A DNA stretch of 64,000 nucleotides from IMG/VR virus record IMGVR_UViG_3300025137_005045. One strand, given 5' to 3'. Made by a program: the position numbers and the translations under genes. The first letter of the stretch is position 1. Each line of letters begins with the position of its first letter. This DNA is from a virus (Duplodnaviria > Caudoviricetes). This document shows, piece after piece, positions 1 through 64,000 of this stretch. The notes beneath the pieces are model-generated. The model made no database searches. It had not been told where the DNA came from and was given only the letters and a program-made list of their open reading frames with translations.

Positions 1-336
1 ACAGATGATATAAAAGAAAAATTTATGCTAGCTGAGCTAGATAGTTTTCAGAATGAACCCGATGGTGTAGCTATCCAAAGCTACGCTGTAATCACTAAAG
101 ATGAAATTAATCTTCAGGAAATACATAATGTTGAGAGATTTATAGACCTTCATAATAATCTGATGAAAAATTATAGAATCAGAAATTGGAAATATTGTGA
201 AGATGCTATAGAACATTTAATGGGAAAGTTTAGAGGTGAGCTCGATAGCTTCTATACTGTATTAAATGAAAGAATCAATGCACTCAAAGACATAACTCTA
301 GCTGAGGAGTGGACTCCCCACATTCAGCAGTACTAA
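1..336 (+). CDS. 5'-truncated protein resembling the C-terminal domain of CHASE2 adenylate cyclases
   Basis: Frame open from base 1. ELD..YAVI / H..L..NY..R.W / F.GE..SFY / EEW aligns by eye with the C-terminus of 15163..17214. Confidence 0.6.
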   Translation, partial: TDDIKEKFMLAELDSFQNEPDGVAIQSYAVITKDEINLQEIHNVERFIDLHNNLMKNYRIRNWKYCEDAIEHLMGKFRGELDSFYTVLNERINALKDITLAEEWTPHIQQY

Positions 337-345
337 TTTATAGAT

Positions 346-374
346 TACTCCCTGATAAATAATAGTAGGGAGTA
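346..374 (+). promoter_or_regulatory. Late-type promoter ATAAATA (355-361) inside an anti-Shine-Dalgarno hairpin upstream of csgF
   Basis: TACTCCCT 346-353 pairs with AGGGAGTA 367-374, which holds the SD. The same ATAAATA motif recurs at 5801, 9066, 11181, 14926, 17247, 49091, 56655, 58942. Confidence 0.7.
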
Positions 375-378
375 GCAA

Positions 379-861
379 ATGAAAATATTAGTATACATAC
401 TATTGGCTGTAAGTTTAAACATTTTGTTTATTGCTGGCGGTGGATTTGTAGGTACAGTAGTAGCACAACCAATGAATGATTTTACGTTCAAAAGTCCAGC
501 CTTTAACGGTAATGGATACTCCGCACACGTATTAACAATAGAAAATCAAGAATTTAGTCGTAAAAAAGCACTAGCTGAGAAGATCGAATCTGAATTAAAA
601 GACGCTGAGCGTGAAGCACAAAGCACTAATATTGCTAAGTTTATGAGTAACTTAGAATCTAGAATCTATGCACAAATATCACAAGATTTAGCTACAGCAA
701 TGTTTACAGACGATGAATCAAGTCCAACAAGTGGTACCTTAAGTTTTGAAGGTAATATTATTAACTGGAATAGGTCAGCAGATATTATCACCTTAGGGGT
801 CACAGACATTGTTGGAACAACAACCACAATTGAGATACCATTAGGTGATTTTACATTTTAA
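379..861 (+). CDS. csgF: Curli assembly protein CsgF-like
   Basis: Signal peptide then FTFKSPAFNGNG, like the CsgF F.NP.FGG N-terminus; directly upstream of csgG. Confidence 0.8.
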   Translation: MKILVYILLAVSLNILFIAGGGFVGTVVAQPMNDFTFKSPAFNGNGYSAHVLTIENQEFSRKKALAEKIESELKDAEREAQSTNIAKFMSNLESRIYAQISQDLATAMFTDDESSPTSGTLSFEGNIINWNRSADIITLGVTDIVGTTTTIEIPLGDFTF

Positions 862-2192
862 TGAAAATAATAATTATTTTATTGATGACTCTAACAATTT
901 TAGGTTGTGCAACAGGACAGGCTATAAAACAAACATATGATGTGCCAGTACTAATAGAGAAAAGCACTGCTAAAGAATTTGATACTATACCGCCTCCAGC
1001 ATTAGGTAAGATAGTTGTAGCAGTATACTCGTTTACTGACAAGACCGGACAAAGACGTCCAAGCAATACGCAGTCAAGTTTTAGTACAGCAGTTACACAA
1101 GGATCAGATGCTTTTTTACTTAAAGCACTTGGTGATGTAGGAAGAGGAAGATGGTTCACAGTGGTTGAACGTGGAGGACTGCAAAGTATAACGCAAGAAA
1201 GACAGATTATTAGACAAATGCGTGAAGCTTATGATGGAGTTGACGCAAAGAAATTAATGCCAATGAAGTTTGCTGGTATGTTGATAGAAGGTGGCATAAC
1301 AGGTTACGATACTTCAACAAGAAGTGGTGGTATGGGCATGCGTGTATTAGGCATAGGACCACAAACACAATTTAGTGAGGATATTATCACTGTAAGTTTG
1401 CGAGCAATAAGTGTTAACACCGGCGAAGTGATTGCCGCAGTTAATGTACAGAAAACAATATATTCTACAGCAGACAGTATAGCAGTATTAAAATTCTTCG
1501 ACAATGACACACAGATTTTTGAATTTGAATCGGGAATTACATTAAATGAGCCAGCAACATTGGCAGTTAAAACTACAGTCGAAGCGGCAGTGGTTGAATT
1601 AATTAAAGAAGGTGAGCGTAAGGATATATGGGACTACGGTGAATATCCTGAGACAGTAGAGATAGAGCCTACAATTGTTGAAGTGATAAAGGAAGTTGAG
1701 GTAGTAAGGGAAGTTGAGGTAATAAAGGAAGTTGAGGTAATAAAAGAAGTTGAAGTGATAAAAGAAGTTGAAGTGATAAAGGAAGTTGAGGTAATAAAAG
1801 AAGTGTATACTGAACTACCGCCACTACAGGAAGAAGAGTCTATGGCTACGGTACTCAGTGATAACATTGATAAAATAGTGGCACGTATGAAGGATGTAGA
1901 AGTGATCGACGAAACGGTGCTTGAAGAAATTGCACCACAAGACGAACTGACTGTAAGTGATTTACCGCCATTACAGGAAGAGGAGATTATAACTCCTGAT
2001 CTTTACTATGACAGTATAAAAGAAGAGTACACTGAACTACCGCCATTACAGGACGAGGAGTCTTTAATTTTAGAGCGTTACAATGATGATATCAGTGAAG
2101 ATATTGATAAAGTAGTGACACGTGTTCAGGATGAATTAGAAGAATATTATCAACGATGTTTAGAATATAATCATGAGGAGAACTGTCCGTAA
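861..2192 (+). CDS. csgG: Curli secretion channel CsgG-like lipoprotein with acidic repetitive C-terminal extension
   Basis: Lipobox ILGC; VAVYSFTDKTGQRRP..FSTAVTQG, WFTVVER, IEGGITGYD motifs. Confidence 0.9.
   Translation: MKIIIILLMTLTILGCATGQAIKQTYDVPVLIEKSTAKEFDTIPPPALGKIVVAVYSFTDKTGQRRPSNTQSSFSTAVTQGSDAFLLKALGDVGRGRWFTVVERGGLQSITQERQIIRQMREAYDGVDAKKLMPMKFAGMLIEGGITGYDTSTRSGGMGMRVLGIGPQTQFSEDIITVSLRAISVNTGEVIAAVNVQKTIYSTADSIAVLKFFDNDTQIFEFESGITLNEPATLAVKTTVEAAVVELIKEGERKDIWDYGEYPETVEIEPTIVEVIKEVEVVREVEVIKEVEVIKEVEVIKEVEVIKEVEVIKEVYTELPPLQEEESMATVLSDNIDKIVARMKDVEVIDETVLEEIAPQDELTVSDLPPLQEEEIITPDLYYDSIKEEYTELPPLQDEESLILERYNDDISEDIDKVVTRVQDELEEYYQRCLEYNHEENCP
1677..1802 (+). repeat. Seven 18-bp in-frame tandem repeats (VEVIKE) in csgG
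   Basis: GTTGA(A/G)GT(G/A)ATAAA(G/A)GAA x7, one copy encoding VEVVRE. Confidence 0.95.
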
Positions 2193-2252
2193 GTGATTTT
2201 TCAGACTTACAGGATAAAGTAGTAAAAATGCTTAATAAGCAAGGAAGGAAAA

Positions 2253-3164
2253 ATGAAATTTATTAAACTATTTGGAATGATGTTTCTTACGTTGTCAATG
2301 GCACATGCCGCTGACAATAGCATTTATATTGACCAAATTGGTAGTAGTTCTACCATTAATATAAAACAAGATGGATCAGGTAACAAAGTGTTTGGAGTAG
2401 GCGATTCTGAAGGAACTCCGGCCAAGTTTACAGGTTCATCGCAAACTGTTGATATTAGACAAGTGGGAGGTAGTAACATATTAGGTATTGATATGAACAC
2501 CACAGTCGTATCTGGTGTTGGTGTTGACCTCAAATACTACATCACAGGTTCGAACTCTGTAGCAAGTATTGATATCAATGGAGACGGCTTAGGAACAGCG
2601 GCTAACAATACCATTGACATTCAACAAACTGGTAACCTGAATGATTTAATCTTTGACTTACTAGGTACAGGAAATACAATTAATGCGGCAATGACAGGTG
2701 GTACTTTAAACGATCTTACTTTTGATATTGATGCTGATAGTTTAACTGTAGATGTTGCTGTTAGTGGAGGTGGCTCTAACAAAATTACATTAACACTTGG
2801 TTCAAGCAGTTCAGACATAGATATTACAACTGTCGGTGCTAGTAATCAAGTTACTTCTACACAAACTGGTGTAGGTGTATTTGACTTAGATGTCATTGCA
2901 AATAGCAGTAGTAACACAATCACAACTGTACAACGAGACGTTGGTAATAGTGGAACAGATATTAATATTACGTCCGCTGGATCTACCAATACAGTATCAA
3001 CTAGCCAAATTGGTTCCTCGGGTTCTTCAGGACATGAAATTGAAATAGATATTGCAGGAGCAAGCAACAACATAACAGTTACCCAGTCTGGAGGATTAGA
3101 AAATGATTCCAATATTGATATAACTGGTAGTAGTAATACTTGGACAATCACTCAGGAAGAATAA
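2253..3164 (+). CDS. Secreted curlin-repeat protein (CsgA/CsgB-like)
   Basis: Signal peptide ending AHA; many N-x-I-x-I-x-Q-x-G-x-x-N repeats; Gly/Ser/Thr/Asn-rich. Confidence 0.8.
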   Translation: MKFIKLFGMMFLTLSMAHAADNSIYIDQIGSSSTINIKQDGSGNKVFGVGDSEGTPAKFTGSSQTVDIRQVGGSNILGIDMNTTVVSGVGVDLKYYITGSNSVASIDINGDGLGTAANNTIDIQQTGNLNDLIFDLLGTGNTINAAMTGGTLNDLTFDIDADSLTVDVAVSGGGSNKITLTLGSSSSDIDITTVGASNQVTSTQTGVGVFDLDVIANSSSNTITTVQRDVGNSGTDINITSAGSTNTVSTSQIGSSGSSGHEIEIDIAGASNNITVTQSGGLENDSNIDITGSSNTWTITQEE

Positions 3165-3165
3165 A

Positions 3166-3336
3166 ATGCTTGAAGACGATGATGTTGTTATCATACACAG
3201 CTATCTAGGAGACGAGTCGTTATCGTTTGCAGGTTGGCTTAAGGTTGATCATAATATAGACGTTAACACTTTATCTTTAAAAGATCATGTTAAGTATCGT
3301 AAACTATGGACAAAAACTTCCCGCTATACTGGATAA
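3166..3336 (+). CDS. Small hypothetical protein (56 aa), not in ORF track
   Basis: ATG 1 nt after the upstream stop; fills the gap before FecR. Confidence 0.45.
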   Translation: MLEDDDVVIIHSYLGDESLSFAGWLKVDHNIDVNTLSLKDHVKYRKLWTKTSRYTG

Positions 3337-4424
3337 TATCAATGTTCCTTATAATGCCAACATTGGCATGGGGAGCCGTTGGAAAAATTTCTGCTCAACA
3401 GCATGATATAGGGAGCATTACTCGTAATAAAGAAGTACTCAAAGCTGATCTTAATGCAACGATAGAAATGCTTGATGCATTAAGAACTACTCAAGGCACT
3501 CTGGAAATAACTTTTAAAGATGACACAATAGTACAAATGACCGAAAGTGCCAGGATGACTGTTGATGATTTTGTTTATGATCCAAAGAACAAAGACGCAG
3601 GCAAATTAGCAATTAAAATAGCGGCTGGTACTGCCAGATATGCATCAGGACAAATTGCTAAAGACAAACCTCAAGCAGTCAAAATTAAAACTCCAACAGC
3701 AACAATATCAGTTCGTGGTACAGACTTTACAACAACAGTGGATGAGATTGGTGCTACTACAGTTATCTTATTACCTAGTTGTCCTTTTGGATGGGCATCT
3801 ATAGAAAGAGATTGTAAAACAGGTGCCATTGATGTTGAAAGCATGGGAGGTATTGTGTATATGGATAAACCATTTCAAGCCACTCGTGTTCCTAATCTAG
3901 ATTCTAAACCAACTCCTCCGGTTATTGTTGATTTGACAGAAGAAATGATTAAGAACATTCTTATTACTGGTACACCAAAAGAGATTGAAGCTGAAGAAGT
4001 TGGCCAGACTAATGTATCTGCATTAGATAATAATGCTCTTGATCAGGACCTGTTAGAAAATGAATTAGATAAAGCAGATGAACAATTGTATGTAAACAAA
4101 CTTAATCAAAACTTGTTAGAGAGAGACTTTCTGGTTAATGTGCTAGATATTTTAAATATGCAGTTAGCACTGGCACAAGAGAGAATACTATCTGTCTCAG
4201 AGAAGAATGAACTACTGCCTGATTTTATTCCTGACCAAGGTGTGACATTTACCACCGACGGTATAATAGTTGAATTGTGCATGGACACAACAGGTAGTGA
4301 CATAAGCTGTATTACAGTTCCTGAGAATCAAGAAACTACTATACGACAGATACAAGGTGCAGTTGATATAACCAACAGAGTAATTGATAATGGTACTACC
4401 ACCATTACCACGGAACAAAACTAA
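3306..4424 (+). CDS. FecR-domain periplasmic protein
   Basis: Signal peptide; LRTTQGTLEITFKDDTIVQMTESA, GTARYASG, KTPTATISVRGTDF motifs; true start may be 3342. Confidence 0.85.
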   Translation: MDKNFPLYWIISMFLIMPTLAWGAVGKISAQQHDIGSITRNKEVLKADLNATIEMLDALRTTQGTLEITFKDDTIVQMTESARMTVDDFVYDPKNKDAGKLAIKIAAGTARYASGQIAKDKPQAVKIKTPTATISVRGTDFTTTVDEIGATTVILLPSCPFGWASIERDCKTGAIDVESMGGIVYMDKPFQATRVPNLDSKPTPPVIVDLTEEMIKNILITGTPKEIEAEEVGQTNVSALDNNALDQDLLENELDKADEQLYVNKLNQNLLERDFLVNVLDILNMQLALAQERILSVSEKNELLPDFIPDQGVTFTTDGIIVELCMDTTGSDISCITVPENQETTIRQIQGAVDITNRVIDNGTTTITTEQN

Positions 4425-5773
4425 TGATTAGAATATTCACACTTGTATTTTTGTTGTTAATTATATCGAATTTTTTAACAACAAAAGCAGAGGCCGCAAC
4501 CGGACTAACTTATACAACTTTAGCTTGTGGGACCTCCTGGCCCTGCTCATTGACCGGTTCCGTTTTATCTACGGGAACTATTTCCACTGGAGACGTGAAT
4601 TTAAATTGGGGCAGTGGAGAAGTATTAGACTCTGGTAGAAGTGATTATGTTGTTGTAAAACTAGAAGGCTATTTTGTAATGCCAGGAACAGCAGGAACAA
4701 GTTATTCAGTAGAATTTACAAACCAAGATGATGATGGGTCAAGAACTATAATTGGTGGAACAACAGTCATTGATGATTGGTCTGGACTACACTCACCAGC
4801 AGACAGAAGTGGTACTATTACCTTAGTTGGTGGAACAACCTATTCATATCTGAGATATATGTCAGAATGGACTGGTGGTGCTGTATTAAGACAATTTTGG
4901 AAAATAGGTTCTGGCTCTAGAACTTATATGAATTTTGCAGACGACTTTACCACAACATCAAGTCCTGTAACATCAACAACCACCGGTACAAGTAGTGGTA
5001 TAAGTTCTAGTCAAGCAACTACAGTATCAACAGCAAGAACCAGAGCAACAGCGGCAAGTGCAGGTACTAACCCAGATAATTCTGTTTATATAGATCAAGC
5101 TGGTTCCAGTAATACTGTAGTGATTCTACAAGATGGTTCATCAGGTAATCATATACGAGGCATAGGAGTTGACAATGCATCTTTAGTAGGTGACTCCAAT
5201 GACATTGAGATTAAACAGGGTGCTGGTACATCAGGTGATGGAGTTAATTTAATTGAATTAATGGTTGATGGTGATACCAATGATCTAAAACTATATCAAG
5301 ATAGATACGACGATGGAACACCAGATGCAGACCCATCCGGTGATCATATCATTAAGCTGGATGTTGATGGTAATTTAAATGATATTGAAGTAATTCAACG
5401 AGCAAATGGTACAGTTGGTCATTTTGCTGAAATAGATATAACTGGCAATTCTAGTAATTTTGATATTCTACAAAAAGGACAATCCGAAAAACAATTGTTT
5501 ATAGATGTAACTGGTAATAGCAATATAATAGATGTTACACAACGAGACAGCTCATCTAAATTTGCGGATATAAAATTAATTGGAAATGGTCATGATGTGA
5601 CTGTACTACAAAAAGGAACAGGTGCTCATAACGCAACAATTGATTTAACTTTTGGTTCAGGAGCAAGCACTGTGGATTTAACACAACAAGGTAGTTCAAA
5701 TCAATCATATTCTCTAGAACAAATTTGTTACGATGTATCCGGGTGTTCAACTACAGTAACCCAAGGATATTAA
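4424..5773 (+). CDS. Secreted PA14 domain plus curlin-repeat protein
   Basis: Signal peptide; PA14-like NWGSG..V.LEGY..QDDDGSR..EWTGGA; Ser/Thr linker; C-terminal curlin repeats. Confidence 0.8.
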   Translation: MIRIFTLVFLLLIISNFLTTKAEAATGLTYTTLACGTSWPCSLTGSVLSTGTISTGDVNLNWGSGEVLDSGRSDYVVVKLEGYFVMPGTAGTSYSVEFTNQDDDGSRTIIGGTTVIDDWSGLHSPADRSGTITLVGGTTYSYLRYMSEWTGGAVLRQFWKIGSGSRTYMNFADDFTTTSSPVTSTTTGTSSGISSSQATTVSTARTRATAASAGTNPDNSVYIDQAGSSNTVVILQDGSSGNHIRGIGVDNASLVGDSNDIEIKQGAGTSGDGVNLIELMVDGDTNDLKLYQDRYDDGTPDADPSGDHIIKLDVDGNLNDIEVIQRANGTVGHFAEIDITGNSSNFDILQKGQSEKQLFIDVTGNSNIIDVTQRDSSSKFADIKLIGNGHDVTVLQKGTGAHNATIDLTFGSGASTVDLTQQGSSNQSYSLEQICYDVSGCSTTVTQGY

Positions 5774-5811
5774 TAATTTTATTACTGCCTGCAGGAAAGA
5801 ATAAATAGTAA

Positions 5812-5920
5812 TTGCAACGCTAACAGTCTGTTGGCGTCGGTAAAAAATGACGCGGACTAAAAGTCCTTTTAGAGATGTGTAGCTCTTAACGCCCACCGTA
5901 TGTAGAATTCTCTACTAGCT
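5812..5920 (+). ncRNA. Candidate structured ncRNA, family unassigned
   Basis: ORF-free, follows ATAAATA at 5801; hairpins CGCTAACA/TGTTGGCG, GGACT/AGTCC, AGAG/CTCT, GTAGA/TCTAC. Confidence 0.4.
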
Positions 5921-5930
5921 AAAATAGTGC

Positions 5931-5959
5931 TTGACAATACAAACTATACTAACTATAAT
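5931..5959 (+). promoter_or_regulatory. Consensus sigma70 promoter
   Basis: TTGACA-N17-TATAAT. Confidence 0.9.
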
Positions 5960-5983
5960 AGTTAACTACGGAACCATATTATT

Positions 5984-7030
5984 ATGACTAAAAAAACTTT
6001 AACCACTTTTTATGCTTTAGCATATCTATTAATATCAGGAGGAGTAATTGCACTTGCTAACCCTTCTTGGAATATAATATCAGTATTGATTGCTATACCA
6101 ATACTATATGGAATATTTGAAACTAAATTCTTTACGAATGATAGCAAAGTAAAATGGGCTCAGGCGTTCGTATATATTGGCAGTATAACAACATTAATAT
6201 TTCTATTTGATTGGACAATGTTATTATTAGGAATTGTTGCTGGATGGGTATTATTTGGAGTTGGAGTTAGTATATGTTTACATAAGTGGGCTTCACACAA
6301 GACATTTATACCTAAAAATAAATTTTGGAAAATAATTATTTTATTTTTTGGAACATTATGCACATTAGGTAGCACTATTAGTTGGGCCGCTGGACATAGA
6401 GAACACCATAGATTTACTGATAAGGATGGTGATCCGCATCGACCTGCAGGAAGTTTATGGCATAAAATTAAAGTTTACTTTTATTATTTCCCAACATATC
6501 CAATTAGCCCTATGTTAATTAAAGACCTTACAGTAGATCGTGATCATAAATGGTTTCATAGAAATTATTATAAAATCATATATGCGTACATATTAGGTTT
6601 GTTTTTAATTAATCCTAGCTATGCAGGATACTTTTATTTTATACCAGCGTTATATGTGTTTACAGGCATAAGTTGGGTAACAGTAATAGCACATATACCA
6701 ACCAACGGACGTTTTGGATTTAGAAAAGATACCTGGCGTATATACAAAAGTGATGATTACACATATAACAGTCACATTTGGCAATTCCTGTTAATGGGAG
6801 AAGGATATCATAATACACATCATAGTAGTCCATGGTTATGGAATAATGCTATATTACCTGGAGAGTTTGATATATCTGCAACAATTATTAAACATATAGG
6901 TATACCTAACGACAAACAACCTAAAGAATGGGATAGTGTTCGTCGAGGGCAGGAAATGTTTGATGAAATACAAGCAGAAGTTGCTAAAAATGAACAAGAC
7001 GATAGTCTAGCTGTACCAAAAGCAACATGA
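5984..7030 (+). CDS. Membrane fatty-acid desaturase (delta-9/Ole1-like)
   Basis: His boxes HKWASH, HREHH, GEGYHNTHH; hydrophobic segments. Confidence 0.9.
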   Translation: MTKKTLTTFYALAYLLISGGVIALANPSWNIISVLIAIPILYGIFETKFFTNDSKVKWAQAFVYIGSITTLIFLFDWTMLLLGIVAGWVLFGVGVSICLHKWASHKTFIPKNKFWKIIILFFGTLCTLGSTISWAAGHREHHRFTDKDGDPHRPAGSLWHKIKVYFYYFPTYPISPMLIKDLTVDRDHKWFHRNYYKIIYAYILGLFLINPSYAGYFYFIPALYVFTGISWVTVIAHIPTNGRFGFRKDTWRIYKSDDYTYNSHIWQFLLMGEGYHNTHHSSPWLWNNAILPGEFDISATIIKHIGIPNDKQPKEWDSVRRGQEMFDEIQAEVAKNEQDDSLAVPKAT

Positions 7031-7752
7031 GCAAACCTATTGCATTAGTAGGTCATAGAGCTGGAATGGATTTAATAATTGATATTACTGACGCTATGGG
7101 ACTAGAGATTGCTGGTATTTTTGACAAATATTTTTACGGTAATACAGACAGTACAGAAGGTATTCCTTTTATTGGAAACGAAGAAGAAATTACAGAAGAT
7201 GATATTGAAAAATATAATTTTGTTTTAACATCTAATTATGTTGGTCATGCAAAGTTAACTAATTATGAACACAATGGTGACAATCTAAGACAACGTCGTA
7301 TTAAAATATTTAAAGATCGCAATTTACCTACAGCTAATCTTATTCATCCTAATTCATATGTAGGAGATAAGACACATATTGGATCAAGTGTAATCATTGG
7401 TAGAGACTGCTATGTACGAGCTAATTCACATATAGGTGATTTTTGCTTTCTTGATAGCGGAGCGGCAGTGGCTCATGATGTACATCTTGGGGAAAATGTA
7501 ATTATAACTCCTTATAGTTTCGTTGCTGGTTTTGTTAATATTGGAAATAATGTAATGATTGGAGCAGGATCAAAGATAGTAAATGGTTATAGTGATAGAT
7601 CATTAAACATTGGAGACAATGTAAAAGTTATGGCCGGTTCAACAGTTTTTAAAGATGTGCCAGAAGGGAAATTTGTTACAAACACAGGTAAAATTTTACG
7701 AAGAATTGATTTAAAAAAGGAAAAGGAAAAGGAAAATGGATTACAAGATTAA
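7027..7752 (+). CDS. PglD/NeuD-like sugar acetyltransferase (hexapeptide repeat)
   Basis: N-terminal Rossmann-like region; NLIHP..; left-handed beta-helix repeats. Confidence 0.8.
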
Positions 7753-9022
7753 AGACTTAGATCTAGCAGACTGGGGTCATAAAGAAATAGCTATCGCAGA
7801 AACAGAAATGCCAGGATTAATAGCTGTTAGAGAAGAATTTAAGGATCAACAACCTTTAAAAGGTGCCCGAATTACAGGTAGCTTACACATGACAGTGCAA
7901 ACTGCTGTGCTAGTTGAAACTTTGGTTGCGTTAGGTGCTAGTGTACGCTGGAGTTCATGTAATATCTTTTCAACACAAGATCATGCCGCGGCCGCATTAG
8001 CAGAACAGGGAATTCCTGTATTTGCTTGGAAAGGCGAAACAGAAGAAGAGTATTGGTGGTGTATAGAACAAACACTAGAAGGACCCGATGGATGGAAACC
8101 AAATATATTACTAGACGACGGTCACGATCTAACTGGTTATATTATGGACAATCGTCCTGACTTACTGGATGATATTGTTGGAGTAACGGAAGAAACAACT
8201 ACAGGCATACACAAGATATTGGAACGTATTGAAAAAGGTAAAATGCTATTACCAGCTATCAATGTTAATGATTCTGTAACCAAAGCTAAGTTTGATAACT
8301 TGTATGGTTGTCGTGAAAGTTTAGTTGATGGTATTAAGCGTGCCACTGATGTTATGATAGCAGGTAAGACTGCTGTGGTAGCAGGCTACGGTGATGTTGG
8401 TAAAGGTTCAGCACAGGCATTGAAAGCATTATCAGCTCAGGTATGGATAACTGAAGTAGATCCAATTTGTGCTTTACAAGCCGCAATGGAAGGATTCAAA
8501 GTAGTCACCATGGACTATGCTAAAGATAAGGCAGACATCTTCGTAACAGCAACAGGCAACGTTGATGTTATTACTAAAGAACACATGATAGCAATGAAAA
8601 ACAATGCCATTGTTTGTAATATTGGACACTTTGATAGTGAAATTGATATTGCTGGTGTAAGTGATTTTGGATGGGATGAAATTAAACCACAAGTAGATCA
8701 TGTTACCTTGCCGAGTGGTAATAAAATTATTATTCTGGCAAGAGGTAGATTGATTAATCTAGGTTGTGCCACAGGACATCCTAGTTATGTTATGTCAAAC
8801 TCATTTACTAATCAAGTGCTAGCACAAATAGAAATGTTTAATAATCCTGACAGCTATGAAACAGGCAAACTCTATCTACTACCTAAACATCTAGATGAAA
8901 AAGTAGCAGAGCTACATCTGGCTAAAGTAGGTGCAGAATTAACCCGTTTAACGGATAAACAAGCTGAATATATTTCAGTTCCTGTTAACGGCCCTTATAA
9001 GGTGGAAACATATAGATATTAA
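7736..9022 (+). CDS. ahcY: S-adenosyl-L-homocysteine hydrolase
   Basis: [53 protein letters not shown]. Confidence 0.98.
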
Positions 9023-9103
9023 CACTATATGTTGTGCTTTTTTTAAACCCAGCCACTGGATTACGATAAATATTACAGTAATATTACATAGGAAACATTT
9101 TAT

Positions 9104-9883
9104 ATGAAAGCATTAAAAATAGCAGTATTATCAACAGTATTTTTAACGTCGGCTGTTGTAGCTGACGAACATAGCAGAACAAAAGCTACAGTAGATACTA
9201 GTAATAACTGGAACATATCAGTTACAGCTACTAGTGAGTATCTATTTCGTGGTCTAAAACAAACTCAAGGTGACCCTGCACTACAAGCTAGTATAGATTA
9301 TAACTTTGATGGTGGACTGTATGCCGGTGCATGGGCAAGTACAGTTAAATGGACCGAAGAAGGCTACATGAATAACAACGATGTAGAAACTAACTTTTTT
9401 GTAGGTTATTCAGACACACTTGGACAAACAGGTATTGGATATGACGTAGGTGTATTACAATACTATTATCCAGGTACTGTTAAAAATGGTGTTGCAGATA
9501 CTGACGCAACAGAAATTTATGCTGGTGTTAACAAAGACATACTTGGCATGAATTGGGCTGTTAAATATTCTCAAGTTGTCTCAGATGATGCTTGGGGAAT
9601 TGGAGATGCTGATGGTAGTCAATATGTTGAAGCAAATCTAACAGTTCCATTAACAGAAAAACTTTCAGCACTTGCTCATGTAGGTCGCTCTGAGTTTGAC
9701 GGTAATGGCAATGACGTATATGATTATACTGACTGGTCACTTGGTGCAGAATATGCAGTAGGCGATTATGTTACAGTAGGTGCTGGTTACTCAGACACAA
9801 ATACTAACGAAGCAAACTGGACCCTTAATGGTGAAGACCAAGGTAAAGGACAAACACTTGCTTGGTTAACATACGCATTCTAA
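9104..9883 (+). CDS. TIGR02001/TorF-family outer-membrane beta-barrel
   Basis: Signal peptide; SEYLFRGLKQT..PALQ..DY, YAGAWAS; terminal Phe. Confidence 0.85.
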   Translation: MKALKIAVLSTVFLTSAVVADEHSRTKATVDTSNNWNISVTATSEYLFRGLKQTQGDPALQASIDYNFDGGLYAGAWASTVKWTEEGYMNNNDVETNFFVGYSDTLGQTGIGYDVGVLQYYYPGTVKNGVADTDATEIYAGVNKDILGMNWAVKYSQVVSDDAWGIGDADGSQYVEANLTVPLTEKLSALAHVGRSEFDGNGNDVYDYTDWSLGAEYAVGDYVTVGAGYSDTNTNEANWTLNGEDQGKGQTLAWLTYAF

Positions 9884-9902
9884 ATTAAATTAGAATAAAT
9901 TG

Positions 9903-9928
9903 AAAGCACCTTTGGGTGCTTTTTTTTT
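9903..9928 (+). terminator. Rho-independent terminator
   Basis: AAAGCACC-TTTG-GGTGCTTT plus T run. Confidence 0.85.
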
Positions 9929-10036
9929 GAAAAAGAAACGATACAATAAAGATTACAGTTAGATTACAAAAATGCAATTAGTGCTTGCTTTTTCTTAAAA
10001 TCCTAGTAAAATATAGTTTTAAGTAATTAAATACAA

Positions 10037-10318
10037 TTGATGAAAACATTCAAATACTATTTCAACAAAACTATCATCACACTTTGTATTCTCTTCTTTT
10101 TCGTAATATGGTATCAAGTACTTTCTAAAATAATATGTAATTCATTTTGTGAAGTTGAGCAAGAAGTGCAAGGAGTTGTTATAGCATATGAGGATATGAC
10201 TCCTGAACAACGTCGAGCAGAATTTGAAAAACTAAAAGCACAAAGGACAGCAGAAAATGAAAAAAATAGTAGTATTACTAACACTACTGGCAGTGTCAAC
10301 ATTAGCTCTAGCAGATAA
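10037..10318 (+). CDS. Hypothetical membrane-anchored protein
   Basis: ORF with N-terminal TM helix. Confidence 0.55.
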   Translation: MMKTFKYYFNKTIITLCILFFFVIWYQVLSKIICNSFCEVEQEVQGVVIAYEDMTPEQRRAEFEKLKAQRTAENEKNSSITNTTGSVNISSSR

Positions 10319-10820
10319 ACCAGGATACTATTCAGCTATTAAGTTTAGTATAGAAGAAAGTAATACTGGAGGAAGTGACAGTACTAAATGGGCAGTCAAA
10401 TATGGTAAGCACATTAACAAACATCTTGATGCTGAATTATATACAAGAACAAAAGACAAAGACTCTGGTAGTAATGATACAAGAGTAGAAGCCGCAGTGA
10501 TTGGCAAGTACAAACTAACAGATGATTGGTCAACTAGTCTTAGAGTTGGTGCTGGTAACAAATATACACGAACTGATGACTTTGGTTATTGGACAGTTAC
10601 ACCAGCAGTAAAATATAAAATTACTGACAAGCTAAGTGCTAAACTTGGATATAGATTTCGTGACGCATTTGAAACAGAAAGACAACAGAATGACCAAACA
10701 ATTAAGTTAGGCATTGGCTACAAGTTAACCAGTGATGTATCTCTAGGTGCTGGCTATGACTGGAAACGTGGTGACAGTGATGCTGACGGTTTTGGAGTTG
10801 GTTTTAAATTCGAATTTTAA
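10257..10820 (+). CDS. Small outer-membrane beta-barrel/porin-like protein
   Basis: Signal peptide; alternating amphipathic strands; C-terminal GFKFEF. Confidence 0.75.
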   Translation: MKKIVVLLTLLAVSTLALADKPGYYSAIKFSIEESNTGGSDSTKWAVKYGKHINKHLDAELYTRTKDKDSGSNDTRVEAAVIGKYKLTDDWSTSLRVGAGNKYTRTDDFGYWTVTPAVKYKITDKLSAKLGYRFRDAFETERQQNDQTIKLGIGYKLTSDVSLGAGYDWKRGDSDADGFGVGFKFEF

Positions 10821-10863
10821 TAATATTGTATAATGGTAGGTGTTGAGTACTAAATAATATTAC

Positions 10864-10910
10864 AACGTTCATCCCACTGGGACGGAAGTAGGCATAAGCT
10901 GAAGGAACGC
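10864..10910 (+). ncRNA. Glutamine riboswitch (glnA motif)
   Basis: P1 CGTTC/GAACG, P2 TCCC/GGGA, CGGAAGTAG, P3 GGC/GCT, TGAAG: matches the glnA three-way-junction consensus. Confidence 0.85.
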
Positions 10911-10934
10911 TTCTTGTTAAAAGGAGGTAGCTTT

Positions 10935-11129
10935 ATGTATGCTAAAGAAAATAATACATCCACCATATTAAAAATTGCAACATTGTTAGATCTTGAAGTA
11001 AAAGAAGTAACTAAATTTCTTGAACTAATGCTAGACGGATACAACTTCACAGATGCCCTTAACGGTTGTCATTTGACCAGAGAGGACTGTGAACTAGTAT
11101 TAGCAGAACTTAAGAAAAGAAAAAAATAA
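10935..11129 (+). CDS. Small hypothetical protein (64 aa) downstream of the glutamine riboswitch
   Basis: SD AAGGAGG at 10921-10927 before ATG 10935. Confidence 0.75.
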   Translation: MYAKENNTSTILKIATLLDLEVKEVTKFLELMLDGYNFTDALNGCHLTREDCELVLAELKKRKK

Positions 11130-11144
11130 TATGGTACAACTTAG

Positions 11145-11170
11145 AAAAGCACTTTTAGGAGTGCTTTTTT
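11145..11170 (+). terminator. Rho-independent terminator
   Basis: AAAAGCACT-N6-AGTGCTTTT plus T run. Confidence 0.85.
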
Positions 11171-11242
11171 ATTGTCTATAATAAATACCTTTAAGCACAA
11201 GACCAAAAGTCTTATTTTACTAATTTTTCAAAAAGGTAATAT

Positions 11243-11353
11243 ATGGCCAATAAGAATTGCTACTGGAGACCAGAGACAGATGATGATATGGAATGGTTAA
11301 ACAGCCTGGCGAAACCCATAAAACCCATAAAACCCACTGATCAAAAGAAGTAG
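11243..11353 (+). CDS. Small peptide (36 aa), not in ORF track
   Basis: ATAAATA at 11181, SD AAGG; MANKNCYWRPETDDDMEWLNSLAKPIKPIKPTDQKK. Confidence 0.5.
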   Translation: MANKNCYWRPETDDDMEWLNSLAKPIKPIKPTDQKK

Positions 11354-11386
11354 ACATATCTAACTATAGACTATATAATATAACTT

Positions 11387-12145
11387 ATGATAGTCATAAC
11401 AGGTTACGGTTACGTAGGAAAAGCCATCGAATCGGCACTAATTCCACACGTTGATATAGCTATTGTTGATCCAATGATCAACGATAAACGTGTGTCTGAC
11501 TTTGATGCTGAAGCAGTAATCGTAGCTGTATCAACACCCAACACACTAGACGGTAGTTGTAACATGCAAAACGTATTTGATGTATTGGCAGATGTACCCG
11601 AAGATGTTCCTGTACTAATTAAATCAACTATATCAATAGAAGGATGGAACGAACTGACTGATAAGTATCCTGATCATAAGATTACATTTAGTCCAGAGTT
11701 TCTAAGAGCTAACACTGCAATCGAAGACTTTCACAATCAGGACTATGTATTTTTAAGTGGTGATAATCATAAGTATTGGGAAAAACTATTCTTAGATACT
11801 ATTAAGAAACCAAGTCAGATTTATTCAGCTGAAGAACTTATATTAGCTAAACTATTTCGGAACAGTTTTCTAGCAACCAAAGTTACATTCTTTAATCAGG
11901 TCAATGACTTATGTCAACGATTAGAGTTAGACTACGAGAAAGTCAGAAAGATTATCACAGATGATCAGCGTATAGGTACTGGCCATTCACAAGTTACAGA
12001 AGAACGTGGATATGGTGGACACTGCTTACCTAAGGATACAGAAGCACTATTAAAAAGTGCATTGCAACATGGATGTAGTATGAGCTTAATTCAAGAAGCA
12101 ATTCGATATAATAAACATATTAAGAAAAAAACTAATAAATATTGA
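11387..12145 (+). CDS. ugd: Short UDP-glucose/GDP-mannose dehydrogenase-family protein
   Basis: GYGYVG, FSPEFLR, KLFRNSFLATKV.F.N, GYGGHCLPKD. Confidence 0.85.
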   Translation: MIVITGYGYVGKAIESALIPHVDIAIVDPMINDKRVSDFDAEAVIVAVSTPNTLDGSCNMQNVFDVLADVPEDVPVLIKSTISIEGWNELTDKYPDHKITFSPEFLRANTAIEDFHNQDYVFLSGDNHKYWEKLFLDTIKKPSQIYSAEELILAKLFRNSFLATKVTFFNQVNDLCQRLELDYEKVRKIITDDQRIGTGHSQVTEERGYGGHCLPKDTEALLKSALQHGCSMSLIQEAIRYNKHIKKKTNKY

Positions 12146-12911
12146 TATGCTTACAACAATACTTTTTTTCGCTCTTTGTTATCACATACTATGGGCAACG
12201 TTCTCTATAGGTGTTCATCGACAACACATGCACACATATTGGAAATTAAATCCTGTGTTAGATCATTTATTTAGATTTATATTATGGCTAACTTGGGGAG
12301 CATTGAATTTTAAAAATGCAATACCAAATTTAGTAGCTCAGCATCGAAAACATCATGCACAAAGTGATCAATGGAACGATATTGATAATTATGATCCTGT
12401 AAGTCCTCATGTGTTTAGTTTAAGAAAGCTGTTAGATTTTTCAAAAATTCGTCCAGGAACACAATACTGGATAAATCCAAAAGATATATCAATTTGGGGT
12501 AAAGGTGCAACATCCTATGATGATTGGATAGAAAACAACATATATGTAAAATATCCTACATCAGGATTAACCATATTATGGATAATTGCTACTTTTTTAT
12601 TTGGATGGCCTGGTTTTATAATAGGTGGTTTATATAAATTTTCAATCAAAAAGGTAGTAGCATTCCATGCGGCATGTTTGCACGTAGTTGGATATAGAAC
12701 TCAAAAAGCTAAACTGTCTTCTGATAGATCGTTGAATACATTTCCGTTATCATTAGTAACTGCTGGAGAAGGATTGCATGGTAATCATCATGATAATTGT
12801 CGTCCAAGTAATTTTTCATTTCACTGGTGGGAATTAGATTTGGGTTATTGGTATGCTGTTGGTTTATCTAAGCTAAAACTTTTAAAATTTATCTAAAGAT
12901 ACAGAAGCACT
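12030..12911 (+). repeat. 19-bp direct repeat (18/19 identical) bracketing the ugd 3' end and a desaturase
   Basis: CTAAGGATACAGAAGCACT 12030-12048 vs CTAAAGATACAGAAGCACT 12893-12911. Confidence 0.8.
12147..12896 (+). CDS. Second membrane fatty-acid desaturase
   Basis: His boxes HRQHMH, HRKHH, GEGLHGNHH. Confidence 0.85.
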   Translation: MLTTILFFALCYHILWATFSIGVHRQHMHTYWKLNPVLDHLFRFILWLTWGALNFKNAIPNLVAQHRKHHAQSDQWNDIDNYDPVSPHVFSLRKLLDFSKIRPGTQYWINPKDISIWGKGATSYDDWIENNIYVKYPTSGLTILWIIATFLFGWPGFIIGGLYKFSIKKVVAFHAACLHVVGYRTQKAKLSSDRSLNTFPLSLVTAGEGLHGNHHDNCRPSNFSFHWWELDLGYWYAVGLSKLKLLKFI

Positions 12912-13051
12912 GTACAGTAATAGGTAAATCTTATTATCCCCATTTAAACATTCAACAAGCAAAACCTGTTAAAAATCAAATTACTATAGTATAATTAAAT
13001 AAGTACAATACTATGAGAAAGGAATTAATTATGGAAAGAGAAGAATAAATT

Positions 13052-14272
13052 ATGGATACTTTTTTTCTTGGCATTACACTTTTTACTTTGATTGTGTTGT
13101 CACTTGTAACGATAATTATTTTTGCTCGAAGTCAACTTGTCCAATCAGGTGAAGTTAATATTACTATCAATGGCGAAAAAAATATAAAAGTGCCTGCTGG
13201 TGGAAAGTTACTACAGGCCTTAGCTGGAGAAAAATTATTTGTTCCATCAGCTTGTGGAGGTGGTGGTACTTGTGCTCAGTGTAAGGTTAAAGTTCATTCA
13301 GGAGGAGGATCCATTCTCCCAACTGAAGAAGGACATATCAGTAAACGAGATGCGTCTTGTGGAGATAGGCTGTCATGTCAGGTAGCAGTAAAGCAGGACA
13401 TGGAAATTGAAGTACCTGAGGAAGTTTTTGGAGTCAGAAAGTGGGAATGTAAAGTATTAAGTAATGATAATGTTGCTACATTTATTAAAGAATTAATTAT
13501 AGAGCTCCCCAAAGGTGAAGATGTAAATTTTAAAGCAGGTGGATATATTCAAATTGAAGCACCTAGCTATAAACTTTCATATAAGGACTTTGATATTGGG
13601 AAGGAATATCACGAGGATTGGGATAGATTTAAGATATGGGATGTTACCTCTGAGGTAAATGAACCAATTGAAAGAGCATACTCTATGGCAAATTATCCTG
13701 AAGAAAAGGGTATAGTAATGCTAAATGTTCGAATTGCAACTCCACCTCCAGGTTCATCTGGAATTCCAGCTGGAAAAATGTCTTCTTATATTTTTAATTT
13801 GAAAAAGGGTGATGCAGTTACTATATCAGGACCCTTTGGTGAGTTCTTTGCACGTGAAACCAAAAAAGAAATGATTTTTATTGGTGGAGGTGCTGGTATG
13901 GCACCAATGAGAAGTCTTATTTTTGATCAGTTTAGGAGAATAAAATCTGACCGAAAAGCATCATTCTGGTATGGAGCGAGATCGAAAAAAGAAATGTTTT
14001 ATGTCGATGATTTTGATCAGATTCAAAAAGATAATGAAAACTTTTCTTGGCATGTTGCTTTGTCCGATTCACTTCCGGAAGATAAATGGAAAGGGCATAA
14101 GGGATATATTCATAATATACTTTTTGAACAGTATTTAAAAGATCATCCAGCTCCAGAGGATTGTGAGTACTACCTATGTGGGCCACCTATAATGAATCAA
14201 TCAGTGGTTAATATGTTAATAGATCTGGGAGTCGATCGTGAAGATATTTTACTTGATGATTTTGGTGGGTAG
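13052..14272 (+). CDS. nqrF: Na+-translocating NADH:quinone oxidoreductase subunit F
   Basis: N-terminal TM anchor; [12 protein letters not shown] 2Fe-2S motif; RAYSMAN; [11 protein letters not shown]; YLCGPP; C-terminal LDDFGG. Confidence 0.97.
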
Positions 14273-14295
14273 TTGAATATAAGGAAAAATTTAAA

Positions 14296-14550
14296 ATGAA
14301 TACAAAAGTATTAAGATTTACAGCCTCATGGTGCGAGCCATGTAAGGCATTAGCAAAAACAATTGAAGACGCTGATATTGAATTACCAATTGAAGTTATT
14401 GATATAGACAAAGAAGCCTCTAGAGCTATGAAATTTCAAATACGCTCTGTACCTACAATAGTTATTGTTGATGAGAACGGTGAGGAACTTCGACGACAAA
14501 TCGGAATGATGACATTGTCACAGTTTGAGCATTTTGTTAAAAATGTTTAG
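14296..14550 (+). CDS. Thioredoxin
   Basis: WCEPC active site; IRSVPT. Confidence 0.9.
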   Translation: MNTKVLRFTASWCEPCKALAKTIEDADIELPIEVIDIDKEASRAMKFQIRSVPTIVIVDENGEELRRQIGMMTLSQFEHFVKNV

Positions 14551-14555
14551 TTGCT

Positions 14556-14574
14556 AATCATGATAATCATTATG
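14556..14574 (+). promoter_or_regulatory. Fur-box-like site upstream of pqqA
   Basis: AATCATGATAATCATTATG matches 16/19 of GATAATGATAATCATTATC. Confidence 0.5.
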
Positions 14575-14603
14575 TTTTTTAATTAATTATATGTTATTAT
14601 TAT

Positions 14604-14698
14604 AATAAGTAATAGCAGTAGCAACTGTTGTTACTTGAAGCAGATCTCAAATTGGACTTGTGGTAACACTCTCCAATGATTTGGTTAGCCGACTTATT
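14604..14698 (+). promoter_or_regulatory. Structured 5' leader of pqqA (candidate cis-regulatory RNA)
   Basis: Stems AGTAGCAA/TTGTTACT, CAAAT-TGGA/TCCAA-ATTTG with inner GTG-GTAA-CAC, outer AATAAGT/ACTTATT. Confidence 0.4.
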
Positions 14699-14726
14699 AA
14701 AAAACTTTTTATAAAGGACTATTATT

Positions 14727-14798
14727 ATGTGGACTAAACCTCAAGCAACAGAAATGCGTTTTGGTTTTGAAGTAACTATGTACGTAATGAACAAGTAA
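14727..14798 (+). CDS. pqqA: PQQ precursor peptide PqqA (23 aa), not in ORF track
   Basis: MWTKPQATEMRFGFEVTMYVMNK with the E-x-x-x-Y core; SD AAAGGA; own terminator. Confidence 0.95.
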   Translation: MWTKPQATEMRFGFEVTMYVMNK

Positions 14799-14852
14799 TT
14801 GTTTGTTAGTATATAAAACTTTAAACTAGCATTACACTGTTTAAAAATTTAG

Positions 14853-14878
14853 AAAGCACTCATTTATGGGTGCTTTTT
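14853..14878 (+). terminator. Rho-independent terminator after pqqA
   Basis: AAAGCACTC-N6-GGGTGCTTT plus T run. Confidence 0.85.
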
Positions 14879-14988
14879 ATTTGACCAACAAATATACATT
14901 ATATTATAATATGAGCAAGTATTCTATAAATACTTTTACTAGTTCACAAGACTAGTAATTTTTAAAAATCCCAAAAGGAGAAGAAAAA

Positions 14989-15141
14989 ATGTCAGTAGAA
15001 ACAAAAATAGACTGGAATGAAGAAGATAAAGAAGCAAAAGAAGATAAAGAAATGACAGCTAAAAAACAGAGTGAAGAATTTTCTAAATCTAAATCAGAAG
15101 AAATGGCAAGAAGAGTTGTCGCTTTTAGTGACTGCGGTTAA
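14989..15141 (+). CDS. Small acidic peptide (50 aa), not in ORF track
   Basis: TATAAATA at 14925, SD AAGGAG; ends VAFSDCG. Confidence 0.6.
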   Translation: MSVETKIDWNEEDKEAKEDKEMTAKKQSEEFSKSKSEEMARRVVAFSDCG

Positions 15142-15162
15142 TATTAACAACTAGATAAAATT

Positions 15163-17214
15163 ATGCCTACAAAATTACTGACCAAGGTGTTAGTTTCACC
15201 CTGGACAGCTCTTATTACTCTCACGATCATATTGTACATAGGCGTTCAACAACCTCAATTCATTGAAAGTGTTAAGTTAAGATACTTTGATACCTTAATC
15301 ACAAGCCAACCAGAACAACAAACAACTATATCAACAGTTAACATTGACGAATCCGCATTAGAAAAATATGGACAATGGCCTTTTAGTCGTGATATCTACG
15401 CAGACATAATTAAGGACTTGTATGAACGTGGTGCTGGACTAGTGGTATTCAATGTGCTTATGCCTGAACAGGATAGACTGGGCAAAGATTCAGTGCTAGC
15501 TAAAACAATGGAAGAATATCCAGTTGTACTTCCGAACTATGGTAGTGATAAAACAAAGAATATGCCACGTAATCCCGGTGCTGTTTCGATAGGTGACCCT
15601 GAAGGCAAAGTAGTGGAGTATGATGGCATTGTGGCAAGTATACCTGAACTAGAAAATCTAGCTTACGGTACAGGTATCGTAACAACATTCCCTGAAGTAG
15701 ATGGCGTTACTCGTAGATTGCCAATGGTCATTAAGAGTGGAGACACACTATATCCAAGTATGGGTTTAGAAGTTCTACGTATACTAGCAGGTGATCCTAG
15801 TTTCCAGATTAAATTCTCAGACATAGGTATTGATAAGTTACGTGTACCACAGTTTGGTATTTTATCAACAGACCCTATTGGGCGTGTATGGATTGATTAT
15901 CAGCAACGAGCTCAAGCATACAGTTTAACTGAACTTCCAAATACATTTGACAGTGGAATAGTTATTGTGGGTACGAGTGCTCCGGGTATTAGTAATCCAA
16001 TATCAACCAGTCGTGGCGAAGTATGGCCGCAAGATATGCAGGCCTCAGTGATAGCTACACTAGCAAGTGGTATCAATATCCAACGTCCAGACTGGGCATC
16101 GGGTAGCGAACTACTTGCTCTGGTAGTTTTAAGTATTATATTACTGTTTTTAACACGTTGGGTATATGTGGGCTTAGGAGTAGGAATAGTAGCACTAGCG
16201 GCGATTGTGCCGGTCACACAGTACCTTTATGCAACATATTTGTTCTTGTTTGATGCTACATTAATGTTAGGTGGATTAACAATTATACTGCTACATGCTT
16301 ACGGTGTTAAGTTTGTTTCAGAGTTCTTACAGAAGCAGGCAATCAAGAAACAGTTTGCTGGTTATGCGTCGCCGACGGTGGTTAAACTGCTACAAGAAAA
16401 TCCAGCATTAATTAAAGATGGTATGAAGCGGGAGATTTCAATTTGCTTTTCAGACTTACGTGGATTTACACCCTTAGGTGAAAGTTTTGGTGATGACGTA
16501 AAAGGGCTTACACAAATTATGAATAGCTATATGGATGCCATTACACAACCTATTCTGGATAGTAACGGTATGGTTATCAAGTATATTGGTGATGCTAGTA
16601 TGCACGTACATAATGCTCCCAAAGATGATCCTAATCATGCTAAAAGTGCTGTTCAAACAGGACTTAACATGATTGAAGCTGTTAGAAAGTTCAATGATAA
16701 AATTGTAGCCAAAGGCCGTCCACCGATAGGTATGGGTGCTGGCATCAACACCGGACTTGGATATCTAGGAGAAATGGGCTCAACAGCAAGACATAGTTAT
16801 GATGTACTAGGTGATGCTGTATCAACAGCGGCACGTATTGAAAGCAAGTGTAAAGAATACGGATGTTTATTATTGGTAGGTGAAGCCACTTACGATAAAA
16901 CCAAGGATGACTTCTTTTATCTGCAGGTAGACGAACTAGCAGTCAAAGGTAAAACAGTCGGCATTAGAATATACACAGTTTTAGATACTCCATTCAATGC
17001 GTATTACAATAGTCGAAAAAAACATCAAGAAATGTATGCATCATATCAAGCACAAGAGTTTGATAAAGCAATTAAAATGTGTCAAAATTTAAAGTCACAC
17101 TTTGAAGGACAAATGACTAGCTATTACGACATGTGGATTGAACGTTGCGAGTATATGCTAACACAAGATTTGCCTAAAGATTGGAACGGAGTCTTTATAG
17201 CAACTACCAAATAA
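15163..17214 (+). CDS. CHASE2-domain class III adenylate/guanylate cyclase
   Basis: NIDESALEKYGQWPFSR (CHASE2); TM block; FSDLRGFT, KYIGDA, GAGINTG, YDVLGDAVSTAARIES. Confidence 0.95.
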   Translation: MPTKLLTKVLVSPWTALITLTIILYIGVQQPQFIESVKLRYFDTLITSQPEQQTTISTVNIDESALEKYGQWPFSRDIYADIIKDLYERGAGLVVFNVLMPEQDRLGKDSVLAKTMEEYPVVLPNYGSDKTKNMPRNPGAVSIGDPEGKVVEYDGIVASIPELENLAYGTGIVTTFPEVDGVTRRLPMVIKSGDTLYPSMGLEVLRILAGDPSFQIKFSDIGIDKLRVPQFGILSTDPIGRVWIDYQQRAQAYSLTELPNTFDSGIVIVGTSAPGISNPISTSRGEVWPQDMQASVIATLASGINIQRPDWASGSELLALVVLSIILLFLTRWVYVGLGVGIVALAAIVPVTQYLYATYLFLFDATLMLGGLTIILLHAYGVKFVSEFLQKQAIKKQFAGYASPTVVKLLQENPALIKDGMKREISICFSDLRGFTPLGESFGDDVKGLTQIMNSYMDAITQPILDSNGMVIKYIGDASMHVHNAPKDDPNHAKSAVQTGLNMIEAVRKFNDKIVAKGRPPIGMGAGINTGLGYLGEMGSTARHSYDVLGDAVSTAARIESKCKEYGCLLLVGEATYDKTKDDFFYLQVDELAVKGKTVGIRIYTVLDTPFNAYYNSRKKHQEMYASYQAQEFDKAIKMCQNLKSHFEGQMTSYYDMWIERCEYMLTQDLPKDWNGVFIATTK

Positions 17215-17295
17215 AATAGTTACATTTATGTAACATATTGTTTTATATAAATAATAATAGTGGACAACTATACTAATGCCCACAAGGAGCATTAA

Positions 17296-17646
17296 ATGTT
17301 TAAGTCACTATTATTAATAATATTATTACTATTCACTGTCTCAGCAATTGCTGACAGTTCTAAAGTCTGTGTTCGAAATCAAGCCGGAGGCTTAATCGTA
17401 TTGACACAAGAAGCATGTCAAATTCCAATTGTCTCAAATAGTTTCCCATTTTACGGTTATGCTACTGAAGCTAACGGAACATTTCACGAAGGATGTTTTA
17501 ATATTCCTAAAATCGACGATGCTCAACAATCACCAGGTGTAAGAATTGTTCCTGTTGTAAACTTCATTGATGGAAATGACGGGGAAATAATTACATTTGA
17601 AGCTGAAGTGTTTAGGGCGGAATCTTGCCCAGTTTCATCTATTTAA
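17296..17646 (+). CDS. Hypothetical secreted protein
   Basis: Signal peptide; four Cys; late-type promoter upstream. Confidence 0.7.
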   Translation: MFKSLLLIILLLFTVSAIADSSKVCVRNQAGGLIVLTQEACQIPIVSNSFPFYGYATEANGTFHEGCFNIPKIDDAQQSPGVRIVPVVNFIDGNDGEIITFEAEVFRAESCPVSSI

Positions 17647-17694
17647 TGATCACAAGAAATTTAAAGTCAATGATTCCAAACAGTAAATATCATT

Positions 17695-17871
17695 ATGAAT
17701 AAAAAATATCAAGAATGGTCAAGAAATAATACTATAGGTTGGGTATCTAAAGAACCAATTACAGGAAAATTTGCTAGTGATCCTTGGGAAGGACAGTTCG
17801 GCTATAACAATGTTGGAGAATATGTTCAATACCGAAATGGTATCTGGACTAAAGTAAAAACATACAATTAG
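17695..17871 (+). CDS. Small hypothetical protein (58 aa), not in ORF track
   Basis: Clean ORF MNKKYQEWSR...KVKTYN filling the gap. Confidence 0.5.
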   Translation: MNKKYQEWSRNNTIGWVSKEPITGKFASDPWEGQFGYNNVGEYVQYRNGIWTKVKTYN

Positions 17872-18125
17872 CGTGTTTTTGTAGAAGCAATACTGTCTAT
17901 ATGTTTTTGTACATGATCAACAAGAGCATTAAGCTCATCAATTAAGCCCTGATCCATATAAGATCTGACTATCTGAGCTAACATTAATCCATTAAACTCA
18001 CTTAGTGAAATTTCATGATTGTCAATGAAGTCCATGGTTATCTCAGTAAGATCCTCTGCCATTTCTTCAACTTCGATCTGACTTAAATCGTCAAAGGATG
18101 GTTCTATATCGTCATCGTTTATCAT
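17868..18125 (-). CDS. Hypothetical acidic protein
   Basis: ORF track; coupled to the upstream gene. Confidence 0.6.
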   Translation of the reverse strand: MINDDDIEPSFDDLSQIEVEEMAEDLTEITMDFIDNHEISLSEFNGLMLAQIVRSYMDQGLIDELNALVDHVQKHIDSIASTKTR

Positions 18126-18439
18126 TAGTCTTCCTTTTTCTTTTCTTTTTTAATACTATCTTGTTTAATTGCTTCGTCGATAATTTCTTGTTTGTTTTCT
18201 TCTGATATTTCTTTACCACGAAGTTGAAGAACTGTATTTAATTTTTGGTTCAGCCTAATTAGATCATTATCTAACATACGAATACGATCAATTAATGCAA
18301 TTAAAGTTTTTTGTGCGTCACTTAGAATAGGTTTAACTTCTCGAGTAGCCCATATCCAAATATAATAGACAAAGTAACCTAAACCACATGCGGCCACTAT
18401 TGGGAATCCGTACTTTGAAATTAAATCTGCTATATCCAT
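18125..18439 (-). CDS. Small membrane protein (TM plus coiled coil)
   Basis: GFPIVAACGLGYFV; paralogue of 19182..19463. Confidence 0.7.
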   Translation of the reverse strand: MDIADLISKYGFPIVAACGLGYFVYYIWIWATREVKPILSDAQKTLIALIDRIRMLDNDLIRLNQKLNTVLQLRGKEISEENKQEIIDEAIKQDSIKKEKKKED

Positions 18440-18568
18440 GCTAATACTTATTCAGAGTTTTTGGGTGTGATTATTATTTCAGCATTACCCAATTGACATA
18501 CCATTCTAAACTTATTGCCCACAGTTGTATCGTAACAATGCTAACAACTATTAGTATAAGAAATTTTT

Positions 18569-18682
18569 TCATTCGTCTTCAAATTTTTCTTCTTCAAAAG
18601 GTTTTACAAAGAATACAACAAAAATTATAAACAATAGGGTAACAATAGGAGCGGCAAATAATACCCATAACTCCCAAGACAT
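18569..18682 (-). CDS. Single-TM peptide (37 aa)
   Basis: MSWELWVLFAAPIVTLLFIIFVVFF; start abuts the DUF1353 stop. Confidence 0.55.
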   Translation of the reverse strand: MSWELWVLFAAPIVTLLFIIFVVFFVKPFEEEKFEDE

Positions 18683-18683
18683 T

Positions 18684-19151
18684 TTACTTATCTGCGTCGG
18701 TAGGTTTAATTGAAGACTTTCCAAACCACTTAACAGCATTATAACATGCCCATTTCTTCCAAGCTGGTATTGCTGGTTCAGCATCATTCATTGCATCTCT
18801 AAAGACTCTGTCTGATGTTTTCTTAGCTTCAAATGCAGTAGCATCATCACCGTTATGATAGCGGAATTTTCTAATTTTAGCATAAAGAACATCATGTATA
18901 ACAGCGGCTCTGGCACAATCAAAAGGTGCTATAAAAAACCATGCAACTCTCGGTACTGATGCCATATCTGTTTTTAATCCTGCTGGTGCAGTAATCTTAC
19001 AACTACGACCATCAATTGGTGCCTTTACTGCTTTAAGTGTTCCAACTTCATGATCAGTTAGATGATCATCTTCATACACTAGCTTGGTATTCAATACCCA
19101 TTGTCTTGGTGGATGGTATTTTGCGTCCATTAATCCGTTGAACTTACTCAT
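18684..19151 (-). CDS. DUF1353-family protein
   Basis: ITAPAGLKTDMASVPR, AAVIHDVLY, SDRVFRDAM. Confidence 0.85.
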   Translation of the reverse strand: MSKFNGLMDAKYHPPRQWVLNTKLVYEDDHLTDHEVGTLKAVKAPIDGRSCKITAPAGLKTDMASVPRVAWFFIAPFDCARAAVIHDVLYAKIRKFRYHNGDDATAFEAKKTSDRVFRDAMNDAEPAIPAWKKWACYNAVKWFGKSSIKPTDADK

Positions 19152-19181
19152 TTTATTGCTCCTATTTTTTATGTTTGTTTA

Positions 19182-19463
19182 TTAGTCCCGTCTCGCATCA
19201 TTCTTACCATCTGCACGAGCAATACGATCCAAGTCAGGTTTGACTCCTAATACAGATGACATTAACATGTCGATACGTATAACATCATGATTCATTGTTT
19301 TAACACGATTGTCGAGAGCTTTAATAATACCAGTAAGCCCTTTGATAGAACCCATGACACCACCTAATATAAATTTCATTGTAAGAAATACAAAATAGCC
19401 GCCGACCAAAGCGGCCATTATTGGAAAGCCAACTTCGGCTACTAGTTTAAAAATTTCGTCCAA
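19182..19463 (-). CDS. Small membrane protein (TM plus coiled coil)
   Basis: GFPIMAALVGGYFV; TTG start. Confidence 0.7.
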   Translation of the reverse strand: MDEIFKLVAEVGFPIMAALVGGYFVFLTMKFILGGVMGSIKGLTGIIKALDNRVKTMNHDVIRIDMLMSSVLGVKPDLDRIARADGKNDARRD

Positions 19464-19565
19464 TTCAGAACCCCCGTTCAGTGGTCTTGTTTATTATATG
19501 CGTATTTAACCAATACATTCAGCTACTTAATATACGTATTTAATTATTAACAAAATTTGAAAAGT

Positions 19566-20753
19566 TTAGGAAGTAAGAAGTTTTCTAGTAGTAGAATAAT
19601 CTATTTCTGAATCATCATATTCAATATCCTTAAATAATTTTTTAGTATTATCTAACAATTCGTCTGTAATGATTTCTTTAAACTTGCCATAGAAGTGATG
19701 GAAGTTATGCTCAATGATAGGTTTACATTTACGTTGTACCTCAATTTTCTCAGATTCTGATAGGTCACAATACCATTTGATTTGAGATACCACTGCGTTA
19801 ATTCGATCGTCATTATTCTTAATAGAGTCATAACTCTCGTCTATGATGCCTGTAAATGTTTTAAAACCATACGAACGTAAGTACTCCAAGTTGCCCGGGG
19901 CGGCTAGTAACATAAAAGGCTGTTTACTTACAATAGGTTTAAATATTTTTTCTGTCAGATGTAGCTTGTCGTAATAGAATATAGTTTCTGTAACTATATG
20001 CCAAAAGGCATCTACGTCAGCTATGTCTGCTGATGCTGAGCCAGGAATCTGATCATTATCTATAATCAATTTATATTCATTTACAGGATTATCTGATGGA
20101 TTGGTACTTACTCCGTAACTTACAGCACCTTGATCTAATAAATTCTTTTTTCTAAGTTGTTCAACGAATGTTTGACGATAAGCCCTATCGCCGGTAACTA
20201 TTCTATTAAAACTTACAAAATTATATTTGTAGTCTTTAACTATATCTTTAGTATAATTTAGTGCATGAAATCCTCGAAACCAATCCAATGCCGCAAAGCC
20301 GTGAAAGAAATAGTATAATCCTTTCATGTTGTATTTTTCTAAATATGAATTAATCGTTTGAGATTTTTCACTGGTAGCAATTATGTTGGGTTCTTTATAT
20401 AATCTATTAGGGTCGGCTAAATTTAATAGATGAATTTCGGGATCAGGTGCATTGTGCCATAGGCCTAACTCTTTATTATGTAATTGTATTTGTAGTAGTT
20501 CTTCCACACTATGCCCAGTTGGAAATCGAAAAATATTAATATAGTTATCACTGATATTTTCTAAGAGAGGTTCTTGATCATAGAATAAAATTTTAAATTT
20601 ATTATCATAAGAATTCTCTATCTCGGTAAGGCAGTCCAAACTAAGCTCGCTGACTGGTCCTTCTATGGCAACTCCGTCAGGCAAATGCACACAGTCAAAA
20701 TCCTTAAAGATTCCCTGATAAAAGAATTTGTATATATGTTCAATTTGGAGCAT
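19566..20753 (-). CDS. Hypothetical protein, possibly glycosyltransferase-like
   Basis: Long ORF; C-terminal TEKIFKP..KQPF..YL..YGFKTF. Confidence 0.55.
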   Translation of the reverse strand: MLQIEHIYKFFYQGIFKDFDCVHLPDGVAIEGPVSELSLDCLTEIENSYDNKFKILFYDQEPLLENISDNYINIFRFPTGHSVEELLQIQLHNKELGLWHNAPDPEIHLLNLADPNRLYKEPNIIATSEKSQTINSYLEKYNMKGLYYFFHGFAALDWFRGFHALNYTKDIVKDYKYNFVSFNRIVTGDRAYRQTFVEQLRKKNLLDQGAVSYGVSTNPSDNPVNEYKLIIDNDQIPGSASADIADVDAFWHIVTETIFYYDKLHLTEKIFKPIVSKQPFMLLAAPGNLEYLRSYGFKTFTGIIDESYDSIKNNDDRINAVVSQIKWYCDLSESEKIEVQRKCKPIIEHNFHHFYGKFKEIITDELLDNTKKLFKDIEYDDSEIDYSTTRKLLTS

Positions 20754-20842
20754 AATGATATTTACTTAAATTAATTTAGACCGTATAATAAAACAATGAT
20801 AAGTACAAGATAATTATAGTAGTATATTAAAGGATATCACAT

Positions 20843-22075
20843 ATGAACATTGGATTCATTGGGCTAGGCAAACTAGGACTAGATTGTGCAGAAGTAATGG
20901 CAGAAAAGCATAATGTGAGAGGATACGACGTAGAACCTAGAACTAGCCATTCAGTTGCAGTAACAACTCCTGAGAATACAATTAATCAATCAGATTGGTT
21001 GTTTATTGCAGTACCCACTCCACATCAAGAAGGATATGATGGGTCAGTACCATCAAGTCATATGGAACCTAAGGACTTTGGTCATGAATATGTATATGAT
21101 GCCATTGACAACATCAACAGATACGCTAAAGAAAGCAAAAAAGTTGTGCTAATATCAACAGTATTACCTGGAACAACACGCAAACATTTTATTACCAGAT
21201 TAGATAGCAAGCATCAGTTTTTATACAACCCTTATTTGATTGCTATGGGTTCAGTTAAGTGGGATATGGTGAATCCAGAGATGGTTATGATTGGCACTGA
21301 GGATGGCAATCCTAACGCACTAGCAAAAGAACTAATTGATATATACCAGACAATAATGGAAAACGATCCACGTTACGAAATAGGCACGTGGGATGAATGT
21401 GAAGCAATTAAAATATTTTATAACACCTTTATTTCAGCCAAGGTTGGCTTGGCTAACATGGTACAGGACTTTGCTATGAAGATAGGGCATATTGACGTAG
21501 ACGTTGTTACAAATGCTCTGGCTAAGTCAGACATGCGTATTATGGGACCTAAATATATGACAGCAGGTATGGGAGATGCTGGTGCTTGCCACCCGAGAGA
21601 TAATATTGCACTTAGATGGCTAGCACAGGAGTATGAAGTTGGCTATGACATGTTTGACACTATCATGAGTGCTAGAGAAGTACAAGCTAAAAACTTAGCC
21701 AAATATCTGGTAGATGCGGCCAAACAAAATTTGATTGACGGTCCTATCGTTATACATGGTAAAGCATATAAGCCAGATGTGGAATACTGTATTGGATCCT
21801 ATTCAACTCTGGTAGGATTTTATGTTAAAGAACTTGGATCTGAGGTTGTTTACATTGATCCGTTAGCAGATGACAAAACCGAATGTGTTGATAATGCTGA
21901 GCGTGCTGTTGTATTGATGGCCCACAACAGACAGATCACATATGGTTATACCGGCGAGCAAGAAAAACAAAACTTTTACTTTGATATTAAACCTGGATCA
22001 ATAGTTGTTGATCCTTGGAGACAACTTGAATCTACCGACGCTTACGAAGTTTTACACTACGGAAACACACGATAA
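20843..22075 (+). CDS. ugd: UDP-glucose/GDP-mannose dehydrogenase-family protein
   Basis: GFIGLGKLG, YNPYLIAMG, KIFYNTFISAKV, GDAGACHPRD. Confidence 0.9.
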   Translation: MNIGFIGLGKLGLDCAEVMAEKHNVRGYDVEPRTSHSVAVTTPENTINQSDWLFIAVPTPHQEGYDGSVPSSHMEPKDFGHEYVYDAIDNINRYAKESKKVVLISTVLPGTTRKHFITRLDSKHQFLYNPYLIAMGSVKWDMVNPEMVMIGTEDGNPNALAKELIDIYQTIMENDPRYEIGTWDECEAIKIFYNTFISAKVGLANMVQDFAMKIGHIDVDVVTNALAKSDMRIMGPKYMTAGMGDAGACHPRDNIALRWLAQEYEVGYDMFDTIMSAREVQAKNLAKYLVDAAKQNLIDGPIVIHGKAYKPDVEYCIGSYSTLVGFYVKELGSEVVYIDPLADDKTECVDNAERAVVLMAHNRQITYGYTGEQEKQNFYFDIKPGSIVVDPWRQLESTDAYEVLHYGNTR

Positions 22076-22574
22076 CTGGGCATCTGGTTATACTGATCCG
22101 TTATGGGCGTTAAGCCATAGAGATCTTAAGTATACCAATTATCCGTTTAACGATCAAGATACCCTAGCACAATGGCAAGAACATGGACTTGATTTTAATA
22201 ACTATACAGGTGATCTAATTAATCATAATAAATGTCCTGACTGGGCAAGAGGTCTAGCCAATGGAATAGGATTAGATAATATTGGTGTTAGTTTATATAA
22301 GATGGCTCCTGGTCGTGTTCTTCCAGGGCACATAGACACTTATCGAGCTTACAAAAAAATACTTGATATTGATCACGATCGTATATTTCGTATTTTGGTC
22401 TTCCTAGAAGATTGGGCTAGTGGACATATACTAGAAGTTGACAAGCAATTGGTACCAAATTGGCAAGCAGGAGATTGGATAGGATGGAGAGGTGACACAC
22501 ATCACCTAGCGGGTAATTTAGGAACAACAGATAGATACACACTACAGATAACAGGAACATATGAGCCAGAATAA
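22005..22574 (+). CDS. 2OG-Fe(II)/cupin-type oxygenase-like protein
   Basis: PGHIDTY (HxD) and distal HHLAGN; start uncertain. Confidence 0.55.
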   Translation: MLILGDNLNLPTLTKFYTTETHDNWASGYTDPLWALSHRDLKYTNYPFNDQDTLAQWQEHGLDFNNYTGDLINHNKCPDWARGLANGIGLDNIGVSLYKMAPGRVLPGHIDTYRAYKKILDIDHDRIFRILVFLEDWASGHILEVDKQLVPNWQAGDWIGWRGDTHHLAGNLGTTDRYTLQITGTYEPE

Positions 22575-22743
22575 AATTAGTCAAGACCTAAGTACACAAC
22601 GTATTGCAATAAGCACTGACGGTATTGAAATAGATAGTAGTCAAGGTAATCTTGTATCTGAAGCATTATTACTTGGTACTATTGTTATTGTGGTAGCTAT
22701 TTTATATGTAGGAAAGAAATGGATAGATAGGAAGTTTAAATAA
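22561..22743 (+). CDS. Small membrane protein
   Basis: Single C-terminal TM; coupled starts and stops. Confidence 0.55.
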   Translation: MSQNKISQDLSTQRIAISTDGIEIDSSQGNLVSEALLLGTIVIVVAILYVGKKWIDRKFK

Positions 22744-22745
22744 CA

Positions 22746-23669
22746 GTGAAAATACAATCATCAGATGAATACTCACAGTTACAATCAGTCATTGTAGGAA
22801 CTGCTGAAAATGCTAACTGGCCGACCCAAGACAAAGCGTTCCGTGATATGGAACGTTCTACTCGTTGGAAAAATACTCCAGTACCAAGCGGACCTGTTCC
22901 TCAATTTATAATTGATCAAGCTGAAAAAGAGCTGAATGAAATGTGTAACATGTTAATACAACATAACGTTGATGTTCACAGACCCAATTGGTTTGATTAT
23001 CAGAGGCAAGATAGCATGTACGGTTACTGTCCGAGAGATAGACTGTTAGTAATTGATGATAAGATAGTTAATTGCAACATGCGTTTTCCTGTTAGACAGC
23101 ACGAAATAGACACATACGATTTCTTACCACACGAAAACATTATTACAGTAGATAAACCAGAGGCAGTATTTGATGCGGCTAACGTATTACGACTAGGTGA
23201 TGATTTATTATATCTGGTAAGTGATTCAGGAAATCTTAAAGGCAGTGAATGGTTACAAGCAACATTCCCTAACAAGCGTGTGCATGTATTAGATAATATA
23301 TACCAAGGTGTACATATTGATTCAACTATTACTGCGTTAAACGATCATACTGTGGTGTTAAACGGTGGACGCATAAATGAAACTAACTTGCCCGAATTAT
23401 TTAAAGACTGGGACTGCATATATTTTAATTCGCAAGATGTTAAACCTGCAGGGTTCTACAAGTATCCTTACGCATCAAAATGGATGGCACTAAATATGTT
23501 TTCGATTGATCCAACAACAGTTATGGTAGATAGAGATCAGGACACAATAATTAATGAACTAGAAAAGAAAAACTTTACAGTGATTCCGTTAAAACTGAGT
23601 CATGCAAGAACACTAGGCGGTGGGTTCCACTGCTGTACATTAGATTTATGGAGAAGCAACGATGCTTGA
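22746..23669 (+). CDS. Amidinotransferase-family protein
   Basis: EYSQLQSVIVG, CPRD, HIDST, GGGFHCCTLD. Confidence 0.9.
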   Translation: MKIQSSDEYSQLQSVIVGTAENANWPTQDKAFRDMERSTRWKNTPVPSGPVPQFIIDQAEKELNEMCNMLIQHNVDVHRPNWFDYQRQDSMYGYCPRDRLLVIDDKIVNCNMRFPVRQHEIDTYDFLPHENIITVDKPEAVFDAANVLRLGDDLLYLVSDSGNLKGSEWLQATFPNKRVHVLDNIYQGVHIDSTITALNDHTVVLNGGRINETNLPELFKDWDCIYFNSQDVKPAGFYKYPYASKWMALNMFSIDPTTVMVDRDQDTIINELEKKNFTVIPLKLSHARTLGGGFHCCTLDLWRSNDA

Positions 23670-24918
23670 TCAAAAAGCAATAACAGAAGTAATAGAAGAG
23701 CAGATACATATCAAGGTTCAAGAAGAAATGGAACTGCTACTTAAAGATAATTCATGGAGCACAGTTGTTGAAGAACATCTAAAACGTTTTGCACAAGATA
23801 GAGTAGCCGCAAAATTTGCTAGTGCAGAGTATCTACCTACAATATTAAAAACCATTGATGAGTCAGTTAAGAGATTGTTCGATGATGGAAAAATAGACGA
23901 CTTTATTGGACTGGTCGACGAACACAAGTTAAATCAATTAGTTGATGATAAAGTATCGCCGATTATCGACGAATATATTGAAAAACAGTTTGGGGATCCA
24001 GACTGGCTGACTAAAATACAATCAATTAGTAATCACTCAGCGATGGTCCGTGCAGAAAAAGAACTAGCTAAGTTAGATATTGACAGTAAGATAAGTCAAA
24101 TGATAGATGTAAAACTTGATAATAAAATTAAAAGTATTGAAGATAAAGCAACTAGTCCGCAGTTAACTATATTAGATGATATTGTTGTTAACGAACACGA
24201 ATTTGTAACTGATAGCATCACCGTGATTTCAGATGCTACTATTAATAAAAGTCTTACTGTCAATGACTTAATTATTCGAGGTCGAGTCAACACAGACAAC
24301 TCTAGTTGGTCGGAGTTGAGTAACAAGATCAAAGAAGAAACTGTTGATAGCGTAAGAGATGATCTGACAGACATTATCACAAACAGTGTACTAACCACTG
24401 TTCAAAAGAAAGGTATTCAACTTAAAGATATTAAAATAGGTAAAGAAAAGTTGATCGACGATGGCATGTTATCTAGTGCAATTACTAAAAGTAGTTTAGA
24501 ACGAGTAGGATTACTACAAGGATTAACAGTGATTGGATCTACATCATTAAATGAAACTGTGACAGTTAGTCGAGGCAAATTAGGAATTAATACAGACACT
24601 CCTTCTTCTGCACTAGACATATGGGATGGAGAGGTACAAATTACATTAGGTAAAAAACAAAAAGATACCGGATATATCGGCTTGAATCGAAAAGGAACCT
24701 TAGAGATCGGAACAGATAACAATGCTATTACGATTGATCCAGAAGGTAAAACCAAAATCAATAAGTTAATGATTGGACGTAATAACATTAGTTGGAGTAG
24801 CGAACTACCAGGGTTTTCTGGACAAAAAGGTGATATTGTATTTAATATGGATCCAGATACAAACAATGAGATAGGCTGGCAGTGCCTAGGACAATTCCTT
24901 TGGAGGAAAATTAGTTAA
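23662..24918 (+). CDS. Putative virion structural protein
   Basis: Helical N-terminus; fibre-like C-terminus GDIVFN..GWQC. Confidence 0.5.
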   Translation: MLDQKAITEVIEEQIHIKVQEEMELLLKDNSWSTVVEEHLKRFAQDRVAAKFASAEYLPTILKTIDESVKRLFDDGKIDDFIGLVDEHKLNQLVDDKVSPIIDEYIEKQFGDPDWLTKIQSISNHSAMVRAEKELAKLDIDSKISQMIDVKLDNKIKSIEDKATSPQLTILDDIVVNEHEFVTDSITVISDATINKSLTVNDLIIRGRVNTDNSSWSELSNKIKEETVDSVRDDLTDIITNSVLTTVQKKGIQLKDIKIGKEKLIDDGMLSSAITKSSLERVGLLQGLTVIGSTSLNETVTVSRGKLGINTDTPSSALDIWDGEVQITLGKKQKDTGYIGLNRKGTLEIGTDNNAITIDPEGKTKINKLMIGRNNISWSSELPGFSGQKGDIVFNMDPDTNNEIGWQCLGQFLWRKIS

Positions 24919-25478
24919 TGGAATATTGTTGGCTAGCTCAAAAAGACTATGATCCTGATACCACTATTGGTACAGATAAAATGAAAGATGTTGCTAGCAT
25001 ATGGGGTAGCTGGAAAAGTCATAGACAGTGTCAAACTGATAATTGTGTAGTTGATGATTTTAAAGATGCAAACAGTTTAATTAAAAGAAATTTTAACTTT
25101 GAAACTAACCTATGGACACATGAAGAAAACTTTGTTAACTTAGGTCGACCTGACGCACTAAGTCTACACAAAATAGGAATTGATAACGATTTACAGGACC
25201 GTGATGATCTTGTAGCAATGGCACTGGCAGGAGCCCGTTACGATCTGGTGATAGCAGTAGGATTTGATCTCAGTTACAATACCAAATTAACAGATAAATT
25301 AGAAATAAACAATCACAAACGTTATCTCTCAGCAGTAGCAAATATAATCAAAGGCTTCTCAACAACTCAGTTTGTTTTCATAGACTTACCTTTAGAAGCA
25401 ACCCAAAACTTTTCTAAATTAGAAAATTTCACTTGCGATAATATACAAAATGTGTTAACATTAGTATCTGAACTTTAA
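24918..25478 (+). CDS. Hypothetical protein
   Basis: ORF track; overlapping stop and start. Confidence 0.7.
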   Translation: MEYCWLAQKDYDPDTTIGTDKMKDVASIWGSWKSHRQCQTDNCVVDDFKDANSLIKRNFNFETNLWTHEENFVNLGRPDALSLHKIGIDNDLQDRDDLVAMALAGARYDLVIAVGFDLSYNTKLTDKLEINNHKRYLSAVANIIKGFSTTQFVFIDLPLEATQNFSKLENFTCDNIQNVLTLVSEL

Positions 25479-25495
25479 TAACAAAAGGATACATT

Positions 25496-25603
25496 GTGAT
25501 TACTACAAAAGATTTCATACGTGGATTTGGAGTGAGTGTCTTACTTTTAATTTTATATGTGGTAGGATGGTTTATTAATAATCCTTGGTTACTTGGATTT
25601 TAA
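25496..25603 (+). CDS. Single-TM peptide (35 aa, GTG start), not in ORF track
   Basis: SD AAAGGA; hydrophobic core. Confidence 0.45.
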   Translation: MITTKDFIRGFGVSVLLLILYVVGWFINNPWLLGF

Positions 25604-25620
25604 TGATAGGTTGTTTTTGA

Positions 25621-26085
25621 ATGGAAAAACAATTAATAGAATGGATGAAAGAGTTTGTAGAACAACCTAACCCTAAATTAGGTAATTGGGCTCCTTGCCC
25701 TTATGCTCGTGCGGCACGCATAAACAATCAAATTGAAATTCGTCAAGGTACTAATCCTCTCATTGATGTTGAGAGTATAAACTGGAAACGTGAAGTGTAT
25801 GTATTTTGGTATCCAACAGAACAGTATACAGGCCTAGAGTTTGAGCAGATAGCACGAGATCTAAATGATGCTTATATGCCAAACGACATTGTGGTACTAG
25901 AAGATCATCCAGAGTTAGTTGAAACAGTGAATGGTGTCCACATGAACTTTGGACAATCAGCGTTGCTGATAGTACAAAGATTGAAAGAATTGAACTCAGC
26001 CGCTGACAAATTACGTAGCAAAGGATATTATGATCATTGGAACCAGTCAGAATTAGATCAAGTAGTGACCTGGCGTAATAGGTAA
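25621..26085 (+). CDS. DUF1415-like hypothetical protein
   Basis: WAPCPYA and LEDHP motifs. Confidence 0.5.
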   Translation: MEKQLIEWMKEFVEQPNPKLGNWAPCPYARAARINNQIEIRQGTNPLIDVESINWKREVYVFWYPTEQYTGLEFEQIARDLNDAYMPNDIVVLEDHPELVETVNGVHMNFGQSALLIVQRLKELNSAADKLRSKGYYDHWNQSELDQVVTWRNR

Positions 26086-26086
26086 G

Positions 26087-26539
26087 ATGATGTTATCACC
26101 AAACGACCAAAATCTATATTACGCCAGAATTGATCTAGCAAAAACTAATTACAAAACAATAAAAAATTTTAAAGTAATCAATAATCCTAACATTGACGAA
26201 CTACAATCAATCTTTAAAAAATATTGTGATCATAAAAAGTTCCTAAGCGTGGAACCTATGTGGGACAACGAATTTATATGGGAACACAATGACGTATTAG
26301 GTTATTATGATGACGCCAAACTGGTTGCGTGGAGTGTGGTTACCAAGTATAATGAAGATGTAGCATACGCAGTGCAGTTTGCTTGGGATTACGATAATCC
26401 CAAATTGTCACTGGGTATTAAAAGTTTACAAACAGAATGTGCTTACTATAAAAGTCAAGGTTACCGGTATTACTATCTAGGCGAAGCACACAAGTATAAA
26501 GAACAATTTGATGGATTTGAAATATTAGGAAAACTTTAA
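26087..26539 (+). CDS. GNAT-fold protein resembling the Arg/Leu-tRNA-protein transferase (ATE/Bpt) C-terminal domain
   Basis: LVAWSV...FAWDY...LSLGIKSL..E...YK..GY.YYYLG. Confidence 0.6.
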   Translation: MMLSPNDQNLYYARIDLAKTNYKTIKNFKVINNPNIDELQSIFKKYCDHKKFLSVEPMWDNEFIWEHNDVLGYYDDAKLVAWSVVTKYNEDVAYAVQFAWDYDNPKLSLGIKSLQTECAYYKSQGYRYYYLGEAHKYKEQFDGFEILGKL

Positions 26540-26871
26540 TGGACATATATAATATTTGGGCAGATAAGAAAGGTGACATAGACGATCAACAATGGATTAC
26601 TAATATGAATGCTTTTTTACAGCAGTTAGTAGATGAAGGTAAGATGGAAAAGTTTCGTGTTATGCGTATGAAATTAGGGTTTAGGAGCATGGATATACCA
26701 GAGTGGCATATCATGATGGAATTTAAAGATATGAACCAACTTGACGCCGCCCACAATAGAGTAGCACCACTCAAAGGTGAACTAGAAGATAAACATAAGA
26801 GCTTTAATCAATTTGTGGATGTAGAAACAATACAACACGCTTTATACAGAGATTACCCAGATGACATATAG
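26539..26871 (+). CDS. DUF6614-like small protein
   Basis: YNIWAD..MKLGFRSMDIPEWHIMMEF. Confidence 0.5.
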   Translation: MDIYNIWADKKGDIDDQQWITNMNAFLQQLVDEGKMEKFRVMRMKLGFRSMDIPEWHIMMEFKDMNQLDAAHNRVAPLKGELEDKHKSFNQFVDVETIQHALYRDYPDDI

Positions 26872-28000
26872 CGTACACCAACACTGGGATCCACTTAAAG
26901 TATGTGCAGTAGGTATATCATATCCACCAGAGTTCTATTCGTTTATTAAAAACGCTAAAGCACGTGGTGTTATGGAACGGATTGCCCAAGAAACTGAAGA
27001 AGACTATCAAAGTTTAATTAAGATATTACATAGGTTTGGTGTTGAGACTGTAAGGCCACGTCTTAGTAATGATCTAAGTCAATATTTTAGAGTGAACGGA
27101 TCTCCTATGCCGCCGAGCTTTATGACACCTAGAGATTATACGGCAATGATAGGTGACACATTTTATATGCCGGGTCAGAAGCTTACCGCTGAGAAATCCT
27201 GGAATAATGTTAAAGGACCAGACTGGCCGGTTGACTATCCAGGGTGGGATAATTTAGAATCCTGGATACAACAAGAGTTGCTAGAAGTACATGGTGTAGG
27301 AAAGAATGATATTAATTTTGACTATTTCGTACCTATTTCAGAGTTATTACAGCAACAAGGGAATAAGATCATTGAAACTTCTGGAGTGATCAATTCAGCA
27401 GTGATTACTCGTATTGGTCGAGATCTATATCACGGAACTAATGACTACAATCAAGATCAGGATCAATTATTACAAGATCGAACAGAGATATTCCCTAACT
27501 ATCGCAATCATGTTGTTAACTCAGGTGGACATAGCGACGCGACATTCTGCCCCGTTAAACCTGGATTAATTGTTAGTTTACAAGATATACCAACATACCA
27601 GGAAACATTCCCAGACTGGGAGGTAGTATATCTCCCAGGGCAAAGTTGGACTCGTGTTAAACCTTTCTTAGATCTTAAAGAAAAAAATAAAGGAAAATTT
27701 TGGGTTCCTGGAGAAGAATATAACGATGACTTTACAGACTATGTGAACGAGTGGTTAGGCAAGTGGGTGGGGTACGTTGAAGAAACGGTATTTGATGTTA
27801 ACATGTTGGTCATCGACGAACACAATGTCATAGTCAACAACGAAAACGATCAAGTGTTTGAAGCTTTTGAAAGACATGGTGTCACGCCTCATGTATGTAA
27901 TTTTAGACATAGATACTTCTGGGACGGTGGTATACACTGTATAACCAGTGACTTACATAGAGAAGGCACACAACAAAACTACTTTCCTAAAAGAGGTTGA
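26861..28000 (+). CDS. Second amidinotransferase-family protein
   Basis: HWDPLKVCAVG, TPRD, GHSDATF, DGGIHCITSD. Confidence 0.9.
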   Translation: MTYSVHQHWDPLKVCAVGISYPPEFYSFIKNAKARGVMERIAQETEEDYQSLIKILHRFGVETVRPRLSNDLSQYFRVNGSPMPPSFMTPRDYTAMIGDTFYMPGQKLTAEKSWNNVKGPDWPVDYPGWDNLESWIQQELLEVHGVGKNDINFDYFVPISELLQQQGNKIIETSGVINSAVITRIGRDLYHGTNDYNQDQDQLLQDRTEIFPNYRNHVVNSGGHSDATFCPVKPGLIVSLQDIPTYQETFPDWEVVYLPGQSWTRVKPFLDLKEKNKGKFWVPGEEYNDDFTDYVNEWLGKWVGYVEETVFDVNMLVIDEHNVIVNNENDQVFEAFERHGVTPHVCNFRHRYFWDGGIHCITSDLHREGTQQNYFPKRG

Positions 28001-28031
28001 CCTTTTAACCAAAATACCGTATAATACTTGC

Positions 28032-29063
28032 ATGACCAAAAAAATTGGATTTGCATGTAAGTGGATTGATCGTGAAGATCAAGTAGATGGCATTAAACCT
28101 AAAGATGATGCCAAGCAATACAATACACGTTCAACAACAGTGCGTTGGCTAAACAATCAAACTCGAGAAGTAGCAGAGCAAAGACTATGGGACCTTATGG
28201 TCCATAACATAGAGTCCACACGTAAACTAATAGAAAGAGTAGGAGGATTAGATGAGCATCTCAGAATGGTTCGGCTTTCAAGTGATATATTACCTGTTTA
28301 TACTCAGCATGAGTGGAGCTACTTTTGGCGCCGCAGTGATGTTATTGCTTACGCAGAGCGGGCGTTTGATCAAGTGGGTCAGTTGGCTCGTGGTCTTGGG
28401 GTCCGTTTGTCTTTTCATCCAGGGCAGTTTACAGTTTTGGCAAGTGCTAACCCAAGCATTGTCGAGCGTAGCATTGAAGAATTCGAATATCATAATGATA
28501 TGATCCGTTGGATGGGTTTTGGTAAAACATTCCAAGACTTCAAGTGTAACGTACATATATCAGGTAAGCAAGGTCCAGAGGGTATTATCAAAGCATTACC
28601 AAGACTATCACCTGAGGCACGCAACACACTTACAATAGAAAATGACGAAATATCCTGGGGATTAGATGCCAGTTTAGAACTAGTAGAACATTGTGCTTTG
28701 GTGTTAGACATACATCATCATTACATTAAGACAGGTGAATACATTGAACCCACAGATGATAGATACAAAAAGCTATTAGAGTCGTGGCGAGGTGTACGTC
28801 CTGTTATACACTATTCATACAGTAGAGACGAATGGTTGCCCGAGGGCTTTGACCATAGTGAACTACCTAACTTAAACTTATTACTTGAGAGTGGACACAA
28901 GAAACAGAAGTTGCGAGCTCACAGTGATTTTTACCCTAACCAACTAGCCAATGATTGGGCTTTACAATTCTTATCGCATTCAGATATTATGTGTGAAGCT
29001 AAAGGCAAGAACATAGCTAGTTTCCGTGTAGCCGATAGAGCAAAGGAGTTAAATTTATTATGA
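28032..29063 (+). CDS. uvsE: UV-damage endonuclease UvsE/UvdE
   Basis: RLSSD, SFHPGQF, TIENDE, LDIHHH, HYS, HSDF, CEAK; sigma70 promoter 27997-28025 supports start 28032. Confidence 0.92.
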   Translation: MTKKIGFACKWIDREDQVDGIKPKDDAKQYNTRSTTVRWLNNQTREVAEQRLWDLMVHNIESTRKLIERVGGLDEHLRMVRLSSDILPVYTQHEWSYFWRRSDVIAYAERAFDQVGQLARGLGVRLSFHPGQFTVLASANPSIVERSIEEFEYHNDMIRWMGFGKTFQDFKCNVHISGKQGPEGIIKALPRLSPEARNTLTIENDEISWGLDASLELVEHCALVLDIHHHYIKTGEYIEPTDDRYKKLLESWRGVRPVIHYSYSRDEWLPEGFDHSELPNLNLLLESGHKKQKLRAHSDFYPNQLANDWALQFLSHSDIMCEAKGKNIASFRVADRAKELNLL

Positions 29064-29287
29064 ACAAAGAAACTTTGTACTGGATAGTCTGTATAATATT
29101 AACAGGTTTATTTTTTAATCTAATAACAGGTTGTGCTAATACACAAATGGCACAACAAAATGCACAAGATGCTGAGTATCGAAAACAAACAGCTGAATAT
29201 GTAGAAAGTCAGAAAAAGCAAATAGGTACCAGAGTAAAAAACGCATCAGGCCCCTTAGAAGTACCAGCAGACTTATATGCTGATTAA
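29060..29287 (+). CDS. Small lipoprotein
   Basis: Lipobox ITGC. Confidence 0.65.
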   Translation: MNKETLYWIVCIILTGLFFNLITGCANTQMAQQNAQDAEYRKQTAEYVESQKKQIGTRVKNASGPLEVPADLYAD

Positions 29288-29340
29288 TAAAACAAATTTA
29301 ATTGGTTGACCATAAAATACAAATGTCGTATAATGTGTAC

Positions 29341-29568
29341 ATGAAAGTTTTATTATTAGTATTGTTATTAAGTGGATGTTCTGCATATTCACATAAACCA
29401 GCACCGGATTCGGTAGCTATAATGCCAAATGATTGTGCTAACGAACAAGCATTAACAAACTATCTTGAACAACAAATAGAGAGGACAGATGATGAAGCTA
29501 CTAAACGTCGCTACAAGCATCGTCTTTGGGACTTCCGTTATAATTGCAACCTCGTTGCAAGCAAATGA
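29341..29568 (+). CDS. Small lipoprotein
   Basis: Lipobox LSGC; promoter TTGACC-N17-TATAAT at 29306-29334. Confidence 0.7.
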   Translation: MKVLLLVLLLSGCSAYSHKPAPDSVAIMPNDCANEQALTNYLEQQIERTDDEATKRRYKHRLWDFRYNCNLVASK

Positions 29569-29815
29569 ACGGGAACCAATGGACTTTGAAGATTTAGATC
29601 ATTTTCAAATTGATTGTAATTTAAAGAAAGAGCAGACAGAGTTTTTAAATTCAATGAGAACTAAAAATAAAACGTGGGCCCGATTTCAGTGGAAATTTAT
29701 GCCGTGGCAAGCTGTTACTGATCACAAGGGATATTCAAAAAATAAAAGGCAAGCAACAGGAGCATACGATTGGGTGATAAATCAACACTTACACACTATA
29801 GCATCGCAGTGCTAA
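29489..29815 (+). CDS. Hypothetical secreted protein
   Basis: Signal-like N-terminus. Confidence 0.6.
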   Translation: MMKLLNVATSIVFGTSVIIATSLQANEREPMDFEDLDHFQIDCNLKKEQTEFLNSMRTKNKTWARFQWKFMPWQAVTDHKGYSKNKRQATGAYDWVINQHLHTIASQC

Positions 29816-30348
29816 TTGCATGTAGTGCAAATTTTGCACTTGCAGACTGTAATGTTAAGTCAAATATTGTAACTAATGCAACTTTAGACAATTTCGATAT
29901 AAAAAATAAAACTGATTTTGAATTTATAACAGTTGACAACGGAAAGAGAGCGTGTAAAGCTACTATTAGAACTTCATTTAATGGAACTCCTATTACAATT
30001 ACTGAACAAGCAATAATGCAAAGTGGTGTACATATATTAGAAACATGTAAACTAGCAGAAGCACAATCAATAGAACAATTAATTAAGCGTGTCGGCGAAG
30101 TTAGCATCACCGCTCGTAGTGAAATGAACTGTGATGAAAGTGAGAATACAATGTTCTCTCCTAAAGTTGGTAACATAGGAAAGTTAACACAATTTAAGAA
30201 AGATGGAAAATATAATAGAACATTTGTACATCAAGGATCAGAATGTATTTGGTTCAATGATGTTGAGTGGACCGGAGAGCTACATCAAGCTAACGGAATT
30301 GCATGTAAGTTAACAGATGATAATTATGTTGTGGTTGACAAATTTTAA
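29770..30348 (+). CDS. Hypothetical secreted Cys-containing protein
   Basis: Signal-like N-terminus ending ALA; paired Cys. Confidence 0.65.
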   Translation: MGDKSTLTHYSIAVLIACSANFALADCNVKSNIVTNATLDNFDIKNKTDFEFITVDNGKRACKATIRTSFNGTPITITEQAIMQSGVHILETCKLAEAQSIEQLIKRVGEVSITARSEMNCDESENTMFSPKVGNIGKLTQFKKDGKYNRTFVHQGSECIWFNDVEWTGELHQANGIACKLTDDNYVVVDKF

Positions 30349-30395
30349 GTTTGGTGTTATACTAACAAGGTATTTTAAATAAGGAAGGTACAATT

Positions 30396-31049
30396 ATGGA
30401 TATTCGTAAACTAATAGGAGCAGTGAGTGTGTTGGCACTTGTAGGTTGTGCTAGTGCTCCACAAGGTCCAGCTGAGGTAGCAGTACAAAAAACAATTGAT
30501 GATATACCTAAATGGTATGTTGAGCTACCTGAAGTTGATGAAGATGAAAAAGTATTATATGTTGCAGGTACAGGTAAGAGTGGCATGCTGATGCTAGCAA
30601 AAGATAAAGCTATTCTAGATGTTGAAAAACAACTAGCTAACAAAATATCAGCAAAGGTTAGCTCACGTTTCAAACAGTATATCAGAGAAGTTGGTGCTGG
30701 TACACCGTTAACTATTCAGGACAACGAACAGGTTGTTAAGAAATTAGTTACAGAAGCAAATGTTGCAGGTTATATCAATGAAGATCATGAAATACAACGT
30801 GAAGGTGATCAGTATCGTGTTTATATCCTGGCAAAGTATCCAATTGAGGATAATACACTAAGAGCTATTGCACAAACTGAACAATTGATCAACAAGTTCA
30901 AAGGCGACAAGGATAAAGCATTTAAAGAACTTGATAGAGAAATTGATGCTAATAGAGATGGTGGAGCACCAACTTATGCAACACCTGAAGCATCTGAAGT
31001 TAGTTTTAATGAAATATCAGAAGTACAAGTATTTCCATTAGCTAACTAG
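30396..31049 (+). CDS. LPP20-like lipoprotein
   Basis: Lipobox LVGC; PKWY..YVAGTG; promoter TTGACA-N17-TATACT at 30335-30363. Confidence 0.7.
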   Translation: MDIRKLIGAVSVLALVGCASAPQGPAEVAVQKTIDDIPKWYVELPEVDEDEKVLYVAGTGKSGMLMLAKDKAILDVEKQLANKISAKVSSRFKQYIREVGAGTPLTIQDNEQVVKKLVTEANVAGYINEDHEIQREGDQYRVYILAKYPIEDNTLRAIAQTEQLINKFKGDKDKAFKELDREIDANRDGGAPTYATPEASEVSFNEISEVQVFPLAN

Positions 31050-31081
31050 TAAAAGCTACAGGGCAGTCGACGGCCCAAAGG

Positions 31082-31106
31082 AGCCCACTTCGGTGGGTTT
31101 CTTTTT
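31082..31106 (+). terminator. Terminator between convergent genes
   Basis: AGCCCAC-TTCG-GTGGGTT plus T run. Confidence 0.85.
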
Positions 31107-31108
31107 GA

Positions 31109-31933
31109 CTATTGTAAGTTATATTTTTCCATTAATTCCCAAGGTAGGCTAGTTACAGACTCTCTGCCTTCGAAGTGACAGTATGCTAACCAATGTTGCC
31201 AAGCACGTACCTGATCTGGATCTGGATAGTAAGGATTTTCTATTTCTGATAAATCTTGTGAACACATTTCGTTAGCGGCACACGGTGCTGATGTAAACGT
31301 GGGTATTCCATAACCAATTGCTTCAACAGCGGCCATGCTATTATATGTAACCAGAGCAAAGATCTTGTCACGATCAAATTGATGATATATGCTATTTTTT
31401 TCAATTCTGAGTTGACGTATTGGTCTATCTCTAATAATAATAGGACGATCAGTATATTTCTTTATTTCTGCTATAGTTTTCTCAAACCAATCTTTAAGAG
31501 AGTATCCATAATAAAAACAACTCTTATTTGCCGCTGGTGCTATTAAGATTGCACGACCATCTCGTTTCCATTTAGAAAATCTTAAAGGATGAGAATGACC
31601 AGCTGATTCCACTAACTCACACTGTGACTCAAACCTATCATCAGGTAAATCATACCTAGGCTTACTATGTTGTATATCGTTTGGTACCATACGAACAAAA
31701 GATTTCCGAGGAGTTACATTGCCATAATAACCACAGTCCATATAGTACCAAGGTCTTCCAGTCTTCTTGGCTATATTAATTGCTTTACGATTACCAATAA
31801 AATTACGAAATAATGCCGGTGTGTCTACAGGTAATGTATCCAGATCTTTTCTTGAACAAAAAGTTATATTGTTCATATGATCGTTCATAGCATTAATGAA
31901 AACATCGTCTCGGTCTATTGATAGTAGTTTCAT
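31109..31933 (-). CDS. Capsule-synthesis/glycosyltransferase-like protein
   Basis: WYYMDCGY, IRDRP, TYNSMAAVEA; paralogue of 46855..47805. Confidence 0.55.
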   Translation of the reverse strand: MKLLSIDRDDVFINAMNDHMNNITFCSRKDLDTLPVDTPALFRNFIGNRKAINIAKKTGRPWYYMDCGYYGNVTPRKSFVRMVPNDIQHSKPRYDLPDDRFESQCELVESAGHSHPLRFSKWKRDGRAILIAPAANKSCFYYGYSLKDWFEKTIAEIKKYTDRPIIIRDRPIRQLRIEKNSIYHQFDRDKIFALVTYNSMAAVEAIGYGIPTFTSAPCAANEMCSQDLSEIENPYYPDPDQVRAWQHWLAYCHFEGRESVTSLPWELMEKYNLQ

Positions 31934-32751
31934 AATTTAGGTTGCTGTTCCATCCAATTAAATAAATTATTATATTCTGTTTTATAGTCTTTCCAATATG
32001 TCATTATTTCAGTATAACAATTTAACACATTATCTACAGATTTAACATAAGGAATATCTATTCCAGCAGTAGAAAATAATGCCTGATTTTTCCAAGTGTT
32101 TCCTTCGACTACCACAAAAGGACATCGTGCTTTACAGGCCGCATACATTTCGTGATGTCTTGATGTTATAAAAATATCTGCGTTTCTAAGTGTATTTACA
32201 ATATGATTCCAGTTGTCTTTAAAAATATCAACAGTGGGAGCGTCTTCGAAACCACGATCAATTCCTGAGTTAGAATAGTTTTTACCTATCACTATTCTCT
32301 TTTTGGGTTTATTCTGGACAGGCACATCAATCCAATAACTACAATCTAAATGTATTTCACTATCAATGTTGTATTCTTTTAAAAAACGTTGACTCATAAC
32401 TTCACGTACACTGACATAACTTTGCTGTAGGGCGTTTATGTGCGTCTTAGACAGTGACATGCCTTGAAATACTGAGTTAATTACGCTAGTTTTTTTACCT
32501 TGTTTTTGTGCTTTTACCAATATATCTAAAAATTCTAATGGAACACGTCTATCTGAGTGCATGGTCCCCTCACCATTTATCATGATATGTTCTGCTTGAT
32601 CAAATAGATTTTCATCGTAAGTAACTCTGTCTCTATTGCCTGGTATTGTGGCTATAATGTCGTAACGTGATTTAATATATTCAATCACTTTGGCACAGCC
32701 CGAATGATAGTTAGATGTGTCGTTAAACAATAGTGTTGAAGTTAACTTCAA
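31930..32751 (-). CDS. Polysaccharide pyruvyltransferase-family protein
   Basis: NGEGT, SVREVMS, FITSRHH motifs. Confidence 0.7.
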   Translation of the reverse strand: MKLTSTLLFNDTSNYHSGCAKVIEYIKSRYDIIATIPGNRDRVTYDENLFDQAEHIMINGEGTMHSDRRVPLEFLDILVKAQKQGKKTSVINSVFQGMSLSKTHINALQQSYVSVREVMSQRFLKEYNIDSEIHLDCSYWIDVPVQNKPKKRIVIGKNYSNSGIDRGFEDAPTVDIFKDNWNHIVNTLRNADIFITSRHHEMYAACKARCPFVVVEGNTWKNQALFSTAGIDIPYVKSVDNVLNCYTEIMTYWKDYKTEYNNLFNWMEQQPKL

Positions 32752-33278
32752 TTTATAGCAATCCTTTTAAATTTTGCTAATTTTAACATATATTCTCGCT
32801 CTCGTTCATAGTTGTGTTTTTCAGGTTGCTTGTACCAAGATTTAGTATACCAAGTCGGAGTAGCTTTCCAATCGAATCCGTACACATTAATATGTTTAGG
32901 ATTATATTTTAGTAACCACCATAAGGTCATAAGTCCGCAACTAGGTCGATCTACCTTAACTATCGATTTAATTTCATTATTGGATTCTAACGGTATTTTA
33001 TAAAAAGATATGTTATAATCTACTTCCCTATTTTTGTTACTACAATGTATGATTGTATCTCTATCACTAATATCTCTTACTGAACTATCAAACTGCATAG
33101 GATCTGAAAATACAGCTAGATCACATCGTGTGCCATGACTTTGGGGTCTATTCAATGTGGTACCAGCATTAAGTTTTACTACCAAATCGTGCTGATCAAT
33201 TGCTTGACCAAAGTTCTGATCAAAAAGACTTTCGGCATTGCCGACTAATGCCATGTTAAGTCCAAGCTCTACTTTCAC
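32748..33278 (-). CDS. GT29 (sialyltransferase-like) glycosyltransferase
   Basis: ALVGNAESL..IDQHDLVVKLN..HGTRCD; PSCG; VYGFD; HNYERE. Confidence 0.7.
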   Translation of the reverse strand: MKVELGLNMALVGNAESLFDQNFGQAIDQHDLVVKLNAGTTLNRPQSHGTRCDLAVFSDPMQFDSSVRDISDRDTIIHCSNKNREVDYNISFYKIPLESNNEIKSIVKVDRPSCGLMTLWWLLKYNPKHINVYGFDWKATPTWYTKSWYKQPEKHNYEREREYMLKLAKFKRIAIN

Positions 33279-34360
33279 TATGCTGGGGTGAACTGATATA
33301 ATGCTTCGTTGGGTTTGCCTGTTGTAATGATTGCTGGTGTTGATGTTCGACGCCTAATTTTAAGAACGTCTTCTCCAGTCTTAACCACAGCCATGGTGTT
33401 AGCACCAAAGTTAATTGCGGCTAGTATTTGCCATTGACCACCTTCTCCACCTGCTTTATAATAATTGAAGTTAGCAACAGTGTATGCTTTAACTACTTCG
33501 AGTGGATCACTGTTAGGTCTAGCAAATGTACTAATTAATGGTCCTGCTTGTTGCCCAAACAGTTCACCAAATAGTTGAGTAGCTAGATTTTTTCTGGTAG
33601 GAGCATCTAAACCGGCGTTGTTGACTATTTCAGTAAAAGATTTAACATTTAAACTTTTTTGTTTTGATAATGCTTGTGCCAGTGGCTCTCTTAACTGTTC
33701 ATAACTGTTAATAATTTCTTGCATGCGTTCTCTAGTAGGAACAGATGTTGCTTCGCCGAAACGTCCACCACCTCCTCCACTTTTAGAAGCTTTAACTTCT
33801 ACAGGGACACCTTTAACAGCAACATCACCACCTGCTGATTTAAGTGTGATGTCTGGCGATAGTATAGCAAGTGCATGCTCTCCAGGGCCTTTCATTTGCT
33901 CACCTACACCATAATCTTTAAGATGATCGAATACTACGAGATTTTCAGGTTTGTTATAAGTTAAATCTTGTAACGTATGTTGTCCTGGTTTAAGTAGTAG
34001 CTCTGCATTAATAACTTGACCTGCTTTTAAATTATCAGCAAACTTCATTTTATCTTGATATCGCATAGGAACTTCTGAAATTTTACCTGCAATCTGTAAG
34101 ATTTTTTTATCTAATACTCGCTTGACTTTAGGATCACTGACTTGCCCGTACTCATTTGCTAATTCTTGAGCAACAATGTCTTTAAACTTGTCAAATGTTG
34201 ATTGTTGATTTAATAAAGAATAGATACGATCCAATACTTCTTCAACTTCTTCAGCTTTCTTAGGATCGTCTGGATCTGAATCTAGACCCATTAATCGTTT
34301 AATGATGTCTTGTTTCAGCATTTGAAGTTCATCCTCTTTTAATATTTCTCTAAATCTCAT
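33278..34360 (-). CDS. Hypothetical late protein with possible PD-(D/E)XK-like motif
   Basis: GPGE..GGDV..VEVKAS; minus-strand ATAAATA upstream. Confidence 0.5.
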   Translation of the reverse strand: MRFREILKEDELQMLKQDIIKRLMGLDSDPDDPKKAEEVEEVLDRIYSLLNQQSTFDKFKDIVAQELANEYGQVSDPKVKRVLDKKILQIAGKISEVPMRYQDKMKFADNLKAGQVINAELLLKPGQHTLQDLTYNKPENLVVFDHLKDYGVGEQMKGPGEHALAILSPDITLKSAGGDVAVKGVPVEVKASKSGGGGGRFGEATSVPTRERMQEIINSYEQLREPLAQALSKQKSLNVKSFTEIVNNAGLDAPTRKNLATQLFGELFGQQAGPLISTFARPNSDPLEVVKAYTVANFNYYKAGGEGGQWQILAAINFGANTMAVVKTGEDVLKIRRRTSTPAIITTGKPNEALYQFTPA

Positions 34361-34393
34361 CGCTATTCTCTATTTTAGATAAGTATTTATCTA

Positions 34394-35524
34394 ATGAAGA
34401 ATAACAACAAACATATCTGCTTTCATCCTTGGGCAGGAATAGATATTAATGCACAACAAGAATTTAAACCTTGTTGTAAGATTGACGAATCATTTGGAAA
34501 CACGCTTGAAGAGTATCTTAATAATCCTGAACTAGCTAATATGAAAGAGCAGTTTCTTAAAGGAAATAAGCCTGTAGAATGTCAAAGATGTTGGCAAGAT
34601 GAGGATGCTGGTCTCGCTAGCAAGAGGCAACTAGACTGGGAACAAGTCTATAATAAACAGGTTCCCAAAGATGTTGGCATCCGTGTTGCTATGTTAACAT
34701 TTGGGAATAGCTGTAATCTTAAGTGTCGAACTTGTGGTAGTTTCGCATCAAGTAGTTGGATCAAAGAAGAAAAAAAATTATTTCCAGAGCACACAATTTA
34801 TCCACACAATAGTTACTATAAAGATATTAACTATCAGTCTGAGATAGCAGAGATAGCCAAAAAAGTAACATATGTTTATATTGCAGGAGGGGAGCCTTTC
34901 TTAAGCACAGATTTAAAATATCATTCAGACTTTTTAGATTTATTGTTGGATCGTGCCGAACAAATAAGTCTGAAATATATAACAAATTGCACAGTAACTC
35001 CTAGTGATGAAATGTGGGAGAAATTTAAACGATTTAAGAATATAGAATTTCATTTAAGTATAGATGGTGTTGGATCAGTTTATGAGTATACACGATATCC
35101 TGCTAATTGGGAGAAAGTTCTAGAGAATATTAAAAGATATCAATCTTTAGCCAATAGTACTCCAAATTTTAAAATAAGTATAGGGCATACTGTTAGCGTG
35201 TTAAATGTTTATTATCTACCTGATTTTTTAATTTGGTGTTTGAAAAACAAGTTAGGCAAACCTTATCTAGGTATGGTATATGAAGAACCTCATTATAATA
35301 TTAGAAACTTGCCATTGGAAATAAAAAATATCATAAAAGATAGACTAAGACTATATTCAGTAAATGAAGTGGTTTCATTTATGCAAGAAAAAGATGATCA
35401 ACCCGAACAGTTTCGTAAATTTTTAAAGTATACCCAAATATTAGATCAAGAACGAAAATCTACAATGGAACAAAGTTTACCAGAATTTTATAATATGTTA
35501 ATGGATCACGGCATAAAATATTAA
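34394..35524 (+). CDS. Radical SAM protein with N-terminal SPASM/twitch-like Cys cluster
   Basis: CNLKCRTC; GGEPF; CFHPW..CC. Confidence 0.9.
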   Translation: MKNNNKHICFHPWAGIDINAQQEFKPCCKIDESFGNTLEEYLNNPELANMKEQFLKGNKPVECQRCWQDEDAGLASKRQLDWEQVYNKQVPKDVGIRVAMLTFGNSCNLKCRTCGSFASSSWIKEEKKLFPEHTIYPHNSYYKDINYQSEIAEIAKKVTYVYIAGGEPFLSTDLKYHSDFLDLLLDRAEQISLKYITNCTVTPSDEMWEKFKRFKNIEFHLSIDGVGSVYEYTRYPANWEKVLENIKRYQSLANSTPNFKISIGHTVSVLNVYYLPDFLIWCLKNKLGKPYLGMVYEEPHYNIRNLPLEIKNIIKDRLRLYSVNEVVSFMQEKDDQPEQFRKFLKYTQILDQERKSTMEQSLPEFYNMLMDHGIKY

Positions 35525-35593
35525 TCAAAGCCACTTGCGTTTTAAGACAAATGATCATATAATTTTATTATATAAAATACGATAGGAATAATT

Positions 35594-36178
35594 ATGCCAC
35601 ATTTAGTACCAATAGTAGTTGAAAAAACACCACAAGGTGAACGAAGTTATGACATATACTCTAGACTGTTAAAAGATCGTATTGTGATGTTAGATACTGA
35701 TGTGAACTCAGCAAGTGCAAGTGCTGTTGTGGCACAGATGTTATTCTTAGAAGCTGATGATCCAGATAGAGACATACTGTTTTATATTAATTCACCAGGC
35801 GGGTCAGTGACTGCGGGCATGAGTATATATGATACCATGCAGTATATCAAACCAGACGTAACAACTATTGTTATGGGACAAGCGGCCAGTATGGGTTCAC
35901 TACTAGCAATGAGTGGTGCTAAAGATAAACGTTTTATCTTACCAAATGCTAGACACATGATACATCAACCAAGTGGTGGTGCACAAGGTATGGTTAGTGA
36001 TATTGAGATCACATACAAAGAAATTACACGCTGGAAAGATACATTAACCAAAGTATACGAAAAACATACAGGCAAACCTTATACACAATTAGAAATGGAC
36101 ATGGACAGAGATACTTTTATGTCAGCTGAAGAAGCAGTTTCTTATGGACTAGCCGATAAGGTCATTGAGAATAGATAA
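35594..36178 (+). CDS. clpP: ClpP protease subunit
   Basis: [29 protein letters not shown]. Confidence 0.97.
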
Positions 36179-37302
36179 TGTTATTTGAATTGAAATACCA
36201 TAGTGACTTTCCTATTAGTCAAAATGATGTTTCAATCGAAATAGATGGGCATCTTGTTGATTATAAATTTGATAATACAACAATAACATTTATTTGGGGG
36301 TTAGACTTTGGTATTCATTTTATCAAAATACGTAATCTAAATCCTGCTACACTAAAGATAGAAGATCTTTTTTATAACAAAGATAGTTTAAGACACTTGC
36401 TTTATCTTGCATATCTTGGTCAAGATAATAACAAAAAAGATAGTACTTGGGTCAAACAGGAAGACGGACCTCTTACTATTCCATTTGGATATCCGTTAGG
36501 TTGGTGGTTTTCAAAATGTGCTACTCAGTTAAAGAATGGTGATGTGGGTAACGATTTATACCAAAAGTATCGAATATTTTATCCAGACAGGAAAGAAATC
36601 TCAAAAATATATTCAAGATTTATACAAGACTTTTTTAAATATGATTTTGATTTCACAATAATTCCTAAGAAAGAGTTTCATAATCCGTTGCATAGTAAAA
36701 GTGTCCCCTACATACCCATTGATCTAGATTATGATCAAGATGGATTATTTGAAGAGTTTGACAATAAACAAGATATACTATTCGACGGAACTTATTCGCC
36801 GTCCCAAAAAAAATATAACTCGCAATGGAAACTATCAATGTGTGTGCCTATGAGCTTACAAAATCAGACTGACGTTAAAGCCTGGAAGAACGGATATATT
36901 TACGAACCTGATCAATTTCCGTTGCTCTATCAGTTGCTTGATAAAATATCTGATCTAGGTGATGTGTATATCTATCATGCGTTCATTGGTTTAGTTGAAC
37001 CAAACACCAGAGTAGACCCGCATAAAGACGATTTAAGTAATAGCAATCGAAAACTTGGATATGATGTTGAAGGACTTTGTCAAATTTTTATCCCTATTAA
37101 TTGGAAAGAAGGCAACTATTATAAATTTGCAGGCGTAGGATTAATTGATTACAATCAAGGTGCAGTAATATCTAATAACCATAACTATGTGCATGCTTCA
37201 ATAAATGACAGCGATAGTGCCAGATATACTATTGGTATATACTGTAAGTTCACCGGAAATAATATATTAAATACTGTAAGTTCACAGGAAATAATATATT
37301 AA
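36178..37302 (+). CDS. Protein with C-terminal Asp/Asn beta-hydroxylase-like 2OG domain
   Basis: VDPHKD (HxD), QIFIPI, HNYVHASIN. Confidence 0.6.
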   Translation: MLFELKYHSDFPISQNDVSIEIDGHLVDYKFDNTTITFIWGLDFGIHFIKIRNLNPATLKIEDLFYNKDSLRHLLYLAYLGQDNNKKDSTWVKQEDGPLTIPFGYPLGWWFSKCATQLKNGDVGNDLYQKYRIFYPDRKEISKIYSRFIQDFFKYDFDFTIIPKKEFHNPLHSKSVPYIPIDLDYDQDGLFEEFDNKQDILFDGTYSPSQKKYNSQWKLSMCVPMSLQNQTDVKAWKNGYIYEPDQFPLLYQLLDKISDLGDVYIYHAFIGLVEPNTRVDPHKDDLSNSNRKLGYDVEGLCQIFIPINWKEGNYYKFAGVGLIDYNQGAVISNNHNYVHASINDSDSARYTIGIYCKFTGNNILNTVSSQEIIY

Positions 37303-38601
37303 ATGTCAAATAAAAGTGTATTTTGTAATACGCCTTGGTATGAGGCACATATCTACTGGAATGGCGATCTAGGTATTTGCTGTCAGGAAAGTCACAAATT
37401 ATATTCATCAGAAGAAAGCCAATATAATATTAAAAATATGTCCTTGAAAGATTGGTTTAATAGTGAGCCAGTAAGAAAATTAAGGAGAGACATACTTAGT
37501 AACGAAAGATTTGATCTATGTAGTATGTGCTATAAGGAACAAGAGGTTGGTGGTACCAGTCGACGACATCGATCAAATCAAAAAAGTGCAATTTTTACTG
37601 AATCAGCATTTGATCAGAGTTATCAACAAAGTCCTGGACTAATATATTTTGAACACAGTCGTAATCATAACGGATACTCAAATACACTACCAATTGATCT
37701 ACATATTGATCTAGGTAACTATTGTAATCTTGCTTGTAAAATGTGTTGGGCCGGAGCTTCAACAAAAATTGCTACGCAACATGTAAAATGGGGAATACAA
37801 GAAGATAAAAAATATCTAAAAAATGACTGGACAAAAGATAAGGTCGTTTGGAACAGATTTTTAAATGACCTATTAGAGATTCCTAAATTAAAGAATATAC
37901 ATTTAATGGGGGGAGAAACTCTACTTACTAAAAAGTTTGAGGAAATGGTTGACTTTATGATTGCTCATAAACGATTTGACCTTAATTGGAGTTTTGTCAC
38001 TAACGGAACAGTATTTAATCAGCCATTGATGGATAAACTGAAACAATTTCAGAGAGTTGGTATTGAAGTTAGTATCGAAACTGCATCACCACATAATCAA
38101 TATGTACGTCAAGGTACAGATAATAGTGTAGTAATGGAAACCATAAACAAATATTTAGAATATAACAATGAATATTTTTCAGTTACTTTACGTCCTGCTA
38201 TTTCAGCATTAACTGTTGGCTACTATGATACTCTATTAGAGTTTGCTATCAAAAAGAAATTGCTTATAAAAAGTTTAATTGTTTCTACTCCAGCCTATTT
38301 AGATATTAACAGTTTACCACTGTCAGTTAAACACGAATATCAAAAAAAATATCGTAAATTATTAGAAAAATTTAAAGAAATAGATAGCTCAAGTGAATTT
38401 AATCAAAGCGATACTGCCAATTATCAACAAAGTATTTTAATGCAAATTAATCAGGTAATAACATTATTAGAAAGAAATCACGATAATAAAAAATTTAAAG
38501 ATTTGGTCAAGCATTGTCAACGATGGGATCAAGAACTTGGTCTTGACGCATTAGAATTGTATCCAGAGTTGGGAGAAGAATTTAAAAAACATGGATACTA
38601 G
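37303..38601 (+). CDS. Radical SAM protein with N-terminal SPASM/twitch-like Cys cluster
   Basis: CNLACKMC; MGGE; CNTPW..CC. Confidence 0.9.
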   Translation: MSNKSVFCNTPWYEAHIYWNGDLGICCQESHKLYSSEESQYNIKNMSLKDWFNSEPVRKLRRDILSNERFDLCSMCYKEQEVGGTSRRHRSNQKSAIFTESAFDQSYQQSPGLIYFEHSRNHNGYSNTLPIDLHIDLGNYCNLACKMCWAGASTKIATQHVKWGIQEDKKYLKNDWTKDKVVWNRFLNDLLEIPKLKNIHLMGGETLLTKKFEEMVDFMIAHKRFDLNWSFVTNGTVFNQPLMDKLKQFQRVGIEVSIETASPHNQYVRQGTDNSVVMETINKYLEYNNEYFSVTLRPAISALTVGYYDTLLEFAIKKKLLIKSLIVSTPAYLDINSLPLSVKHEYQKKYRKLLEKFKEIDSSSEFNQSDTANYQQSILMQINQVITLLERNHDNKKFKDLVKHCQRWDQELGLDALELYPELGEEFKKHGY

Positions 38602-39031
38602 AATTGAAGTATTACTAAGTCAGAAGAGCTTTCATAGATATCCTACATGTCATGTCTCGTGTAACGGTCAAACTCAATCGCATACTGTAGACTGTCCAAT
38701 TTGGGTCGTATTTGATTTAGAACTATCGATTTCAGATACAGTGTCATTGGCTATAGAGCATTATGGTAAAACCAACAAAGATACTGATGTCGTTGGCAAT
38801 CGAGACACTGCTATTATAATTGAAGATATACGAATAAACGGAATCAGTGATCAAAGATTTATATGGAAAGGGTGGTATCATCCTGATTATCCTGAACACT
38901 ATGAACCCAAAATTCCTAAAATAACAAATGTAACTTATCTAGGTTTTAATGGTATTTGGACGCTTGACATTACTGCACCTTTATTCACCTGGATACATCA
39001 AACTCAAGGTATGGGTTGGCTATACGATTAA
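38591..39031 (+). CDS. Hypothetical protein
   Basis: ORF track; coupled to the radical SAM gene. Confidence 0.65.
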   Translation: MDTRIEVLLSQKSFHRYPTCHVSCNGQTQSHTVDCPIWVVFDLELSISDTVSLAIEHYGKTNKDTDVVGNRDTAIIIEDIRINGISDQRFIWKGWYHPDYPEHYEPKIPKITNVTYLGFNGIWTLDITAPLFTWIHQTQGMGWLYD

Positions 39032-39109
39032 TATTACCAAAATACCAAGTAAGAGTTGACTTTATAATCAAACGCCTATATAATACTGTTTATGTTGATA
39101 GTTAATGTC

Positions 39110-39125
39110 AACATGATATCATGTT
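39110..39125. promoter_or_regulatory. Perfect 16-bp palindrome, candidate operator
   Basis: AACATGATATCATGTT downstream of a sigma70 promoter (39056-39084). Confidence 0.5.
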
Positions 39126-39150
39126 AAAAACTAAATGGAGCATTATTAAA

Positions 39151-39417
39151 ATGGCTAGAACTAAAAAAGCAGTAATTAATTTAAACAAGGTTAAGAATCA
39201 AAAAGCATTCTTAGAATCATATCTACGTGGCACAGGTCGCACAATTTCTTCAGCTCAAGCTGTAGCAAATTATGGAATTATGCAATTACCAGCTAGAATA
39301 TCTGAACTACGTTCAGCAGGTATGATAGTTAAAACATCAACTAACTCATCAGGTAATACTTGTTATAAAGTTGTTGCACGTGATGTAAGTGGTTCACGTT
39401 CTAAGATCTTTGCTTAA
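39151..39417 (+). CDS. Winged helix-turn-helix DNA-binding protein
   Basis: ISSAQAVANYGIMQLPARISELR..G; SD GGAG before ATG 39151. Confidence 0.75.
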   Translation: MARTKKAVINLNKVKNQKAFLESYLRGTGRTISSAQAVANYGIMQLPARISELRSAGMIVKTSTNSSGNTCYKVVARDVSGSRSKIFA

Positions 39418-39442
39418 TCCTAATAGGCAATTCAAGTAGTTC

Positions 39443-39471
39443 AAAAAAGGGTTCGCATTGAGCCCTTTTTT
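39443..39471 (+). terminator. Rho-independent terminator
   Basis: AAAAAAGGGTTC-N5-GAGCCCTTTTTT. Confidence 0.85.
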
Positions 39472-39536
39472 ATTGACCATAAAATCATTTTCAAGTATAC
39501 TGCATATAAGTAAATACACATCACGGAGAAAAGATT

Positions 39537-39932
39537 ATGGAACTTATATTTTGGATGGTACTTGGTATGGTACTTGGTTTGTATTTGGTTAAATCAGTGG
39601 ACCGTACTATAAAAACACAAATGTTAGATCGTAATGTCGATAAAGCATTGGCTCTATATAAAGAAATGACAATACCATTGGAGTGTGAACGAGGTGATAG
39701 CGAGATAATATACTGTTATGACAATAAAAGCAAGGACTTTGTTTGTCAAGGTAAAACTCTAGATGAAATTAAAGAAAACTTTAGAAAACGATTTCCTGAT
39801 CATGGAAGTTATATCATGCACGAAAGTTTACATCTATTTCCAAATGCTAAAAACATAATGGTCGAAGATCCTACAGAAAGTGAACTTAAACAAAAAGTAG
39901 TTGAAAAAATTACGCCAAATGACAAATCCTAA
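39537..39932 (+). CDS. Hypothetical membrane-anchored protein
   Basis: N-terminal TM; promoter 39473-39501. Confidence 0.7.
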   Translation: MELIFWMVLGMVLGLYLVKSVDRTIKTQMLDRNVDKALALYKEMTIPLECERGDSEIIYCYDNKSKDFVCQGKTLDEIKENFRKRFPDHGSYIMHESLHLFPNAKNIMVEDPTESELKQKVVEKITPNDKS

Positions 39933-40686
39933 GGTAGTAGTTGCTACAGGTGGCTTTGATCCTATACACTCAGGACATATAGAATATCTTAAAGAAGCTC
40001 GCAAGTTAGGTGATATCCTGATTGTAGGAGTTAATTCTGATCAATGGCTAACACGTAAAAAAGGCTATCCTTTTATGCCTAGCACAGAACGTGTGTCTAT
40101 TGTGAAAGAACTTGAGTGTGTGGATCATTGTATATTGTTTGATGACACTGATGGTTCAGCTAGCCATGCTATAGACAATGCAAAATTACTTTATCCGAAC
40201 AGTCATATTATATTTTCAAACGGTGGTGACAGAACCATAAACAATATTCCTGAACAAGAATCATTTAAAGATGATCCAACAGTACAGTTTGTATTTGGAG
40301 TGGGTGGTAACTTTAAAATGAATTCAAGCTCATGGATCTTACAGGAATGGAAAGCACCCAAGAACCCTAGACAGTGGGGTTACTATCGGGTATTACATGA
40401 AGTACCAGGTATGAAAGTAAAAGAACTAACAGTGGAGCCAGGTAAAAAACTGTCGATGCAAAAGCATCAGTATCGTGCAGAGTTTTGGATAGTATCAGAA
40501 GGTGTTGCTAGTTTAAACCGATTTGGCAAGGAAGGTGTAACTGTATTGCAACCACATCATCAGAATACAATATATCCTGGACAATGGCATCAACTGATTA
40601 ATCAAACAGATGAACCTGTTCGCATAGTGGAAATACAATACGGTCACAAATGCGATGAAGAGGATATAATAAGACGTGTTGACTAA
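39919..40686 (+). CDS. Cytidylyltransferase-like plus mannose-6-phosphate isomerase (cupin) fusion
   Basis: TGGFDPIHSGH, VGVNSD, NGGDR; RQWGYY, LSMQKHQYRAEFW. Confidence 0.88.
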   Translation: MTNPKVVVATGGFDPIHSGHIEYLKEARKLGDILIVGVNSDQWLTRKKGYPFMPSTERVSIVKELECVDHCILFDDTDGSASHAIDNAKLLYPNSHIIFSNGGDRTINNIPEQESFKDDPTVQFVFGVGGNFKMNSSSWILQEWKAPKNPRQWGYYRVLHEVPGMKVKELTVEPGKKLSMQKHQYRAEFWIVSEGVASLNRFGKEGVTVLQPHHQNTIYPGQWHQLINQTDEPVRIVEIQYGHKCDEEDIIRRVD

Positions 40687-40966
40687 TATGAAAACAAGTC
40701 AGGACGAATTTATAAAACGACAGTTAAAAATGCCTTGGAAGACATTCAATATAACAAAAGAAGATTATGATATATTTAAAAAAAGTTATGTTTTTATGGC
40801 AGTTAAAGGAATAAGTTACGGAGAGGCATTCTGTGAGTACTTTAAAGTATATGACTATCTAATTAAAAACGACTCTGATCATAATCGTGTAGACAAACTT
40901 ATACGTCACAGTTTTTTAAAACGGCAACAAGTAGTTCAGGAGTTATATAAAGAGGATATGACATAG
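40676..40966 (+). CDS. Hypothetical protein, tandem paralogue
   Basis: YD.FKK..YGEAFC.YF shared with the next gene. Confidence 0.65.
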   Translation: MLTNMKTSQDEFIKRQLKMPWKTFNITKEDYDIFKKSYVFMAVKGISYGEAFCEYFKVYDYLIKNDSDHNRVDKLIRHSFLKRQQVVQELYKEDMT

Positions 40967-40969
40967 ACA

Positions 40970-41239
40970 ATGCACTACCAATTACAAAAGCAAATGTTAA
41001 ACGGAACTGCTAAAAAAAGAGATGTGCGTCTTACTCAAAAACAGTATGATCAGTTTAAGAAAGAGTTTACAATGATAGGACTACACGGTGAAGACTATGC
41101 TAACGCATTTTGTCGTCATTTTAAGATAGTAGACTATATGTTGTCAAGTTGTGCAAGAGATATAGATCGAGCAGAAGATTATATAATAAAAAACTATGTA
41201 AACAGCACAAGTCGAAATGTAATAGAATATTATGATTGA
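40970..41239 (+). CDS. Hypothetical protein, tandem paralogue
   Basis: YDQFKK..YANAFC.HF. Confidence 0.65.
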   Translation: MHYQLQKQMLNGTAKKRDVRLTQKQYDQFKKEFTMIGLHGEDYANAFCRHFKIVDYMLSSCARDIDRAEDYIIKNYVNSTSRNVIEYYD

Positions 41240-41396
41240 TGTTGAATACAGAGTTAAACGTGTGATACAAACTAATTGTTGTACCAAAACCTATTATGTC
41301 TGGCAAACAGAACAAGTAGATGTAACTACAGAGCATGAAGCTATTAATTATGTCTATGACAAATATAAACCAATGGAGGCTAGAATAAAAGAATGA
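41232..41396 (+). CDS. Small hypothetical protein (54 aa), not in ORF track
   Basis: Overlapping start and stop with both neighbours. Confidence 0.55.
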   Translation: MIDVEYRVKRVIQTNCCTKTYYVWQTEQVDVTTEHEAINYVYDKYKPMEARIKE

Positions 41397-41500
41397 CAAC
41401 TAAAAAGATATTGGCCTTAACAGGGTGGGGGATTGCTCTTTACATAGGATATAAACTAGCACTTGAAGCGTGGTGCTTACTTTATGGACTGGTATATTAA
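41393..41500 (+). CDS. Small TM peptide (35 aa), not in ORF track
   Basis: ATGA overlap; hydrophobic. Confidence 0.55.
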   Translation: MTTKKILALTGWGIALYIGYKLALEAWCLLYGLVY

Positions 41501-41542
41501 CAATTAGATAAGTACATTTACATCAACCCAAAAGGAACTAAA

Positions 41543-41722
41543 ATGAACATCCTTACTACCGGTGCCACAATTAAAAAGGTTGATGATCTCACATACGAAA
41601 TATACTACAAAGATCAATTGATAGAAACATTTGAAAATAAAGCATTGGCTTTAATGTTTTCGTTAAGTAAAATTGAACTAGAAGAACAATTACAATTACA
41701 ACTCAAACTAAAATCAGCATAG
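41543..41722 (+). CDS. Small hypothetical protein (59 aa), not in ORF track
   Basis: SD AAAGGA. Confidence 0.55.
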   Translation: MNILTTGATIKKVDDLTYEIYYKDQLIETFENKALALMFSLSKIELEEQLQLQLKLKSA

Positions 41723-41723
41723 C

Positions 41724-41975
41724 ATGAAACAAGAAACAAAACTAATTTGGTGGACAAAATGGATAGCAACCTGGATGGCTGTTGGTTGTGCTCTCTGTAG
41801 TTCATTGGATTTATATCCAATTAATGTTTGGTTAGGTTTTCTTGCTGGAATAGGGTGGACCTGGGTTGGTTGGAAATGGGGAGAAAACGCTTTGGTAACT
41901 ATCAACATCTCAATGACCATAGTATACGGCATTGGTGTTATCAGATATCTGTTATCAGATGGGGTCTTTGTCTAA
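41724..41975 (+). CDS. Small multi-TM protein (DUF6552-like)
   Basis: KWIAT..YPINV..GWTWVGWKW..AL. Confidence 0.6.
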   Translation: MKQETKLIWWTKWIATWMAVGCALCSSLDLYPINVWLGFLAGIGWTWVGWKWGENALVTINISMTIVYGIGVIRYLLSDGVFV

Positions 41976-41991
41976 TGAAAGAAGTTAACTT

Positions 41992-42354
41992 ATGACAGCA
42001 TATTGGGGATATCATTTAATTTTAGATTGTAAAAGTGGCAACCTAGATCAGGTTTCGTCTGCAGAAAATATCAAACTGTTTGTTCAAGAATTAATAACTG
42101 CGATTGATATGGTAGCTTATGGTGACCCGGTCATTGAACATTTTGCAACTCATGACAAAGATGCGGCCGGATATAGTCTTGTGCAATTGATCGAAACATC
42201 ATCAATAACTGGACATTTTGTAGATCGGAATGGCGACTGTTACATTGATATCTTTAGCTGTAAAGAGTTTAATATTGAAACTGCTCGATCGGTTGTTGAC
42301 AAATATTTCTCACCATCACAAACAAAAGTAACTTACTTAACCAGACAGGCATAA
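41992..42354 (+). CDS. speD: S-adenosylmethionine decarboxylase proenzyme
   Basis: GYHLILDC, GYSLVQLIETSSITGHF, YIDIFSCK. Confidence 0.9.
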   Translation: MTAYWGYHLILDCKSGNLDQVSSAENIKLFVQELITAIDMVAYGDPVIEHFATHDKDAAGYSLVQLIETSSITGHFVDRNGDCYIDIFSCKEFNIETARSVVDKYFSPSQTKVTYLTRQA

Positions 42355-42356
42355 GC

Positions 42357-42653
42357 ATGAATGATTGCCCAATATTCGGAAGAGTGGCACAATTCGTGGC
42401 CAAAGATTTTAAGTCACATCCAATAAGATTTGTTGTTGAAGTAATCGCTTGGATATTAAGTATATCAGCTTCAATAATTATGGCATTGACTGTACCTAAT
42501 CCTCCTTTAATAATCATTTATCTCTTTTGGGTAATAGGCTGTAGCTTATATGCTTGGTGTGCTATTTCTAGGGGTAGCTTTGGCATGTTCGCTAACTATG
42601 CTCTACTCACAGCCATTGATACCTACGGATTAATTGCTGTATTACCTAGTTAA
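42357..42653 (+). CDS. Small multi-TM protein
   Basis: Three hydrophobic segments. Confidence 0.65.
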   Translation: MNDCPIFGRVAQFVAKDFKSHPIRFVVEVIAWILSISASIIMALTVPNPPLIIIYLFWVIGCSLYAWCAISRGSFGMFANYALLTAIDTYGLIAVLPS

Positions 42654-42663
42654 CAAATAAAAT

Positions 42664-42694
42664 AAAAAGTACCCCTTAATTGGGGTATTTTTTT
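42664..42694 (+). terminator. Rho-independent terminator
   Basis: TACCCC-N6-GGGGTA plus T run. Confidence 0.85.
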
Positions 42695-42779
42695 GGTAAT
42701 TTTGGTTGACCAATAAATCGTTATTTGCTATACTTACTTGTAAGTTAGAAAAACAAGTTAATTATTTAGGGGTAGATAA

Positions 42780-43130
42780 ATGACACAATTCAACAAAAAA
42801 GACTTTGCATTCGACGGTGAATATCTTATGTACAATGGTGCATTTGATGGTGCTCAAATGATGATGGATGTATTTCCAGATGCACACCCTTCATGGGAAG
42901 GTAAATTAAAGCCAACATTCGTAGCACGTTTCAAACGCAACAAAAAAGATCGTGCATCATTCACAAAATTCTTAATAGCTAACTTTACATGCGAAGAATA
43001 CTTTGGACACATGGAAAAGTTTAACATGGCTCCACTAGAAGTATTACGTGGTAAAGGTTATGAAACTGCTGACGAACGTAAAGATCAGCAGTCAGGTGAA
43101 TACAACGCTCTAATGCAGGCAAACTACTAA
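42780..43130 (+). CDS. Early hypothetical protein
   Basis: ORF behind a cassette promoter. Confidence 0.75.
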   Translation: MTQFNKKDFAFDGEYLMYNGAFDGAQMMMDVFPDAHPSWEGKLKPTFVARFKRNKKDRASFTKFLIANFTCEEYFGHMEKFNMAPLEVLRGKGYETADERKDQQSGEYNALMQANY

Positions 43131-43402
43131 TGGAAACTATTAAACATACCTACCAAGTTGGCGATGATGTGTCATATGGTTTTAATGGTGATTGGTACTA
43201 TGCTGGTAAGGTGGCACGCATTACTAAAAAGTTTTTAACTACAGACCAAGGAAACAAGTTTAGTCTTGTAGTTCGCACACTGTGGACTAAAATTGGTAAC
43301 ACTGAATATGCTGACGTTGACAAAGAAGTTTTTGTTAGTGTAGGTGGCGGAATGTGGGTACTGACCAAAGGTCATATAGAAGAAAGAAATCCTCACTTTT
43401 AA
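43130..43402 (+). CDS. Early hypothetical protein
   Basis: Coupled ORF. Confidence 0.7.
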   Translation: METIKHTYQVGDDVSYGFNGDWYYAGKVARITKKFLTTDQGNKFSLVVRTLWTKIGNTEYADVDKEVFVSVGGGMWVLTKGHIEERNPHF

Positions 43403-43491
43403 TTTGATTTTTTTGGTTGACCATAAAATCCAAAACTGCTATAATAGTATTAAGAAATAAGGAAAACGATTAATTTTTAGGGGTAGAGATT

Positions 43492-43758
43492 ATGAATAAC
43501 AAACAATTTGATGCATTACAAGCTGGTACTAAAGTTTTAATCAAAGCATGGGATCACGAAAACAATGATCAAGTTGAAACTGTTGCTACATTTAACGGTT
43601 GGTGTGATCACCCTGATTGGGGTACTGCTGTTAACGTTAGCTATGACAATAAAGATTGTCATTTTGATTCATTGTTTGGTGACTACAAAGAGGAAGATAC
43701 AGATATTCCTGTAGCACAATTTCAAAAAGCAGTTCTTAAAGTTATGGAGGTAGCATAA
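43492..43758 (+). CDS. Early hypothetical protein
   Basis: ORF behind a cassette promoter. Confidence 0.75.
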   Translation: MNNKQFDALQAGTKVLIKAWDHENNDQVETVATFNGWCDHPDWGTAVNVSYDNKDCHFDSLFGDYKEEDTDIPVAQFQKAVLKVMEVA

Positions 43759-43994
43759 TGGATATTTCAAAAATGAACAGAAAAGTATTTGCACAACCAG
43801 GCGATGGTGCTGAATACGCTTTAATCAAAGGTAAAACAGTTTACATGATTTCAGCACAAGACATCGACGAAGCAATGGCTAAGTTGAAAAAACAAGCAGG
43901 TGTACCAAACAACTGGAAAGTATCAACAGAAAAAGCAGTTCTTATTCCAGGAGTATGGGAATATCCTATGGCAACTTTTCAAGGAGCGGCATAA
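43758..43994 (+). CDS. Early hypothetical protein
   Basis: SD GGAGG; coupled. Confidence 0.7.
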   Translation: MDISKMNRKVFAQPGDGAEYALIKGKTVYMISAQDIDEAMAKLKKQAGVPNNWKVSTEKAVLIPGVWEYPMATFQGAA

Positions 43995-44350
43995 TGGAAC
44001 TAGTTAAAGAAGTAATAATGTTTAAAGATGAAAACATTGATCAAATAGCTCGTGAGGCCAAATTATCCGCTGACAAGGCACAGAGTGATCACCTAGCTAA
44101 ACACGGTGAAGATGCATATTGTGGCTTTGGTTGGGTTGAAGTGTATGTTGACAGAACTAATTCAAGAGAAGCAAAAGCATTGGCTAAAATGGGATTTGAA
44201 AAATCATATAGAAGAAAACGTATGGACATGTGGAAGCCTGGAGCATATAATGGACAGTCAATGACTATTCATGAAGTGGGTGCTCGAGCCTATGCTGAAG
44301 TATTATGCAAGTATGGCTTTAAGGCATACATGGGTTCAAGGGCAGATTAA
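43994..44350 (+). CDS. Early hypothetical protein
   Basis: SD AAGGAG supports ATG 43994; AYCGFGWV..QSM..E.GA.AYA.VL. Confidence 0.75.
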   Translation: MELVKEVIMFKDENIDQIAREAKLSADKAQSDHLAKHGEDAYCGFGWVEVYVDRTNSREAKALAKMGFEKSYRRKRMDMWKPGAYNGQSMTIHEVGARAYAEVLCKYGFKAYMGSRAD

Positions 44351-44357
44351 AAGTTTT

Positions 44358-44427
44358 GGGGAGTGTATCGGAAAAGGTTTTCTCGACTAAGGTACCTAAA
44401 AAAGTATGCTCCCTAATTAAATTGGAG
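44358..44427 (+). promoter_or_regulatory. Structured intergenic element with alternative anti-SD pairing
   Basis: GGGAGTGTA 44359-67 pairs with TATGCTCCC 44405-13; CTCC 44409-12 can instead pair with SD GGAG 44424-27. Confidence 0.4.
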
Positions 44428-44438
44428 AATAATATATA

Positions 44439-44702
44439 ATGTCAAACACTTTTGTATTTGAACGTAGAGTAATTTACTGGGAAAATACCTGGGTAGATGC
44501 TGATGATATGAATGAGGCCCGAGAAAAGTTACGAAATGGAGAGGCAGATGAATGCCAGCTGGAAGGGTTTGAAGATTACTATGATGACGATTACACTTTT
44601 GTGGAATCATTGGAACCTGTTATCCTTGATCCTTTAGTAGATATGGTTAAACAATATGGGTTACCTGAACAGTTGGAATTATTTGGAGACAATTATACAT
44701 AA
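44439..44702 (+). CDS. Small acidic hypothetical protein
   Basis: SD GGAG; clean ORF. Confidence 0.7.
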   Translation: MSNTFVFERRVIYWENTWVDADDMNEAREKLRNGEADECQLEGFEDYYDDDYTFVESLEPVILDPLVDMVKQYGLPEQLELFGDNYT

Positions 44703-44756
44703 AATGGTTGACCAAAAAATCCAAAACTGCTATAATGTATTTAAGAAATAAGGAAA

Positions 44757-44884
44757 CAAGGTATTATTTGTCGGGGTATAGTGTAACTAACACGACAAAG
44801 ACTAAGGCTCGAGACTTAGTTGGCGATAATAGGGGTTAAGTTTGATCACTTTATAATCCCCTTGCTCCGTCAAATAATACTTTG
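44757..44884 (+). ncRNA. Distorted tRNA-like RNA enclosed by a 14-bp terminal stem
   Basis: Acceptor CGGGGTA/TGCTCCG, D-stem GTGT/ACAC, T-stem AGGGG/CCCCT, elongated anticodon arm, outer stem 44757-70/44871-84; own sigma70 promoter 44708-36. Confidence 0.6.
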
Positions 44885-44983
44885 TTCAGTGGTAGAGTTC
44901 CGTTGCGGTAGCGTCCACTTTAAATAAACGCAGTTGTGTGACAACTTTACGGACCCGGTTTACTGTCCTTAACTTAAACCGGG
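44885..44983 (+). ncRNA. Second structured domain after the tRNA-like element
   Basis: D-arm-like GTTCAGTGGTAGAGT; AGTGG/CCACT; GTTGT/ACAAC; CCCGGTTTA/TAAACCGGG. Confidence 0.4.
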
Positions 44984-45006
44984 CAATTAATTTTAAGGAG
45001 TATGGT

Positions 45007-45090
45007 ATGAATAATTTAGACACAATTCTGCGAGTAGCAGTAGCTATTGTTGTAGCAGTCGTGGTAGTCGGTTTTATAATGGGAGCTTAA
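45007..45090 (+). CDS. Single-TM peptide (27 aa), not in ORF track
   Basis: SD AAGGAG; MNNLDTILRVAVAIVVAVVVVGFIMGA. Confidence 0.55.
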   Translation: MNNLDTILRVAVAIVVAVVVVGFIMGA

Positions 45091-45091
45091 T

Positions 45092-45223
45092 ATGGGAAAC
45101 TTTATTATAGGTACAATATTTGGAATCATTGTTAGCAGTGTGGGACTAACAGAAATAGCAGAATATATCGATTCGGGTGTTAGTGCTACTAAAGATTTTG
45201 TCGAAAATCGTGTTGACAAGTAA
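45092..45223 (+). CDS. Small TM peptide (43 aa), not in ORF track
   Basis: Coupled to the previous ORF. Confidence 0.55.
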   Translation: MGNFIIGTIFGIIVSSVGLTEIAEYIDSGVSATKDFVENRVDK

Positions 45224-45252
45224 ATTAATTTAAACTAAGGAAGGAAATTATT

Positions 45253-45597
45253 ATGACAACAGCAACTTTTAAAATTGTAGGAACTAGTAATCTAAACGGT
45301 ACAACCAAAGTACGTTGGGCCAATGATTTAGTAACAAGATTTAAAATGTTACACAAAGGTGGACATATAGATATTGAACTGTTTGAACTACCAGAAGCAA
45401 TGACTAAACAAGCGGCCGCTCAGTGGTTAGCTGACAGCGACAACTTTGAAAGATTAAATCAGGATGCTCAGTACGCAGTTAATTCGAAACTTGACGAGTA
45501 CATGAAAGTTAAACCTGGGGTTAAGATTTCAATAGAAGAAATTGCTCAACGACCTACTATTGAGGCCGTAGAAATAAAAGATCCAGCTTTAAACTAA
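45253..45597 (+). CDS. Hypothetical protein
   Basis: SD AAGGA; KVRWAND..R.KML.KGGH.DI.L.ELPEAMTK. Confidence 0.75.
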   Translation: MTTATFKIVGTSNLNGTTKVRWANDLVTRFKMLHKGGHIDIELFELPEAMTKQAAAQWLADSDNFERLNQDAQYAVNSKLDEYMKVKPGVKISIEEIAQRPTIEAVEIKDPALN

Positions 45598-45610
45598 GTT
45601 AAATAAAGTT

Positions 45611-45877
45611 ATGTCCAAAAAGATGACAGTAGAAGAAGAGGCGGAAATTAAGGTACACGAAATTATGTACGACATCGTCTCTTTGCTCAACTCACATGGT
45701 ATTACAAGCGTTAGAGCCGGAGCAGTCATGAGACTGCTAGGTACAGACAACGAGGAAGCCAGAATGTTTGATGATAAAATATTATTCATTGTCGGCGATG
45801 CCGTTGACATGCGTGATGTAGATCAATCATTAGACGATGTTGATGAAGACGCTGATTCAGACAGGACTTTACATTAA
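45611..45877 (+). CDS. Hypothetical acidic protein
   Basis: ORF track. Confidence 0.7.
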   Translation: MSKKMTVEEEAEIKVHEIMYDIVSLLNSHGITSVRAGAVMRLLGTDNEEARMFDDKILFIVGDAVDMRDVDQSLDDVDEDADSDRTLH

Positions 45878-45890
45878 CTAGGAGCAAGAT

Positions 45891-46064
45891 ATGAGCATTC
45901 ATGAAGATTTATTAGCCGCAGTAGAAACATACCAAGCAGAATCAGAAAAATTTGATGGTGGTAACAAATCAGCTGGAACCAGGGCAAGAGCGGCACTTCA
46001 AAATATTAAAAATCAAGCACAGGCACGTCGTCTAGAAATTCAAGCAATTAAAAACGGCGAATAA
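45891..46064 (+). CDS. Histone H1-like (Hc1-family) protein (57 aa), not in ORF track
   Basis: GNKSAGTRARAAL matches the GNKAAGTRARK signature; SD AGGAG. Confidence 0.75.
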   Translation: MSIHEDLLAAVETYQAESEKFDGGNKSAGTRARAALQNIKNQAQARRLEIQAIKNGE

Positions 46065-46067
46065 TCA

Positions 46068-46730
46068 ATGTACAATATCCTAATAGGATGCGATCAATCC
46101 TATTATGACACATGGGCAACAACATTACTCTGGAGCATACAACATTATGCTCCGTGGGTAAATTTACATTGCCACATTGTTAATCCAAGCAACACCCTCA
46201 ATAAATTAGACCATGTAAGTTACACAACAGAAGAGAGAGATCTTAGCGACCCTGATATGTTCAGTGGTTATCTACAAGCAGTTCGTTTCCTAAAAGCATA
46301 CGAGTTATTTCCAAACAATGAACCCGTAATTGTAGTAGACACTGATTCAATATGTACCCATTCTTTTACCAAAGAACAGTTTGATCAAGTGCATTTAGAT
46401 CATCCAGTTGTGCTATACAAAGAAAAAACGTCTAGATGGTTAGCAGGATTTATCAGTATGGGATCAAACACATTTAGAAAAGACTTCCATGATCTACTGA
46501 TGAGTAAGCCCATAGAAGAGTGGGCAGGATTTTGGGACCAAACATGTCTAAAACAACTCAATGACAAACACGTTTTTGAGAAGGCACCAATTGATTGGAT
46601 GAGTATTGGAAAGAATGGTAATGAGAGTATATTCTTAACTCTTAAAGGTGAACAAAAGGAATTAGAAAAGTACCTAGGCAATTATCTCAAAGTTAAAACT
46701 CAAATTGAAAATAGTCAATCATCTGACTAA
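46068..46730 (+). CDS. Putative glycosyltransferase (GT-A-like)
   Basis: VVDTDS DxD motif; WDQ. Confidence 0.55.
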   Translation: MYNILIGCDQSYYDTWATTLLWSIQHYAPWVNLHCHIVNPSNTLNKLDHVSYTTEERDLSDPDMFSGYLQAVRFLKAYELFPNNEPVIVVDTDSICTHSFTKEQFDQVHLDHPVVLYKEKTSRWLAGFISMGSNTFRKDFHDLLMSKPIEEWAGFWDQTCLKQLNDKHVFEKAPIDWMSIGKNGNESIFLTLKGEQKELEKYLGNYLKVKTQIENSQSSD

Positions 46731-46732
46731 AA

Positions 46733-46801
46733 TTATCTCGAACACGTTGTTGTTTTTCTTGTTTTTACAAATATAAATTTGTGTTTGTGACTTATTATCA
46801 T
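46733..46801 (-). pseudogene. 22-aa stub of a sulfotransferase-family gene
   Basis: MIISHKHKFIFVKTRKTT then stop; minus-strand ATAAATA still upstream. Confidence 0.6.
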
Positions 46802-46854
46802 AGTGATATTTATAGGAATAAGTACATACATTATAACAAAGCAGATACGTATCC

Positions 46855-47805
46855 ATGAGTGATTTATTAGTAGTTGGTGTTGAAGGTGTGATGCGTAATC
46901 ATCCAATGCCTGAGTCTGATAACTTCGTAGTAGTACCTTGGGAAGATAAACACACTATCGAACGTGCAGACGTCTTTATACAGGCTAATATTAAAGAATG
47001 TAAACACAAAGGACTATGGGAGCAATATCAATATATTATCGATTCGGGTAAGCCTATTATCTGTGTAGAAAGTGCTGTGTTTAGAAAAAATATGGAAACT
47101 AATACAATACCCTACCATAGATGGTCATGGTGGTCATACTTCAATGACGAAGGTGACTACTGTAATGACAACTCAGACGAAACAAGATGGAAACAGATCT
47201 CTGAGGAACAACAGTTAAAGATAGAACCCTGGCAGAACAATCCAGAAGGACATATACTTCTTTGTCTACAACGTCCAGGTGATAGTAGTTTACATAGAAT
47301 CCTTACTAAGAAAAAATCATCATACCAACAGTGGATATGGAAAACAGTCAGGTATATCAGACGATACACTGATAGAAAAATTGTTATACGTATACATCCT
47401 TTGCGTCAACAAGCTAGTTTAAATATGTTGTTTTCAATTGACAGTGTATATAAGAATATCGAGATATCTACAGACACTACAGGTGCTACTATTGAAAATG
47501 GAAGTAATGGTGGTGATGGATTTATACGTGATCTTGAAGGTGCTTACTGTGTGGTAGGATTAAATTCAAATGCGTTAACTGAATCAGTTATGGCTGGTAT
47601 TCCTACATTTAGTTTATGTTCAGGTTCGATGGCATGGCCAGTGAGTAATCATTTTTTAAAAGATATTAATTCTCCAATTATGGAGTTTGATCGAACACAA
47701 TGGCTGTATAATTTAAGTTACTGCCAGTGGAGAAAGGATGAAATAGAGCAAGGACTTCCCTGGGAACATTTAAAGAAAAAATTACCGGAGATAATAAGAA
47801 AATAA
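46855..47805 (+). CDS. Capsule-synthesis/glycosyltransferase-like protein
   Basis: IRIHP, GLNSNALTES..GIP, WLYNLSYCQW. Confidence 0.55.
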   Translation: MSDLLVVGVEGVMRNHPMPESDNFVVVPWEDKHTIERADVFIQANIKECKHKGLWEQYQYIIDSGKPIICVESAVFRKNMETNTIPYHRWSWWSYFNDEGDYCNDNSDETRWKQISEEQQLKIEPWQNNPEGHILLCLQRPGDSSLHRILTKKKSSYQQWIWKTVRYIRRYTDRKIVIRIHPLRQQASLNMLFSIDSVYKNIEISTDTTGATIENGSNGGDGFIRDLEGAYCVVGLNSNALTESVMAGIPTFSLCSGSMAWPVSNHFLKDINSPIMEFDRTQWLYNLSYCQWRKDEIEQGLPWEHLKKKLPEIIRK

Positions 47806-48299
47806 TGACAACTATTTTTATAGATATGGATGGAGTAGTGGCAGACTTTGATGGATATGCTCATAGAACATTGGGCATTGAAAGTAAACCAGGATTTAGA
47901 TTCGACCAAAACGATTGGTATAAACTACGTCAACATAGTAATCGCATATACAGCATAATTCCTGTCCTACCAAATGCGTATGAGCTTGTTAGTAAGCTAA
48001 AAGAATTTCGTGATCAATATGGAGTTGAACTGCGTTTTTTAACAGCAATACCTAAGGAAAATGATTTAGGCTGGGCATTTTGGGATAAAATGGAATGGGC
48101 ATGCAAGCATTTTCCAGGAATACCTGTATGGTTCGGTCCTTACTCAACAGATAAACAACACCACCATAAGCCTGGAGACATCCTGATAGATGATAGAGTT
48201 GGTAACATCGAACAATGGCCTGAACATGGAATATTATACCAAGGTAACGATGAAATAACGTTAAATACAGTAGAACAAATACTTAGGGGTAAATCGTAA
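47805..48299 (+). CDS. 5'(3')-deoxyribonucleotidase (HAD/NT5C)
   Basis: DMDGVVADF; FLTA; K..W; LIDDR. Confidence 0.88.
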   Translation: MTTIFIDMDGVVADFDGYAHRTLGIESKPGFRFDQNDWYKLRQHSNRIYSIIPVLPNAYELVSKLKEFRDQYGVELRFLTAIPKENDLGWAFWDKMEWACKHFPGIPVWFGPYSTDKQHHHKPGDILIDDRVGNIEQWPEHGILYQGNDEITLNTVEQILRGKS

Positions 48300-48300
48300 C

Positions 48301-48525
48301 TTGGCAAAAGAAGATATCATAGAATTAACAGGAGTAGTAACAGAAGTTTTACCTAACGCATTTTTTAAAGTTAAAATTGACAATATGGAAGATAAAGAAA
48401 TTACATGTTATCTATCTGGCAAGATGCGTAAATTTACTATTAAAGTTATTCTTGGAGATGCTGTCGAACTTGAACTTACTCCATATGATTTAGAAAAAGG
48501 TCGTATTACAAGACGCCACAAGTAA
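48301..48525 (+). CDS. infA: Translation initiation factor IF-1
   Basis: MAKEDIIE..G.V.E.LPNA.F..LSGKMR..I.V..GD.V..ELTPYDLEKGRI. Confidence 0.97.
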   Translation: MAKEDIIELTGVVTEVLPNAFFKVKIDNMEDKEITCYLSGKMRKFTIKVILGDAVELELTPYDLEKGRITRRHK

Positions 48526-48544
48526 CTTAATTAGGAGAAACATT

Positions 48545-48706
48545 ATGACAAATTGGATTAAAAAACGTTGGGCTGAAAGAAGTTCACAAAGCGGCGTAGC
48601 ACTAGTAGCATTTGGAGTTATTGCTATTGTATTCACACCATTTGTATCATTTGCGGCTTATGCGGCAATTATCTACGGTGGATATCAGATTTGGAAGAAA
48701 GGATAG
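48545..48706 (+). CDS. Small membrane protein (53 aa), not in ORF track
   Basis: SD AGGAG; two hydrophobic segments. Confidence 0.65.
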
Positions 48707-48707
48707 T

Positions 48708-49040
48708 ATGATTACCGTTACTGAATCAGCAATAAAAAAATTAAAAGAAATAATAGCTGAAGAAGACGACCCAAACTTAAAAGTAAGAATGTTTGTTAGT
48801 GGTGGCGGGTGTTCAGGAATGCAATATGGTTTTACTCTCGAAGAGGAACCAGCAAACGAAGATGATTTTGATCTAGAAGTAGCTCCAGGTGTACATATGT
48901 TAGTAGATTCAATGAGCGGACAATATGTGCAAGGTGCTGAAGTTGATTTTGCTGAATCTCTGCAAGGTAGCCAATTTGCTATTAAAAATCCTAACGCAGA
49001 AACAACATGTGGATGTGGATCCAGCTTTAGTCCAGGTTAA
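48708..49040 (+). CDS. erpA: Fe-S cluster insertion protein ErpA/IscA family
   Basis: [11 protein letters not shown]; [14 protein letters not shown]; start at 48708 rather than 48612. Confidence 0.93.
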
Positions 49041-49060
49041 ATACCTTCTTAGACTGACAT

Positions 49061-49087
49061 AAACCCGTCTAGTGCGGGTTTTCTTTT
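49061..49087 (+). terminator. Rho-independent terminator
   Basis: AAACCCG-N7-CGGGTTT plus T-rich tail. Confidence 0.8.
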
Positions 49088-49102
49088 CTGATAAATAGTT
49101 GC

Positions 49103-52000
49103 ATGGCACATTTACTCGGCACAGGCAAACCAATATGGGAAACTCCAGCAGGAGACCTAGGAACTATACAAGAAGGTAAGTTCTATCAAGTCACATTGTC
49201 TGCGTTTGAGGAAGAATCAAGTCCTCAAAGTTCAACAACACTCCATTACACTCTGATCGCAGGCGAGTTACCTGATGGTATACAAGTTACTAAAACAGGT
49301 TTTATAGAAGGCGTTCCTAGAGCAATATCAAGTGTGAAAGGTGTACCTACAGAAGTTGCCGAAAACGTAACTAGTAAATTTACAGTTAGAGCATTTACAA
49401 AAAACGAAGATGAAACTGTATTTCGTGTAGCAGACAGAACATTCAGTATTATAGTAACAGGCCAAGACATTCCAGAATGGAAAACAACTGCTGGTAGCTT
49501 AGGCACATTCATTGATGGAAATAAAATATCTTTACAATTAGAATATGAAGATCCTGATCCAGGGCAAACAGTAACTACAAATTTATTATCGGGATCATTA
49601 CCTCCTGGAATAACATTAAGTGATCAAGGTTTATTGTCTGGGGTATTAGAACCAGTTGTTAGACTGCCTGGAGATGCATTACCTGGTTATGATGTTACAC
49701 CATTTGACAAGTATCCATTAGATATTGCTACCCGAAGCTCAAGTCAAAATTATCAGTTTACTGTAGAAGTTTCCGACGGTATAGATTCAAACGTAAGAAC
49801 TTTTGAAATGTTTGTTCATAGTAGAGATGACCTTACAGCAGATAGTGGAATACTTACAGCAGATGGCGGAATACTTACAGCAGATACAGGTGTAAGAAGA
49901 ACTCCTTTTTTAACAACACCATCAACAGACTTAGGTATTGTTAGGCACGATAATTTCTTTGCATTTAAATTTGATGCAATAGATACCGACGGTGATGCTA
50001 TTCAATTTTCAATAACTGTTGGTGCCGGAGTAGGATTTGATGCTGACGGTTCACTGTTTGACGCTGAGGGAGTTGGGTTTGATCGAGGAACATTAAGTTT
50101 ACCACCAGGACTTTCCATTGATACTAATACTGGATTCTTTTACGGAAACATTCCCGATGTTGGGTTGACAGAAACAACATATACATTTGCAGTACAAGTA
50201 ATGAAAAAAGATGACAACACAATTAAAAGTCCATTGACCTACTTTACAATAACTATCATTGGTAATATCGACACTGATGTAACCTGGGTTACACCAACAA
50301 CAACTGTTGGTACAACCACTAATGTTATTTCTACAATTTCCAATGGTGATATATCTCAACTATATGTAGAAGCACAGATGTTAAGTGGTACACCAGTTGA
50401 ATATAGATTAAAAGCAGGAACAAACAGTTCATTGCCACAAGGATTAACTTTATTACCTAGTGGAAATATAGTCGGAATGGCAAGTTTCCAAGGATTTACT
50501 CTTGACAAGGGAACAACTACTTTTGACGAAGAACTAGGAACTAGATTAAAAGTTGATCCAACCACACTTGATAGAACCTACACATTCACTGTTGAAGCAT
50601 TCAATGCTGAAAAAAAGATTGCAACTAGTAAAACATTTAATATCATAATTAATCAGAAATATAAAAAACCATACGAAACTCTTTATATAAAAGCATTCAC
50701 TGAAAAAGAAGATAGAGATACACTAAACGAGCTATTAGATAATCAGGATATATTCAATAGCGATCACATATATAGATTAGATGATCCAAACTTTGGTAAA
50801 GCAACATCAATAGAATATCAACATGCGTTTGGACTACACTCATCGAGTCTTAATGATTATGCCACAGCCGTGCAATTAAATCATCATAGAAAAGATCTTG
50901 TGCTAGGTGAAATTAAAACAGCACAGGCACTTGATGTCAATGACAATATTTTATATGAGGTTGTATACAGCGAGATCAATGGTGGATTATTAAACAATGA
51001 TGGCCAGTCAGTAAGTTTAGCTGTTACATTAGATACAACAGCAAATATAAACGGAGTGGATTATAACACAGTGTATCCAGCTAGTTTATTAAATATGCAA
51101 ACCAGATTAATTAACCAGACTGGACAGTTTGGAGAAATATTACCAGACTGGATGAAATCAAAACAAACAGATGGAAAAGTACTTGGATTTACACCGGCTT
51201 GGGTTATAGCATATACTAAACCTGGTAGATCAAAACAAATTGCATACAATATTAAAGAAAACTTTACTGGTAAACTAAACAGCATTGATTTTACCATTGA
51301 CAGATATATTATCGATCGACGTGCAAGTCAACATTGGGACTTTACTAATCAAGAATTTTTAACTGGAACACAAACAACCTTTGATGACACTGGCATACTT
51401 TCAAGTTTAACATTTAAGAAACAGGTTAATTTAGCTACAGAACAAGCATTTAGTGACATTGACGGACAAACACTTGCTCATTTAGCAAGTCTAGGTGGCA
51501 TAGACGGTAAAACGACATTGGCTGAACTAAACGGAAAAACTTTAGTATTTGCCAAGCAAGAAGGATTCCCTGCAGGAACTGATGAAGCATTTACAACCAG
51601 TTCAAGTACAATTGTACCTGGACAAGATGATGCACTTGAAGATTCAACAGAAAATAATGATAGAATGAGTATTTGGACTATCAGTGTTAATTCAGAAACA
51701 AACATTATAACTTTAACAAAAACTACAGATACAACAACAAACGACTATATCAAGATCACAGAAGGTCTCTCTTACGGTAACAGCTTTTTATTCTTCCCAA
51801 CAAGTTCAGCACCAGGATTGAGATTTGTAAGCTGGCAACACACTAACTTTGAAGATACTGTTGAAACATTATTTGATGGTGGATCAACTCGCTTCATAAG
51901 TAAAGCTGATGTCTACGTAAGTGATGACAAGTTTGATAAATATGTATTATACCCAAAGCATAACATTATTGGAAACGAGGATTATATAACAAATGGCTAG
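49103..52000 (+). CDS. Large virion protein (baseplate-like, Ig-like repeats)
   Basis: Late promoter at 49091; repeated W.T.AG.LG / G.LP.G..L..G.I.G / YTF.V units. Confidence 0.75.
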   Translation: MAHLLGTGKPIWETPAGDLGTIQEGKFYQVTLSAFEEESSPQSSTTLHYTLIAGELPDGIQVTKTGFIEGVPRAISSVKGVPTEVAENVTSKFTVRAFTKNEDETVFRVADRTFSIIVTGQDIPEWKTTAGSLGTFIDGNKISLQLEYEDPDPGQTVTTNLLSGSLPPGITLSDQGLLSGVLEPVVRLPGDALPGYDVTPFDKYPLDIATRSSSQNYQFTVEVSDGIDSNVRTFEMFVHSRDDLTADSGILTADGGILTADTGVRRTPFLTTPSTDLGIVRHDNFFAFKFDAIDTDGDAIQFSITVGAGVGFDADGSLFDAEGVGFDRGTLSLPPGLSIDTNTGFFYGNIPDVGLTETTYTFAVQVMKKDDNTIKSPLTYFTITIIGNIDTDVTWVTPTTTVGTTTNVISTISNGDISQLYVEAQMLSGTPVEYRLKAGTNSSLPQGLTLLPSGNIVGMASFQGFTLDKGTTTFDEELGTRLKVDPTTLDRTYTFTVEAFNAEKKIATSKTFNIIINQKYKKPYETLYIKAFTEKEDRDTLNELLDNQDIFNSDHIYRLDDPNFGKATSIEYQHAFGLHSSSLNDYATAVQLNHHRKDLVLGEIKTAQALDVNDNILYEVVYSEINGGLLNNDGQSVSLAVTLDTTANINGVDYNTVYPASLLNMQTRLINQTGQFGEILPDWMKSKQTDGKVLGFTPAWVIAYTKPGRSKQIAYNIKENFTGKLNSIDFTIDRYIIDRRASQHWDFTNQEFLTGTQTTFDDTGILSSLTFKKQVNLATEQAFSDIDGQTLAHLASLGGIDGKTTLAELNGKTLVFAKQEGFPAGTDEAFTTSSSTIVPGQDDALEDSTENNDRMSIWTISVNSETNIITLTKTTDTTTNDYIKITEGLSYGNSFLFFPTSSAPGLRFVSWQHTNFEDTVETLFDGGSTRFISKADVYVSDDKFDKYVLYPKHNIIGNEDYITNG

Positions 52001-52886
52001 TAACATAAACCCAAACAACATTGACAGTGCATACCCTGTAGCTGGTCAAGACAACGATTCACAAGGCTTTCGTGATAACTTTACGAATATAAAAAATAAT
52101 TTTACAGAAGCTGAAACTGAAATTGACGATTTACAGGCTAAGGTAATAGTTAAGTCAGCACTTACAGGAACAACTGTAGACAATGACTTTAGTGATACTG
52201 TAGTAAAAGCGGCTAAGGTACAGGACCTTAGTGAAACTGCTGTCATACTTGGTACCACTGGCGGAACGCTAACACTTAATCACAACACTGGACACTATTA
52301 TACTGTAACTACAAATGCATCAGCAACACTAGCATTTACAAACTTTCCACCAAGTGGTGCAAAAGGTAGGGTACAACTAGCAATCACAGTTTCTAACGTG
52401 GCACATACACTAACACTACCATCGGCAGTATCAAGGGGTGTTGTAGGTATTCAGGGTATAGCTTCAAATGTAATTACATTTGGTGCAACCGGTACATACA
52501 TATTTGAATTTACAACTAGCGATAGTGGAACTCTTATCCACATTGAAGAATTATCCAGACCAAGAAATTCATTTGATAATCCAATTTTTCTAGGATCATC
52601 AGAGGATGTTGCAAATGCAGGTGCTATCAGTTTAACTACAGCGGCATCACACTTTTCCACAGGTGGAGCAGAAACAGCTACATTGGCCGCAGGTGCTGAT
52701 GGACAAGTTAAAACATTAATGATGGCCGCCGACGGTGGTAACATGGTTGTAACTGTAACTAATGCAGGTTGGAAGACAACAGGCACTGGTACAATTACTT
52801 TTGGAGACATTGGAGATGCTTGTACACTACAGTATATTAATTCAAAATGGTATGCAGTTGGAGTTAATGGCGTAGCATTTGGATAA
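51993..52886 (+). CDS. Virion structural protein
   Basis: YPVAGQDNDSQGFRDNF; Thr/Gly-rich; coupled to the previous gene. Confidence 0.65.
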   Translation: MASNINPNNIDSAYPVAGQDNDSQGFRDNFTNIKNNFTEAETEIDDLQAKVIVKSALTGTTVDNDFSDTVVKAAKVQDLSETAVILGTTGGTLTLNHNTGHYYTVTTNASATLAFTNFPPSGAKGRVQLAITVSNVAHTLTLPSAVSRGVVGIQGIASNVITFGATGTYIFEFTTSDSGTLIHIEELSRPRNSFDNPIFLGSSEDVANAGAISLTTAASHFSTGGAETATLAAGADGQVKTLMMAADGGNMVVTVTNAGWKTTGTGTITFGDIGDACTLQYINSKWYAVGVNGVAFG

Positions 52887-52898
52887 TACCAAAATAGT

Positions 52899-52944
52899 TT
52901 GACACCGGCTCCTAGTTACTATATAATAACATATAGACTAGGAG
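52899..52944 (+). promoter_or_regulatory. sigma70 promoter nested in a 14-bp anti-SD hairpin upstream of mazG
   Basis: TTGACA 52899, TATAAT 52922; CTCCTAGT/ACTAGGAG plus CTATAT/ATATAG. Confidence 0.75.
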
Positions 52945-52950
52945 TTTTTA

Positions 52951-53364
52951 ATGACTGAACAGATTGATTTAAACAAGTATCAAGATTTCGTTCAAGAAGT
53001 AACCAGTGACGAAAGTAACAGTAATAAATCACTATGCGATAGAGTAACACAATTAACTGATGAAACAGATGTTAATGTATCATTACTAATGACAGCCGCT
53101 ATTGGTTTATCTGCTGAATGTGGTGAGTTTGCTGAACTACCAAAAAAAGTAATATTTCAAGGTAAAGAACTCAATGAAGATACTGTATTCCATATGAAGC
53201 GTGAACTAGGTGATATACTTTGGTATTGGGCAAATGCTTGTAGAGCATTGAACTTGAATCCAAATGATGTTATACTAGAAAATATTAACAAACTAAAAAG
53301 CCGTTACCCTGGTGGTGAGTTCGACGCTTTTTATAGTGAAAATAGGAAAGACGGAGATTTATAA
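52951..53364 (+). CDS. mazG: MazG-like nucleoside triphosphate pyrophosphohydrolase
   Basis: GLSAECGEFAE..KK; RELGDILWY; NINKLKSRYP. Confidence 0.9.
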   Translation: MTEQIDLNKYQDFVQEVTSDESNSNKSLCDRVTQLTDETDVNVSLLMTAAIGLSAECGEFAELPKKVIFQGKELNEDTVFHMKRELGDILWYWANACRALNLNPNDVILENINKLKSRYPGGEFDAFYSENRKDGDL

Positions 53365-53597
53365 TGGAACACCCATTGATTGGTGATTTAAAAGATCTTA
53401 ATCTAGAGCAACTTCAAGGTAAGCTCAGCGAAATAAACAAAAAATTAAGTTTTAGTTATAAAACTAACAACCAGGCACTAATAAATCAATTACAGTTGGT
53501 GCAATCCAGTTATCAAACAGAGTATAATCGTAAAATGAAAGAACTAATGCCTAAAGATGATGATGACGAACACAATGATAAAATTGATATATCGTGA
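53364..53597 (+). CDS. Hypothetical coiled-coil protein
   Basis: ORF track; coupled. Confidence 0.7.
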   Translation: MEHPLIGDLKDLNLEQLQGKLSEINKKLSFSYKTNNQALINQLQLVQSSYQTEYNRKMKELMPKDDDDEHNDKIDIS

Positions 53598-54199
53598 ATA
53601 TACGTTTAGCTAAAGATTATAATTTACTAGCATCAGTGTATTGGGACGAAGAAATAATGAGTAATTATTATTCAATAAGTTTAGGTATGCTTACTAATAG
53701 TGAAAGCAGTAGTGAACAAAATATAGCTTTTGGTCGTGTTGCTAGTTATATTGGAGATATTTTACAATCAGGTGTGTTTATTAGTCAGTCTGAAAAAGAA
53801 CAAATACATCAACTACAAAATGCTAAAATGAAAACGATAATATTACCCGAACGACCATTTGACCAAAGTGTAGCAATTATGTTATTCTGTAAGTTAAATG
53901 CAATTTGTGAAGATAAATTGTTAATTACTGATATCACTGTTACCAGTTCACTTAGTGATAACGTTAGATATATGATTGATGCTGAAGATCAATTTGGTCC
54001 ATTTGGTGAAGATGGATGGTGGCACGAATCTAATCCAGATTGGTTTGATCACACCATTGGCGAAGATAACACCAAAGTTATTAAAATGGATGAAAGATTA
54101 ACCTGGGAAAATGTTAATCTAAATTGGGAAGAAAAAGAAGAAAAAGAAGAAAGTATTAACAATGTTGTTAAAGGAAATTTTAATAAACAAGATGATTGA
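53594..54199 (+). CDS. Hypothetical protein
   Basis: ORF track; coupled. Confidence 0.7.
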   Translation: MNIRLAKDYNLLASVYWDEEIMSNYYSISLGMLTNSESSSEQNIAFGRVASYIGDILQSGVFISQSEKEQIHQLQNAKMKTIILPERPFDQSVAIMLFCKLNAICEDKLLITDITVTSSLSDNVRYMIDAEDQFGPFGEDGWWHESNPDWFDHTIGEDNTKVIKMDERLTWENVNLNWEEKEEKEESINNVVKGNFNKQDD

Positions 54200-54698
54200 A
54201 GACCGTTACGGAAGAATAGCATTAGAACAAGATGATATCATTGATGTTATGATGACAGATCCTGACGTAAAAATAAAAAAAGCATTGGTTAAAGATTGTG
54301 ACCTAACTCAAGTACAGGATCTAATAGATGAAGTATATGATTTTCAACAGTATACTAATTTAGATATACCAGTAGCTGAATTTGATGCACAAAATCAAGT
54401 TGCTTGGCATATGCCTAACGAATACAAAGACTTAGATATTGCAAAATGGTTAATTGATCAATGTGAAACACAACCTGAACTACAAAGAGTTGGTGAAGAG
54501 CTACTGCTGTTCCAAGAACGTGATTTATTTGATCTGTTGAAATATCTTAAATATTTGGTAGACACTATGAGAAAAAACAAGGTCATATGGGGAGTAGGTA
54601 GGGGTAGTTCAGTAGCAAGTTATGTATTATATCTAATTGGTATTCATAAAGTGGATTCGATGTATTATGATTTACCCATTGACGAGTTCCTTAGATAA
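54192..54698 (+). CDS. Stand-alone DNA polymerase III alpha (DnaE) fragment
   Basis: WGVGRGSSVASYVLYLIGIHKVD matches G.GRGS..GS.V.Y.LGIT.VD; ends before the PDID catalytic motif. Confidence 0.8.
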   Translation: MIEDRYGRIALEQDDIIDVMMTDPDVKIKKALVKDCDLTQVQDLIDEVYDFQQYTNLDIPVAEFDAQNQVAWHMPNEYKDLDIAKWLIDQCETQPELQRVGEELLLFQERDLFDLLKYLKYLVDTMRKNKVIWGVGRGSSVASYVLYLIGIHKVDSMYYDLPIDEFLR

Positions 54699-54728
54699 GT
54701 ATGTATATAATGATTATGGAGAAATATT

Positions 54729-55277
54729 ATGGCAAACAAGCGTAGGACAGCAAGCGGTGGCATGGTTGATCTTGGTGCTTTAATACTGTCGCAAGATAAT
54801 ACAAGGTCAGTTGGTAATATGGGAGTTAATGCTCGTGGGGATAGAATTAACAGTCGTAACGAAGTAGTTGAAACGAGGAATGAAATAGTGCAAACACAAT
54901 ATGATAGAGCTCACTCTAATGTAGTTCAAGATGCTCCAATACCTACCAGTGCTAAACATGCAGAAGAACTAGCACGACAAGAAGAAAAAAATACTAAAAG
55001 GGCAAAAGCAGTTACTCCTAAAGTTAAAAAGACAAAAGCAAAAGCAAAAGCACCAGAGGTTAAAGAAGAAATACTTCCAGTTGCAAAGGAAACTGTAATT
55101 GAAAAACCTATAATTGAAAAACCAGTAACACAAGAATCAGTTGTGTCTGTTAATAAAAATACAGTACCACAAGGTGGATTGGCGGCGGCAATTGCTAAAG
55201 CAAAACAGATTAAAGAAGAAGAAAGAAAAACACCTAGACAACAGGAACAAGAGAAAAAAGGAGTTACAAAACTATAA
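54729..55277 (+). CDS. Hypothetical Lys/Glu-rich protein
   Basis: GNMGVNARGD motif; SD GGAG. Confidence 0.7.
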   Translation: MANKRRTASGGMVDLGALILSQDNTRSVGNMGVNARGDRINSRNEVVETRNEIVQTQYDRAHSNVVQDAPIPTSAKHAEELARQEEKNTKRAKAVTPKVKKTKAKAKAPEVKEEILPVAKETVIEKPIIEKPVTQESVVSVNKNTVPQGGLAAAIAKAKQIKEEERKTPRQQEQEKKGVTKL

Positions 55278-55645
55278 TGGCTTACGGTGCGGCTTGGGAA
55301 ATTAAATCTATTAGACCATTACACGATCAAGTGATTGTACGTGATATGGATTTTAAAGAAAGAGTAACTAGTTCAGGAATCATTGTACTTGGTGATGATG
55401 GAAAAAGTGAAGGCATTAGACCAAGATGGGGTCAAGTGTATGCAGTTGGTCCAGAACAAAAAGACTATCAAGTTGGCCAATGGATTATGATTGCACACGG
55501 TCGTTGGACACGAGGAGCAGAGGTTGAAATCAATGGAGAAGAATTTACTATACGTAAAGTAGACCTCAATGACATATTACTAGTCAGTGATGAAAAACCA
55601 GAAGATGACACAATGTCAACAGTTGAAATGCCAGAACGTAATTAA
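55277..55645 (+). CDS. groES: Co-chaperonin GroES-like
   Basis: IRPLHDQVIV..TSSGII..G.V.AVGP. Confidence 0.85.
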   Translation: MAYGAAWEIKSIRPLHDQVIVRDMDFKERVTSSGIIVLGDDGKSEGIRPRWGQVYAVGPEQKDYQVGQWIMIAHGRWTRGAEVEINGEEFTIRKVDLNDILLVSDEKPEDDTMSTVEMPERN

Positions 55646-55719
55646 ATATAACCTAAATTGATTGCAATTTTTAAATATCTTTGCTATAATATAAAAAACT
55701 TTATCAATAAGGGATCTAA

Positions 55720-56637
55720 ATGAAACAACTGTGGACTGAGAAGTATCGACCTGATAACGTAGACGGATATGTATTCCGTGATGGTGCACAAAAAGAACAA
55801 GTAGCACAATGGATTAAAGAAAAAACTATTCCGCACTTACTGTTTAGTGGTGCACCTGGTGTAGGTAAGACTACACTGGCAAAAATCTTAATCAAACAAC
55901 TAGGTATAGATGATTATGATGTATTAGAGATTAATGCATCAAGAGAAAACTCTGTAGATACTATCCGTGATAAGATATCTGGTTTTGTAGAAACTATGCC
56001 TTTTGGTGACTTTAAAATTGTACTGTTGGATGAGGCTGATTACATAAGTCCAAATGGTCAAGCGGCACTTCGTGGGGTTATGGAAACATATGCACAGACA
56101 GCAAGATTTATGTTAACTTGTAACTATCCAAACAGGGTTATACCAGCACTACATTCTAGATGCCAGGGCTTTCATATTGAGAAGATTGATCAAAATGAGT
56201 TTACAGCACGTATGGCTAAAGTAATGCTAGATGAAGAAGTTAAGTTTGAATTAGACATATTAGATACCTATGTAAAAGCAACGTATCCAGACTTGCGTAA
56301 ATGCTTAAACATCTGTCAGATGAATTCAAATGACGGTACATTAAGCAAACCACACGGTGATGAAGGTGGCAGTCAAGAGTATAAACTGGAAGTGGTTACC
56401 TTGTTTAAAGCAGGAAAGATCAAAGAAGCAAGGCAAATGCTATGCAAGAATGCACGTCCTGAGGAGATGGAAGAAATGTTTCGTTGGATGTATGACAATA
56501 TTGATTTATGGGGCACGACAGAAGAACAACGAGATGCCGCAATCATTGTGATTAGAAATGGATTAGTTAATCATGCTATGGTAGCAGATCCTGAAATCAA
56601 CTTATCAGCAACACTGTGCGAGCTTACACAATTATGA
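55720..56637 (+). CDS. Clamp-loader (RFC/gp44-like) AAA+ subunit
   Basis: WTEKYRP, GAPGVGKTT, EINAS, LDEAD, SRC. Confidence 0.93.
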   Translation: MKQLWTEKYRPDNVDGYVFRDGAQKEQVAQWIKEKTIPHLLFSGAPGVGKTTLAKILIKQLGIDDYDVLEINASRENSVDTIRDKISGFVETMPFGDFKIVLLDEADYISPNGQAALRGVMETYAQTARFMLTCNYPNRVIPALHSRCQGFHIEKIDQNEFTARMAKVMLDEEVKFELDILDTYVKATYPDLRKCLNICQMNSNDGTLSKPHGDEGGSQEYKLEVVTLFKAGKIKEARQMLCKNARPEEMEEMFRWMYDNIDLWGTTEEQRDAAIIVIRNGLVNHAMVADPEINLSATLCELTQL

Positions 56638-56667
56638 TAACAAAAATAGATTCAATAAATAGTCATA

Positions 56668-57576
56668 ATGAGGAAAATAGATTTAAAAATAGTAGAAATA
56701 CTAGTTGGCTGGAAATGCAACTTGGCATGTCGAGACTGTTCCTCGGGTGTTGACATACTCAGAAATAAAATAGATCAAGAACCTGAATTAGATAATCTAA
56801 TTAAATCCATTGATGATTTATCCAAATATGTTAATAATGTTACTGACTTGTTTACTGTTACAGGTGGAGAGCCTATGCTTTATTGGGACATAGTCAAACC
56901 GGTTGTTAGACACATAAGAAAAAAGTTTCCTCTTGCTAAAATTATGATTAATTCTAATGGAAGACTATTACACAAACGTAAAGATGAATTAATAGATTTT
57001 TTAAAAGAAATACAAAATATCGCTATAGGATTATCCAATCATGCAAGCGAGTTTCCAAATGATCCTGCAGGACAGGCATATTATAATGATTTAGATAAGT
57101 TTTTTAGTGACAGCAGACTATATAAAATCCACTCAATGCACTATGACATTCCGGATAATGAAGTTAATTTCCACTGGGGTACCCATTCAGATGGATTCAT
57201 AGCTCAATGGAAAAGAGTTGGAGATAAATTAAAGCCGTTTGCTACAAAAAATCCGGCCAAGTCATTTGAAAACGGGTGTGTTAGCCCCATCTGTGCTTCA
57301 CTGAGTGATGATTCAAAACTTTATAAATGTTTTAAATTACAAGTGTTACCAACTATACTAAAAAGAATAGATCAACTTGATGATCCAGATTGGCAACCTT
57401 ATCTTACATATCAACCCATTGATATTTCCAAAGACAATGTCTGGAATGATATATATAAATTTGCTGAAGAAGAAGGCAACCCGATTTCTGTTTGTGATAT
57501 GTGCCCTGATAACAAAGTTATTGGAATATCTAGGGTACCTCACACCAAAGAAAATATTTTTACAAAGAGGAAATAA
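56668..57576 (+). CDS. Radical SAM protein
   Basis: CNLACRDC; TGGEP; C-terminal C...CDMC. Confidence 0.88.
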   Translation: MRKIDLKIVEILVGWKCNLACRDCSSGVDILRNKIDQEPELDNLIKSIDDLSKYVNNVTDLFTVTGGEPMLYWDIVKPVVRHIRKKFPLAKIMINSNGRLLHKRKDELIDFLKEIQNIAIGLSNHASEFPNDPAGQAYYNDLDKFFSDSRLYKIHSMHYDIPDNEVNFHWGTHSDGFIAQWKRVGDKLKPFATKNPAKSFENGCVSPICASLSDDSKLYKCFKLQVLPTILKRIDQLDDPDWQPYLTYQPIDISKDNVWNDIYKFAEEEGNPISVCDMCPDNKVIGISRVPHTKENIFTKRK

Positions 57577-57833
57577 TGAGATACTTAGTAATTACCTATA
57601 TATTAAAACCTGATGGTCGTAGCGATGAAGCGGTGTCAGTTAAACAAAAATTAACTAATTATATTAATAATAATGCTAATATAATTATGGATTTTAAGGA
57701 AAAAAGAATATTAAAATCTCGTATGAATGAACCTATTCCTCGTGAGTGGAATGCTATCTATTATTACTTTGTAAATATCTATTCAGATATATTTAAAGCT
57801 CTTGAAGATGCAAATCCCCAAGAGCCCAAATAA
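57576..57833 (+). CDS. Hypothetical protein
   Basis: ORF track; coupled. Confidence 0.7.
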   Translation: MRYLVITYILKPDGRSDEAVSVKQKLTNYINNNANIIMDFKEKRILKSRMNEPIPREWNAIYYYFVNIYSDIFKALEDANPQEPK

Positions 57834-58559
57834 CTAGTCCTTATATAAAGTTAATACTGAATCAATAATTGGATGTCGTTGGATGTCTTGGCCAGTAAAC
57901 TGATTAATAGCCATTCCGTTAACATTTTGCTGTGACAACCGATCGCAAAGATCTAATAGACCATTATTGCTACCGTGTTTGTCTGCTTGTTCTATGTCAC
58001 CTGTTACTACTATTTTACTGCCTTCTCCTATCCTGGTTAATAACATTTTAACTTGTGCTGGTGTTGCATTCTGCATCTCATCAGCCACAATCCATGCGTC
58101 CTTAAATGTTCGTCCTCTCATAAATGCTAAAGGTGATATCTCAATGATTTGTTCTTCCATCATGTGAGCTATTTCTTTTGCGTTATAGTACATCCTCAAA
58201 ACATCAAATAAAGGTCGAGTCCACGGTTCCATTTTTTGTTCCAGTGTTCCTGGTAAAAATCCGTGTTTCTCATCCTCAACTCCTACTGCTGGTCTTGTTA
58301 ATACTATACGTTCGCATTCATGATTTCTAAATGCTTTGATAGCGGCAATCATTGCTAGATATGTTTTACCAGTACCTGCTGGACCGTGCCCTATTACTAT
58401 ATGTGTGGATTTGTTTAACAAGTTTAAGATATACGTTTCTTGATTCCTACTTTTTGGAATCAATTCTATATGTCTTGATTTTATAGCCTGTTCAAAGTTT
58501 ATTGTGTTATGAAGTTCTTGATGGTTATTGTTACGTTTTGCTCTTCTTGGTTTTGACAA
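57834..58559 (-). CDS. phoH: PhoH-family ATPase
   Basis: GPAGTGKT, LTRPAV, PLAFMRGRTF, DEMQN, GDIEQ; SD AGGAG supports TTG 58559. Confidence 0.95.
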   Translation of the reverse strand: MSKPRRAKRNNNHQELHNTINFEQAIKSRHIELIPKSRNQETYILNLLNKSTHIVIGHGPAGTGKTYLAMIAAIKAFRNHECERIVLTRPAVGVEDEKHGFLPGTLEQKMEPWTRPLFDVLRMYYNAKEIAHMMEEQIIEISPLAFMRGRTFKDAWIVADEMQNATPAQVKMLLTRIGEGSKIVVTGDIEQADKHGSNNGLLDLCDRLSQQNVNGMAINQFTGQDIQRHPIIDSVLTLYKD

Positions 58560-58709
58560 AAGCGTCTCCTTTGTGGAATAATACATGAAGTAGTCCTCTA
58601 TTAAACTACAAATGTATTTACGATGTAATCAGGATGGTTAAACTGCTCACTCAATCACGATCTTTGTCGACTAAATACTGGGCTATCCTGCAATTCTATA
58701 ATTAACAAC

Positions 58710-58910
58710 ATGACTACTTTTTTATTAGTTTTTATTTTTTTAGTTGGTTTCATCTTATTGATGTCGCTTGGAGTAATTTTTATGGGTAAAAACATCAAAG
58801 GAAGTTGTGGTGGATTAAATGCTATCTCTAATTCAGATAAATGTCTGGTTTGTAATAAAGATATTGATCCAAATAATCCATTAAAAAGTAAACTTGATTG
58901 TAAAAAGTAA
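58710..58910 (+). CDS. nqrM: Na+-NQR maturation factor NqrM (DUF539)
   Basis: TM helix then K.IKGSCGGL and further Cys residues. Confidence 0.85.
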   Translation: MTTFLLVFIFLVGFILLMSLGVIFMGKNIKGSCGGLNAISNSDKCLVCNKDIDPNNPLKSKLDCKK

Positions 58911-58953
58911 TTTACAAAAACTTACCAACTAACACTTAGTGATAAATACTCGT

Positions 58954-59493
58954 ATGAAAAACATATTCAATGATGGATTAGACTATTGGCGTGTAGCAGA
59001 GACTGTTAGAGATCTCTATATGTCTGAAGGTACTATATCTGTTCTATTAGACTACGAGCGTGTATTTGACGAAATGGATTTATATGCGTTTAAGAATTGG
59101 TCAGCTGGTGAGTTAGTAGATGGACCAGATATTGGTCGTTATTCAGTAACATGCACTTGGTTATGGCCAGCAGAAATGATGCCAGACCCTCGCGGTGCTA
59201 AACGATTACTGCCATTTGGTGCTACAGTCAAGTTCAAAAAGACCAAAATGAAAGTACCAATTAAAATTAAAACACCCAATGACTATCGTGCAGGTACTAA
59301 AAAACCAAAAATAATTGAAAAAGAAGTATGGTTAGTCCAAATTCAGTTACCTAAATATCTAATTAACGAAATACGAAGTGGTTCTAAAGAACTTGAAGAT
59401 CAAGATATCGACATGAGTGATTTAGACAGTGCATACGAACAAGATCTAGATCTAGAACAATATCAGGACACCCAAGATGAAGAAACAGCTTAA
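58954..59493 (+). CDS. Conserved-looking phage hypothetical protein
   Basis: ATAAATA at 58942; LLDYERV.DE..YAFKNW..GELVDGP. Confidence 0.75.
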   Translation: MKNIFNDGLDYWRVAETVRDLYMSEGTISVLLDYERVFDEMDLYAFKNWSAGELVDGPDIGRYSVTCTWLWPAEMMPDPRGAKRLLPFGATVKFKKTKMKVPIKIKTPNDYRAGTKKPKIIEKEVWLVQIQLPKYLINEIRSGSKELEDQDIDMSDLDSAYEQDLDLEQYQDTQDEETA

Positions 59494-60016
59494 CGAAGGT
59501 CTTGAATATAAAAGTTTAGAAAATATGGTTAAGTCTACCCTGCATATAGATGAATTTTCAAGTAAGATGGGAGATGATGATGATATCGTGGTTGTTAGTT
59601 TTTATGTAACTGATAATCGTGCGGCCATTGATCTAGTCAGTTGGTTTGAAAAAGGGTATGACTTCATACTTGATGCAGATCGTAGCCCAGGCGAAATAGA
59701 GCCTAACAAATATTTGGTATACATTGAATTAAAGAGACGTACTAATGTATCTGATCATATAGAAACGTTGCTAGACGACCTTACAACGCTTACAGAGCAC
59801 GAAACTACTGATTGGTCTTGCCACTACGGTAAAGACGAATTTAGTTATTCACCAGAAGCAATCAAAAAGTATGTACCACTAAGTCCAAAAGTATATCGCT
59901 CAATGAAAGACGGTGAACTTAATAAAATGAGAGCTATTGCAGGTGTCAAAATACCTGAACTTAAAGAAGTTGCACAAGATGTTCGTGACTTTGTAAATTT
60001 ATCTACTAAGCGTTAA
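59477..60016 (+). CDS. Hypothetical protein
   Basis: ORF track; coupled. Confidence 0.75.
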   Translation: MKKQLNEGLEYKSLENMVKSTLHIDEFSSKMGDDDDIVVVSFYVTDNRAAIDLVSWFEKGYDFILDADRSPGEIEPNKYLVYIELKRRTNVSDHIETLLDDLTTLTEHETTDWSCHYGKDEFSYSPEAIKKYVPLSPKVYRSMKDGELNKMRAIAGVKIPELKEVAQDVRDFVNLSTKR

Positions 60017-60543
60017 TCTCTAACCCATTCAGCATACAATCTATTATTGCTACCGTTGGTATCCTCTCGTATCTCAATACACTCGTAGCCGTAATGATAA
60101 GCATAAAAATCTAATAGATCACGATTCCAAGGATAGAAATCTATTTGTTTACATAACGGATTACCATGATCTGCATGACCTGGATTAACACGCCAGTATA
60201 TTCGTGATTTAGGTTTTAAACATTCCACCACTTTTTCTATTTGATTAGAAATGGTATCACCATTTCCAAAGTTTATACTACCTAAACAAAATGCCACATC
60301 AAACAATCTATCCGGAACATAATCTTCAATTGTGGTTACAACATCTGCTTGACTACAGCCGGGATCTATACCTACTATGTTTTTGATCATGCCTTTGAAT
60401 TCGTTATGCCCGCACCCTACGTCAAGTACCCATTCATCATTGTTAATTTTATTCACTAGGCTAAACCCACTGTATAAGTATTTGTCAGTAGTAGGTTGCC
60501 ATACTTGGCTAAAATATTTGTTTAGGAATTCTTGATCGTGCAT
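60013..60543 (-). CDS. Class I SAM-dependent methyltransferase-like
   Basis: VLDVGCG, GIDP, FDVAFCLGSINF; likely start 60543. Confidence 0.8.
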   Translation of the reverse strand: MHDQEFLNKYFSQVWQPTTDKYLYSGFSLVNKINNDEWVLDVGCGHNEFKGMIKNIVGIDPGCSQADVVTTIEDYVPDRLFDVAFCLGSINFGNGDTISNQIEKVVECLKPKSRIYWRVNPGHADHGNPLCKQIDFYPWNRDLLDFYAYHYGYECIEIREDTNGSNNRLYAEWVRD

Positions 60544-60768
60544 GATAAAACCGTAATAGTTAAATATTGTAGTGCTTGTATTATACTTATCGCTATGGTA
60601 TTCCACACCTTAGGAATTACTCCTTGGAATTCAATCCTACAGTTAATAGGTATTGCAGGATGGACTTATGTTGCACTTAAATGGAATGAGCGAGCCTTGT
60701 TACTAAACTTCTTGCCTCAAGTATTAATTATAGTCCCGGGACTAGTTTATCTATATGCTACCCAATAG
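60532..60768 (+). CDS. Small multi-TM protein (DUF6552-like)
   Basis: PWNSILQLIG..GWTYV..KWNERAL; SD AGGA at 60524. Confidence 0.6.
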   Translation: MIVHDKTVIVKYCSACIILIAMVFHTLGITPWNSILQLIGIAGWTYVALKWNERALLLNFLPQVLIIVPGLVYLYATQ

Positions 60769-61330
60769 AATTTGGTTTACAGGAGTTCCTGGCAGTCGAT
60801 GGAGTGGTATAGCACAGACACTTGAGCAGTTGCCTGGTATGAATACCACAGACCGTACACCCGAACGTGAATATAATCATCATGAATACAGTGGTCACAA
60901 AGGTGCTTACTTTGGCCAAGGCATGGAGTTTTCAGCTTTAGTAATTGACAGTCACGTAGATCAAGCATTTACCTCGCAAGAAGGATGTAAGTTAATTAAA
61001 AGTCATGAGTGGGCAGATCATTTAGAAGGTATACAAACATTGTGTCCTAATGATTGGATTATGCTAGTATACCGTCCAGATCAAACAAGTTTTGCATGGT
61101 GGCACGAAGCAGGCGGCTTTCAGATAGGATATCCCAACTATTCAGAATACAAAAATTCAGCTAACATGCTAGCAGAAATAGTCCGTACTAATCAATTGAT
61201 ACTAGAATATGCTTGCATAAATATGTGCAGATGGGAGTACTTTACTTCCTCCTGGATAGCTGAAAATTTTGGTTATCAGATCGATGTTGATCATGTCTGG
61301 CCAGACATAATGGTCACATTGATAAAATAA
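60755..61330 (+). CDS. Hypothetical protein with N-terminal Gly loop (P-loop/sulfotransferase-like)
   Basis: WFTGVPGSRWSG. Confidence 0.6.
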   Translation: MLPNRIWFTGVPGSRWSGIAQTLEQLPGMNTTDRTPEREYNHHEYSGHKGAYFGQGMEFSALVIDSHVDQAFTSQEGCKLIKSHEWADHLEGIQTLCPNDWIMLVYRPDQTSFAWWHEAGGFQIGYPNYSEYKNSANMLAEIVRTNQLILEYACINMCRWEYFTSSWIAENFGYQIDVDHVWPDIMVTLIK

Positions 61331-61352
61331 CGTTATTAAAAGGAATAATAAT

Positions 61353-62048
61353 ATGAACGCGAAACAATTCGTAAAACAAATGAAGGAAGACAACCAAGCG
61401 TTGTTTACTGCTTCAGAAATGCAAGTTGAAGCTTACTTTAATAGCAATCCTAGCCAAGAAAAACTAGTTGATCATTTCATCGGCCGTATGGTTAATGAAA
61501 GAATGAACATGGTTGAAATCTCAGCTAAAGTTGCTAGTATGCCTGCATCTACTCCAATAGAAGAGCTTGCACTATTAACAAAACAAGCACAGGATGAAGC
61601 TAAACATTTTGGTATGGTTAGAAATGTAATTGAACATATCACAGGTGAAACATTAGATGTTGAAGCGGCCATTAAGGCTGAAGAAGCAAATCCAACAGCA
61701 AAAGGTGCGGCTCTATTAGACAAGTACGAAGCGGCTACTGATCCTCTTGCAATGGCGGCATATCAAATGATTGCTGAAGGTCGTGCAGAAGCAGTTTGGA
61801 TGAAGATGTCTGAATGTATTGAGGACAAATATGTGGCAGATACATACGCTAAAATTGGTAAGGATGAAGGCTTTCACGCTAACATTGGTGCACGCTCACT
61901 AGTAGAACTAGCTACAGATACAGAAACACAAGCTAAAGTTCTTAAAATTGCAAATCAAATGAGAATGGACTTATTTGAAGTATCTTGCATGAACACAAAA
62001 GCACTTCCAGAAGCACAAGCATTAATTAATGAAGCATACGCTGTTTAA
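61353..62048 (+). CDS. Ferritin-like di-iron protein
   Basis: E..DEAKH..E..DEGFH paired ExxH motifs. Confidence 0.75.
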   Translation: MNAKQFVKQMKEDNQALFTASEMQVEAYFNSNPSQEKLVDHFIGRMVNERMNMVEISAKVASMPASTPIEELALLTKQAQDEAKHFGMVRNVIEHITGETLDVEAAIKAEEANPTAKGAALLDKYEAATDPLAMAAYQMIAEGRAEAVWMKMSECIEDKYVADTYAKIGKDEGFHANIGARSLVELATDTETQAKVLKIANQMRMDLFEVSCMNTKALPEAQALINEAYAV

Positions 62049-62107
62049 TTAATTCTTATAGGTAACACTAAGAAGGCTAATTACTATTAACGTAATTGGC
62101 CTTTTTT

Positions 62108-62644
62108 ATGAATATAGCAATCACACAAAGAGAATTAGATATCAGAGGATGGACATACGACTGTATCCAACAAGACTGGTACGATTTCCTTGCACATCAC
62201 ACGTTATGGGCTGTACCTAACAAATCTAATTTTACACTAGCTGAAGCAGACTGTTTAATCCTTGGTGGAGGTAATAGTTCAGATCGTAGAGATCGTACTG
62301 AATCTATAGCTGTACAATTATTTGCTGACAAACCAATCATCGGAGTGTGTCACGGAGCATTTTTTCTAAATACATTTTATGGTGGTGTTAACACAAGTAT
62401 AGAAGGACACCAAGGAACAGATCATTCAATAAAAATGGAATTTAAAACTCATCAGGTCAATAGTCATCATTCAGTCGGTATAGAAACTCTAGCTGATTGT
62501 TTGGAGCCAATAGCATTTGACGATAATGGTAACGTTGAAGCATTTAAACATAAAGAACTGCCCCAATGGGGTATAGTATGGCATCCTGAACGCATGGAAA
62601 CACCCGTGTTACCTCAAGCAGTTGGAGAATTATTAGATGCGTAA
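62108..62644 (+). CDS. Class I glutamine amidotransferase / peptidase C26
   Basis: LILGGG, IGVCHGA, VNSHH, WHPE. Confidence 0.88.
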   Translation: MNIAITQRELDIRGWTYDCIQQDWYDFLAHHTLWAVPNKSNFTLAEADCLILGGGNSSDRRDRTESIAVQLFADKPIIGVCHGAFFLNTFYGGVNTSIEGHQGTDHSIKMEFKTHQVNSHHSVGIETLADCLEPIAFDDNGNVEAFKHKELPQWGIVWHPERMETPVLPQAVGELLDA

Positions 62645-63632
62645 GCCAATTTTAATAATCTACGCACCTGGTGCATACGGAACGTTTATAGAATGGTTAT
62701 TAACTTACCTAACAGATCAAACCTTAGATGATCAACTGCCCTTTGGAAAATCCGGAAATGCTCATAATTTTTTAGGTAATCAAATAGTTACTAATGCACA
62801 TGATTATTATCGCACAAAAGATTCTCATGGACAGGAAAGTCTTAAGAAAATAGATGAAACTTTTTCTCATAATAAATTTTATAGAATACATCCTCCCTCC
62901 ATTGAAGGGGAAAAATCTTTATTTTCCTGTACTATTTCAATAATTGCACCGACGACTTCGGCTCTTTGGATATTCAGAAATGAAATTGAAAAATTTGATA
63001 CAGTTGAAATGCTTGAGATTGCAAAAACAAATATCCCAATGGTATTAAACAAAATTGGTATTGAATTTCATGACATTGAACGTTTAAGATCATATAGTGA
63101 TCAAATTGATAAAGTATGGATTGACATTGTTACAAGATATTTAGAACAACAACATTTTAAAGCATATAACGTAAACAGGGTTGAAGACTTGGAAAGATGG
63201 CAAGTAAGAGAAATATTTAGTTACCAGAATATAAGTGATATCCCAGGTAGGTTACCTGATTCTAAACACCTCCCCCACCTCAACCACATCATAAGTGTTG
63301 AAGATCTAAGAGATCAAATGCCAACAGTTATCAATGACCTAATAGAAAAATTAGAACTTAAAGTTATTCCGTACCGTCATGAAAAATTAGATTGGATTTG
63401 GCAAGAGTGGAAATCTAGACAGGAATATGCAAATATAGATGCCATGATTGATGAATATATCAAGAATGTGATTAACGGAATTGATCAAACTATGCCATTT
63501 TCTTTTAATATATGTGAAGAAATTTTGATACAACAAAAATTACGTGAAGCCGGTTATGAAATTAAATGTAACGGATTAGATAGTCTTCCGTTACGGACCA
63601 TTGACTTAAAAGAGTTATTACACAATGCGTAA
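62637..63632 (+). CDS. Hypothetical protein (sulfotransferase-like N-terminus)
   Basis: IIYAPGAYGTFIEW. Confidence 0.55.
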   Translation: MRKPILIIYAPGAYGTFIEWLLTYLTDQTLDDQLPFGKSGNAHNFLGNQIVTNAHDYYRTKDSHGQESLKKIDETFSHNKFYRIHPPSIEGEKSLFSCTISIIAPTTSALWIFRNEIEKFDTVEMLEIAKTNIPMVLNKIGIEFHDIERLRSYSDQIDKVWIDIVTRYLEQQHFKAYNVNRVEDLERWQVREIFSYQNISDIPGRLPDSKHLPHLNHIISVEDLRDQMPTVINDLIEKLELKVIPYRHEKLDWIWQEWKSRQEYANIDAMIDEYIKNVINGIDQTMPFSFNICEEILIQQKLREAGYEIKCNGLDSLPLRTIDLKELLHNA

Positions 63633-64000
63633 ACAAATGTTAATTTTAACAGGACCACAAGGAGCAGGTAATCACTTATGGTCAAAAGTTTTTAGTCAAC
63701 ACAAAGATGTATTTGGTTGGAAAACTCTATTAGAAAACTATTGGGAACCACATAGATTATCAGAGCCCTTTGCCAGGTATTGGCGAGATCCTAGTATACT
63801 GTCAAAATTTGATTGGAGCCAGAGCGATAATTATCTTACATCAATATCAGTTCCATTGGGAATACCAGGCAGTAAAGAAAATCCTGTATGGGAACCTAAT
63901 TTAGATTTATTTAAACGCTGTGTTGAAAAACAAGGTGTTGATGTCCAACTTGCTGTTATAGGTAGAGATCAAAATATATTAAACAAGCAACAGCATCGAA
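63625..64000 (+). CDS. 3'-truncated hypothetical protein with N-terminal Gly loop
   Basis: MRKQMLILTGPQGAGNHLWSKVFS; open to the window end. Confidence 0.65.
   Translation, partial: MRKQMLILTGPQGAGNHLWSKVFSQHKDVFGWKTLLENYWEPHRLSEPFARYWRDPSILSKFDWSQSDNYLTSISVPLGIPGSKENPVWEPNLDLFKRCVEKQGVDVQLAVIGRDQNILNKQQHR

Follow-up and report, generated by a model that had tools for sequence, protein, structure and literature searches.

The described systems closest to the locus reported here are the type VIII secretion (curli) modules of pelagiphages, among them HTVC023P-type podophages (Zaragoza-Solas et al, 2020, PMC7029224; Wittmers et al, 2022, PMC9599517). CsgA/B-like proteins, FecR and adenylate cyclase have been reported in both podo- and myo-pelagiphages, for which aggregation ("sibling capture") and superinfection shielding were proposed, and the homologous phage genes are expressed in Pacific metatranscriptomes (Wittmers et al, 2022, PMC9599517). 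The Melnitz module has also been regarded as lacking csgA/B, with a role in lysis proposed for it (Buchholz et al, 2022, PMC9004378).

The window analysed here, 64,000 nucleotides of virus record IMGVR_UViG_3300025137_005045, derives from a marine T4-like phage that carries a curli-type (type VIII) secretion cassette together with its own fibre subunits. Because this cassette has already been published for SAR11 and OM43 phages, the phage is a further example of a known module. The initial annotation had interpreted the locus as a pore with two curlin-repeat substrates; this part stands, whereas its premise of novelty, that phage csgF/csgG were known without curlin cargo, was out of date. HTVC008M gp016 was annotated as curlin-associated/CsgB in 2013, the Melnitz record holds two "curlin associated repeat" proteins, and CsgA/B-like fibre proteins were identified by Wittmers et al (2022, PMC9599517).

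The module is composed of six conserved genes, encoding CsgF, CsgG, a curlin (Cur1), a secreted FecR-domain protein, a PA14-curlin fusion (Cur2) and a CHASE2 adenylate cyclase. The first five form a co-oriented block on the plus strand at 379-5773, as originally described; the sixth had been overlooked. The export signals ascribed to all five proteins can be recognised in the sequence itself, as the lipobox ILGC in CsgG, a hydrophobic N-terminus ending VVA/QP in CsgF, and leaders ending AHA/AD in Cur1, AWG/AV in the FecR-like protein and AEA/AT in Cur2. New details in this phage are the cyclase moved by 9.4 kb, the fold of the PA14 head, the predicted promoter within a hairpin before csgF and the acidic repeat tail of CsgG; further additions are FecR-like/CHASE2 pairs in bacteria without CsgG nearby and the presence of the six-gene cassette on Caulobacteraceae chromosomes. 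The best reading, to which we assign a probability of roughly 0.6, is a pelagiphage-type type VIII secretion (curli) module, an alphaproteobacterial-style cassette that would export fibres late in infection.

Table. Features of the curli-type module and its flanks (positions in the window).
Feature	Position	Strand	Description
Predicted hairpin	345..375	+	stem 345-354 pairs with 366-375
Predicted T4-type late-promoter motif GATAAATA	354-361	+	within hairpin loop upstream of csgF
Shine-Dalgarno GGGAG of csgF	368-372	+	within 3' arm of hairpin
csgF	379-861	+	160 aa; Pfam CsgF PF10614, 2.6e-12
csgG	861-2192	+	443 aa; Pfam CsgG PF03783, 1.1e-48
Tandem repeat	1677..1804	+	18-bp unit, 7.1 copies, in csgG tail; encodes (EVEVIK)n
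Cur1	2253..3164	+	303 aa; secreted curlin-repeat protein, ~12 strand-turn-strand repeats
Small ORF	3166..3336	+	56 aa; overlaps fecR-like start
Secreted FecR-domain protein	3306..4424	+	372 aa; Pfam FecR PF04773, 1.7e-9
Cur2	4424..5773	+	449 aa; Pfam PA14 3.3e-6 and Curlin_rpt 1e-11
Sigma-70 consensus promoter TTGACA-17-TATAAT	5931..5959	+	12/12 matches
CHASE2 membrane adenylate/guanylate cyclase	15163..17214	+	683 aa; Pfam CHASE2 5e-35, Guanylate_cyc 1.2e-17

CsgG is predicted to be an outer-membrane lipoprotein pore. It matches E. coli CsgG structures across residues 4–261 (4e-46) and consists of a core (approximately residues 1–262) followed by an acidic C-terminal tail of ~180 residues, which gave no Pfam match and contains the tandem repeat (88% matches, score 179; Tandem Repeats Finder). 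In E. coli CsgG, Tyr51, Asn55 and Phe56 form the pore constriction. The phage loop ...SSFSTAV aligns with E. coli ...SNFSTAV (HMMER), so the Phe is retained; Ser replaces the Asn beside it and also the Tyr four residues before that Asn. The phage protein is 46% identical to CsgG of HTVC008M and 44% identical to that of Melnitz.

CsgF is a putative secreted cap and assembly factor of this pore. Its N-terminal motif FTFKSPAFNGNGYS aligns with E. coli FQFRNPNFGGNPNN, and of the 79 viral CsgF ORFs, 50 carry this motif by a strict pattern. The late promoter and hairpin upstream of csgF are sequence predictions; the hairpin folds at -13.5 kcal/mol (z -4.0; RNA fold), with 0/200 shuffles folding equally well, and would mask the csgF ribosome-binding site. 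ATAAATA is rarer than expected in the window (14 sites versus 39.8 +/- 5.9), and its sites lie mostly directly upstream of genes. At least nine related loci have the same promoter-in-loop arrangement ahead of csgF, with differing stem sequences. Because other late-promoter sites in the window have similar hairpins, this layout is not specific to the operon. We found no RNA run containing this stretch. Downstream of Cur2, the perfect sigma-70 consensus promoter opens the next transcription unit and sets the 3' limit of the block.

Both repeat proteins are members of the curlin family. The Pfam models match CsgF, CsgG and Cur2, whereas Cur1 alone falls short of the Curlin_rpt cut-off (16.5 against 20.7 bits, E 0.008) and was recovered by its family profile. 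This profile (39 homologues) matches Pontibacter korlensis CsgA (PDB 8c50; Sleutel et al, 2023, PMC10192328) at 6e-20 and E. coli CsgA (PDB 8enq) at 6.4e-6, and is collinear with the curlin part of the PA14-protein family (hhalign 99.7%, E 1.2e-25). The Q and G columns of the Cur1 repeats are invariant and the N column is invariant or nearly so; Cur1 is likely the major fibre subunit. Cur2 is composed of a signal peptide, a PA14 head (residues 28–161), a disordered Ser/Thr linker (176–216) and nine curlin repeats (219–448), the last of which is Cys-x5-Cys. In the AF2 model (pLDDT 75.6), the curlin part is a beta-solenoid with the curli subunit 8c50 as its top structural match (VIA; Z 19.8, 25% identity, over residues 209–448). 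The head superimposes on PA14 structure 6qe7 (Z 17.9), matches RsgI, Flo1/Flo5, Epa and Marinomonas PA14 domains in Foldseek and has an invariant DDG; the modelled head has a flocculin/adhesin-type lectin fold and resembles PA14 adhesin domains that bind sugars. Among the 42 long viral loci, defined by at least 7 kb after csgG, a curlin gene occupies the position of Cur1 in 39 and a second curlin is present in 33. Sequence, profile and fold evidence thus support a phage-encoded CsgG/CsgF pore with two curlin-repeat substrates. The small ORF after Cur1, which has neither a signal peptide nor a Pfam match, may represent a genuine gene in this clade; it shows protein-level conservation, with conservative changes, in a related locus (L005).

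The FecR-like protein comprises a beta domain (residues 25–221), an acidic disordered/helical linker (222–300) and a small beta domain (310–372). Its AF2 model (pLDDT 77.5) matches the periplasmic signalling domain of PupR (6ovm; Z 14.8, rmsd 2.8 over 136 residues) and BDI_1681 (Z 13.5). A role as an iron regulator was considered and is not supported, because the protein has no cytoplasmic anti-sigma part or membrane anchor and a TonB-dependent transducer is absent. The cyclase matches phrog_35576 (2.7e-195), and hydrophobic segments at residues 5–28 and 310–385 flank its CHASE2 domain. An insert has displaced its gene 9.4 kb downstream of the curli block; homologues occur in 41 of the 42 long viral loci, mostly close behind the last module gene, and the FecR-like gene in all 42. 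Unlike in the pelagiphage module, no histidine kinase was recognisable upstream within the window. In 11 of 63 bacterial loci, a FecR-like gene occurs no more than 10 kb from a CHASE2 cyclase, with CsgG not nearby. Contigs of Caulobacteraceae metagenome-assembled genomes (MAGs) carry the entire cassette on the chromosome, flanked by housekeeping genes.

Searches with the E. coli K-12 proteins (phmmer) among all six-frame ORFs of at least 40 aa in the window matched only CsgG (1e-48) and, from CsgB, Cur2 directly (2e-4). The reported lack of csgC/D/E therefore holds as a weak negative, since E. coli CsgF also missed the CsgF of the window. A Gly-rich N22-like targeting segment is absent, and mature Cur1 begins directly at its first repeat.

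From this composition we infer that the module exports curlin fibres. The block would be translated late, from a late promoter inside the hairpin that otherwise masks the ribosome-binding site of csgF, and Sec would carry the proteins to the periplasm. Lipoprotein CsgG would then provide the outer-membrane channel, with the N-terminus of CsgF inserted in it. Cur1 would leave unfolded and stack on the cell surface into amyloid fibres with a beta-solenoid fold, and Cur2 would enter the same fibre via its homologous curlin domain, displaying the PA14 lectin head on the flexible Ser/Thr linker; once folded, the head cannot pass the pore and would therefore need to fold outside. The resulting glycan-sticky coat could tether neighbouring cells, or mask surface and debris. 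The FecR-like protein and the CHASE2 cyclase would represent a separate cAMP-making envelope-sensor pair grafted onto the secretion genes. Several points count against this reading: neither a CsgC/H-type chaperone nor CsgE is encoded, the N22-like segment is missing, Ser takes the place of two of the three constriction residues of CsgG, and clumping was seen in neither cytograms nor TEM of cultures infected with Melnitz (Buchholz et al, 2022, PMC9004378). Late timing would also leave scant time for a benefit from aggregation.

The constancy of the FecR-like and cyclase genes, which exceeds that of the second curlin, raises the alternative that trans-envelope sensing is the main function of the module. 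CsgG/CsgF and the surface curlins, including the PA14 head, would serve as an antenna or secretion-status reporter, the periplasmic FecR-like protein would relay to the cyclase, and cAMP would be the real output, tuning for example host physiology or lysis timing. The match to PupR, which binds an outer-membrane partner in cell-surface signalling, the recurrence of FecR/CHASE2 pairs among bacteria and the retention of the same six genes in Caulobacteraceae are consistent with this. However, such pairs occur without CsgG nearby and so may simply be a neighbouring unit, the cyclase here lies behind at least one further promoter as well as at a distance, and no cAMP receptor was identified in the phage; we regard this explanation as unlikely. 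We give even less credence to a pore repurposed as a channel for lysis timing or permeabilisation, with accessory or vestigial repeat proteins. For Melnitz, structure modelling and the gene neighbourhood led to this pinholin- or secretin-like proposal (Buchholz et al, 2022, PMC9004378), and the late-promoter layout suits a late-acting envelope function. Yet the curlin genes, with conserved Gln/Asn/Gly ladders and signal peptides, are retained beside the pore at the frequencies given above, which argues for cargo under selection; moreover, an outer-membrane pore of ~1 nm alone does not depolarise the inner membrane, and the purpose of the same cassette in bacterial chromosomes is not lysis.

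An ungated import/export channel for small solutes or cofactors, offered as an alternative by Wittmers et al (2022, PMC9599517), would fit with a CsgE-type gate not being encoded (Pfam and phmmer; also PMC9599517) and with further outer-membrane barrel genes nearby (9104-9883 and 10257-10820). We consider it improbable: the hint of iron given by the FecR-like protein is countered by its architecture, and the conserved curlins and PA14 head are left unexplained. A role of the repeat proteins as fibres or decoration proteins of the virion, unconnected to the pore, is hardly credible, although phage tailspikes are also similar to the modelled Cur2 beta-solenoid (Z 11–12) and a late promoter precedes the block. 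Both curlins carry Sec signal peptides and sit amid csgG and the exported FecR-like protein, their top sequence and structure matches are curli subunits rather than tailspikes, and homologous cassettes occur in bacterial chromosomes.

In Burkholderia, adjacent operon genes encode a LysM-FecR protein and a CHASE2 kinase whose output domain is a histidine kinase (PMC5192318), and PMC5498481 names S. meliloti SMc02177 (FecR domain) together with the CHASE2 cyclase CyaD1. These pairs share with the phage a secreted FecR-domain protein that is encoded together with a membrane sensor whose CHASE2 domain is periplasmic but, unlike the phage, have no CsgG/CsgF or curlins nearby. SMc02177 and CyaD1 are presumably adjacent in the genome. 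The curli system of E. coli and Salmonella (csgBAC-csgDEFG) has the CsgG core and CsgF N-terminal motif in common with the phage, and E. coli CsgA/CsgB repeats end ...V/I-T-Q-x, as do the phage curlins. In contrast, the phage has no CsgC, CsgD, CsgE or N22-like segment, its genes form a single co-oriented block, its subunits are longer (~9–12 repeats), one being fused to a lectin domain, and it adds the FecR-like protein and CHASE2 cyclase. Pontibacter korlensis CsgA, a many-repeat curlin solenoid, is closest to both phage curlins; this bacterial fibre subunit has no PA14 head, unlike Cur2. Pelagiphage modules share the marine origin of this phage. HTVC008M gp014-019 and gp99-104 of the Methylophilales phage Melnitz are syntenic with its module, following the order csgF-csgG-curlin-FecR-curlin-adenylate cyclase. 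HTVC008M has a PA14 head in gp018, as in Cur2; Melnitz is likewise a T4-like myophage, but its second curlin has no PA14 head and no ATAAATA lies within 120 nt upstream of its csgF. Relative to the pelagiphage module, the phage described here is distinguished by the insert that parts the cyclase from the block and by the 180-aa acidic tandem-repeat tail of its CsgG.

The five tightly packed genes at 379-5773 on the + strand of the window encode a predicted pelagiphage-type viral module for type VIII secretion (T8SS, curli) in a phage context. They comprise csgF, csgG and genes for a 303-aa curlin-repeat protein (Cur1), a 372-aa secreted FecR-domain protein (FecR-like) and a 449-aa PA14-curlin protein (Cur2). 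The initial annotation had described a co-oriented block of five exported proteins here, and the coordinates, strand, Pfam matches and leaders all agree with it. According to a reading of the sequence, all five proteins carry a hydrophobic N-terminal leader; that of CsgG has the lipobox ILGC, and the other four close with small-residue cleavage motifs. Cur1 and Cur2 are predicted Sec-exported curlin-repeat subunits encoded beside the pore genes. Phage genes elsewhere in the window include a clamp loader (phrog_168, 7e-75), a DNA polymerase fragment and a virion structural protein. Near-identical DNA was present in marine or seawater metagenome runs from about 12 studies, one possibly being the source of the window itself; no RNA sequencing runs containing the stretch were found.

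Features of the curli block, the downstream insert and associated signals
Feature	Coordinates	Strand	Description
csgF	379-861	+	Pfam PF10614, 2.6e-12
csgG	861-2192	+	Pfam PF03783, 1.1e-48
18-bp tandem repeat	1677-1804		csgG tail; 7.1 copies; encodes (EVEVIK)n
Cur1	2253-3164	+	Curlin_rpt at E 0.008 only, under curated cut-off
56-aa ORF	3166-3336		between Cur1 and FecR-like gene, overlaps FecR-like start; protein-level conservation in related locus L005
FecR-like gene	3306-4424	+	Pfam FecR domain, 1.7e-9
Cur2	4424-5773	+	Pfam PA14, 3.3e-6; Curlin_rpt, 1e-11
Sigma-70 promoter	5931-5959		perfect consensus TTGACA-17-TATAAT directly upstream of desaturase gene; starts next unit
Fatty-acid desaturase	5984-7030		insert
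Hexapeptide acyltransferase	7027-7752		insert
S-adenosylhomocysteine hydrolase	7736-9022		insert
Gcw_chp outer-membrane protein	9104-9883		insert; 2e-41
Small OMP beta-barrel	10257-10820		insert
UDP-glucose dehydrogenase	11387-12145		insert; truncated-looking
Fer2/FAD/NAD ferredoxin-reductase-type protein	13052-14272		insert
CHASE2 adenylate cyclase	15163-17214		sixth module gene; CHASE2 5e-35, Guanylate_cyc 1.2e-17
ATAAATA sites (examples)	355; 9066; 34390 (-); 49091; 56655

The core of CsgG (residues 4-261) aligns with the E. coli CsgG structures (4e-46). In this alignment the loop ...SSFSTAV corresponds to E. coli ...SNFSTAV, so that the Phe is retained, whereas Ser replaces both the E. coli Asn beside this Phe and the Tyr four residues before; in E. 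coli these three residues form the pore constriction. The N-terminus of CsgF, FTFKSPAFNGN, aligns with E. coli FQFRNPNFGGN, and the motif is widespread and conserved among viral CsgF proteins. In the CsgG:CsgF structures, this N-terminal segment inserts into the CsgG barrel. A phmmer search of the E. coli CsgF structures returned no match to the window CsgF; the sole links between the two are the Pfam match and the aligned N-terminal motif. CsgG extends into an acidic tail of 180 aa without a Pfam match, which holds three ELPPLQEEE units and a Cys pair in addition to its tandem repeat. The tail is missing from the closest relatives, whose CsgG is 80-87% identical. In a more distant clade, with contigs of up to 214 kb, a Pro/Glu/Lys linker and a bacterial SH3 domain replace it. 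If the E. coli CsgG structure is a guide, such tails would lie in the periplasm. The CsgG-SH3 fusion clade comprises loci L012-L025 (e.g., L014:8001-9170, with a C-terminal SH3_4 match at 1e-7), and we know of no earlier description of CsgG fused to a bacterial SH3 domain.

Genes for the CsgE gate/adaptor, the CsgC/CsgH chaperone and the CsgD regulator were not identified among the block ORFs with Pfam. In keeping with the absence of csgC, csgD and csgE from the window noted earlier, E. coli CsgC, CsgD and CsgE queries matched nothing in any frame, which is a weak negative. CsgE, CsgC/CsgH and CsgD are likewise missing from alphaproteobacterial and other phage versions (PMC9599517) and are therefore not defining for the wider family.

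Profile searches recognised the curlins of the block: Pfam matched Cur2, as it did CsgF and CsgG, and Cur1 was reached through a family profile of Cur1 aligned with 38 homologues from related viral contigs. This profile matches solved curli subunits (8c50, 6e-20; E. coli CsgA 8enq, 6.4e-6) and its hhalign alignment to the curlin region of Cur2 homologues runs over the full length (99.7%, E 1.2e-25), so both proteins are members of the curlin family. The best-conserved repeat, DNS-I/V-YIDQxGSS..., opens the curlin domain of both, and ...T-I/V-TQ-x terminates both, as it does E. coli CsgA and CsgB. The shared opening and closing repeats would fit head-to-tail stacking of Cur1 and Cur2 in one fibre. 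The Cur2 model (pLDDT 75.6) is composed of a beta-sandwich head (residues 28-161), a disordered Ser/Thr linker (176-216) and nine strand-turn-strand units (219-448). In an all-against-representatives search, the top match of this repeat part was the Pontibacter curli subunit 8c50 (Z 19.8, 25% identity), so the structure prediction also bears out a curlin fold.

The Cur2 head matches the RsgI sensor PA14, yeast Flo1/Flo5, the Epa adhesins and the sugar-binding domain of a Marinomonas RTX adhesin, with a Foldseek probability of 1.00 to Flo5, Epa and the Marinomonas PA14 and VIA Z of 14-18. All 10 phage homologues keep its DDG motif, which lines up with that of RsgI3; carbohydrate-binding PA14 domains use a conserved Asp-Asp(-Gly) motif to bind sugars with the help of calcium. 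The modelled head has the PA14 beta-sandwich fold of the flocculin/Epa/RTX-adhesin type, with a predicted lectin role, and Cur1 and Cur2 would thus pair a simple fibre subunit with a lectin-headed one. HTVC008M gp018, from a Pelagibacter phage and annotated as hypothetical, is built as a PA14-curlin like Cur2; PA14 is unmentioned in the full text of Wittmers et al. (PMC9599517). Other N-terminal sequence replaces PA14 in relatives, so the head seems to be a swappable part. The second curlins at L012:11365-12951, L013:11399-13678 and L014:11341-13734 have N-termini of 250-550 aa with no Pfam match and no PA14.

The FecR-like model (pLDDT 77.5) features a beta domain (residues 25-221), joined by an acidic linker without order to a second, small beta domain at the C-terminus. 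The first of these matches the periplasmic signalling domain of the anti-sigma regulators PupR (Z 14.8) and BDI_1681 (Z 13.5), as would be found in a FecR-type iron regulator of cell-surface signalling. We identified no cytoplasmic anti-sigma domain in the protein and no anchor, its sole hydrophobic segment being the cleavable-looking N-terminal leader, and the block contains no gene for a TonB-dependent transducer. With only the exported periplasmic FecR domain present, we rejected the iron-regulator assignment and read the protein as the exported partner of the CHASE2 adenylate cyclase. The FecR-like C-terminus (...TTITTEQN) resembles the ends of Cur1, Cur2 and CsgA/B, which suggested a curlin repeat; hhalign gave only that local match (probability 2%, E 0.02), and the idea was discarded. 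The C-terminal beta domain itself has only weak Ig-like matches (Z about 3.6). Foldseek also paired the model with 5ix9, a "cell surface anchoring domain"; on re-alignment this match falls on N-terminal residues 22-119 at Z 6.5 and was too weak to retain. A regulatory RNA was considered for the 141 bp that separate Cur1 from the FecR-like gene. This stretch folds no better than shuffled sequence (z -0.9) and is better explained by the small conserved ORF listed in the table. In the relatives L003 and L004 a different small ORF occupies this slot.

The cyclase gene lies 9.4 kb downstream of the curli block, behind an insert. The envelope and lipid gene load of this insert (5984-14272) is large for a phage. 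When the FecR-like profile was scanned against one genome per prokaryote species, one group of matches corresponded to phage-like contigs with the full module. In the other, true bacterial genes, a CHASE2 cyclase lay within 10 kb in 11 of 63 cases and CsgG was nearby in none. In S. meliloti, the gene for the FecR-domain protein SMc02177 is presumably adjacent to that of the CHASE2 cyclase CyaD1. A LysM-FecR/CHASE2 kinase operon in Burkholderia is a published FecR/CHASE2 pairing (PMC5192318), and PMC5498481 treats SMc02177 jointly with CyaD1. From these bacterial pairings we take the phage FecR-like protein and its cyclase to be a putative sensor pair joined to secretion genes. A complex prediction of FecR-like residues 24-215 with the CHASE2 periplasmic region (29-310) scored 0.01 against a mark of 0.32, which is neutral on binding. 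A complete csgF-csgG-curlin-curlin-FecR-CHASE2 cyclase cassette is also carried by two Caulobacteraceae MAG contigs, L093 and L094 (GC 0.54-0.57). In L094 it spans 7089-13109, amid methylmalonyl-CoA mutase, acyl-CoA dehydrogenase, amidohydrolase and TetR genes; this setting is chromosomal, and the cassette represents the "phage" module in cellular form. The whole cassette on a bacterial chromosome offers a tractable cellular model.

The full T4 late-promoter consensus is TATAAATA, and marine T4-like phages have a looser first base, NATAAATA. In the window, GATAAATA (354-361) is located 18 nt before the csgF start, and its 7-base core ATAAATA agrees with the T4 late-promoter sequence TATAAAT of PMC9004378. 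With 39.8 +/- 5.9 occurrences expected, ATAAATA is present at 14 sites in the window, most of them a short way upstream of a start codon. Such depletion and placement are consistent with T4-type late promoters. The csgF motif lies in the loop of a 10-bp hairpin, in which 345-354 pair with 366-375 (fold z -4.0), and the csgF Shine-Dalgarno GGGAG lies within the 3' arm. The same device is used by the T4 genes e, soc and I-TevI, where early transcripts that read through form the hairpin and bury the ribosome-binding site, and late transcripts have their start within it and undergo translation. The layout recurs upstream of csgF in at least nine diverged loci whose stems differ widely in sequence; HTVC008M carries a plain TATAAATA, 12 nt ahead of the csgF start codon. 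Expression of the curli block is thus probably confined to the late phase by this predicted promoter-in-hairpin switch. The arrangement might have been unique to csgF. ATAAATA sites at 34390 (-, z -4.4), 46813 (-) and 14926 also fall in hairpin loops, which makes it general to this phage rather than specific to the curli block. Late timing of the curli genes is unmentioned in the phage-curli papers PMC7029224, PMC9004378 and PMC9599517. As a separate observation, a 965-aa protein with a He_PIG Ig-like domain is encoded at 49103-52000, with a late-promoter motif 12 nt upstream; the middle of this protein shares 27% identity with S8-family peptidases from two jumbo phages, Atu_ph07 and Phosso.

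Taken as a whole, the cassette could be a late-switched "flocculation" device with feedback, a long shot to which we give about one chance in eight. Shortly before lysis, the infected cell would grow amyloid fibres tipped with PA14 lectin heads, and these might tether nearby hosts or cover the debris of the cell itself. Fibre secretion or contact would be sensed by the FecR-like protein together with the CHASE2 cyclase, and the resulting cAMP would set the time of lysis. Variable Cur2 heads (PA14 or other) and CsgG tails (acidic repeats, or SH3b in relatives) would tune the device to the host envelope. To our knowledge, curli genes are absent from SAR11 and OM43 cells themselves, so phage fibres would alter the behaviour of the most abundant ocean bacteria: if a phage makes these cells grow sticky amyloid fibres, aggregation, sinking, DNA exchange and phage encounters would change. 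Published work already contains this idea; the window leaves the picture unchanged and sharpens what to test.

The amyloid-export interpretation in the initial annotation is reasonable, with export by the phage copy a prediction; it is a rediscovery, since the hypothesis was already published. Zaragoza-Solas et al. proposed "sibling capture" (PMC7029224). For the Methylophilales phage Melnitz, said to be without csgA/B, Buchholz et al. (2022) observed no clumping and proposed a lysis-timing role (PMC9004378). Wittmers et al. (2022) named CsgA/B-like fibre proteins, FecR, a second fibre gene and adenylate cyclase, which renders outdated the earlier premise that phage csgF/csgG come without curlin cargo (PMC9599517). 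They reported a histidine kinase with the module in podophages, detected the module in metatranscriptomes as well as at every one of the 65 GOV2.0 stations, and proposed aggregation, superinfection shielding, import and promotion of recombination (PMC9599517). Our additions are modest: the displaced cyclase, the hairpin predicted around the late promoter, the tails of CsgG, the explicit PA14 head, a predicted lectin that HTVC008M shares, and the interpretation of FecR/CHASE2 as a putative sensor pair for which bacteria offer precedents.

Scanning viral contigs with CsgG yielded 78 loci, and counts were made on the 42 with at least 7 kb after csgG. The FecR-like gene is present in all 42 and the cyclase in 41. 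A survey of phage csgFG loci for curlin genes, suggested at the outset, thus gives a first curlin in 39 and a second in 33 of these long loci; a PA14 head occurs in 8/42 and a CsgG longer than about 340 aa in 11/42. HTVC008M gp014-019 and Melnitz gp99-104 contain the same five genes followed by adenylate cyclase. The window order, csgF-csgG-curlin-FecR-(curlin)-cyclase, agrees with both phages and with the 78 related viral loci, with the cyclase displaced.

Follow-up and report, generated by a model that had tools for sequence, protein, structure and literature searches.

Two genes of the bacterial respiratory enzyme Na+-NQR, nqrF and nqrM, lie 45.6 kb apart in a viral DNA, with phage genes on both sides of each. 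The question is whether these genes truly belong to the phage, where they came from, and what use a phage would have for two pieces of a host respiratory complex. The DNA analyzed, called the window in this work, is a 64,000-nucleotide stretch of IMG/VR record IMGVR_UViG_3300025137_005045 (Caudoviricetes). It belongs to a large uncultured marine myovirus of OM43-clade Methylophilaceae, with a contig of ~293 kb. The features discussed below are collected in Table 1.

Identity of the phage NqrF and NqrM

The nqrF product was compared with protein family models and with a solved structure. Against the NCBIfam equivalog TIGR01941 (cut-off 295) it scored 674.6 bits in a match that spans positions 2-405 of the 405 in the model, and the Pfam domains Fer2, FAD_binding_6, and NAD_binding_1 were all found. 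NqrF from the V. cholerae Na+-NQR structure (8a1t_F) aligned with phage residues 1-406 (E 6e-190). In this alignment, the 2Fe-2S ligands C70, C76, C79, and C111 of V. cholerae correspond to C68, C74, C77, and C109 of the phage protein. The layout consists of an N-terminal membrane anchor helix at residues 5-23 (Kyte-Doolittle 19-residue mean 2.75), a 2Fe-2S ferredoxin domain, and an FAD/NADH FNR-like domain. The four cysteines were invariant in an alignment of 12 sequences, as were R208/Y210/S211 (R-x-Y-S), the 11-residue motif G278-S288, and F404. By the V. cholerae enzyme, R-x-Y-S is presumably the FAD-binding motif and G278-S288 the NADH-binding motif, and F404 is taken to be the C-terminal aromatic residue over the flavin.

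Similarly, the nqrM product matched Pfam PF04400 (NqrM / DUF539) with 29.7 bits, above the cut-off of 22; the NCBIfam profile search gave no match for it. It carries a single N-terminal membrane helix at residues 5-23 (KD 3.03), and its C33, C45, C48, and C64 are kept in 99-100% of 121 homologues. The NqrM encoded next to nqrA in a Methylophilaceae MAG is 85% identical to it. Both the full-length NqrF and the NqrM-like protein that the earlier note had read from the letters are confirmed, at the very positions that it gave, by these matches, cofactor motifs, helices, and cysteines.

Table 1 Features of the window discussed in this study, with coordinates in the window.
Feature	Position	Strand	Basis or remark
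Cargo island, 9.4 kb	5774..15162	+	From PA14-curlin gene to CHASE2-cyclase gene
Longer fatty-acid desaturase, 348 aa, second in the island	5984..7030	+	PF00487
Short His-box membrane desaturase-like gene, 249 aa	12147..12896	+	Directly upstream of nqrF
Tract homologous to host OM43 nqrF	13042..14272	+	96.0% over 1231 nt, blastn vs L014, L178
nqrF, full-length Na+-NQR subunit F, 406 aa	13052..14272	+	TIGR01941, Pfam, structure alignment
Thioredoxin, 84 aa, directly downstream of nqrF	14296..14550	+	PF00085, 50.6 bits
pqqA, PQQ precursor peptide, 23 aa	14728..14799	+	E-x-x-x-Y motif, read from sequence
A-type Fe-S carrier, ErpA/IscA-like	48612..49040	+	PF01521 Fe-S_biosyn
Candidate sigma-70-type promoter, 128 nt upstream of nqrM	58553..58582	+	TTGACA, 18-nt spacer, TG-AATAAT
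nqrM, Na+-NQR maturation factor, 66 aa	58710..58910	+	PF04400, helix, GSCGG, CxxC, C-terminal Cys

Phage context and assembly

The genes around nqrF and nqrM include a curli CsgF/CsgG-FecR-cyclase module, ribosomal protein S21, HSP20, ClpX/ClpS, MazG, PhoH, Cpn10, and GH108. The curli module is common to the window, Methylophilales phage Melnitz, and Pelagibacter phage HTVC008M. The phage also encodes an NAD synthase. The neighbors of nqrM are PhoH and an ORF of no assigned function, and it is not linked to an nqr operon; the PhoH-orf184 gap that it occupies is only ~120-165 nt long in related jumbo phages. The candidate promoter upstream of nqrM has 11 of 12 consensus matches and an extended -10, but such sites are no more frequent in this region than chance would give, and it is only a lead. 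When host proteins were used as tblastn queries, NqrA-E and ApbE were not found in the window and its phage flanks (about -8 kb to +74 kb in window coordinates, ~82 kb). The earlier note's statement that the window lacks nqrA-E and apbE is thereby extended to ~82 kb.

Long identical tracts between host and phage could mislead assemblers, and host nqr reads might have been misjoined into a phage contig. However, both genes have this phage setting in no fewer than three independent assemblies, and the junctions recur in at least five that come from different pipelines (ENA, JGI, and Logan), among them ENA ERZ27249043 (a 74.5 kb contig) and ERZ27249049, Logan SRR5247217/20, and JGI 3300025120. 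JGI contig 3300001472 (87.8 kb) holds both nqr genes at the same spacing, and one contig from an independent DNA run bridges desaturase, nqrF, and thioredoxin. Host homology ends within 10-13 nt of each ORF, and a second phage variant (L258, also found in run X3) has nqrF inserted at this site too, its junctions differing in detail. A host/phage chimera is therefore effectively refuted and was rejected as extremely improbable. Both genes sit isolated among phage genes, as the earlier note had described them, on contigs that are of phage origin.

Host origin and capture

The phage nqrF is 96.1% identical in nucleotides and 98% in amino acids to that of the OM43-type contigs L014 and L178, in which the locus is arranged as nqrM(-)|nqrABCDEF. 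The homology runs from 10 nt before the ATG to the stop codon. In the tree, the phage copies nest within the OM43 clade, and the closest named genomes are Methylophilaceae, including HTCC2181. For nqrM, the identity to host contigs L014 and L016 is 100% over the 157-158 nt available, and there is zero divergence from the host and among the phage copies. Its host homology begins 13 nt before the ATG and stops within the last two codons. The identical host nqrM is divergent and lies beside nqrA; the captured pair comprises the two outermost genes of the host locus. These boundaries and identities indicate that both genes were taken from one OM43 (Methylophilaceae) lineage as bare ORFs, in two separate insertion events. 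Identities of 96% and 100% imply that the captures are recent or continually refreshed. By our own estimate, the chance of two captures from one 7-gene system among ~1,300 host genes is ~0.5% per pair.

In three OM43 genomes, ApbE was present and NuoD was absent, so complex I is absent from these hosts. Na+-NQR is the sole energy-coupled NADH:quinone oxidoreductase found in them.

A related phage, L274, carries an nqrM-derived ORF within its curli module, at a site different from that in the window. This fragment is an independent capture. It is truncated to 50 aa and lacks the fourth cysteine, which could reflect decay; it retains the membrane helix, GSCGG, and CxxC, and an ATGA overlap couples it to the next gene.

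Selection and mosaic exchange

The window phage and L258 are diverged variants, with cyclases 95.8% and thioredoxins 82% identical in amino acids, yet nqrF is inserted at one and the same site in both. The dN/dS was 0.060 against the nearest host allele, 0.060 between the two phage variants (dS 0.33, 7.3% nucleotide difference, with introgressed host tracts), and 0.075 for L258 against the host. Among near-identical phage copies, all eight variable sites were synonymous. These values indicate strong purifying selection on nqrF, and the low ratio between phage alleles at such a dS indicates long maintenance. The two phage alleles have nt 66-360 in common; over nt 500-1200, the window allele agrees with the host instead, with two 200-nt tracts showing no difference. 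This mosaic of phage-type and host-type tracts (Fisher p = 1e-9) points to continuing exchange with host alleles. The phage NqrF shows no lineage-specific remodeling, and only F352Y is unique to it. Exchange that keeps the protein host-like agrees with a need to dock onto host NqrC/D/E. The earlier suggestion of selection on both genes holds for nqrF; nqrM is invariant and so gives no measure of selection. Taken with the intact genes, the separate insertions, and the L274 capture, the dN/dS values are best read as selection for a Na+-NQR-related role.

Cargo island and neighboring genes

The island around nqrF also encodes a fatty-acid desaturase, a hexapeptide transferase, SAH hydrolase, Gcw_chp, an OMP, a glutamine riboswitch, a UDPG-dehydrogenase fragment, the short desaturase, thioredoxin, and pqqA. 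In relatives, the genes that flank it are 1.3 kb apart (L018) or adjacent (L274 and Melnitz). The island is hypervariable, and one assembly breaks at its edge. The short desaturase scored 131 bits against the NF049918 DesA family, which is below the cut-off; its homologues in nine related phages, at 30-34% identity, are PF00487 FA_desaturase proteins. It adjoins nqrF in both phage variants, and in L258 an AhpC gene sits between nqrF and thioredoxin. The pqqA gene is 81-92% identical in nucleotides to several loci in three OM43 genomes. Its depth was very high in all runs examined, whether of DNA or of RNA.

The A-type Fe-S carrier lies 9.7 kb from nqrM and is just 57-59% identical to OM43 orthologues; it is an older, unrelated resident. 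The iron-dependent repair kit that the earlier note had built from erpA and the nqr genes is not specifically supported, as the link consists only of co-occurrence.

Distribution of the phage nqr genes

Across the assemblies of several samples and studies, the same nqr genes are fixed. Both were absent from 80 cyclase-anchored relatives in IMG/VR and from phage Melnitz, which marks the trait as narrow and as one that the wider phage group can do without. Neither gene was found in HTVC008M. Among the other cultured phages and in IMG/VR, almost no copies turned up. No paper reporting nqrF or nqrM in phages was found in the literature.

Proposed support of the host Na+-NQR and alternative explanations

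On balance, we lean toward the reading that the phage genes support the host Na+-NQR during infection. The roles of NqrF and NqrM have been reviewed (PMC12174285, PMC6209661), and Vibrio work cited there indicates that NqrM is needed to insert the iron-sulfur center of NqrD/E. Most likely, the infecting phage would express a host-type NqrF together with a host-type NqrM. NqrF would serve as the membrane-tethered electron input module, passing electrons from NADH to FAD to 2Fe-2S, and NqrM would serve as the small membrane factor that installs the intramembrane 2Fe-2S center of NqrD/E. Together, the two proteins would concern the only two iron-sulfur centers of the enzyme. With both supplied, Na+-NQR activity would be maintained or increased as host gene expression breaks down. 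Since Na+-NQR is the only enzyme of its kind found in the host, NADH re-oxidation and the sodium-motive force would continue and go on powering phage production. In the same way, the nearby pqqA would secure the cofactor of methanol dehydrogenase. We infer expression, incorporation into the host complex, and benefit to the phage. In the metatranscriptome, the nqrF-like contigs of two runs were host operon transcripts, whose loose ends match the nqrE 3' end and host sequence downstream, and no RNA contig crossed a phage junction. NqrM is believed to work while new complexes are assembled, yet nqrA-E and apbE are absent from the ~82 kb of phage DNA; a benefit would thus need either a host that goes on supplying subunits or the repair of complexes already present. 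It may also be that nqrM is a very young passenger.

The position of nqrF in a hypervariable island beside desaturase and redox genes counts against a role in the host complex and suggests another use. NqrF might be a lone membrane-anchored, NADH-dependent ferredoxin-type reductase that feeds the phage di-iron membrane desaturase(s), and perhaps also other phage oxygenases or radical-SAM enzymes, outside Na+-NQR. We consider this unlikely. It would explain why nqrF directly follows a His-box desaturase-like gene in both variants, with a second desaturase in the same island and, in L258, AhpC before thioredoxin; in related phages, the short-desaturase homologues cluster with peroxiredoxin/AhpD-like redox genes. 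P. aeruginosa DesB and M. tuberculosis DesA3 are examples of bacterial desaturases served by an FAD/2Fe-2S oxidoreductase of their own. The ancestry of NqrF lies among FNR-type monooxygenase reductases (PMC12174285), and in the profile search the phage protein also scored against BenC/MmoC-type models. However, the nine related phages with the short desaturase have no nqrF within 10 kb of it, and a 155-nt gap between desaturase and nqrF leaves no translational coupling. The protein has stayed 98% identical to the host subunit through recombination, with its single unique residue. Repurposing also leaves nqrM unexplained, although this gene was captured twice in this phage group; we know of no role for NqrM outside Na+-NQR. 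A new viral electron-transfer chain, in which the Na+-NQR input module drives desaturase/oxygenase chemistry and nqrM is kept for a separate purpose, is just as doubtful. The island meant here is desaturase-nqrF-(ahpC)-thioredoxin.

Both genes could also be neutral or transient passengers, captured recently and illegitimately from host DNA by a jumbo phage with slack packaging capacity, at no benefit. Such an origin would agree with the complete identity of nqrM to the host over 157 nt, the identical 200-nt tracts in nqrF, the absence of nqr genes from all other relatives and cultured phages, the hypervariable island with its assembly break, and the truncated L274 copy. It is nevertheless improbable, to about the same degree as a desaturase partnership, because the dN/dS between phage nqrF alleles speaks for long maintenance, both ORFs are cleanly trimmed to their ribosome-binding regions, the same genes are fixed across samples and studies, both serve one enzyme, and even the L274 ORF keeps its motifs and coupling. 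Less probable still is a role of the additional NqrF as an uncoupled NADH oxidase or diaphorase. In this role it would pass no electrons through the pump, and a lowered NADH/NAD+ ratio would make NAD+ available to nucleotide and C1 metabolism, or ROS/redox signaling would be altered. Isolated NqrF does oxidize NADH given artificial acceptors, and the phage NAD synthase, thioredoxin, and AhpC (L258) suggest attention to NAD and peroxide balance. Against this, NqrF carries no specific sequence change toward such a role, nqrM is again left over, and uncontrolled NADH oxidation would waste energy that the phage needs.

Comparison with known systems

Like the cellular Na+-NQR (V. cholerae 8a1t, 7xk3), the phage has a full-length NqrF with all ligands and an NqrM with its helix and four cysteines. 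Unlike the cellular system (NqrABCDEF, ApbE, and NqrM), it carries two of the eight genes, unlinked and in a virus. With Melnitz and the pelagimyophages, the window phage has in common the curli CsgF/CsgG-FecR-cyclase module, S21, PhoH, MazG, and GH108 (PMC9004378, PMC7029224); neither paper mentions nqrF or nqrM. Melnitz also has an OM43 host; it matches only 13 of the 95 window ORFs, and its genome is about half the size of the window phage contig.

Single subunits of membrane enzymes are known as auxiliary metabolic genes, with amoC in thaumarchaeal viruses and pmoC in methanotroph phages. T4-like phages of Methylophilaceae in Lake Baikal carry methanol dehydrogenase and pqqA, and the paper describing them does not mention nqr (PMC7678222). 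In all these cases, as here, a phage of a C1- or ammonia-oxidizer carries one piece of a key energy enzyme or a cofactor precursor, and pqqA and SAH hydrolase are common to the window phage and the Baikal methylophages. The reports on amoC, pmoC, and the Baikal phages are not known to include a respiratory NADH dehydrogenase subunit or NqrM.

The cyanophage genes psbA and psbD encode core subunits of photosystem II and are auxiliary metabolic genes. In T4-like phages, psbA encodes a labile subunit of a host membrane complex; it is host-derived, under purifying selection, an intragenic mosaic of host and phage tracts, and presumed to sustain the energy supply during infection. The phage nqrF is likewise host-derived, under apparent purifying selection, mosaic with host alleles, and presumably a support of energy supply. 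It differs in that the complex is respiratory and the host a methylotrophic heterotroph instead of a photosynthetic cell, and in that the phage carries the assembly factor NqrM too. The phage and host nqr alleles are also far closer (96-100% of nucleotides), and the trait is confined to one narrow phage lineage. The nqr genes of this OM43 phage appear to be a new example of a phage sustaining the energy supply of its host, as cyanophages do with psbA.

Identity of the phage NqrF and NqrM

The 406-aa product of the phage nqrF gene is assigned as NqrF by every sequence criterion applied. It matched the TIGR01941 equivalog over the entire model with 674.6 bits (cut-off 295), the Pfam domains Fer2, FAD_binding_6 and NAD_binding_1 were found, and it aligns end to end with V. 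cholerae NqrF, known from solved Na+-NQR structures. The 2Fe-2S cysteines (C68, C74, C77, C109), the C-terminal Phe, the RxYS motif and an 11-residue motif (G278-S288) are all invariant, and the N-terminus is a strong membrane helix. The 66-aa NqrM scored 29.7 against the Pfam gathering threshold of 22; its residues 5-23 form a membrane helix, and each of its four cysteines is kept in 99-100% of homologues (n=121). The full-length NqrF and the NqrM-like protein claimed in the earlier note were thus recovered as ORFs at exactly its coordinates. Its statement that nqrA-E and apbE are missing from the window also held, as tblastn with host NqrA-E and ApbE gave no match in the window and in about 18 kb of further phage flank.

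Coordinates of the features in the window and in related contigs
Feature	Location	Strand	Remark
CsgF-CsgG-curlin-FecR-curlin-CHASE2/cyclase module	window		shared with phages Melnitz and HTVC008M
Ribosomal protein S21, HSP20, ClpX/ClpS, DNA ligase	just upstream
MazG, PhoH, Cpn10, clamp-loader-like ATPase, GH108 lysozyme, speD, ClpP, UvdE	window
Cargo island	5774..15162		9.4 kb; between PA14-curlin gene and cyclase gene
Glutamine riboswitch	10864..10913	+	RF01739, 60.1 bits (gathering score 35); in cargo island
71-aa ORF	10914..11129		starts directly after the riboswitch
Short desaturase	12147..12896		249 aa; directly upstream of nqrF
nqrF	13052..14272		406 aa
pqqA	14728..14799	+	23-aa PQQ precursor peptide (motif E-x-x-x-Y); unannotated; 450 nt downstream of nqrF
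Radical-SAM gene	34394..35524
Radical-SAM gene	37303..38601	+
Radical-SAM gene	56668..57576
nqrM	58710..58910		66 aa
nqrF locus of second phage variant	L258:1419-3732		ENA ERZ25073835; also run X3
NqrM-derived ORF of related phage	L274:6001-6153		50 aa; inside curli module, between FecR and PA14-curlin gene
Partial NqrF	L273:1-801		IMG/VR contig end; 52% identity
Short FA desaturase locus of related phage	L084:12058-14095		beside AhpC-TSA and CMD/AhpD-like gene
Short FA desaturase locus of related phage	L043:13193-16148		near Rieske oxygenase

Phage context and insertion sites

The window is gene-dense, mainly on one strand and about 35% GC throughout, with a gene content typical for marine T4-like "pelagimyophage/Melnitz" phages. 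Its cyclase is 52.5% identical to that of Methylophilales phage Melnitz and 36% to that of Pelagibacter phage HTVC008M. Melnitz matches were found for just 13 of the 95 window ORFs and the source contig spans about 293 kb, which indicates that the phage is a larger, distant relative of Melnitz.

A chimeric assembly with host DNA, which would have refuted the earlier reading, was excluded. The nqrF junctions were found again in ENA ERZ27249043 (74.5 kb contig), ERZ27249049 and Logan SRR5247217, and the nqrM junctions in ERZ27249049, JGI 3300001472, JGI 3300025120 and two Logan runs. Both genes, with unchanged spacing, are also found on an 87.8 kb JGI contig; it encodes an NqrF identical to that of the window, the coding sequences differing at six synonymous sites. 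In an independent DNA run, one contig spans desaturase, nqrF and thioredoxin. A joining of host nqr reads to a phage contig was therefore rejected as having a negligible probability.

The nqrF gene lies in a cargo island whose flanking PA14-curlin and cyclase genes are adjacent in Melnitz and in the related phage L274, or 1.3 kb apart in another relative (L018). Besides the short desaturase, the island holds a longer one of 348 aa. No nqrF or nqrM was found within 10 kb of the cyclase in the 80 cyclase-anchored IMG/VR relatives. The nqrM gene occupies the intergenic gap between PhoH and orf184, which measures 353 nt in the window phage; in two related jumbo-phage contigs without nqrM it is about 120-165 nt. 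In ERZ27249049 a contig break coincides exactly with the left boundary of the island: of the contigs L263 and L002, one ends in the PA14-curlin gene and the other starts there. This suggests population-level variation at the boundary. In related phages the short desaturase also lies beside or near other redox genes (L084 and L043 in the table), an arrangement suggestive of a lipid/peroxide redox module that recurs at the cyclase hot spot.

The pqqA gene shares 81-92% nucleotide identity with several pqqA loci of OM43 genomes, and its depth was extreme across all DNA and RNA runs examined. The very deep stretch (14726-14807) was compared with tRNA and Rfam RNA models, none of which explained it; the stretch is pqqA. 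An SAH hydrolase gene is located in the same island as nqrF and pqqA; pqqA and SAH hydrolase recall the methanol dehydrogenase/pqqA/SAH-hydrolase set known from Lake Baikal methylophages (PMC7678222). One of the three radical-SAM genes of the window carries a SPASM domain; its enzyme could be a PqqE-like partner of the phage pqqA.

Host origin and mode of capture

Among 5.8 billion sequences, the nearest NqrF proteins belong to OM43-type Methylophilaceae, and the nearest named genomes are Methylophilaceae, HTCC2181 among them. In the host the locus is ordered nqrM (divergent), nqrABCDEF and CBS, so the phage pair corresponds to its outermost two nqr genes. Compared with one host lineage (metagenome contigs L014, L016 and L178), nqrF shows 48 nucleotide differences (96.1% identity) and 7 amino acid differences, Y352, Q28 and Q31 being residues of the phage allele; nqrM has no difference over the 157-158 nt included in those loci (100% identity). 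The phage and host proteins are 98-100% identical, and homologues of the host proteins have solved structures. The phage NqrM equals a 68-aa protein cluster across all of its 66 residues, which indicates that the last two codons are missing from the phage copy.

Host homology extends from 10 nt (nqrF) or 13 nt (nqrM) ahead of the start codon to the end of the gene. This confinement to the gene edges indicates that each gene was acquired, or trimmed, as a bare ORF. One capture of the entire nqr locus followed by deletion was rejected on the same ground and because the genes are 45.6 kb apart and each is a clean intergenic insertion.

Judged by sequence identity, other cellular-type phage genes are much farther from their OM43 orthologues than nqrF and nqrM: about 63-73% for SAH hydrolase, 62-66% for AhpC of the second phage variant L258, and 57-59% for the ErpA-like carrier. 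The last value argues against the erpA connection to the nqr pair that had been drawn at first, and indicates an old phage resident unrelated to the pair.

Selection and allele exchange

The second, diverged variant carries nqrF at the same site as the window. It has a 106-nt stretch upstream of nqrF against 19 nt in the window, a 30-aa Cys-rich ORF ahead of the gene, and an AhpC peroxiredoxin gene inserted between nqrF and thioredoxin. The two NqrF proteins differ at 18 residues, conservatively.

The dN/dS of nqrF was 0.060 between the window phage and its nearest host L014, 0.075 between L258 and this host, and 0.060 between the two phage variants (dS 0.33), against 0.03-0.04 between hosts. 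Among near-identical phage copies, all eight variable sites are synonymous but clustered, and hence are not eight independent events. These values point to purifying selection on nqrF, with the caveat that host tracts introgress into the phage alleles; nqrM shows zero variation.

The nucleotide tree placed the phage nqrF copies inside one OM43 sub-clade, yet as a paraphyletic group. The site patterns along the gene explain this paraphyly. At nt 66-360, in the 5' third, the two phage alleles agree against the host; at nt 500-1200 the window allele sides with the host and departs from L258, two 200-nt tracts being identical to the host (Fisher p = 1e-9 for the mosaic of window, L014 and L258). 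Such patterns are typical of phage and host alleles that have repeatedly exchanged sequence by homologous recombination. Cyanophage psbA is likewise known for host-phage allele exchange.

Occurrence of nqr genes in other phages

Among the INPHARED cultured phages there was no close NqrF and no NqrM; the sole NqrF-like match was MT838854.1, an unannotated 'Bacteriophage sp.' record of 4.8 kb from faeces with 50% identity, which may be cellular DNA, and the remaining NqrF-query matches were BenC/AntC-type reductases in assemblies labelled as phage. Scans of IMG/VR by the single proteins NqrF and NqrM returned no matches. Motif-based scans returned only one partial NqrF (L273), probably a cellular flank, and an nqrM fragment in L274 (IMGVR_UViG_3300031695_001027). 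In a JGI metagenome scan, all of the best 80 NqrF loci were host operons.

The CsgF, FecR and curlin of L274 are 73-78% identical to those of the window. Its NqrM-derived ORF keeps the membrane helix, GSCGG and CxxC, lacks the fourth Cys, has a 3-residue internal deletion, and overlaps the start of the next gene by ATGA. The site differs from that of the window, and this copy is an independent capture, possibly in partial decay. nqrM has been captured recurrently in this phage group.

Support of host energy conversion by phage genes is well documented for photosynthesis (psbA) and for ammonia and methane oxidation (amoC, pmoC). Single subunits of energy complexes, derived from the host, are a well-established kind of phage gene; the window phage differs in that its genes belong to a respiratory NADH dehydrogenase and sodium bioenergetics, for which no published report of a phage support gene was found in the literature search. 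A full-text search for nqr genes in phage or auxiliary-metabolic contexts found nothing relevant, and the pelagimyophage and Melnitz papers (PMC9004378, PMC7029224) leave nqrF and nqrM unmentioned.

Proposed role of the phage pair

NqrF is the flexible electron-input module: NADH electrons move through its FAD and 2Fe-2S cluster and then reach the intramembrane 2Fe-2S cluster of NqrD/E, whose installation requires NqrM (PMC12174285). The phage pair thus consists of precisely those genes that are linked to the enzyme's two iron-sulfur centres. NuoD (TIGR01962) had no match in three of three OM43 genomes (HTCC2181 and two MAGs), and ApbE was present in all three. OM43 apparently lacks complex I, and Na+-NQR is the only energy-coupled NADH:quinone oxidoreductase detected in the host group.

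A psbA-like role, in which the pair sustains Na+-NQR in the infected host, is somewhat favored. The phage would supply a fresh input subunit and the cluster-insertion factor during infection, and NADH oxidation and the sodium-motive force would then persist. From genes that are intact, selected and host-like, we infer products that are expressed, incorporated and beneficial. The nqrF-like RNA contigs of metatranscriptome runs X19 and X20 represent the host nqr operon transcript only, and the absence of a phage transcript among contigs does not equal silence. Promoter and terminator scans gave counts not higher than the shuffled expectation. The T4 late box TATAAATA is under-represented, with none upstream of nqrF or nqrM.

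NqrF could instead serve as the reductase of the adjacent His-box desaturase. The two genes are neighbors in both phage variants, in related phages this short desaturase (PF00487) is accompanied by peroxiredoxin/AhpD-like genes, and NqrF descends from monooxygenase reductases. However, the desaturase occurs without nqrF in nine relatives, the two genes are not translationally coupled, NqrF shows no remodelling, and nqrM is left unexplained, which makes this reading unlikely. It is similarly improbable that nqrF and nqrM are neutral recent passengers, mainly because dN/dS is low between the diverged phage alleles and the insertions are clean at the ORF level. An uncoupled NADH sink formed by NqrF is considered quite improbable.

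OM43, an abundant methylotroph of coastal waters, has a minimal genome. The near-identity of the phage genes to a single host lineage provides a precise phage-host link, and the mosaic nqrF offers, besides psbA, a second system in which recombination between host and phage alleles is visible in a core energy gene. With sustained Na+-NQR as the preferred reading, the apparent lack of complex I in OM43 may make this enzyme a real bottleneck that needs protection by the phage, and the tie of the pair to both iron-sulfur centres is a hint that the in vivo lifetime or assembly of Na+-NQR is limited by them.

Follow-up and report, generated by a model that had tools for sequence, protein, structure and literature searches.

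What is a 23-residue precursor peptide of PQQ doing in the genome of a virus? The question is raised by a 72-nt open reading frame (14727-14798, plus strand) in a 64-kb stretch of Caudoviricetes DNA, which is the whole of the DNA analysed and is called the window here. A first-pass annotation had read this ORF as a stand-alone pqqA through which the phage would supply only the consumable substrate of PQQ synthesis to a methylotrophic host. Our main reading, to which we give a probability of about 0.7, is that the ORF is a functional pqqA acting as an AMG of a marine jumbo phage with a Methylophilaceae host, and that it feeds PQQ synthesis in this host.

The ORF runs from ATG to TAA (23 codons) and its translation is exactly the peptide of the first-pass annotation. 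The PqqA identity proposed for it is borne out by two curated profiles. Pfam PF08042 scores 43.6 bits with its entire 19-position model aligned (cut-off 21.1) and the NCBIfam equivalog TIGR02107 scores 39.3 bits (cut-off 20), which for both models is about twice the curated cut-off. The 10 kb of the window listed hold 131 ORFs of at least 20 amino acids, and with E about 1e-11 the match is far beyond chance even when the many window ORFs of this size are allowed for. The leader part of the peptide contains Trp2 and Pro5, both typical of leaders recognized by PqqD, and the glutamate and tyrosine of the E-x-x-x-Y motif, on which the earlier claim relied, are Glu15 and Tyr19 (E15-V-T-M-Y19), the pair that is cross-linked. 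The gene has the properties of a small-peptide gene of 20-40 amino acids, namely its own start, Shine-Dalgarno sequence and stop. The Shine-Dalgarno sequence is the one noted before, AAGGA at 14714-14718 (plus strand), 8 nt 5′ of the ATG. At the level of sequence, the ORF is confirmed as a real, unannotated pqqA gene.

The terminator claimed downstream of pqqA is upheld in part. RNAfold predicts a 13-bp hairpin (14850-14879) followed by TTTTTATTT. This terminator-like hairpin and T-run together occupy 14850-14882 (plus strand), with a G+C core at 14856-14873, and an 87-nt stretch that includes the hairpin has a folding z of -4.9. A scan for consensus terminators, however, lists no site downstream of pqqA. 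The hairpin and U-run are a structurally plausible predicted terminator, which RNAfold supports and the consensus scan does not. Upstream, the region at 14567-14726 (plus strand) is conserved in a sibling phage, IMGVR_UViG_3300025120_009955 (G008 hereafter), with 79% nucleotide identity over 164 nt while the neighbouring proteins are far more diverged. No match to this region was found in the host loci and other phages compared. It contains a 13-bp hairpin at about 14607-14636 and may represent a promoter, a leader or the terminator of the preceding thioredoxin gene.

The gene stands alone in the window. A tblastn search with PqqB, PqqC, PqqD and PqqE from a Methylotenera pqqA-B-C-D-E operon, verified with NCBIfam, found no pqqB-E in the 64 kb (best E = 0.19), and the best match is a generic radical SAM gene of the window. 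Three radical SAM genes are present: two of the N-terminal-twitch family NF033640 (34394-35524 and 37303-38601, plus strand; NCBIfam), and a third which adjoins the clamp loader gene and matches generic families only (56668-57576). These genes were considered as pqqE candidates and rejected, as they match NF033640 or generic families and not PqqE. The two NF033640 genes bracket ClpP and a 374-aa ORF (34394-38601, plus strand). Likewise, no PQQ-dependent (methanol) dehydrogenase was found in the 64-kb window, and no pqqE in four viral records searched. The absence of pqqB-E reported earlier, and the idea that only the substrate is carried, hold for these 64 kb, which are part of a phage genome probably larger than 200 kb.

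The genomic setting of pqqA is a 9-kb accessory (AMG) island (5984-15141, plus strand). Its left flank is a curli-like module of CsgG, curlin-repeat, FecR and PA14 proteins (379-5773, plus strand; Pfam) and its right flank a gene for a CHASE2-adenylate/guanylate cyclase (15163-17214, plus strand; Pfam). The island contains genes for two desaturases, a hexapeptide transferase, an AdoHcy hydrolase and two outer-membrane proteins, a glutamine riboswitch (RF01739; 10864-10913, plus strand; 60 bits against a gathering score of 35), an FNR-like reductase with matches to 2Fe-2S, FAD and NAD domains (13045-14272, plus strand), a thioredoxin gene (PF00085; 14296-14550, plus strand) and, directly downstream of the latter, pqqA. 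In the nearest relatives, L247 and L284, the island is missing and the curli module is located immediately 5′ of the cyclase. Relatives of the cyclase occur in 325 IMG/VR stretches, on contigs of up to 357 kb, and homologues of the curli module adjoin it in 16-51 of 80 related viral loci. The clamp loader (phrog_168) finds its best matches in PA5oct-type and other jumbo phages (up to 57.6% identity), and the window contains a phage endonuclease, PhoH, ClpP and NT5C as further phage markers. Megablast of positions 5-25 kb against isolate phages gave no match.

Independent assemblies reproduce this arrangement. An ENA contig of 74.5 kb is 99.97% identical to the window over 21 kb, and a contig from a second sample reaches 99.2% identity over a length of 10.9 kb, with no mismatch (100%) in the pqqA region (14551-14990). 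Such contigs span thioredoxin, pqqA and cyclase, and one of the contigs with this locus is of the 0.2-1 Mb class. In four further marine studies, contigs (Logan, DNA assemblies) cover the island at 95% identity or more and end at the pqqA ORF, as expected of a short repeat common to hosts and many phages. The sibling G008 (72 kb, 20% complete according to CheckV) has the same order as the window: curli module, island, thioredoxin, pqqA, cyclase. Identity between the two phages is about 85-87% for CsgG, 62% for the cyclase and 47% for the thioredoxin protein. Their pqqA genes differ at three codons, two of them synonymous and one non-synonymous, and that of G008 has its own, different hairpin and T-run in the equivalent place. 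In addition, the G008 island encodes a 624-aa PQQ-dependent dehydrogenase of the methanol/ethanol family (TIGR03075, 608 bits; L334 6990-8864) about 6 kb upstream of pqqA. Since the flanks on both sides are conserved in jumbo-phage contigs, the locus is assembled independently and the sibling keeps the order, pqqA is to be placed, on its sequence context, inside the DNA of a marine jumbo phage.

The gene is not confined to this phage. A search of viral genomes, which had been proposed as a check, was performed by tblastn with the window peptide against 50,697 phage records and matched 12 of them. Nine are isolates with Methylophilales or Methylophilaceae hosts (Venkman, MEP301, MEP401, MEP402, P19250A and four Melnitz genomes), so that every cultured phage of Methylophilaceae matched in this search carries pqqA, and one is an uncultured spring podovirus. 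The remaining two matches are weak (CAKLQF020000010 and CAKLQH020000055, Acinetobacter phage MD-2021a; 72% over 18 aa, E = 0.05) and may represent either a further phage pqqA or host DNA within a draft assembly. Each of six inspected phage records has a complete PqqA ORF of 23-24 aa with a Shine-Dalgarno sequence and many synonymous differences, and the peptides of the isolate phages are 77-96% identical to that of the window. In none of the inspected isolate GenBank records is pqqA annotated as a gene. It lies within an unannotated gap in Venkman, MEP301, P19250A and MEP402, whereas in the Melnitz record MZ577097 (7961-8069) and in record MW202481 (2067-2195) a 'hypothetical protein' called on the other strand overlaps it.

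A degenerate DNA pattern for the core EMRFGFEVTMY extended the survey to at least 120 IMG/VR contigs. An exact match to the pqqA coding sequence of the window was not found in IMG/VR. The 127 viral copies among the matches listed are all intact and comprise 116 unique DNA sequences. Invariance of the 11 core codons is circular in this set since the pattern fixed them, and independent support for a conserved core comes from the tblastn matches. The positions left free by the pattern are informative: Trp2, Pro5 and a stop as codon 24 are shared by all 232 unique sequences (116 viral and 116 bacterial, among the matches listed), and in the viral copies listed the residues T3, A7, T8, V20, N22 and K23 hardly change although their codons do. 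A Shine-Dalgarno-like motif occupies the expected position in 126 of the 127 viral loci among these matches. AGA is the Arg11 codon of 36 of the 116 viral copies and of none of the 116 bacterial ones (again among the matches listed), a codon shift which suggests long residence of pqqA in phage genomes. The pattern of substitutions reveals purifying selection on the viral peptide, acting at the protein level and not at the DNA level.

On the bacterial side, the first-pass annotation had proposed a likeness to the PqqA of Methylophilaceae and had taken it as a hint of a methylotrophic host. Both points are corroborated. The core pattern, applied to GTDB with one genome per species, gave at least 120 loci, and those among the matches listed belong almost exclusively to Methylophilaceae or to unnamed Burkholderiales/Nitrosomonadales MAGs, one being a probably mis-binned Acidovorax MAG. 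A single substitution (Q6 for A6) separates the window peptide from the peptide at 26 Methylophilaceae loci among these matches. PqqA with the same 'VMNK' tail is encoded by the first gene of the pqqABCDE operon in Methylotenera and others, and by orphan copies as well; a phage AMG is expected to have a close homologue in the metabolism of the host lineage, and here this homologue includes the operon copy. Five Methylophilaceae genomes contain 3-7 scattered pqqA copies each, with one pqqC and one pqqE, in agreement with the 3-12 copies alongside a single pqqBCDEFG described for this family (PMC4109929). On a 1.3-Mb Methylopumilus chromosome and in a 1.2-Mb marine MAG, no pqqA copy is adjacent to pqqCE. 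The sequence type appears specific to Methylophilaceae and their cultured phages, and pqqA alone predicts a Methylophilaceae methylotroph as the likely host. Because DNA of the window was found in marine metagenomes of 16 studies, this host is most likely a member of the marine OM43 clade.

How would such a gene act? The pqqA locus can be seen as a self-contained cassette made of the conserved upstream region, the Shine-Dalgarno sequence, 23 codons and the hairpin with its U-run, from which the peptide would be produced during infection. In the bacterial pathway, PqqD binds the PqqA leader and presents the glutamate and tyrosine to the radical SAM enzyme PqqE (PMC10906245). Host PqqD would bind the N-terminal leader of the phage peptide in the same way, host PqqE would cross-link Glu15 and Tyr19, and host PqqB and PqqC together with peptidases would finish the product to PQQ. 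Each PQQ uses up one peptide and the enzymes are reusable, so a phage would need to bring the consumable part only. The precursor supplied by the phage could then keep up or raise PQQ for a periplasmic XoxF-type methanol dehydrogenase which powers the cell.

Several published observations bear on this scheme. In a methylotroph, stand-alone copies of pqqA rank with the most expressed, and PqqA peptide added to cell extract is turned into PQQ (PMC9851590). The engineering reports cited in that article describe limited gains only from pqq gene overexpression, as far as they are related there. In OM43 the top transcript is xoxF (PMC5120137). We also found short contigs on the pqqA ORF (14726-14801) in four marine metatranscriptomes, with a k-mer depth in the thousands versus tens for the neighbour gene. 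The flanks of these deep contigs are unlike those of the window, and the RNA therefore comes from other pqqA loci and not from the window copy. The contigs show that certain pqqA loci are abundant in RNA libraries.

A wider proposal is tentative, and in our estimate slightly more likely to fail than to hold: that pqqA is a signature auxiliary gene of Methylophilaceae phages, gained and kept by at least six unrelated lineages (the jumbo phages, T4-like Melnitz, the Zobellviridae MEP401/402, Venkman, MEP301 and the siphovirus P19250A), that precursor supply limits PQQ energy metabolism in infected methylotrophs, and that the gene can serve as a simple marker for host prediction, one overlooked by standard annotation.

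Other explanations of the locus deserve consideration. One is host contamination, which the first-pass annotation had already named as a danger, or else a chimeric assembly or a prophage flank, by which a bacterial pqqA region would have been joined to phage DNA. By their gene names (CsgG, outer-membrane proteins, AdoHcy hydrolase, desaturases) many genes in 1-26 kb of the window look cellular, the Logan contigs of other runs break off at the pqqA ORF, and the GC content of streamlined Methylophilaceae is the same as that of the window (PMC10580990), so that composition cannot separate phage from host. However, genes conserved in jumbo phages flank the island on both sides, the stretch from thioredoxin through pqqA to the cyclase is spanned by ENA contigs of other samples (99.2-100% identity), and a diverged sibling phage has the same gene order. 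Moreover, the FNR-like neighbour has an identity of only about 30% with proteins of Methylophilaceae, no tRNA was found in the window, which shows no break in GC (flat at 32-38%) or in skew and has nearly all genes on one strand, and contig ends at pqqA are what a short shared repeat would produce. Contamination and chimerism are for practical purposes excluded. A neutral hitch-hiker, that is a promoter-ORF-terminator repeat which recombines between host copies and phages without benefit to the latter, is somewhat less improbable, though still unlikely. The unit is compact and self-contained, dispersed pqqA copies are numerous in hosts, the insertion place varies among phages, often in gaps between diverging or converging genes, and pqqA is absent within 6 kb of the cyclase in 77 of 80 clade relatives. 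Against mere hitch-hiking stand the intactness of all 127 viral copies listed, their synonymous-biased variation and near-universal Shine-Dalgarno motif, and the phage-type AGA codon with the long residence that it indicates. Furthermore, the position is kept between phages whose cyclases are merely 62% identical, and the gene is retained in phages of about 35-45 kb, where space is tight.

Alternatively, the peptide might have another use, as a substrate of phage radical SAM enzymes, as a decoy for PqqD/E or as homology for recombination with host pqqA. Two of the three radical SAM proteins of the window have twitch/SPASM-type domains as found in peptide maturases, and Coutinho et al. linked phage radical SAM genes to PQQ (PMC7678222). 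The radical SAM genes of the window, though, are at least 20 kb from pqqA and have no PqqE match, pqqA is present in small methylophages (35-44 kb), and a search of four viral records yielded no pqqE. At conserved positions the peptide is essentially identical to operon-encoded host PqqA, which a decoy need not be, and conservation at the protein level rather than the DNA level speaks against a role in recombination. We regard this set of uses as improbable, a little more so than neutral hitch-hiking. As the ORF is complete and is conserved as a protein, a role of pqqA as an attachment site was rejected; a lytic jumbo phage would also have no need of such a site.

Taken together, the results support the interpretation of the first-pass annotation, whose functional part, the feeding of host PQQ synthesis by a phage-encoded precursor, is inferred and agrees with all observations made. 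This main reading has a published antecedent. Coutinho et al. 2020 (Microbiome 8:163, PMC7678222) described PqqA in the T4-like phages VP_266/VP_139 of Lake Baikal, which have 35% GC, methanol dehydrogenase, AdoHcy hydrolase and radical SAM genes and predicted Methylophilaceae hosts, and proposed that PQQ is boosted for the methanol dehydrogenase. The idea of a phage pqqA is thus not new. Judged by the published description, the phage of the window resembles the Lake Baikal phages in being large, with about 35% GC, pqqA without pqqB-E, an AdoHcy hydrolase and radical SAM genes, and its relative G008 shares with them a PQQ-dependent dehydrogenase. It differs in that it is marine and has no methanol dehydrogenase in its 64 kb, and its clamp loader is nearest to PA5oct-type jumbo phages. 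In the paper collection searched, no report of phage pqqA besides Coutinho et al. 2020 (PMC7678222) was found, and the papers on the isolates Venkman, MEP301, MEP401/402 and Melnitz leave it unmentioned. Two points are added to the published case: pqqA recurs in unrelated methylophage lineages, usually unannotated, and it has a conserved place in a phage accessory island.

Comparison with other systems further defines the gene. Like the unlinked multi-copy pqqA of Methylophilaceae (PMC4109929), that of the window encodes the same peptide type and stands alone with its own Shine-Dalgarno sequence and predicted terminator. In contrast to these host genes it is virus-encoded, shows the phage codon shift (AGA for Arg11) and has an upstream region common to the sibling phage only and not to the compared host loci. 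The cultured methylophages share with the phage of the window a complete PqqA ORF with a Shine-Dalgarno sequence, but belong to unrelated lineages of 35-142 kb. Cyanophages carry psbA (D1), a consumable, fast-turnover part of the host energy machinery for which the host supplies the rest. By analogy phage pqqA might play a comparable part, with the difference that PqqA is a consumed cofactor precursor and not a structural subunit.

The locus is of interest beyond the single phage. OM43 and related Methylophilaceae are major methanol consumers in the sea and in lakes, where their PQQ-dependent XoxF ranks with the most abundant transcripts and proteins. Should phages replenish the one component that PQQ synthesis uses up, rates of C1 oxidation would change on infection, and PQQ supply would be a control point of methylotroph energy metabolism. 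The gene is shorter than the length limits of most gene callers, and AMG surveys undercount it, as judged from its being missing or mis-stranded in the inspected methylophage GenBank records. The family-specific sequence of pqqA could serve as an inexpensive indicator of the host of uncultured viral contigs. With phage-host pairs in culture, for instance Melnitz or Venkman with the OM43 strain H5P1, the hypothesis can already be tested.

Some minor observations concern the surroundings of the gene and its relatives. In the jumbo-phage contigs L248 and L258 (98 and 111 kb), a variant PqqA is encoded at about 11410 (plus strand), 3.4 kb downstream of the cyclase and not upstream. It has Asp9 and Ile16 in place of Glu9 and Val16, and the tail VMNR. 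A pattern search of IMG/VR found no close relative of the FNR-like gene of the island. Four metatranscriptome assemblies contain a relative with about 96% identical DNA, whose flanks diverge right at the gene borders and so point to a second genome context. The glutamine riboswitch (10864-10913) lies directly 5′ of a small ORF (10914-11129), and ARAGORN found no tmRNA beside it; the Melnitz paper describes a phage glutamine riboswitch 5′ of a tmRNA. A 252-aa ORF (11387-12145, plus strand) encodes a partial UDP-glucose dehydrogenase with a partial N-terminal and a central domain, of which a fuller 410-aa paralogue is found at 20843-22075. Published marine myophages are described as having curli pore genes only, without fibre subunits. 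In the curli-like module of the window, the products of 2253-3164 and 4424-5773 show curlin repeats or weak similarity to CsgA, and that of 4424-5773 also has a PA14 domain.

What the first reader, a model, noticed from the sequence alone, without database searches (positions are those of the whole stretch)
44708..44884. Distorted tRNA mimic locked inside a 14-bp terminal helix, under its own strong early promoter
Seen: cloverleaf order is intact. Acceptor CGGGGTA/TGCTCCG, then TA, a 4-bp D-stem with a shrunken 5-nt loop, and an elongated anticodon arm (7-bp GACTAAG/CTTAGTT, 8-nt loop GCTCGAGA). The T-stem AGGGG/CCCCT has a loop starting TT and ending AAT with an inserted hairpin. The 3' end is T-CAA rather than N-CCA, and the flanks pair for 14 bp, extending the acceptor. 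Known: the CGGGGTA-TA opening recalls tRNA-Pro; Y-like RNAs combine a long terminal stem with a tRNA-like module; phage tRNAs can counter anticodon nucleases. Inference: not simple decay, since the insertions are themselves paired. Possibly a decoy for tRNA-targeting defences, a Ro/Rsr-type partner, or an intron-containing tRNA.
Basis: partly seen in the sequence, partly recalled or inferred. Interest (0 to 1): 0.8.

Follow-up and report, generated by a model that had tools for sequence, protein, structure and literature searches.

The report
New four-way-junction phage small RNA
A large marine phage carries, behind its own strong early promoter, a roughly 130-base RNA that folds into a four-armed junction; compensating mutations in related phages confirm the fold, but it is not a tRNA and belongs to no catalogued RNA family.

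Summary
Bases 44757-44884 fold as described (z about -4.5), 14 nt downstream of a consensus TTGACC-N17-TGnTATAAT promoter.

I recovered about 40 copies from metagenomes, 14 of them distinct. In these, 96% of proposed pairs are kept, against 35-53% for slid controls. Eleven pairs show compensatory double changes, and RNAalifold finds the same junction independently.

The tRNA reading is not supported.
- ARAGORN and Rfam find nothing.
- The "acceptor" stem is only the inner part of one continuous 22-bp helix. The U-U mismatch becomes U-A or G-C in relatives.
- There is no GG D-loop and no T-loop. The "anticodon" loop is an invariant 8-mer.
- No Ro/TROVE gene was seen.

The invariant parts are two loops, GCUCGAGA and UUGAUCAC. 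Both hold 6-nt palindromes.

The RNA is an optional cassette.
- One relative has the same promoter and operon without it.
- Another follows it with a second promoter.
- Others carry tRNA-Tyr or tRNA-Arg at the same spot.

The nearest analogue is T4 RNAC/RNAD, the stable RNAs of the T4 tRNA region whose function is unknown. There is no detectable homology.

The most likely reading is a free-standing early small RNA. It would be cut out through its long helix and act in trans through the two loops. Its ends and its function are untested.

The parts
44708..44736 (+). Sigma-70-type early promoter, TTGACC-N17-TGcTATAAT. Predicted start is about 44743-44744.
   Evidence: It is part of a repeated promoter-plus-leader cassette; the copy at 43414-43465 is 90% identical. 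The -35, the spacing and the -10 are kept in front of nearly every full copy, even where the spacer has diverged. The exception is L046, which has TATAAT but no -35.
44743..44756 (+). Short common leader (AAGAAAUAAGGAAAC) shared with other early promoters.
   Evidence: In the empty-site relative L092 this leader runs straight into an RBS.
44757..44884 (+). The conserved RNA: a four-way junction closed by a long helix P1.
- P1: 44757-44778 with 44863-44884, about 22 bp.
- P2: 44781-84 with 44790-93.
- P3: 44800-06 with 44815-21.
- P4: 44831-35 with 44858-62.
   Evidence: Fold. Models R1 and R2 score 163-165 bits on the + strand against 30-40 on the - strand. Covariation. RNAalifold.
44807..44814 (+). 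Loop L3, GCUCGAGA, invariant in all 15 sequences together with its closing G-C pair. It contains the palindrome CUCGAG.
   Evidence: Invariant columns 57-66 of A8. The self-duplex is -9.9 kcal/mol.
44822..44830 (+). Junction J3/4, in the 'variable loop' position. This is the most variable segment: GGCGAUAAU, GGAGGCAUU, GGAGUAGUU and others.
44836..44857 (+). Interior of P4. It holds the invariant UU, a weak inner stem (44838-41 with 44848-51) and the invariant UUGAUCAC (44842-49, palindrome UGAUCA).
   Evidence: The inner stem is paired in 86% of cells and is not predicted by RNAalifold.
44885..44953 (+). Lineage-specific 3' extension. It is present only in the window's close relatives and has no consistent fold.
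   Evidence: Absent from L043, L085-L103 and L134. It is variable, and its predicted fold changes in the marsh variant.
44954..44983 (+). 9-bp hairpin with a 12-nt loop. It is not a canonical terminator: a tRNA gene follows it directly in relatives.
   Evidence: Compensatory change at 44957 G>A with 44980 C>U. tRNA-Tyr starts about 8 nt after it in L046, L077 and L080-84.
45007..45090 (+). 27-codon hydrophobic ORF with an AAGGAG RBS.
   Evidence: Conserved in L003, L046 and L076-84.
45092..45223 (+). 43-codon membrane-peptide ORF (MGNFI.G...), the usual downstream neighbour. It was used to recover the homologues.

Best explanation
This is a new family of phage-encoded small structured RNA. It is a self-contained cassette made of a consensus early promoter, a 14-nt leader and a roughly 128-nt four-way junction.

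Shown:
- The fold is real and strand-specific, and it is kept by compensatory mutation.
- The stems and junctions vary, while two hairpin loops (GCUCGAGA and UUGAUCAC) and the GGGG/CCCC stem never do.
- The cassette is optional. It occurs in front of at least four unrelated downstream sequences, at a spot where relatives carry tRNA genes.

Inferred:
- The host RNA polymerase transcribes it early. It has no terminator of its own, so it lies at the head of a longer transcript.
- The uninterrupted helix P1 of about 22 bp serves as a processing stalk. A double-strand-specific nuclease such as RNase III would cut there, as it does for rRNA precursors and T7 early RNAs.
- The freed junction then acts in trans, presenting the two invariant loops to a protein or RNA partner.

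I put the reality of the structured RNA at about 0.9. The 0.4 given here is for the excised, trans-acting mechanism.
For: - Fold z-scores of -4.4 and -4.5.
- About 40 copies from many ENA, JGI and Logan samples.
- 11 pairs with double changes, 95.9% of cells paired against 35-53% when slid, 0 of 500 shuffles. Independent RNAalifold junction.
- Conserved G-U pairs, and 163-165 bits on the + strand against 30-40 on the - strand.
- A one-base deletion on each side of P1, and no conserved reading frame.
- A promoter at a fixed distance in nearly every full copy.
- The empty site in L092, which has the same promoter, leader and operon.
- L134: a second consensus promoter starts 15 nt after the RNA and serves an unrelated gene.
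- Marsh contigs with different flanks on both sides.
- tRNA-Tyr or tRNA-Arg at the same site in relatives.
- P1 is fully paired over 22-23 bp in the diverged variants.
Against: - There are no data on RNA ends, abundance or processing. The RNA-library contigs that hold the element also contain its promoter and are thin (2-6x), so they do not show transcription from this promoter.
- No terminator follows P1 in any context. In most loci the RNA is physically the 5' leader of the small-peptide operon, which suits a cis role equally well.
- RNase III cleavage is inferred from helix length alone.
- No partner is known.
- The family is narrow. It is absent from Melnitz, HTVC008M, T4, 23 IMG/VR relatives of the neighbouring gene, and the GTDB genomes.
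Confidence: 0.4

Rival explanations
1. It is a cis-acting leader element of the early operon. The junction would stay on the mRNA and set its stability, translation or transcript elongation. Examples are 5' protection from RNase E, an operator for a phage protein, or a put-like element that makes the polymerase read through downstream hairpins.
For: In most loci it sits 14 nt after the start site and directly upstream of the same small-peptide operon. No terminator separates it from the genes. In the window lineage a stable hairpin and a tRNA follow it on the same transcript.
Against: - The operon exists with the same promoter and leader but without the RNA (L092).
- In L134 the next gene has its own promoter.
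- Marsh variants place it before other genes.
- A 22-bp closing helix of -43 kcal/mol cannot act as a switch.
- The one alternative pairing I found (UUUGUC with GACAAA) is not conserved.
Confidence: 0.3
2. It is a tRNA mimic. Enzymes or defences that recognise tRNA would engage it: RNase P, the CCA-adding enzyme, anticodon nucleases.
For: - Cloverleaf order, with a 2-nt UA linker and no linker between P4 and P1, as in tRNA.
- The UA-GU..AACU opening resembles the D-arm start of the tRNA-Arg in L114 (by eye).
- Real tRNAs occupy the same site in relatives.
- T4 RNAC sets a precedent.
Against: - ARAGORN finds no tRNA in this orientation, even relaxed. The Rfam tRNA model gives nothing at E <= 10.
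- There is no G18G19 and no T-loop, so no tRNA elbow.
- The loop in the anticodon position is an invariant 8-mer.
- The acceptor end is buried in a continuous helix, and the -1/73 positions pair in 10 of 15 sequences.
Confidence: 0.1
3. It is a self-associating RNA. The two invariant palindromic loops would form kissing contacts between copies, giving dimers or larger RNA-only assemblies.
For: CUCGAG and UGAUCA are the only invariant loops while every stem varies. L3 is a 6-nt palindrome flanked by purines, like the HIV-1 dimerisation loop (my own knowledge). The self-duplexes are -9.9 and -6.4 kcal/mol, and the chance of two such loops is about 0.003, computed post hoc.
Against: I noticed the palindromes after the fact. 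Invariant loops fit a protein site equally well. In L3 the palindrome can instead close a C-G pair over a UCGA tetraloop. There is no experimental or 3D evidence.
Confidence: 0.1
4. It is a decayed tRNA pseudogene or a functionless spacer.
For: It lies in a site where tRNA genes come and go, and it is dispensable in at least one relative.
Against: Eleven compensatory pairs, paired one-base deletions, invariant loops, and a conserved promoter at a fixed distance.
Confidence: 0.03
5. It is a bacterial-type Y RNA (YrlA-like) bound by a Ro60/Rsr protein.
For: A long terminal stem plus a branched module.
Against: - No TROVE protein among the window's large ORFs or in the 32-kb contig of L134.
- The GNCGAA(N)G motif and the tRNA-type D- and T-loops that define YrlA (PMC4201824) are absent.
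- No Rfam hit.
Confidence: 0.02

Closest known systems
Phage T4 RNAC and RNAD (species 1 and 2 stable RNAs of the tRNA region)
   Same: Small structured RNAs of a T4-like phage (119-139 nt in T4, about 128 nt here). They lie where tRNA genes lie and are co-transcribed with neighbours. RNAC also folds into a branched, tRNA-like shape with z = -4.6. Their function is still unknown (PMC3014915; PMC9697503).
   Different: No detectable homology: R1 and R2 find nothing in T4. RNAC keeps a canonical T arm (GGUUCGAAUCC) and this RNA does not. T4 RNAC/D are classed as late RNAs, whereas this one has a sigma-70-type early promoter.
tRNA
   Same: Four-way junction with the same order of arms. It has a 2-nt UA linker after the first strand and no linker between the last arm and the closing helix.
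   Different: Fails ARAGORN and the Rfam tRNA model. It has no elbow nucleotides, an 8-nt invariant loop in place of an anticodon loop, no free acceptor end, and a 6-nt linker before P3.
YrlA / bacterial Y RNAs (PMC4201824)
   Same: A long stem formed by the 5' and 3' ends, carrying a branched module. YrlA is also known from phages.
   Different: No Ro60/TROVE neighbour, no GNCGAA(N)G motif, and no tRNA-type T- and D-loops.
PeSL promoter-early/stem-loop cassettes of T4-like phages (PMC2839356, PMC4122927)
   Same: The promoter and leader are a repeated, near-consensus sigma-70 cassette in a variable region full of small orphan ORFs. Gain, loss and replacement events cluster at it.
   Different: PeSLs are short regulatory motifs that flank ORFs. 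Here the cargo of the cassette is a 128-nt structured RNA.
rRNA and T7 early-RNA processing stalks (RNase III sites)
   Same: A helix of about 22 bp formed by sequences that flank a structured RNA.
   Different: Cleavage is untested here. The resemblance rests on helix length and continuity only.

Membership tests
tRNA | Recognised by tRNA gene finders and covariance models | tested here: not met
   ARAGORN finds 0 genes in the window. With introns allowed and thresholds at 50-70% it gives only spurious calls, on the other strand or offset. Rfam RF00005 gives no match at E <= 10 on 451-nt and 132-nt searches.
tRNA | 7-bp acceptor stem with an unpaired discriminator and a free or added CCA end | tested here: not met
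   The stem is 7 bp in 6 sequences and 6 bp in 9 of the 15. Positions -1 and 73 pair (U-A or G-C) in 10 of 15. The helix continues for 13-14 more bp.
tRNA | Elbow nucleotides: G18G19 in the D-loop and T54-Psi55-C56 in a 7-nt T-loop | tested here: not met
   The D-position loop is the 5-mer AANNA with no GG. The T-position loop is 21-24 nt and begins UU(A/G)AG.
tRNA | 5-bp anticodon stem with a 7-nt loop (U33, R37) | tested here: not met
   7-bp stem with the invariant 8-nt loop GCUCGAGA.
tRNA | Cloverleaf order of four helices | tested here: met
YrlA / Y RNA | Ro60 (TROVE) gene within about 4 kb on the same strand (PMC4201824) | tested here: not met
   Neighbouring ORFs have no TROVE hit. The large ORFs scanned in the window have none, and the two ORFs over 500 aa are a cyclase and a peptidase. 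There is none in the 32-kb contig of L134, with positive controls ringing. The rest of the 293-kb genome could not be searched.
YrlA / Y RNA | GNCGAA(N0-1)G motif near the 5' end, and tRNA-type D and T loops | tested here: not met
   The motif is absent from 44743-44884. The loops are as described above.
T4 RNAC/RNAD | Sequence and structure homology | tested here: not met
   R1 with filters off on the T4 tRNA region gives a best score of 10.7 bits. R2 on the whole T4 record gives nothing.
T4 RNAC/RNAD | Small stable RNA located among phage tRNA genes | tested here: inconclusive
   Location is met in relatives: tRNA-Tyr is adjacent, and tRNA-Arg sits at the equivalent site. Stability and processing were not testable.
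Any Rfam 15 family | Score at or above the gathering threshold | tested here: not met
   The only hit in the window is the glutamine riboswitch at 10864-10913. The best hit on the element is 16.9 bits, to an unrelated 25-nt plant-virus pseudoknot.
Riboswitch / attenuator | Mutually exclusive conserved pairings linking an aptamer to a terminator or an RBS | tested here: not met
   The only alternative pairing found (44767-72 with 44794-99) is lost in L097 and L095. The downstream hairpin is absent in most family members.

The most novel reading that the evidence does not exclude
The junction is a miniature self-assembling RNA. Its two invariant palindromic loops (CUCGAG and UGAUCA) would make kissing contacts between copies, so the phage would fill the early infected cell with an RNA-only dimer, chain or ring. 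This would be a small counterpart of the large phage-associated RNAs ROOL and GOLLD, which I recall (unchecked here) were recently reported to form RNA-only multimers. Alternatively, the loops are the bait of a new RNA-based anti-defence decoy.
Probability: 0.12. Interest if true: 0.85.

Novelty: new variant of a known kind. Interest (0 to 1): 0.55.

Why it matters
Phage-encoded small RNAs that are neither tRNAs nor riboswitches are few. The classic ones, T4 RNAC and RNAD, have had no known function for fifty years.

This RNA has three properties that make it a tractable new example.
- Its fold is proven by covariation.
- It has two obvious functional loops to mutate.
- Nature has already supplied the controls: an empty-site relative, and relatives with a tRNA in its place.

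It shows that the variable early regions of marine T4-like jumbo phages exchange RNA genes as cassettes, just as they exchange orphan ORFs. If the loops bind a host factor or a defence protein, or mediate self-assembly, it would be a new mode of early host takeover in abundant marine phages.

Tried and rejected
**Searches that found nothing**
- Phage GenBank blastn of the 2-kb region: no match.
- IMG/VR searches with the two flanking proteins: no relatives.
- IMG/VR patterns from the 5' half and the T-arm: none, or random hits only.
- My single metagenome-contig scan was wasted. I wrote a 13-base gap where the real gap is 12, and it returned two chance hits.
- GTDB genomes: no copy with two different patterns.
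- phmmer of the pseudo-ORF against 1.8 billion representatives added nothing.
- R1 and R2 found no copy in 23 IMG/VR loci that encode distant relatives of the neighbouring peptide, in 10 loci of the P0011 group, in Melnitz, in HTVC008M or in T4, and no second copy in the window.

**What worked**
- I translated the RNA as a pseudo-ORF and searched the protein collection.
- I then walked from the conserved 43-aa neighbour.

**RNA-seq evidence**
- Four marsh metatranscriptome runs hold the element. I laid three of them (X17, X18, X21).
- These are assembled contigs at 2-6x depth. They include the promoter and carry foreign flanks.
- They show that the module exists in other phages. They do not show that it is transcribed, nor where it ends.

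**Readings rejected**
- A 23-codon TTG ORF inside the RNA. Its substitutions are mostly non-synonymous, and the family has single-base indels.
- The ops/JUMPstart-like GCGGTAGCGT at 44906-15. It scores 12.9 bits against a threshold of 35 and is changed in the marsh variant.
- The hairpin 44954-83 as a terminator. A tRNA gene follows it directly in relatives.
- A consistent fold for 44885-44953.
- Retron ncRNA: the neighbouring ORFs gave no Pfam hit suggesting a reverse transcriptase.

Full report
**1. What is there**

The window comes from a large AT-rich marine phage of the T4-like group.
- A 683-aa cyclase is 52% identical to that of Methylophilales phage Melnitz and 36% identical to that of Pelagibacter phage HTVC008M.
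- The longest contig carrying the neighbouring peptide gene is 293 kb.

- A TTGACC-N17-TATAAT promoter with a TG extension lies at 44708-44736.
- It is followed by a 14-bp closing stem, a 7-bp stem, a UA linker, a 4-bp stem with a 5-nt loop, a 7-bp stem with the loop GCUCGAGA, and AGGGG/CCCCU enclosing a small hairpin.
- RNAfold gives this as the minimum-energy structure. The z-score is -4.4 with flanks and -4.5 for 44757-44884 alone, and no shuffle of 200 does as well.

**2. Is it a tRNA or a known RNA?**

It is neither.
- ARAGORN finds no tRNA or tmRNA anywhere in the window.
- With introns allowed and thresholds lowered to 50-70%, ARAGORN still does not recover this cloverleaf.
- Rfam 15 gives only a glutamine riboswitch elsewhere in the window.
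- Permissive scans of the element alone return only chance micro-RNA and pseudoknot hits. They return no tRNA, tmRNA, Y RNA or ribozyme.

**3. Finding relatives**

Direct routes failed.
- There was no blastn match among phage records.
- There were no IMG/VR relatives of the flanking ORFs and no IMG/VR pattern hits.

Three routes did work.
- *(a) The upstream 87-aa ORF.* Its homologues led to contig L003, which holds a near-identical element. They also led to more distant phages in which that ORF abuts a nucleotidase gene with no RNA.
- *(b) A pseudo-ORF search.* I translated the RNA as if it were an ORF and searched the protein collection. This found gene calls laid over the RNA on other contigs.
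- *(c) The downstream neighbour.* The 43-aa membrane-peptide ORF at 45092-45223 is the usual downstream gene. Its clusters gave dozens of contigs.

Covariance models R1 and R2 then found about 40 copies on the + strand. These came from many ENA, JGI and Logan samples, and one from IMG/VR. Scores ranged from 165 down to 93 bits.

**4. The structure is real**

I aligned 15 sequences, 14 of them distinct (A8).
- 95.9% of pair cells are standard pairs. The figure is 35-53% when the 3' partners are slid by 1-3 columns.
- Eleven pairs change on both sides: seven in P1, one in P2, two in P3 and one in the inner hairpin.
- None of 500 shuffles reaches the observed covariation score or paired fraction.
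- RNAalifold, given only the alignment, predicts the same P1-P2-P3-P4 junction.
- Several conserved G-U pairs would be C-A on the other strand. The models score 163-165 bits on the + strand and 30-40 on the - strand. The RNA therefore runs in the direction of the promoter.
- A G-U pair of P1 is removed by one-base deletions on both strands in nine of the 15 sequences.
- These single-base indels, together with mostly non-synonymous changes, rule out the small ORF that overlaps the RNA.

**5. What the family says about tRNA likeness**

- The 'acceptor' is therefore the inner third of one continuous 22-23-bp helix.
- That inner stem is 6 bp long in nine of the 15 sequences.
- The loop in the D position is AANNA, with no GG.
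- The loop in the T position is 21-24 nt. Its inner hairpin is only half conserved.
- The loop in the anticodon position is an invariant octamer.
- The YrlA hallmarks listed in PMC4201824 are a nearby TROVE gene, a GNCGAA(N)G motif and tRNA-type loops. All are missing.
- Only the order of arms and the short junctions recall a tRNA.

**6. What is conserved instead**

Every stem except the GGGG/CCCC core of P4 varies. Three elements never vary:
- G-GCUCGAGA-C, the loop L3 with its closing pair;
- UUGAUCAC, inside the P4 interior;
- the UA linker.

Both loops contain a 6-nt palindrome, CUCGAG and UGAUCA. Two such loops have a chance of about 0.003, though I noticed this after the fact. The junction J3/4 is the most variable segment.

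**7. Genomic behaviour**

*Promoter and leader.* The promoter and leader at 44705-44756 are a repeated early cassette. The copy at 43414-43465 is 90% identical and runs straight into an RBS.

*Empty site.* In relative L092 the same promoter and leader run straight into the RBS of a 25-codon ORF and the peptide operon. The roughly 137-nt RNA is cleanly absent.

*Downstream architectures.* They differ between copies:
- a 25-codon ORF;
- a deletion derivative of that ORF;
- in the window's lineage, a variable 3' extension and a hairpin (compensatory 44957/44980), followed in L046, L077 and L080-84 by a genuine tRNA-Tyr(GTA).

*tRNA at the same site.* L114 and L116 carry tRNA-Arg(TCT) at the equivalent place and no RNA.

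*A second promoter.* In the IMG/VR contig L134 the RNA has its own promoter. Fifteen bases after it comes a second consensus promoter that serves an unrelated gene.

*Foreign flanks.* Contigs from marsh RNA libraries carry the module 44699-44995 at about 92% identity, with foreign sequence on both sides.

The RNA with its promoter is therefore a portable, dispensable cassette. It sits at a hot spot where tRNA genes also come and go.

**8. Interpretation**

The cassette behaviour, the second promoter in L134 and the empty site all argue against a leader dedicated to one operon. They favour an RNA gene.

There is no terminator, so the RNA must be released by processing. The long, always fully paired P1 is the obvious handle: it resembles the RNase III stalks of rRNA precursors and T7 early RNAs. 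This step is inference.

The invariant loops are the likely working surface, for a protein, for another RNA or for self-association.

The nearest precedent is T4 RNAC/RNAD. These are structured RNAs of the T4 tRNA cluster with unknown roles. R1 and R2 find nothing in T4, so the relation is one of analogy.

**9. Limits**

- No transcript ends or levels could be obtained. The laid RNA runs are thin assemblies that include the promoter.
- The full phage genome is not held, so further copies and possible partner genes outside the window are unchecked.
- The family is narrow and its sequences are related. The covariation is convincing for P1-P3. For P4 it is uninformative, because the stem never varies, and for the inner hairpin it is weak.

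Noticed in passing
window 10864-10913 (+): Glutamine riboswitch aptamer (RF01739), 60 bits against a threshold of 35. This is the only Rfam family in the window.
   Followed up: no
L046:458-543; also L077, L080-L084: A genuine tRNA-Tyr(GTA) with encoded CCA lies about 8 nt after the hairpin that ends the window's module. It is an insertion/deletion difference from the window, which goes straight from the hairpin to the RBS.
   Followed up: partly
L114:811-887 and L116:393-469: tRNA-Arg(TCT) plus a 62-aa ORF occupy the site upstream of the same small-peptide operon in a lineage that lacks the RNA.
   Followed up: partly
L092:505-660: Natural empty site. The same promoter, leader and operon are present with the RNA cleanly absent. 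This is a ready-made control.
   Followed up: yes
L134:5440-5520 (- strand): A second consensus promoter (TTGACA-N17-TGCTATAAT) starts 15 nt after the RNA. Its leader holds an 11-bp hairpin ahead of an unrelated gene.
   Followed up: partly
window 43414-43465, 44705-44756, 29303-29354, 42692-42732: A family of near-identical early promoter-plus-leader cassettes (TGGTTGACC...TGCTATAAT...AAGAAATAAGGAAA). They are PeSL-like and lie in a region of small orphan ORFs.
   Followed up: partly
window 45007-45090 and 45092-45223; L087:1420-1500: Very small hydrophobic ORFs of 27 and 43 codons, and a 25-codon MYIDRDG... ORF in relatives. All are likely to be missed by annotation. L043 lost the 5' half of the 25-codon ORF by a deletion between TAATTGG repeats.
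   Followed up: partly
window 44906-44915: GCGGTAGCGT resembles the ops/JUMPstart core (12.9 bits, threshold 35). It is altered in the marsh variant, so it is probably chance.
   Followed up: yes
window 44844-44849: The invariant GAUCAC of the P4 interior is identical, not complementary, to part of the single-stranded 3' tail of 16S rRNA (GGAUCACCUCCUUA). I recall that tail from memory and did not check it, and a 6-mer match may well be chance.
   Followed up: no
window 45891-46064; L045:3142-3315: A 57-aa Hc1 (histone H1-like, PF07432) protein is a constant member of the operon downstream of the RNA.
   Followed up: no
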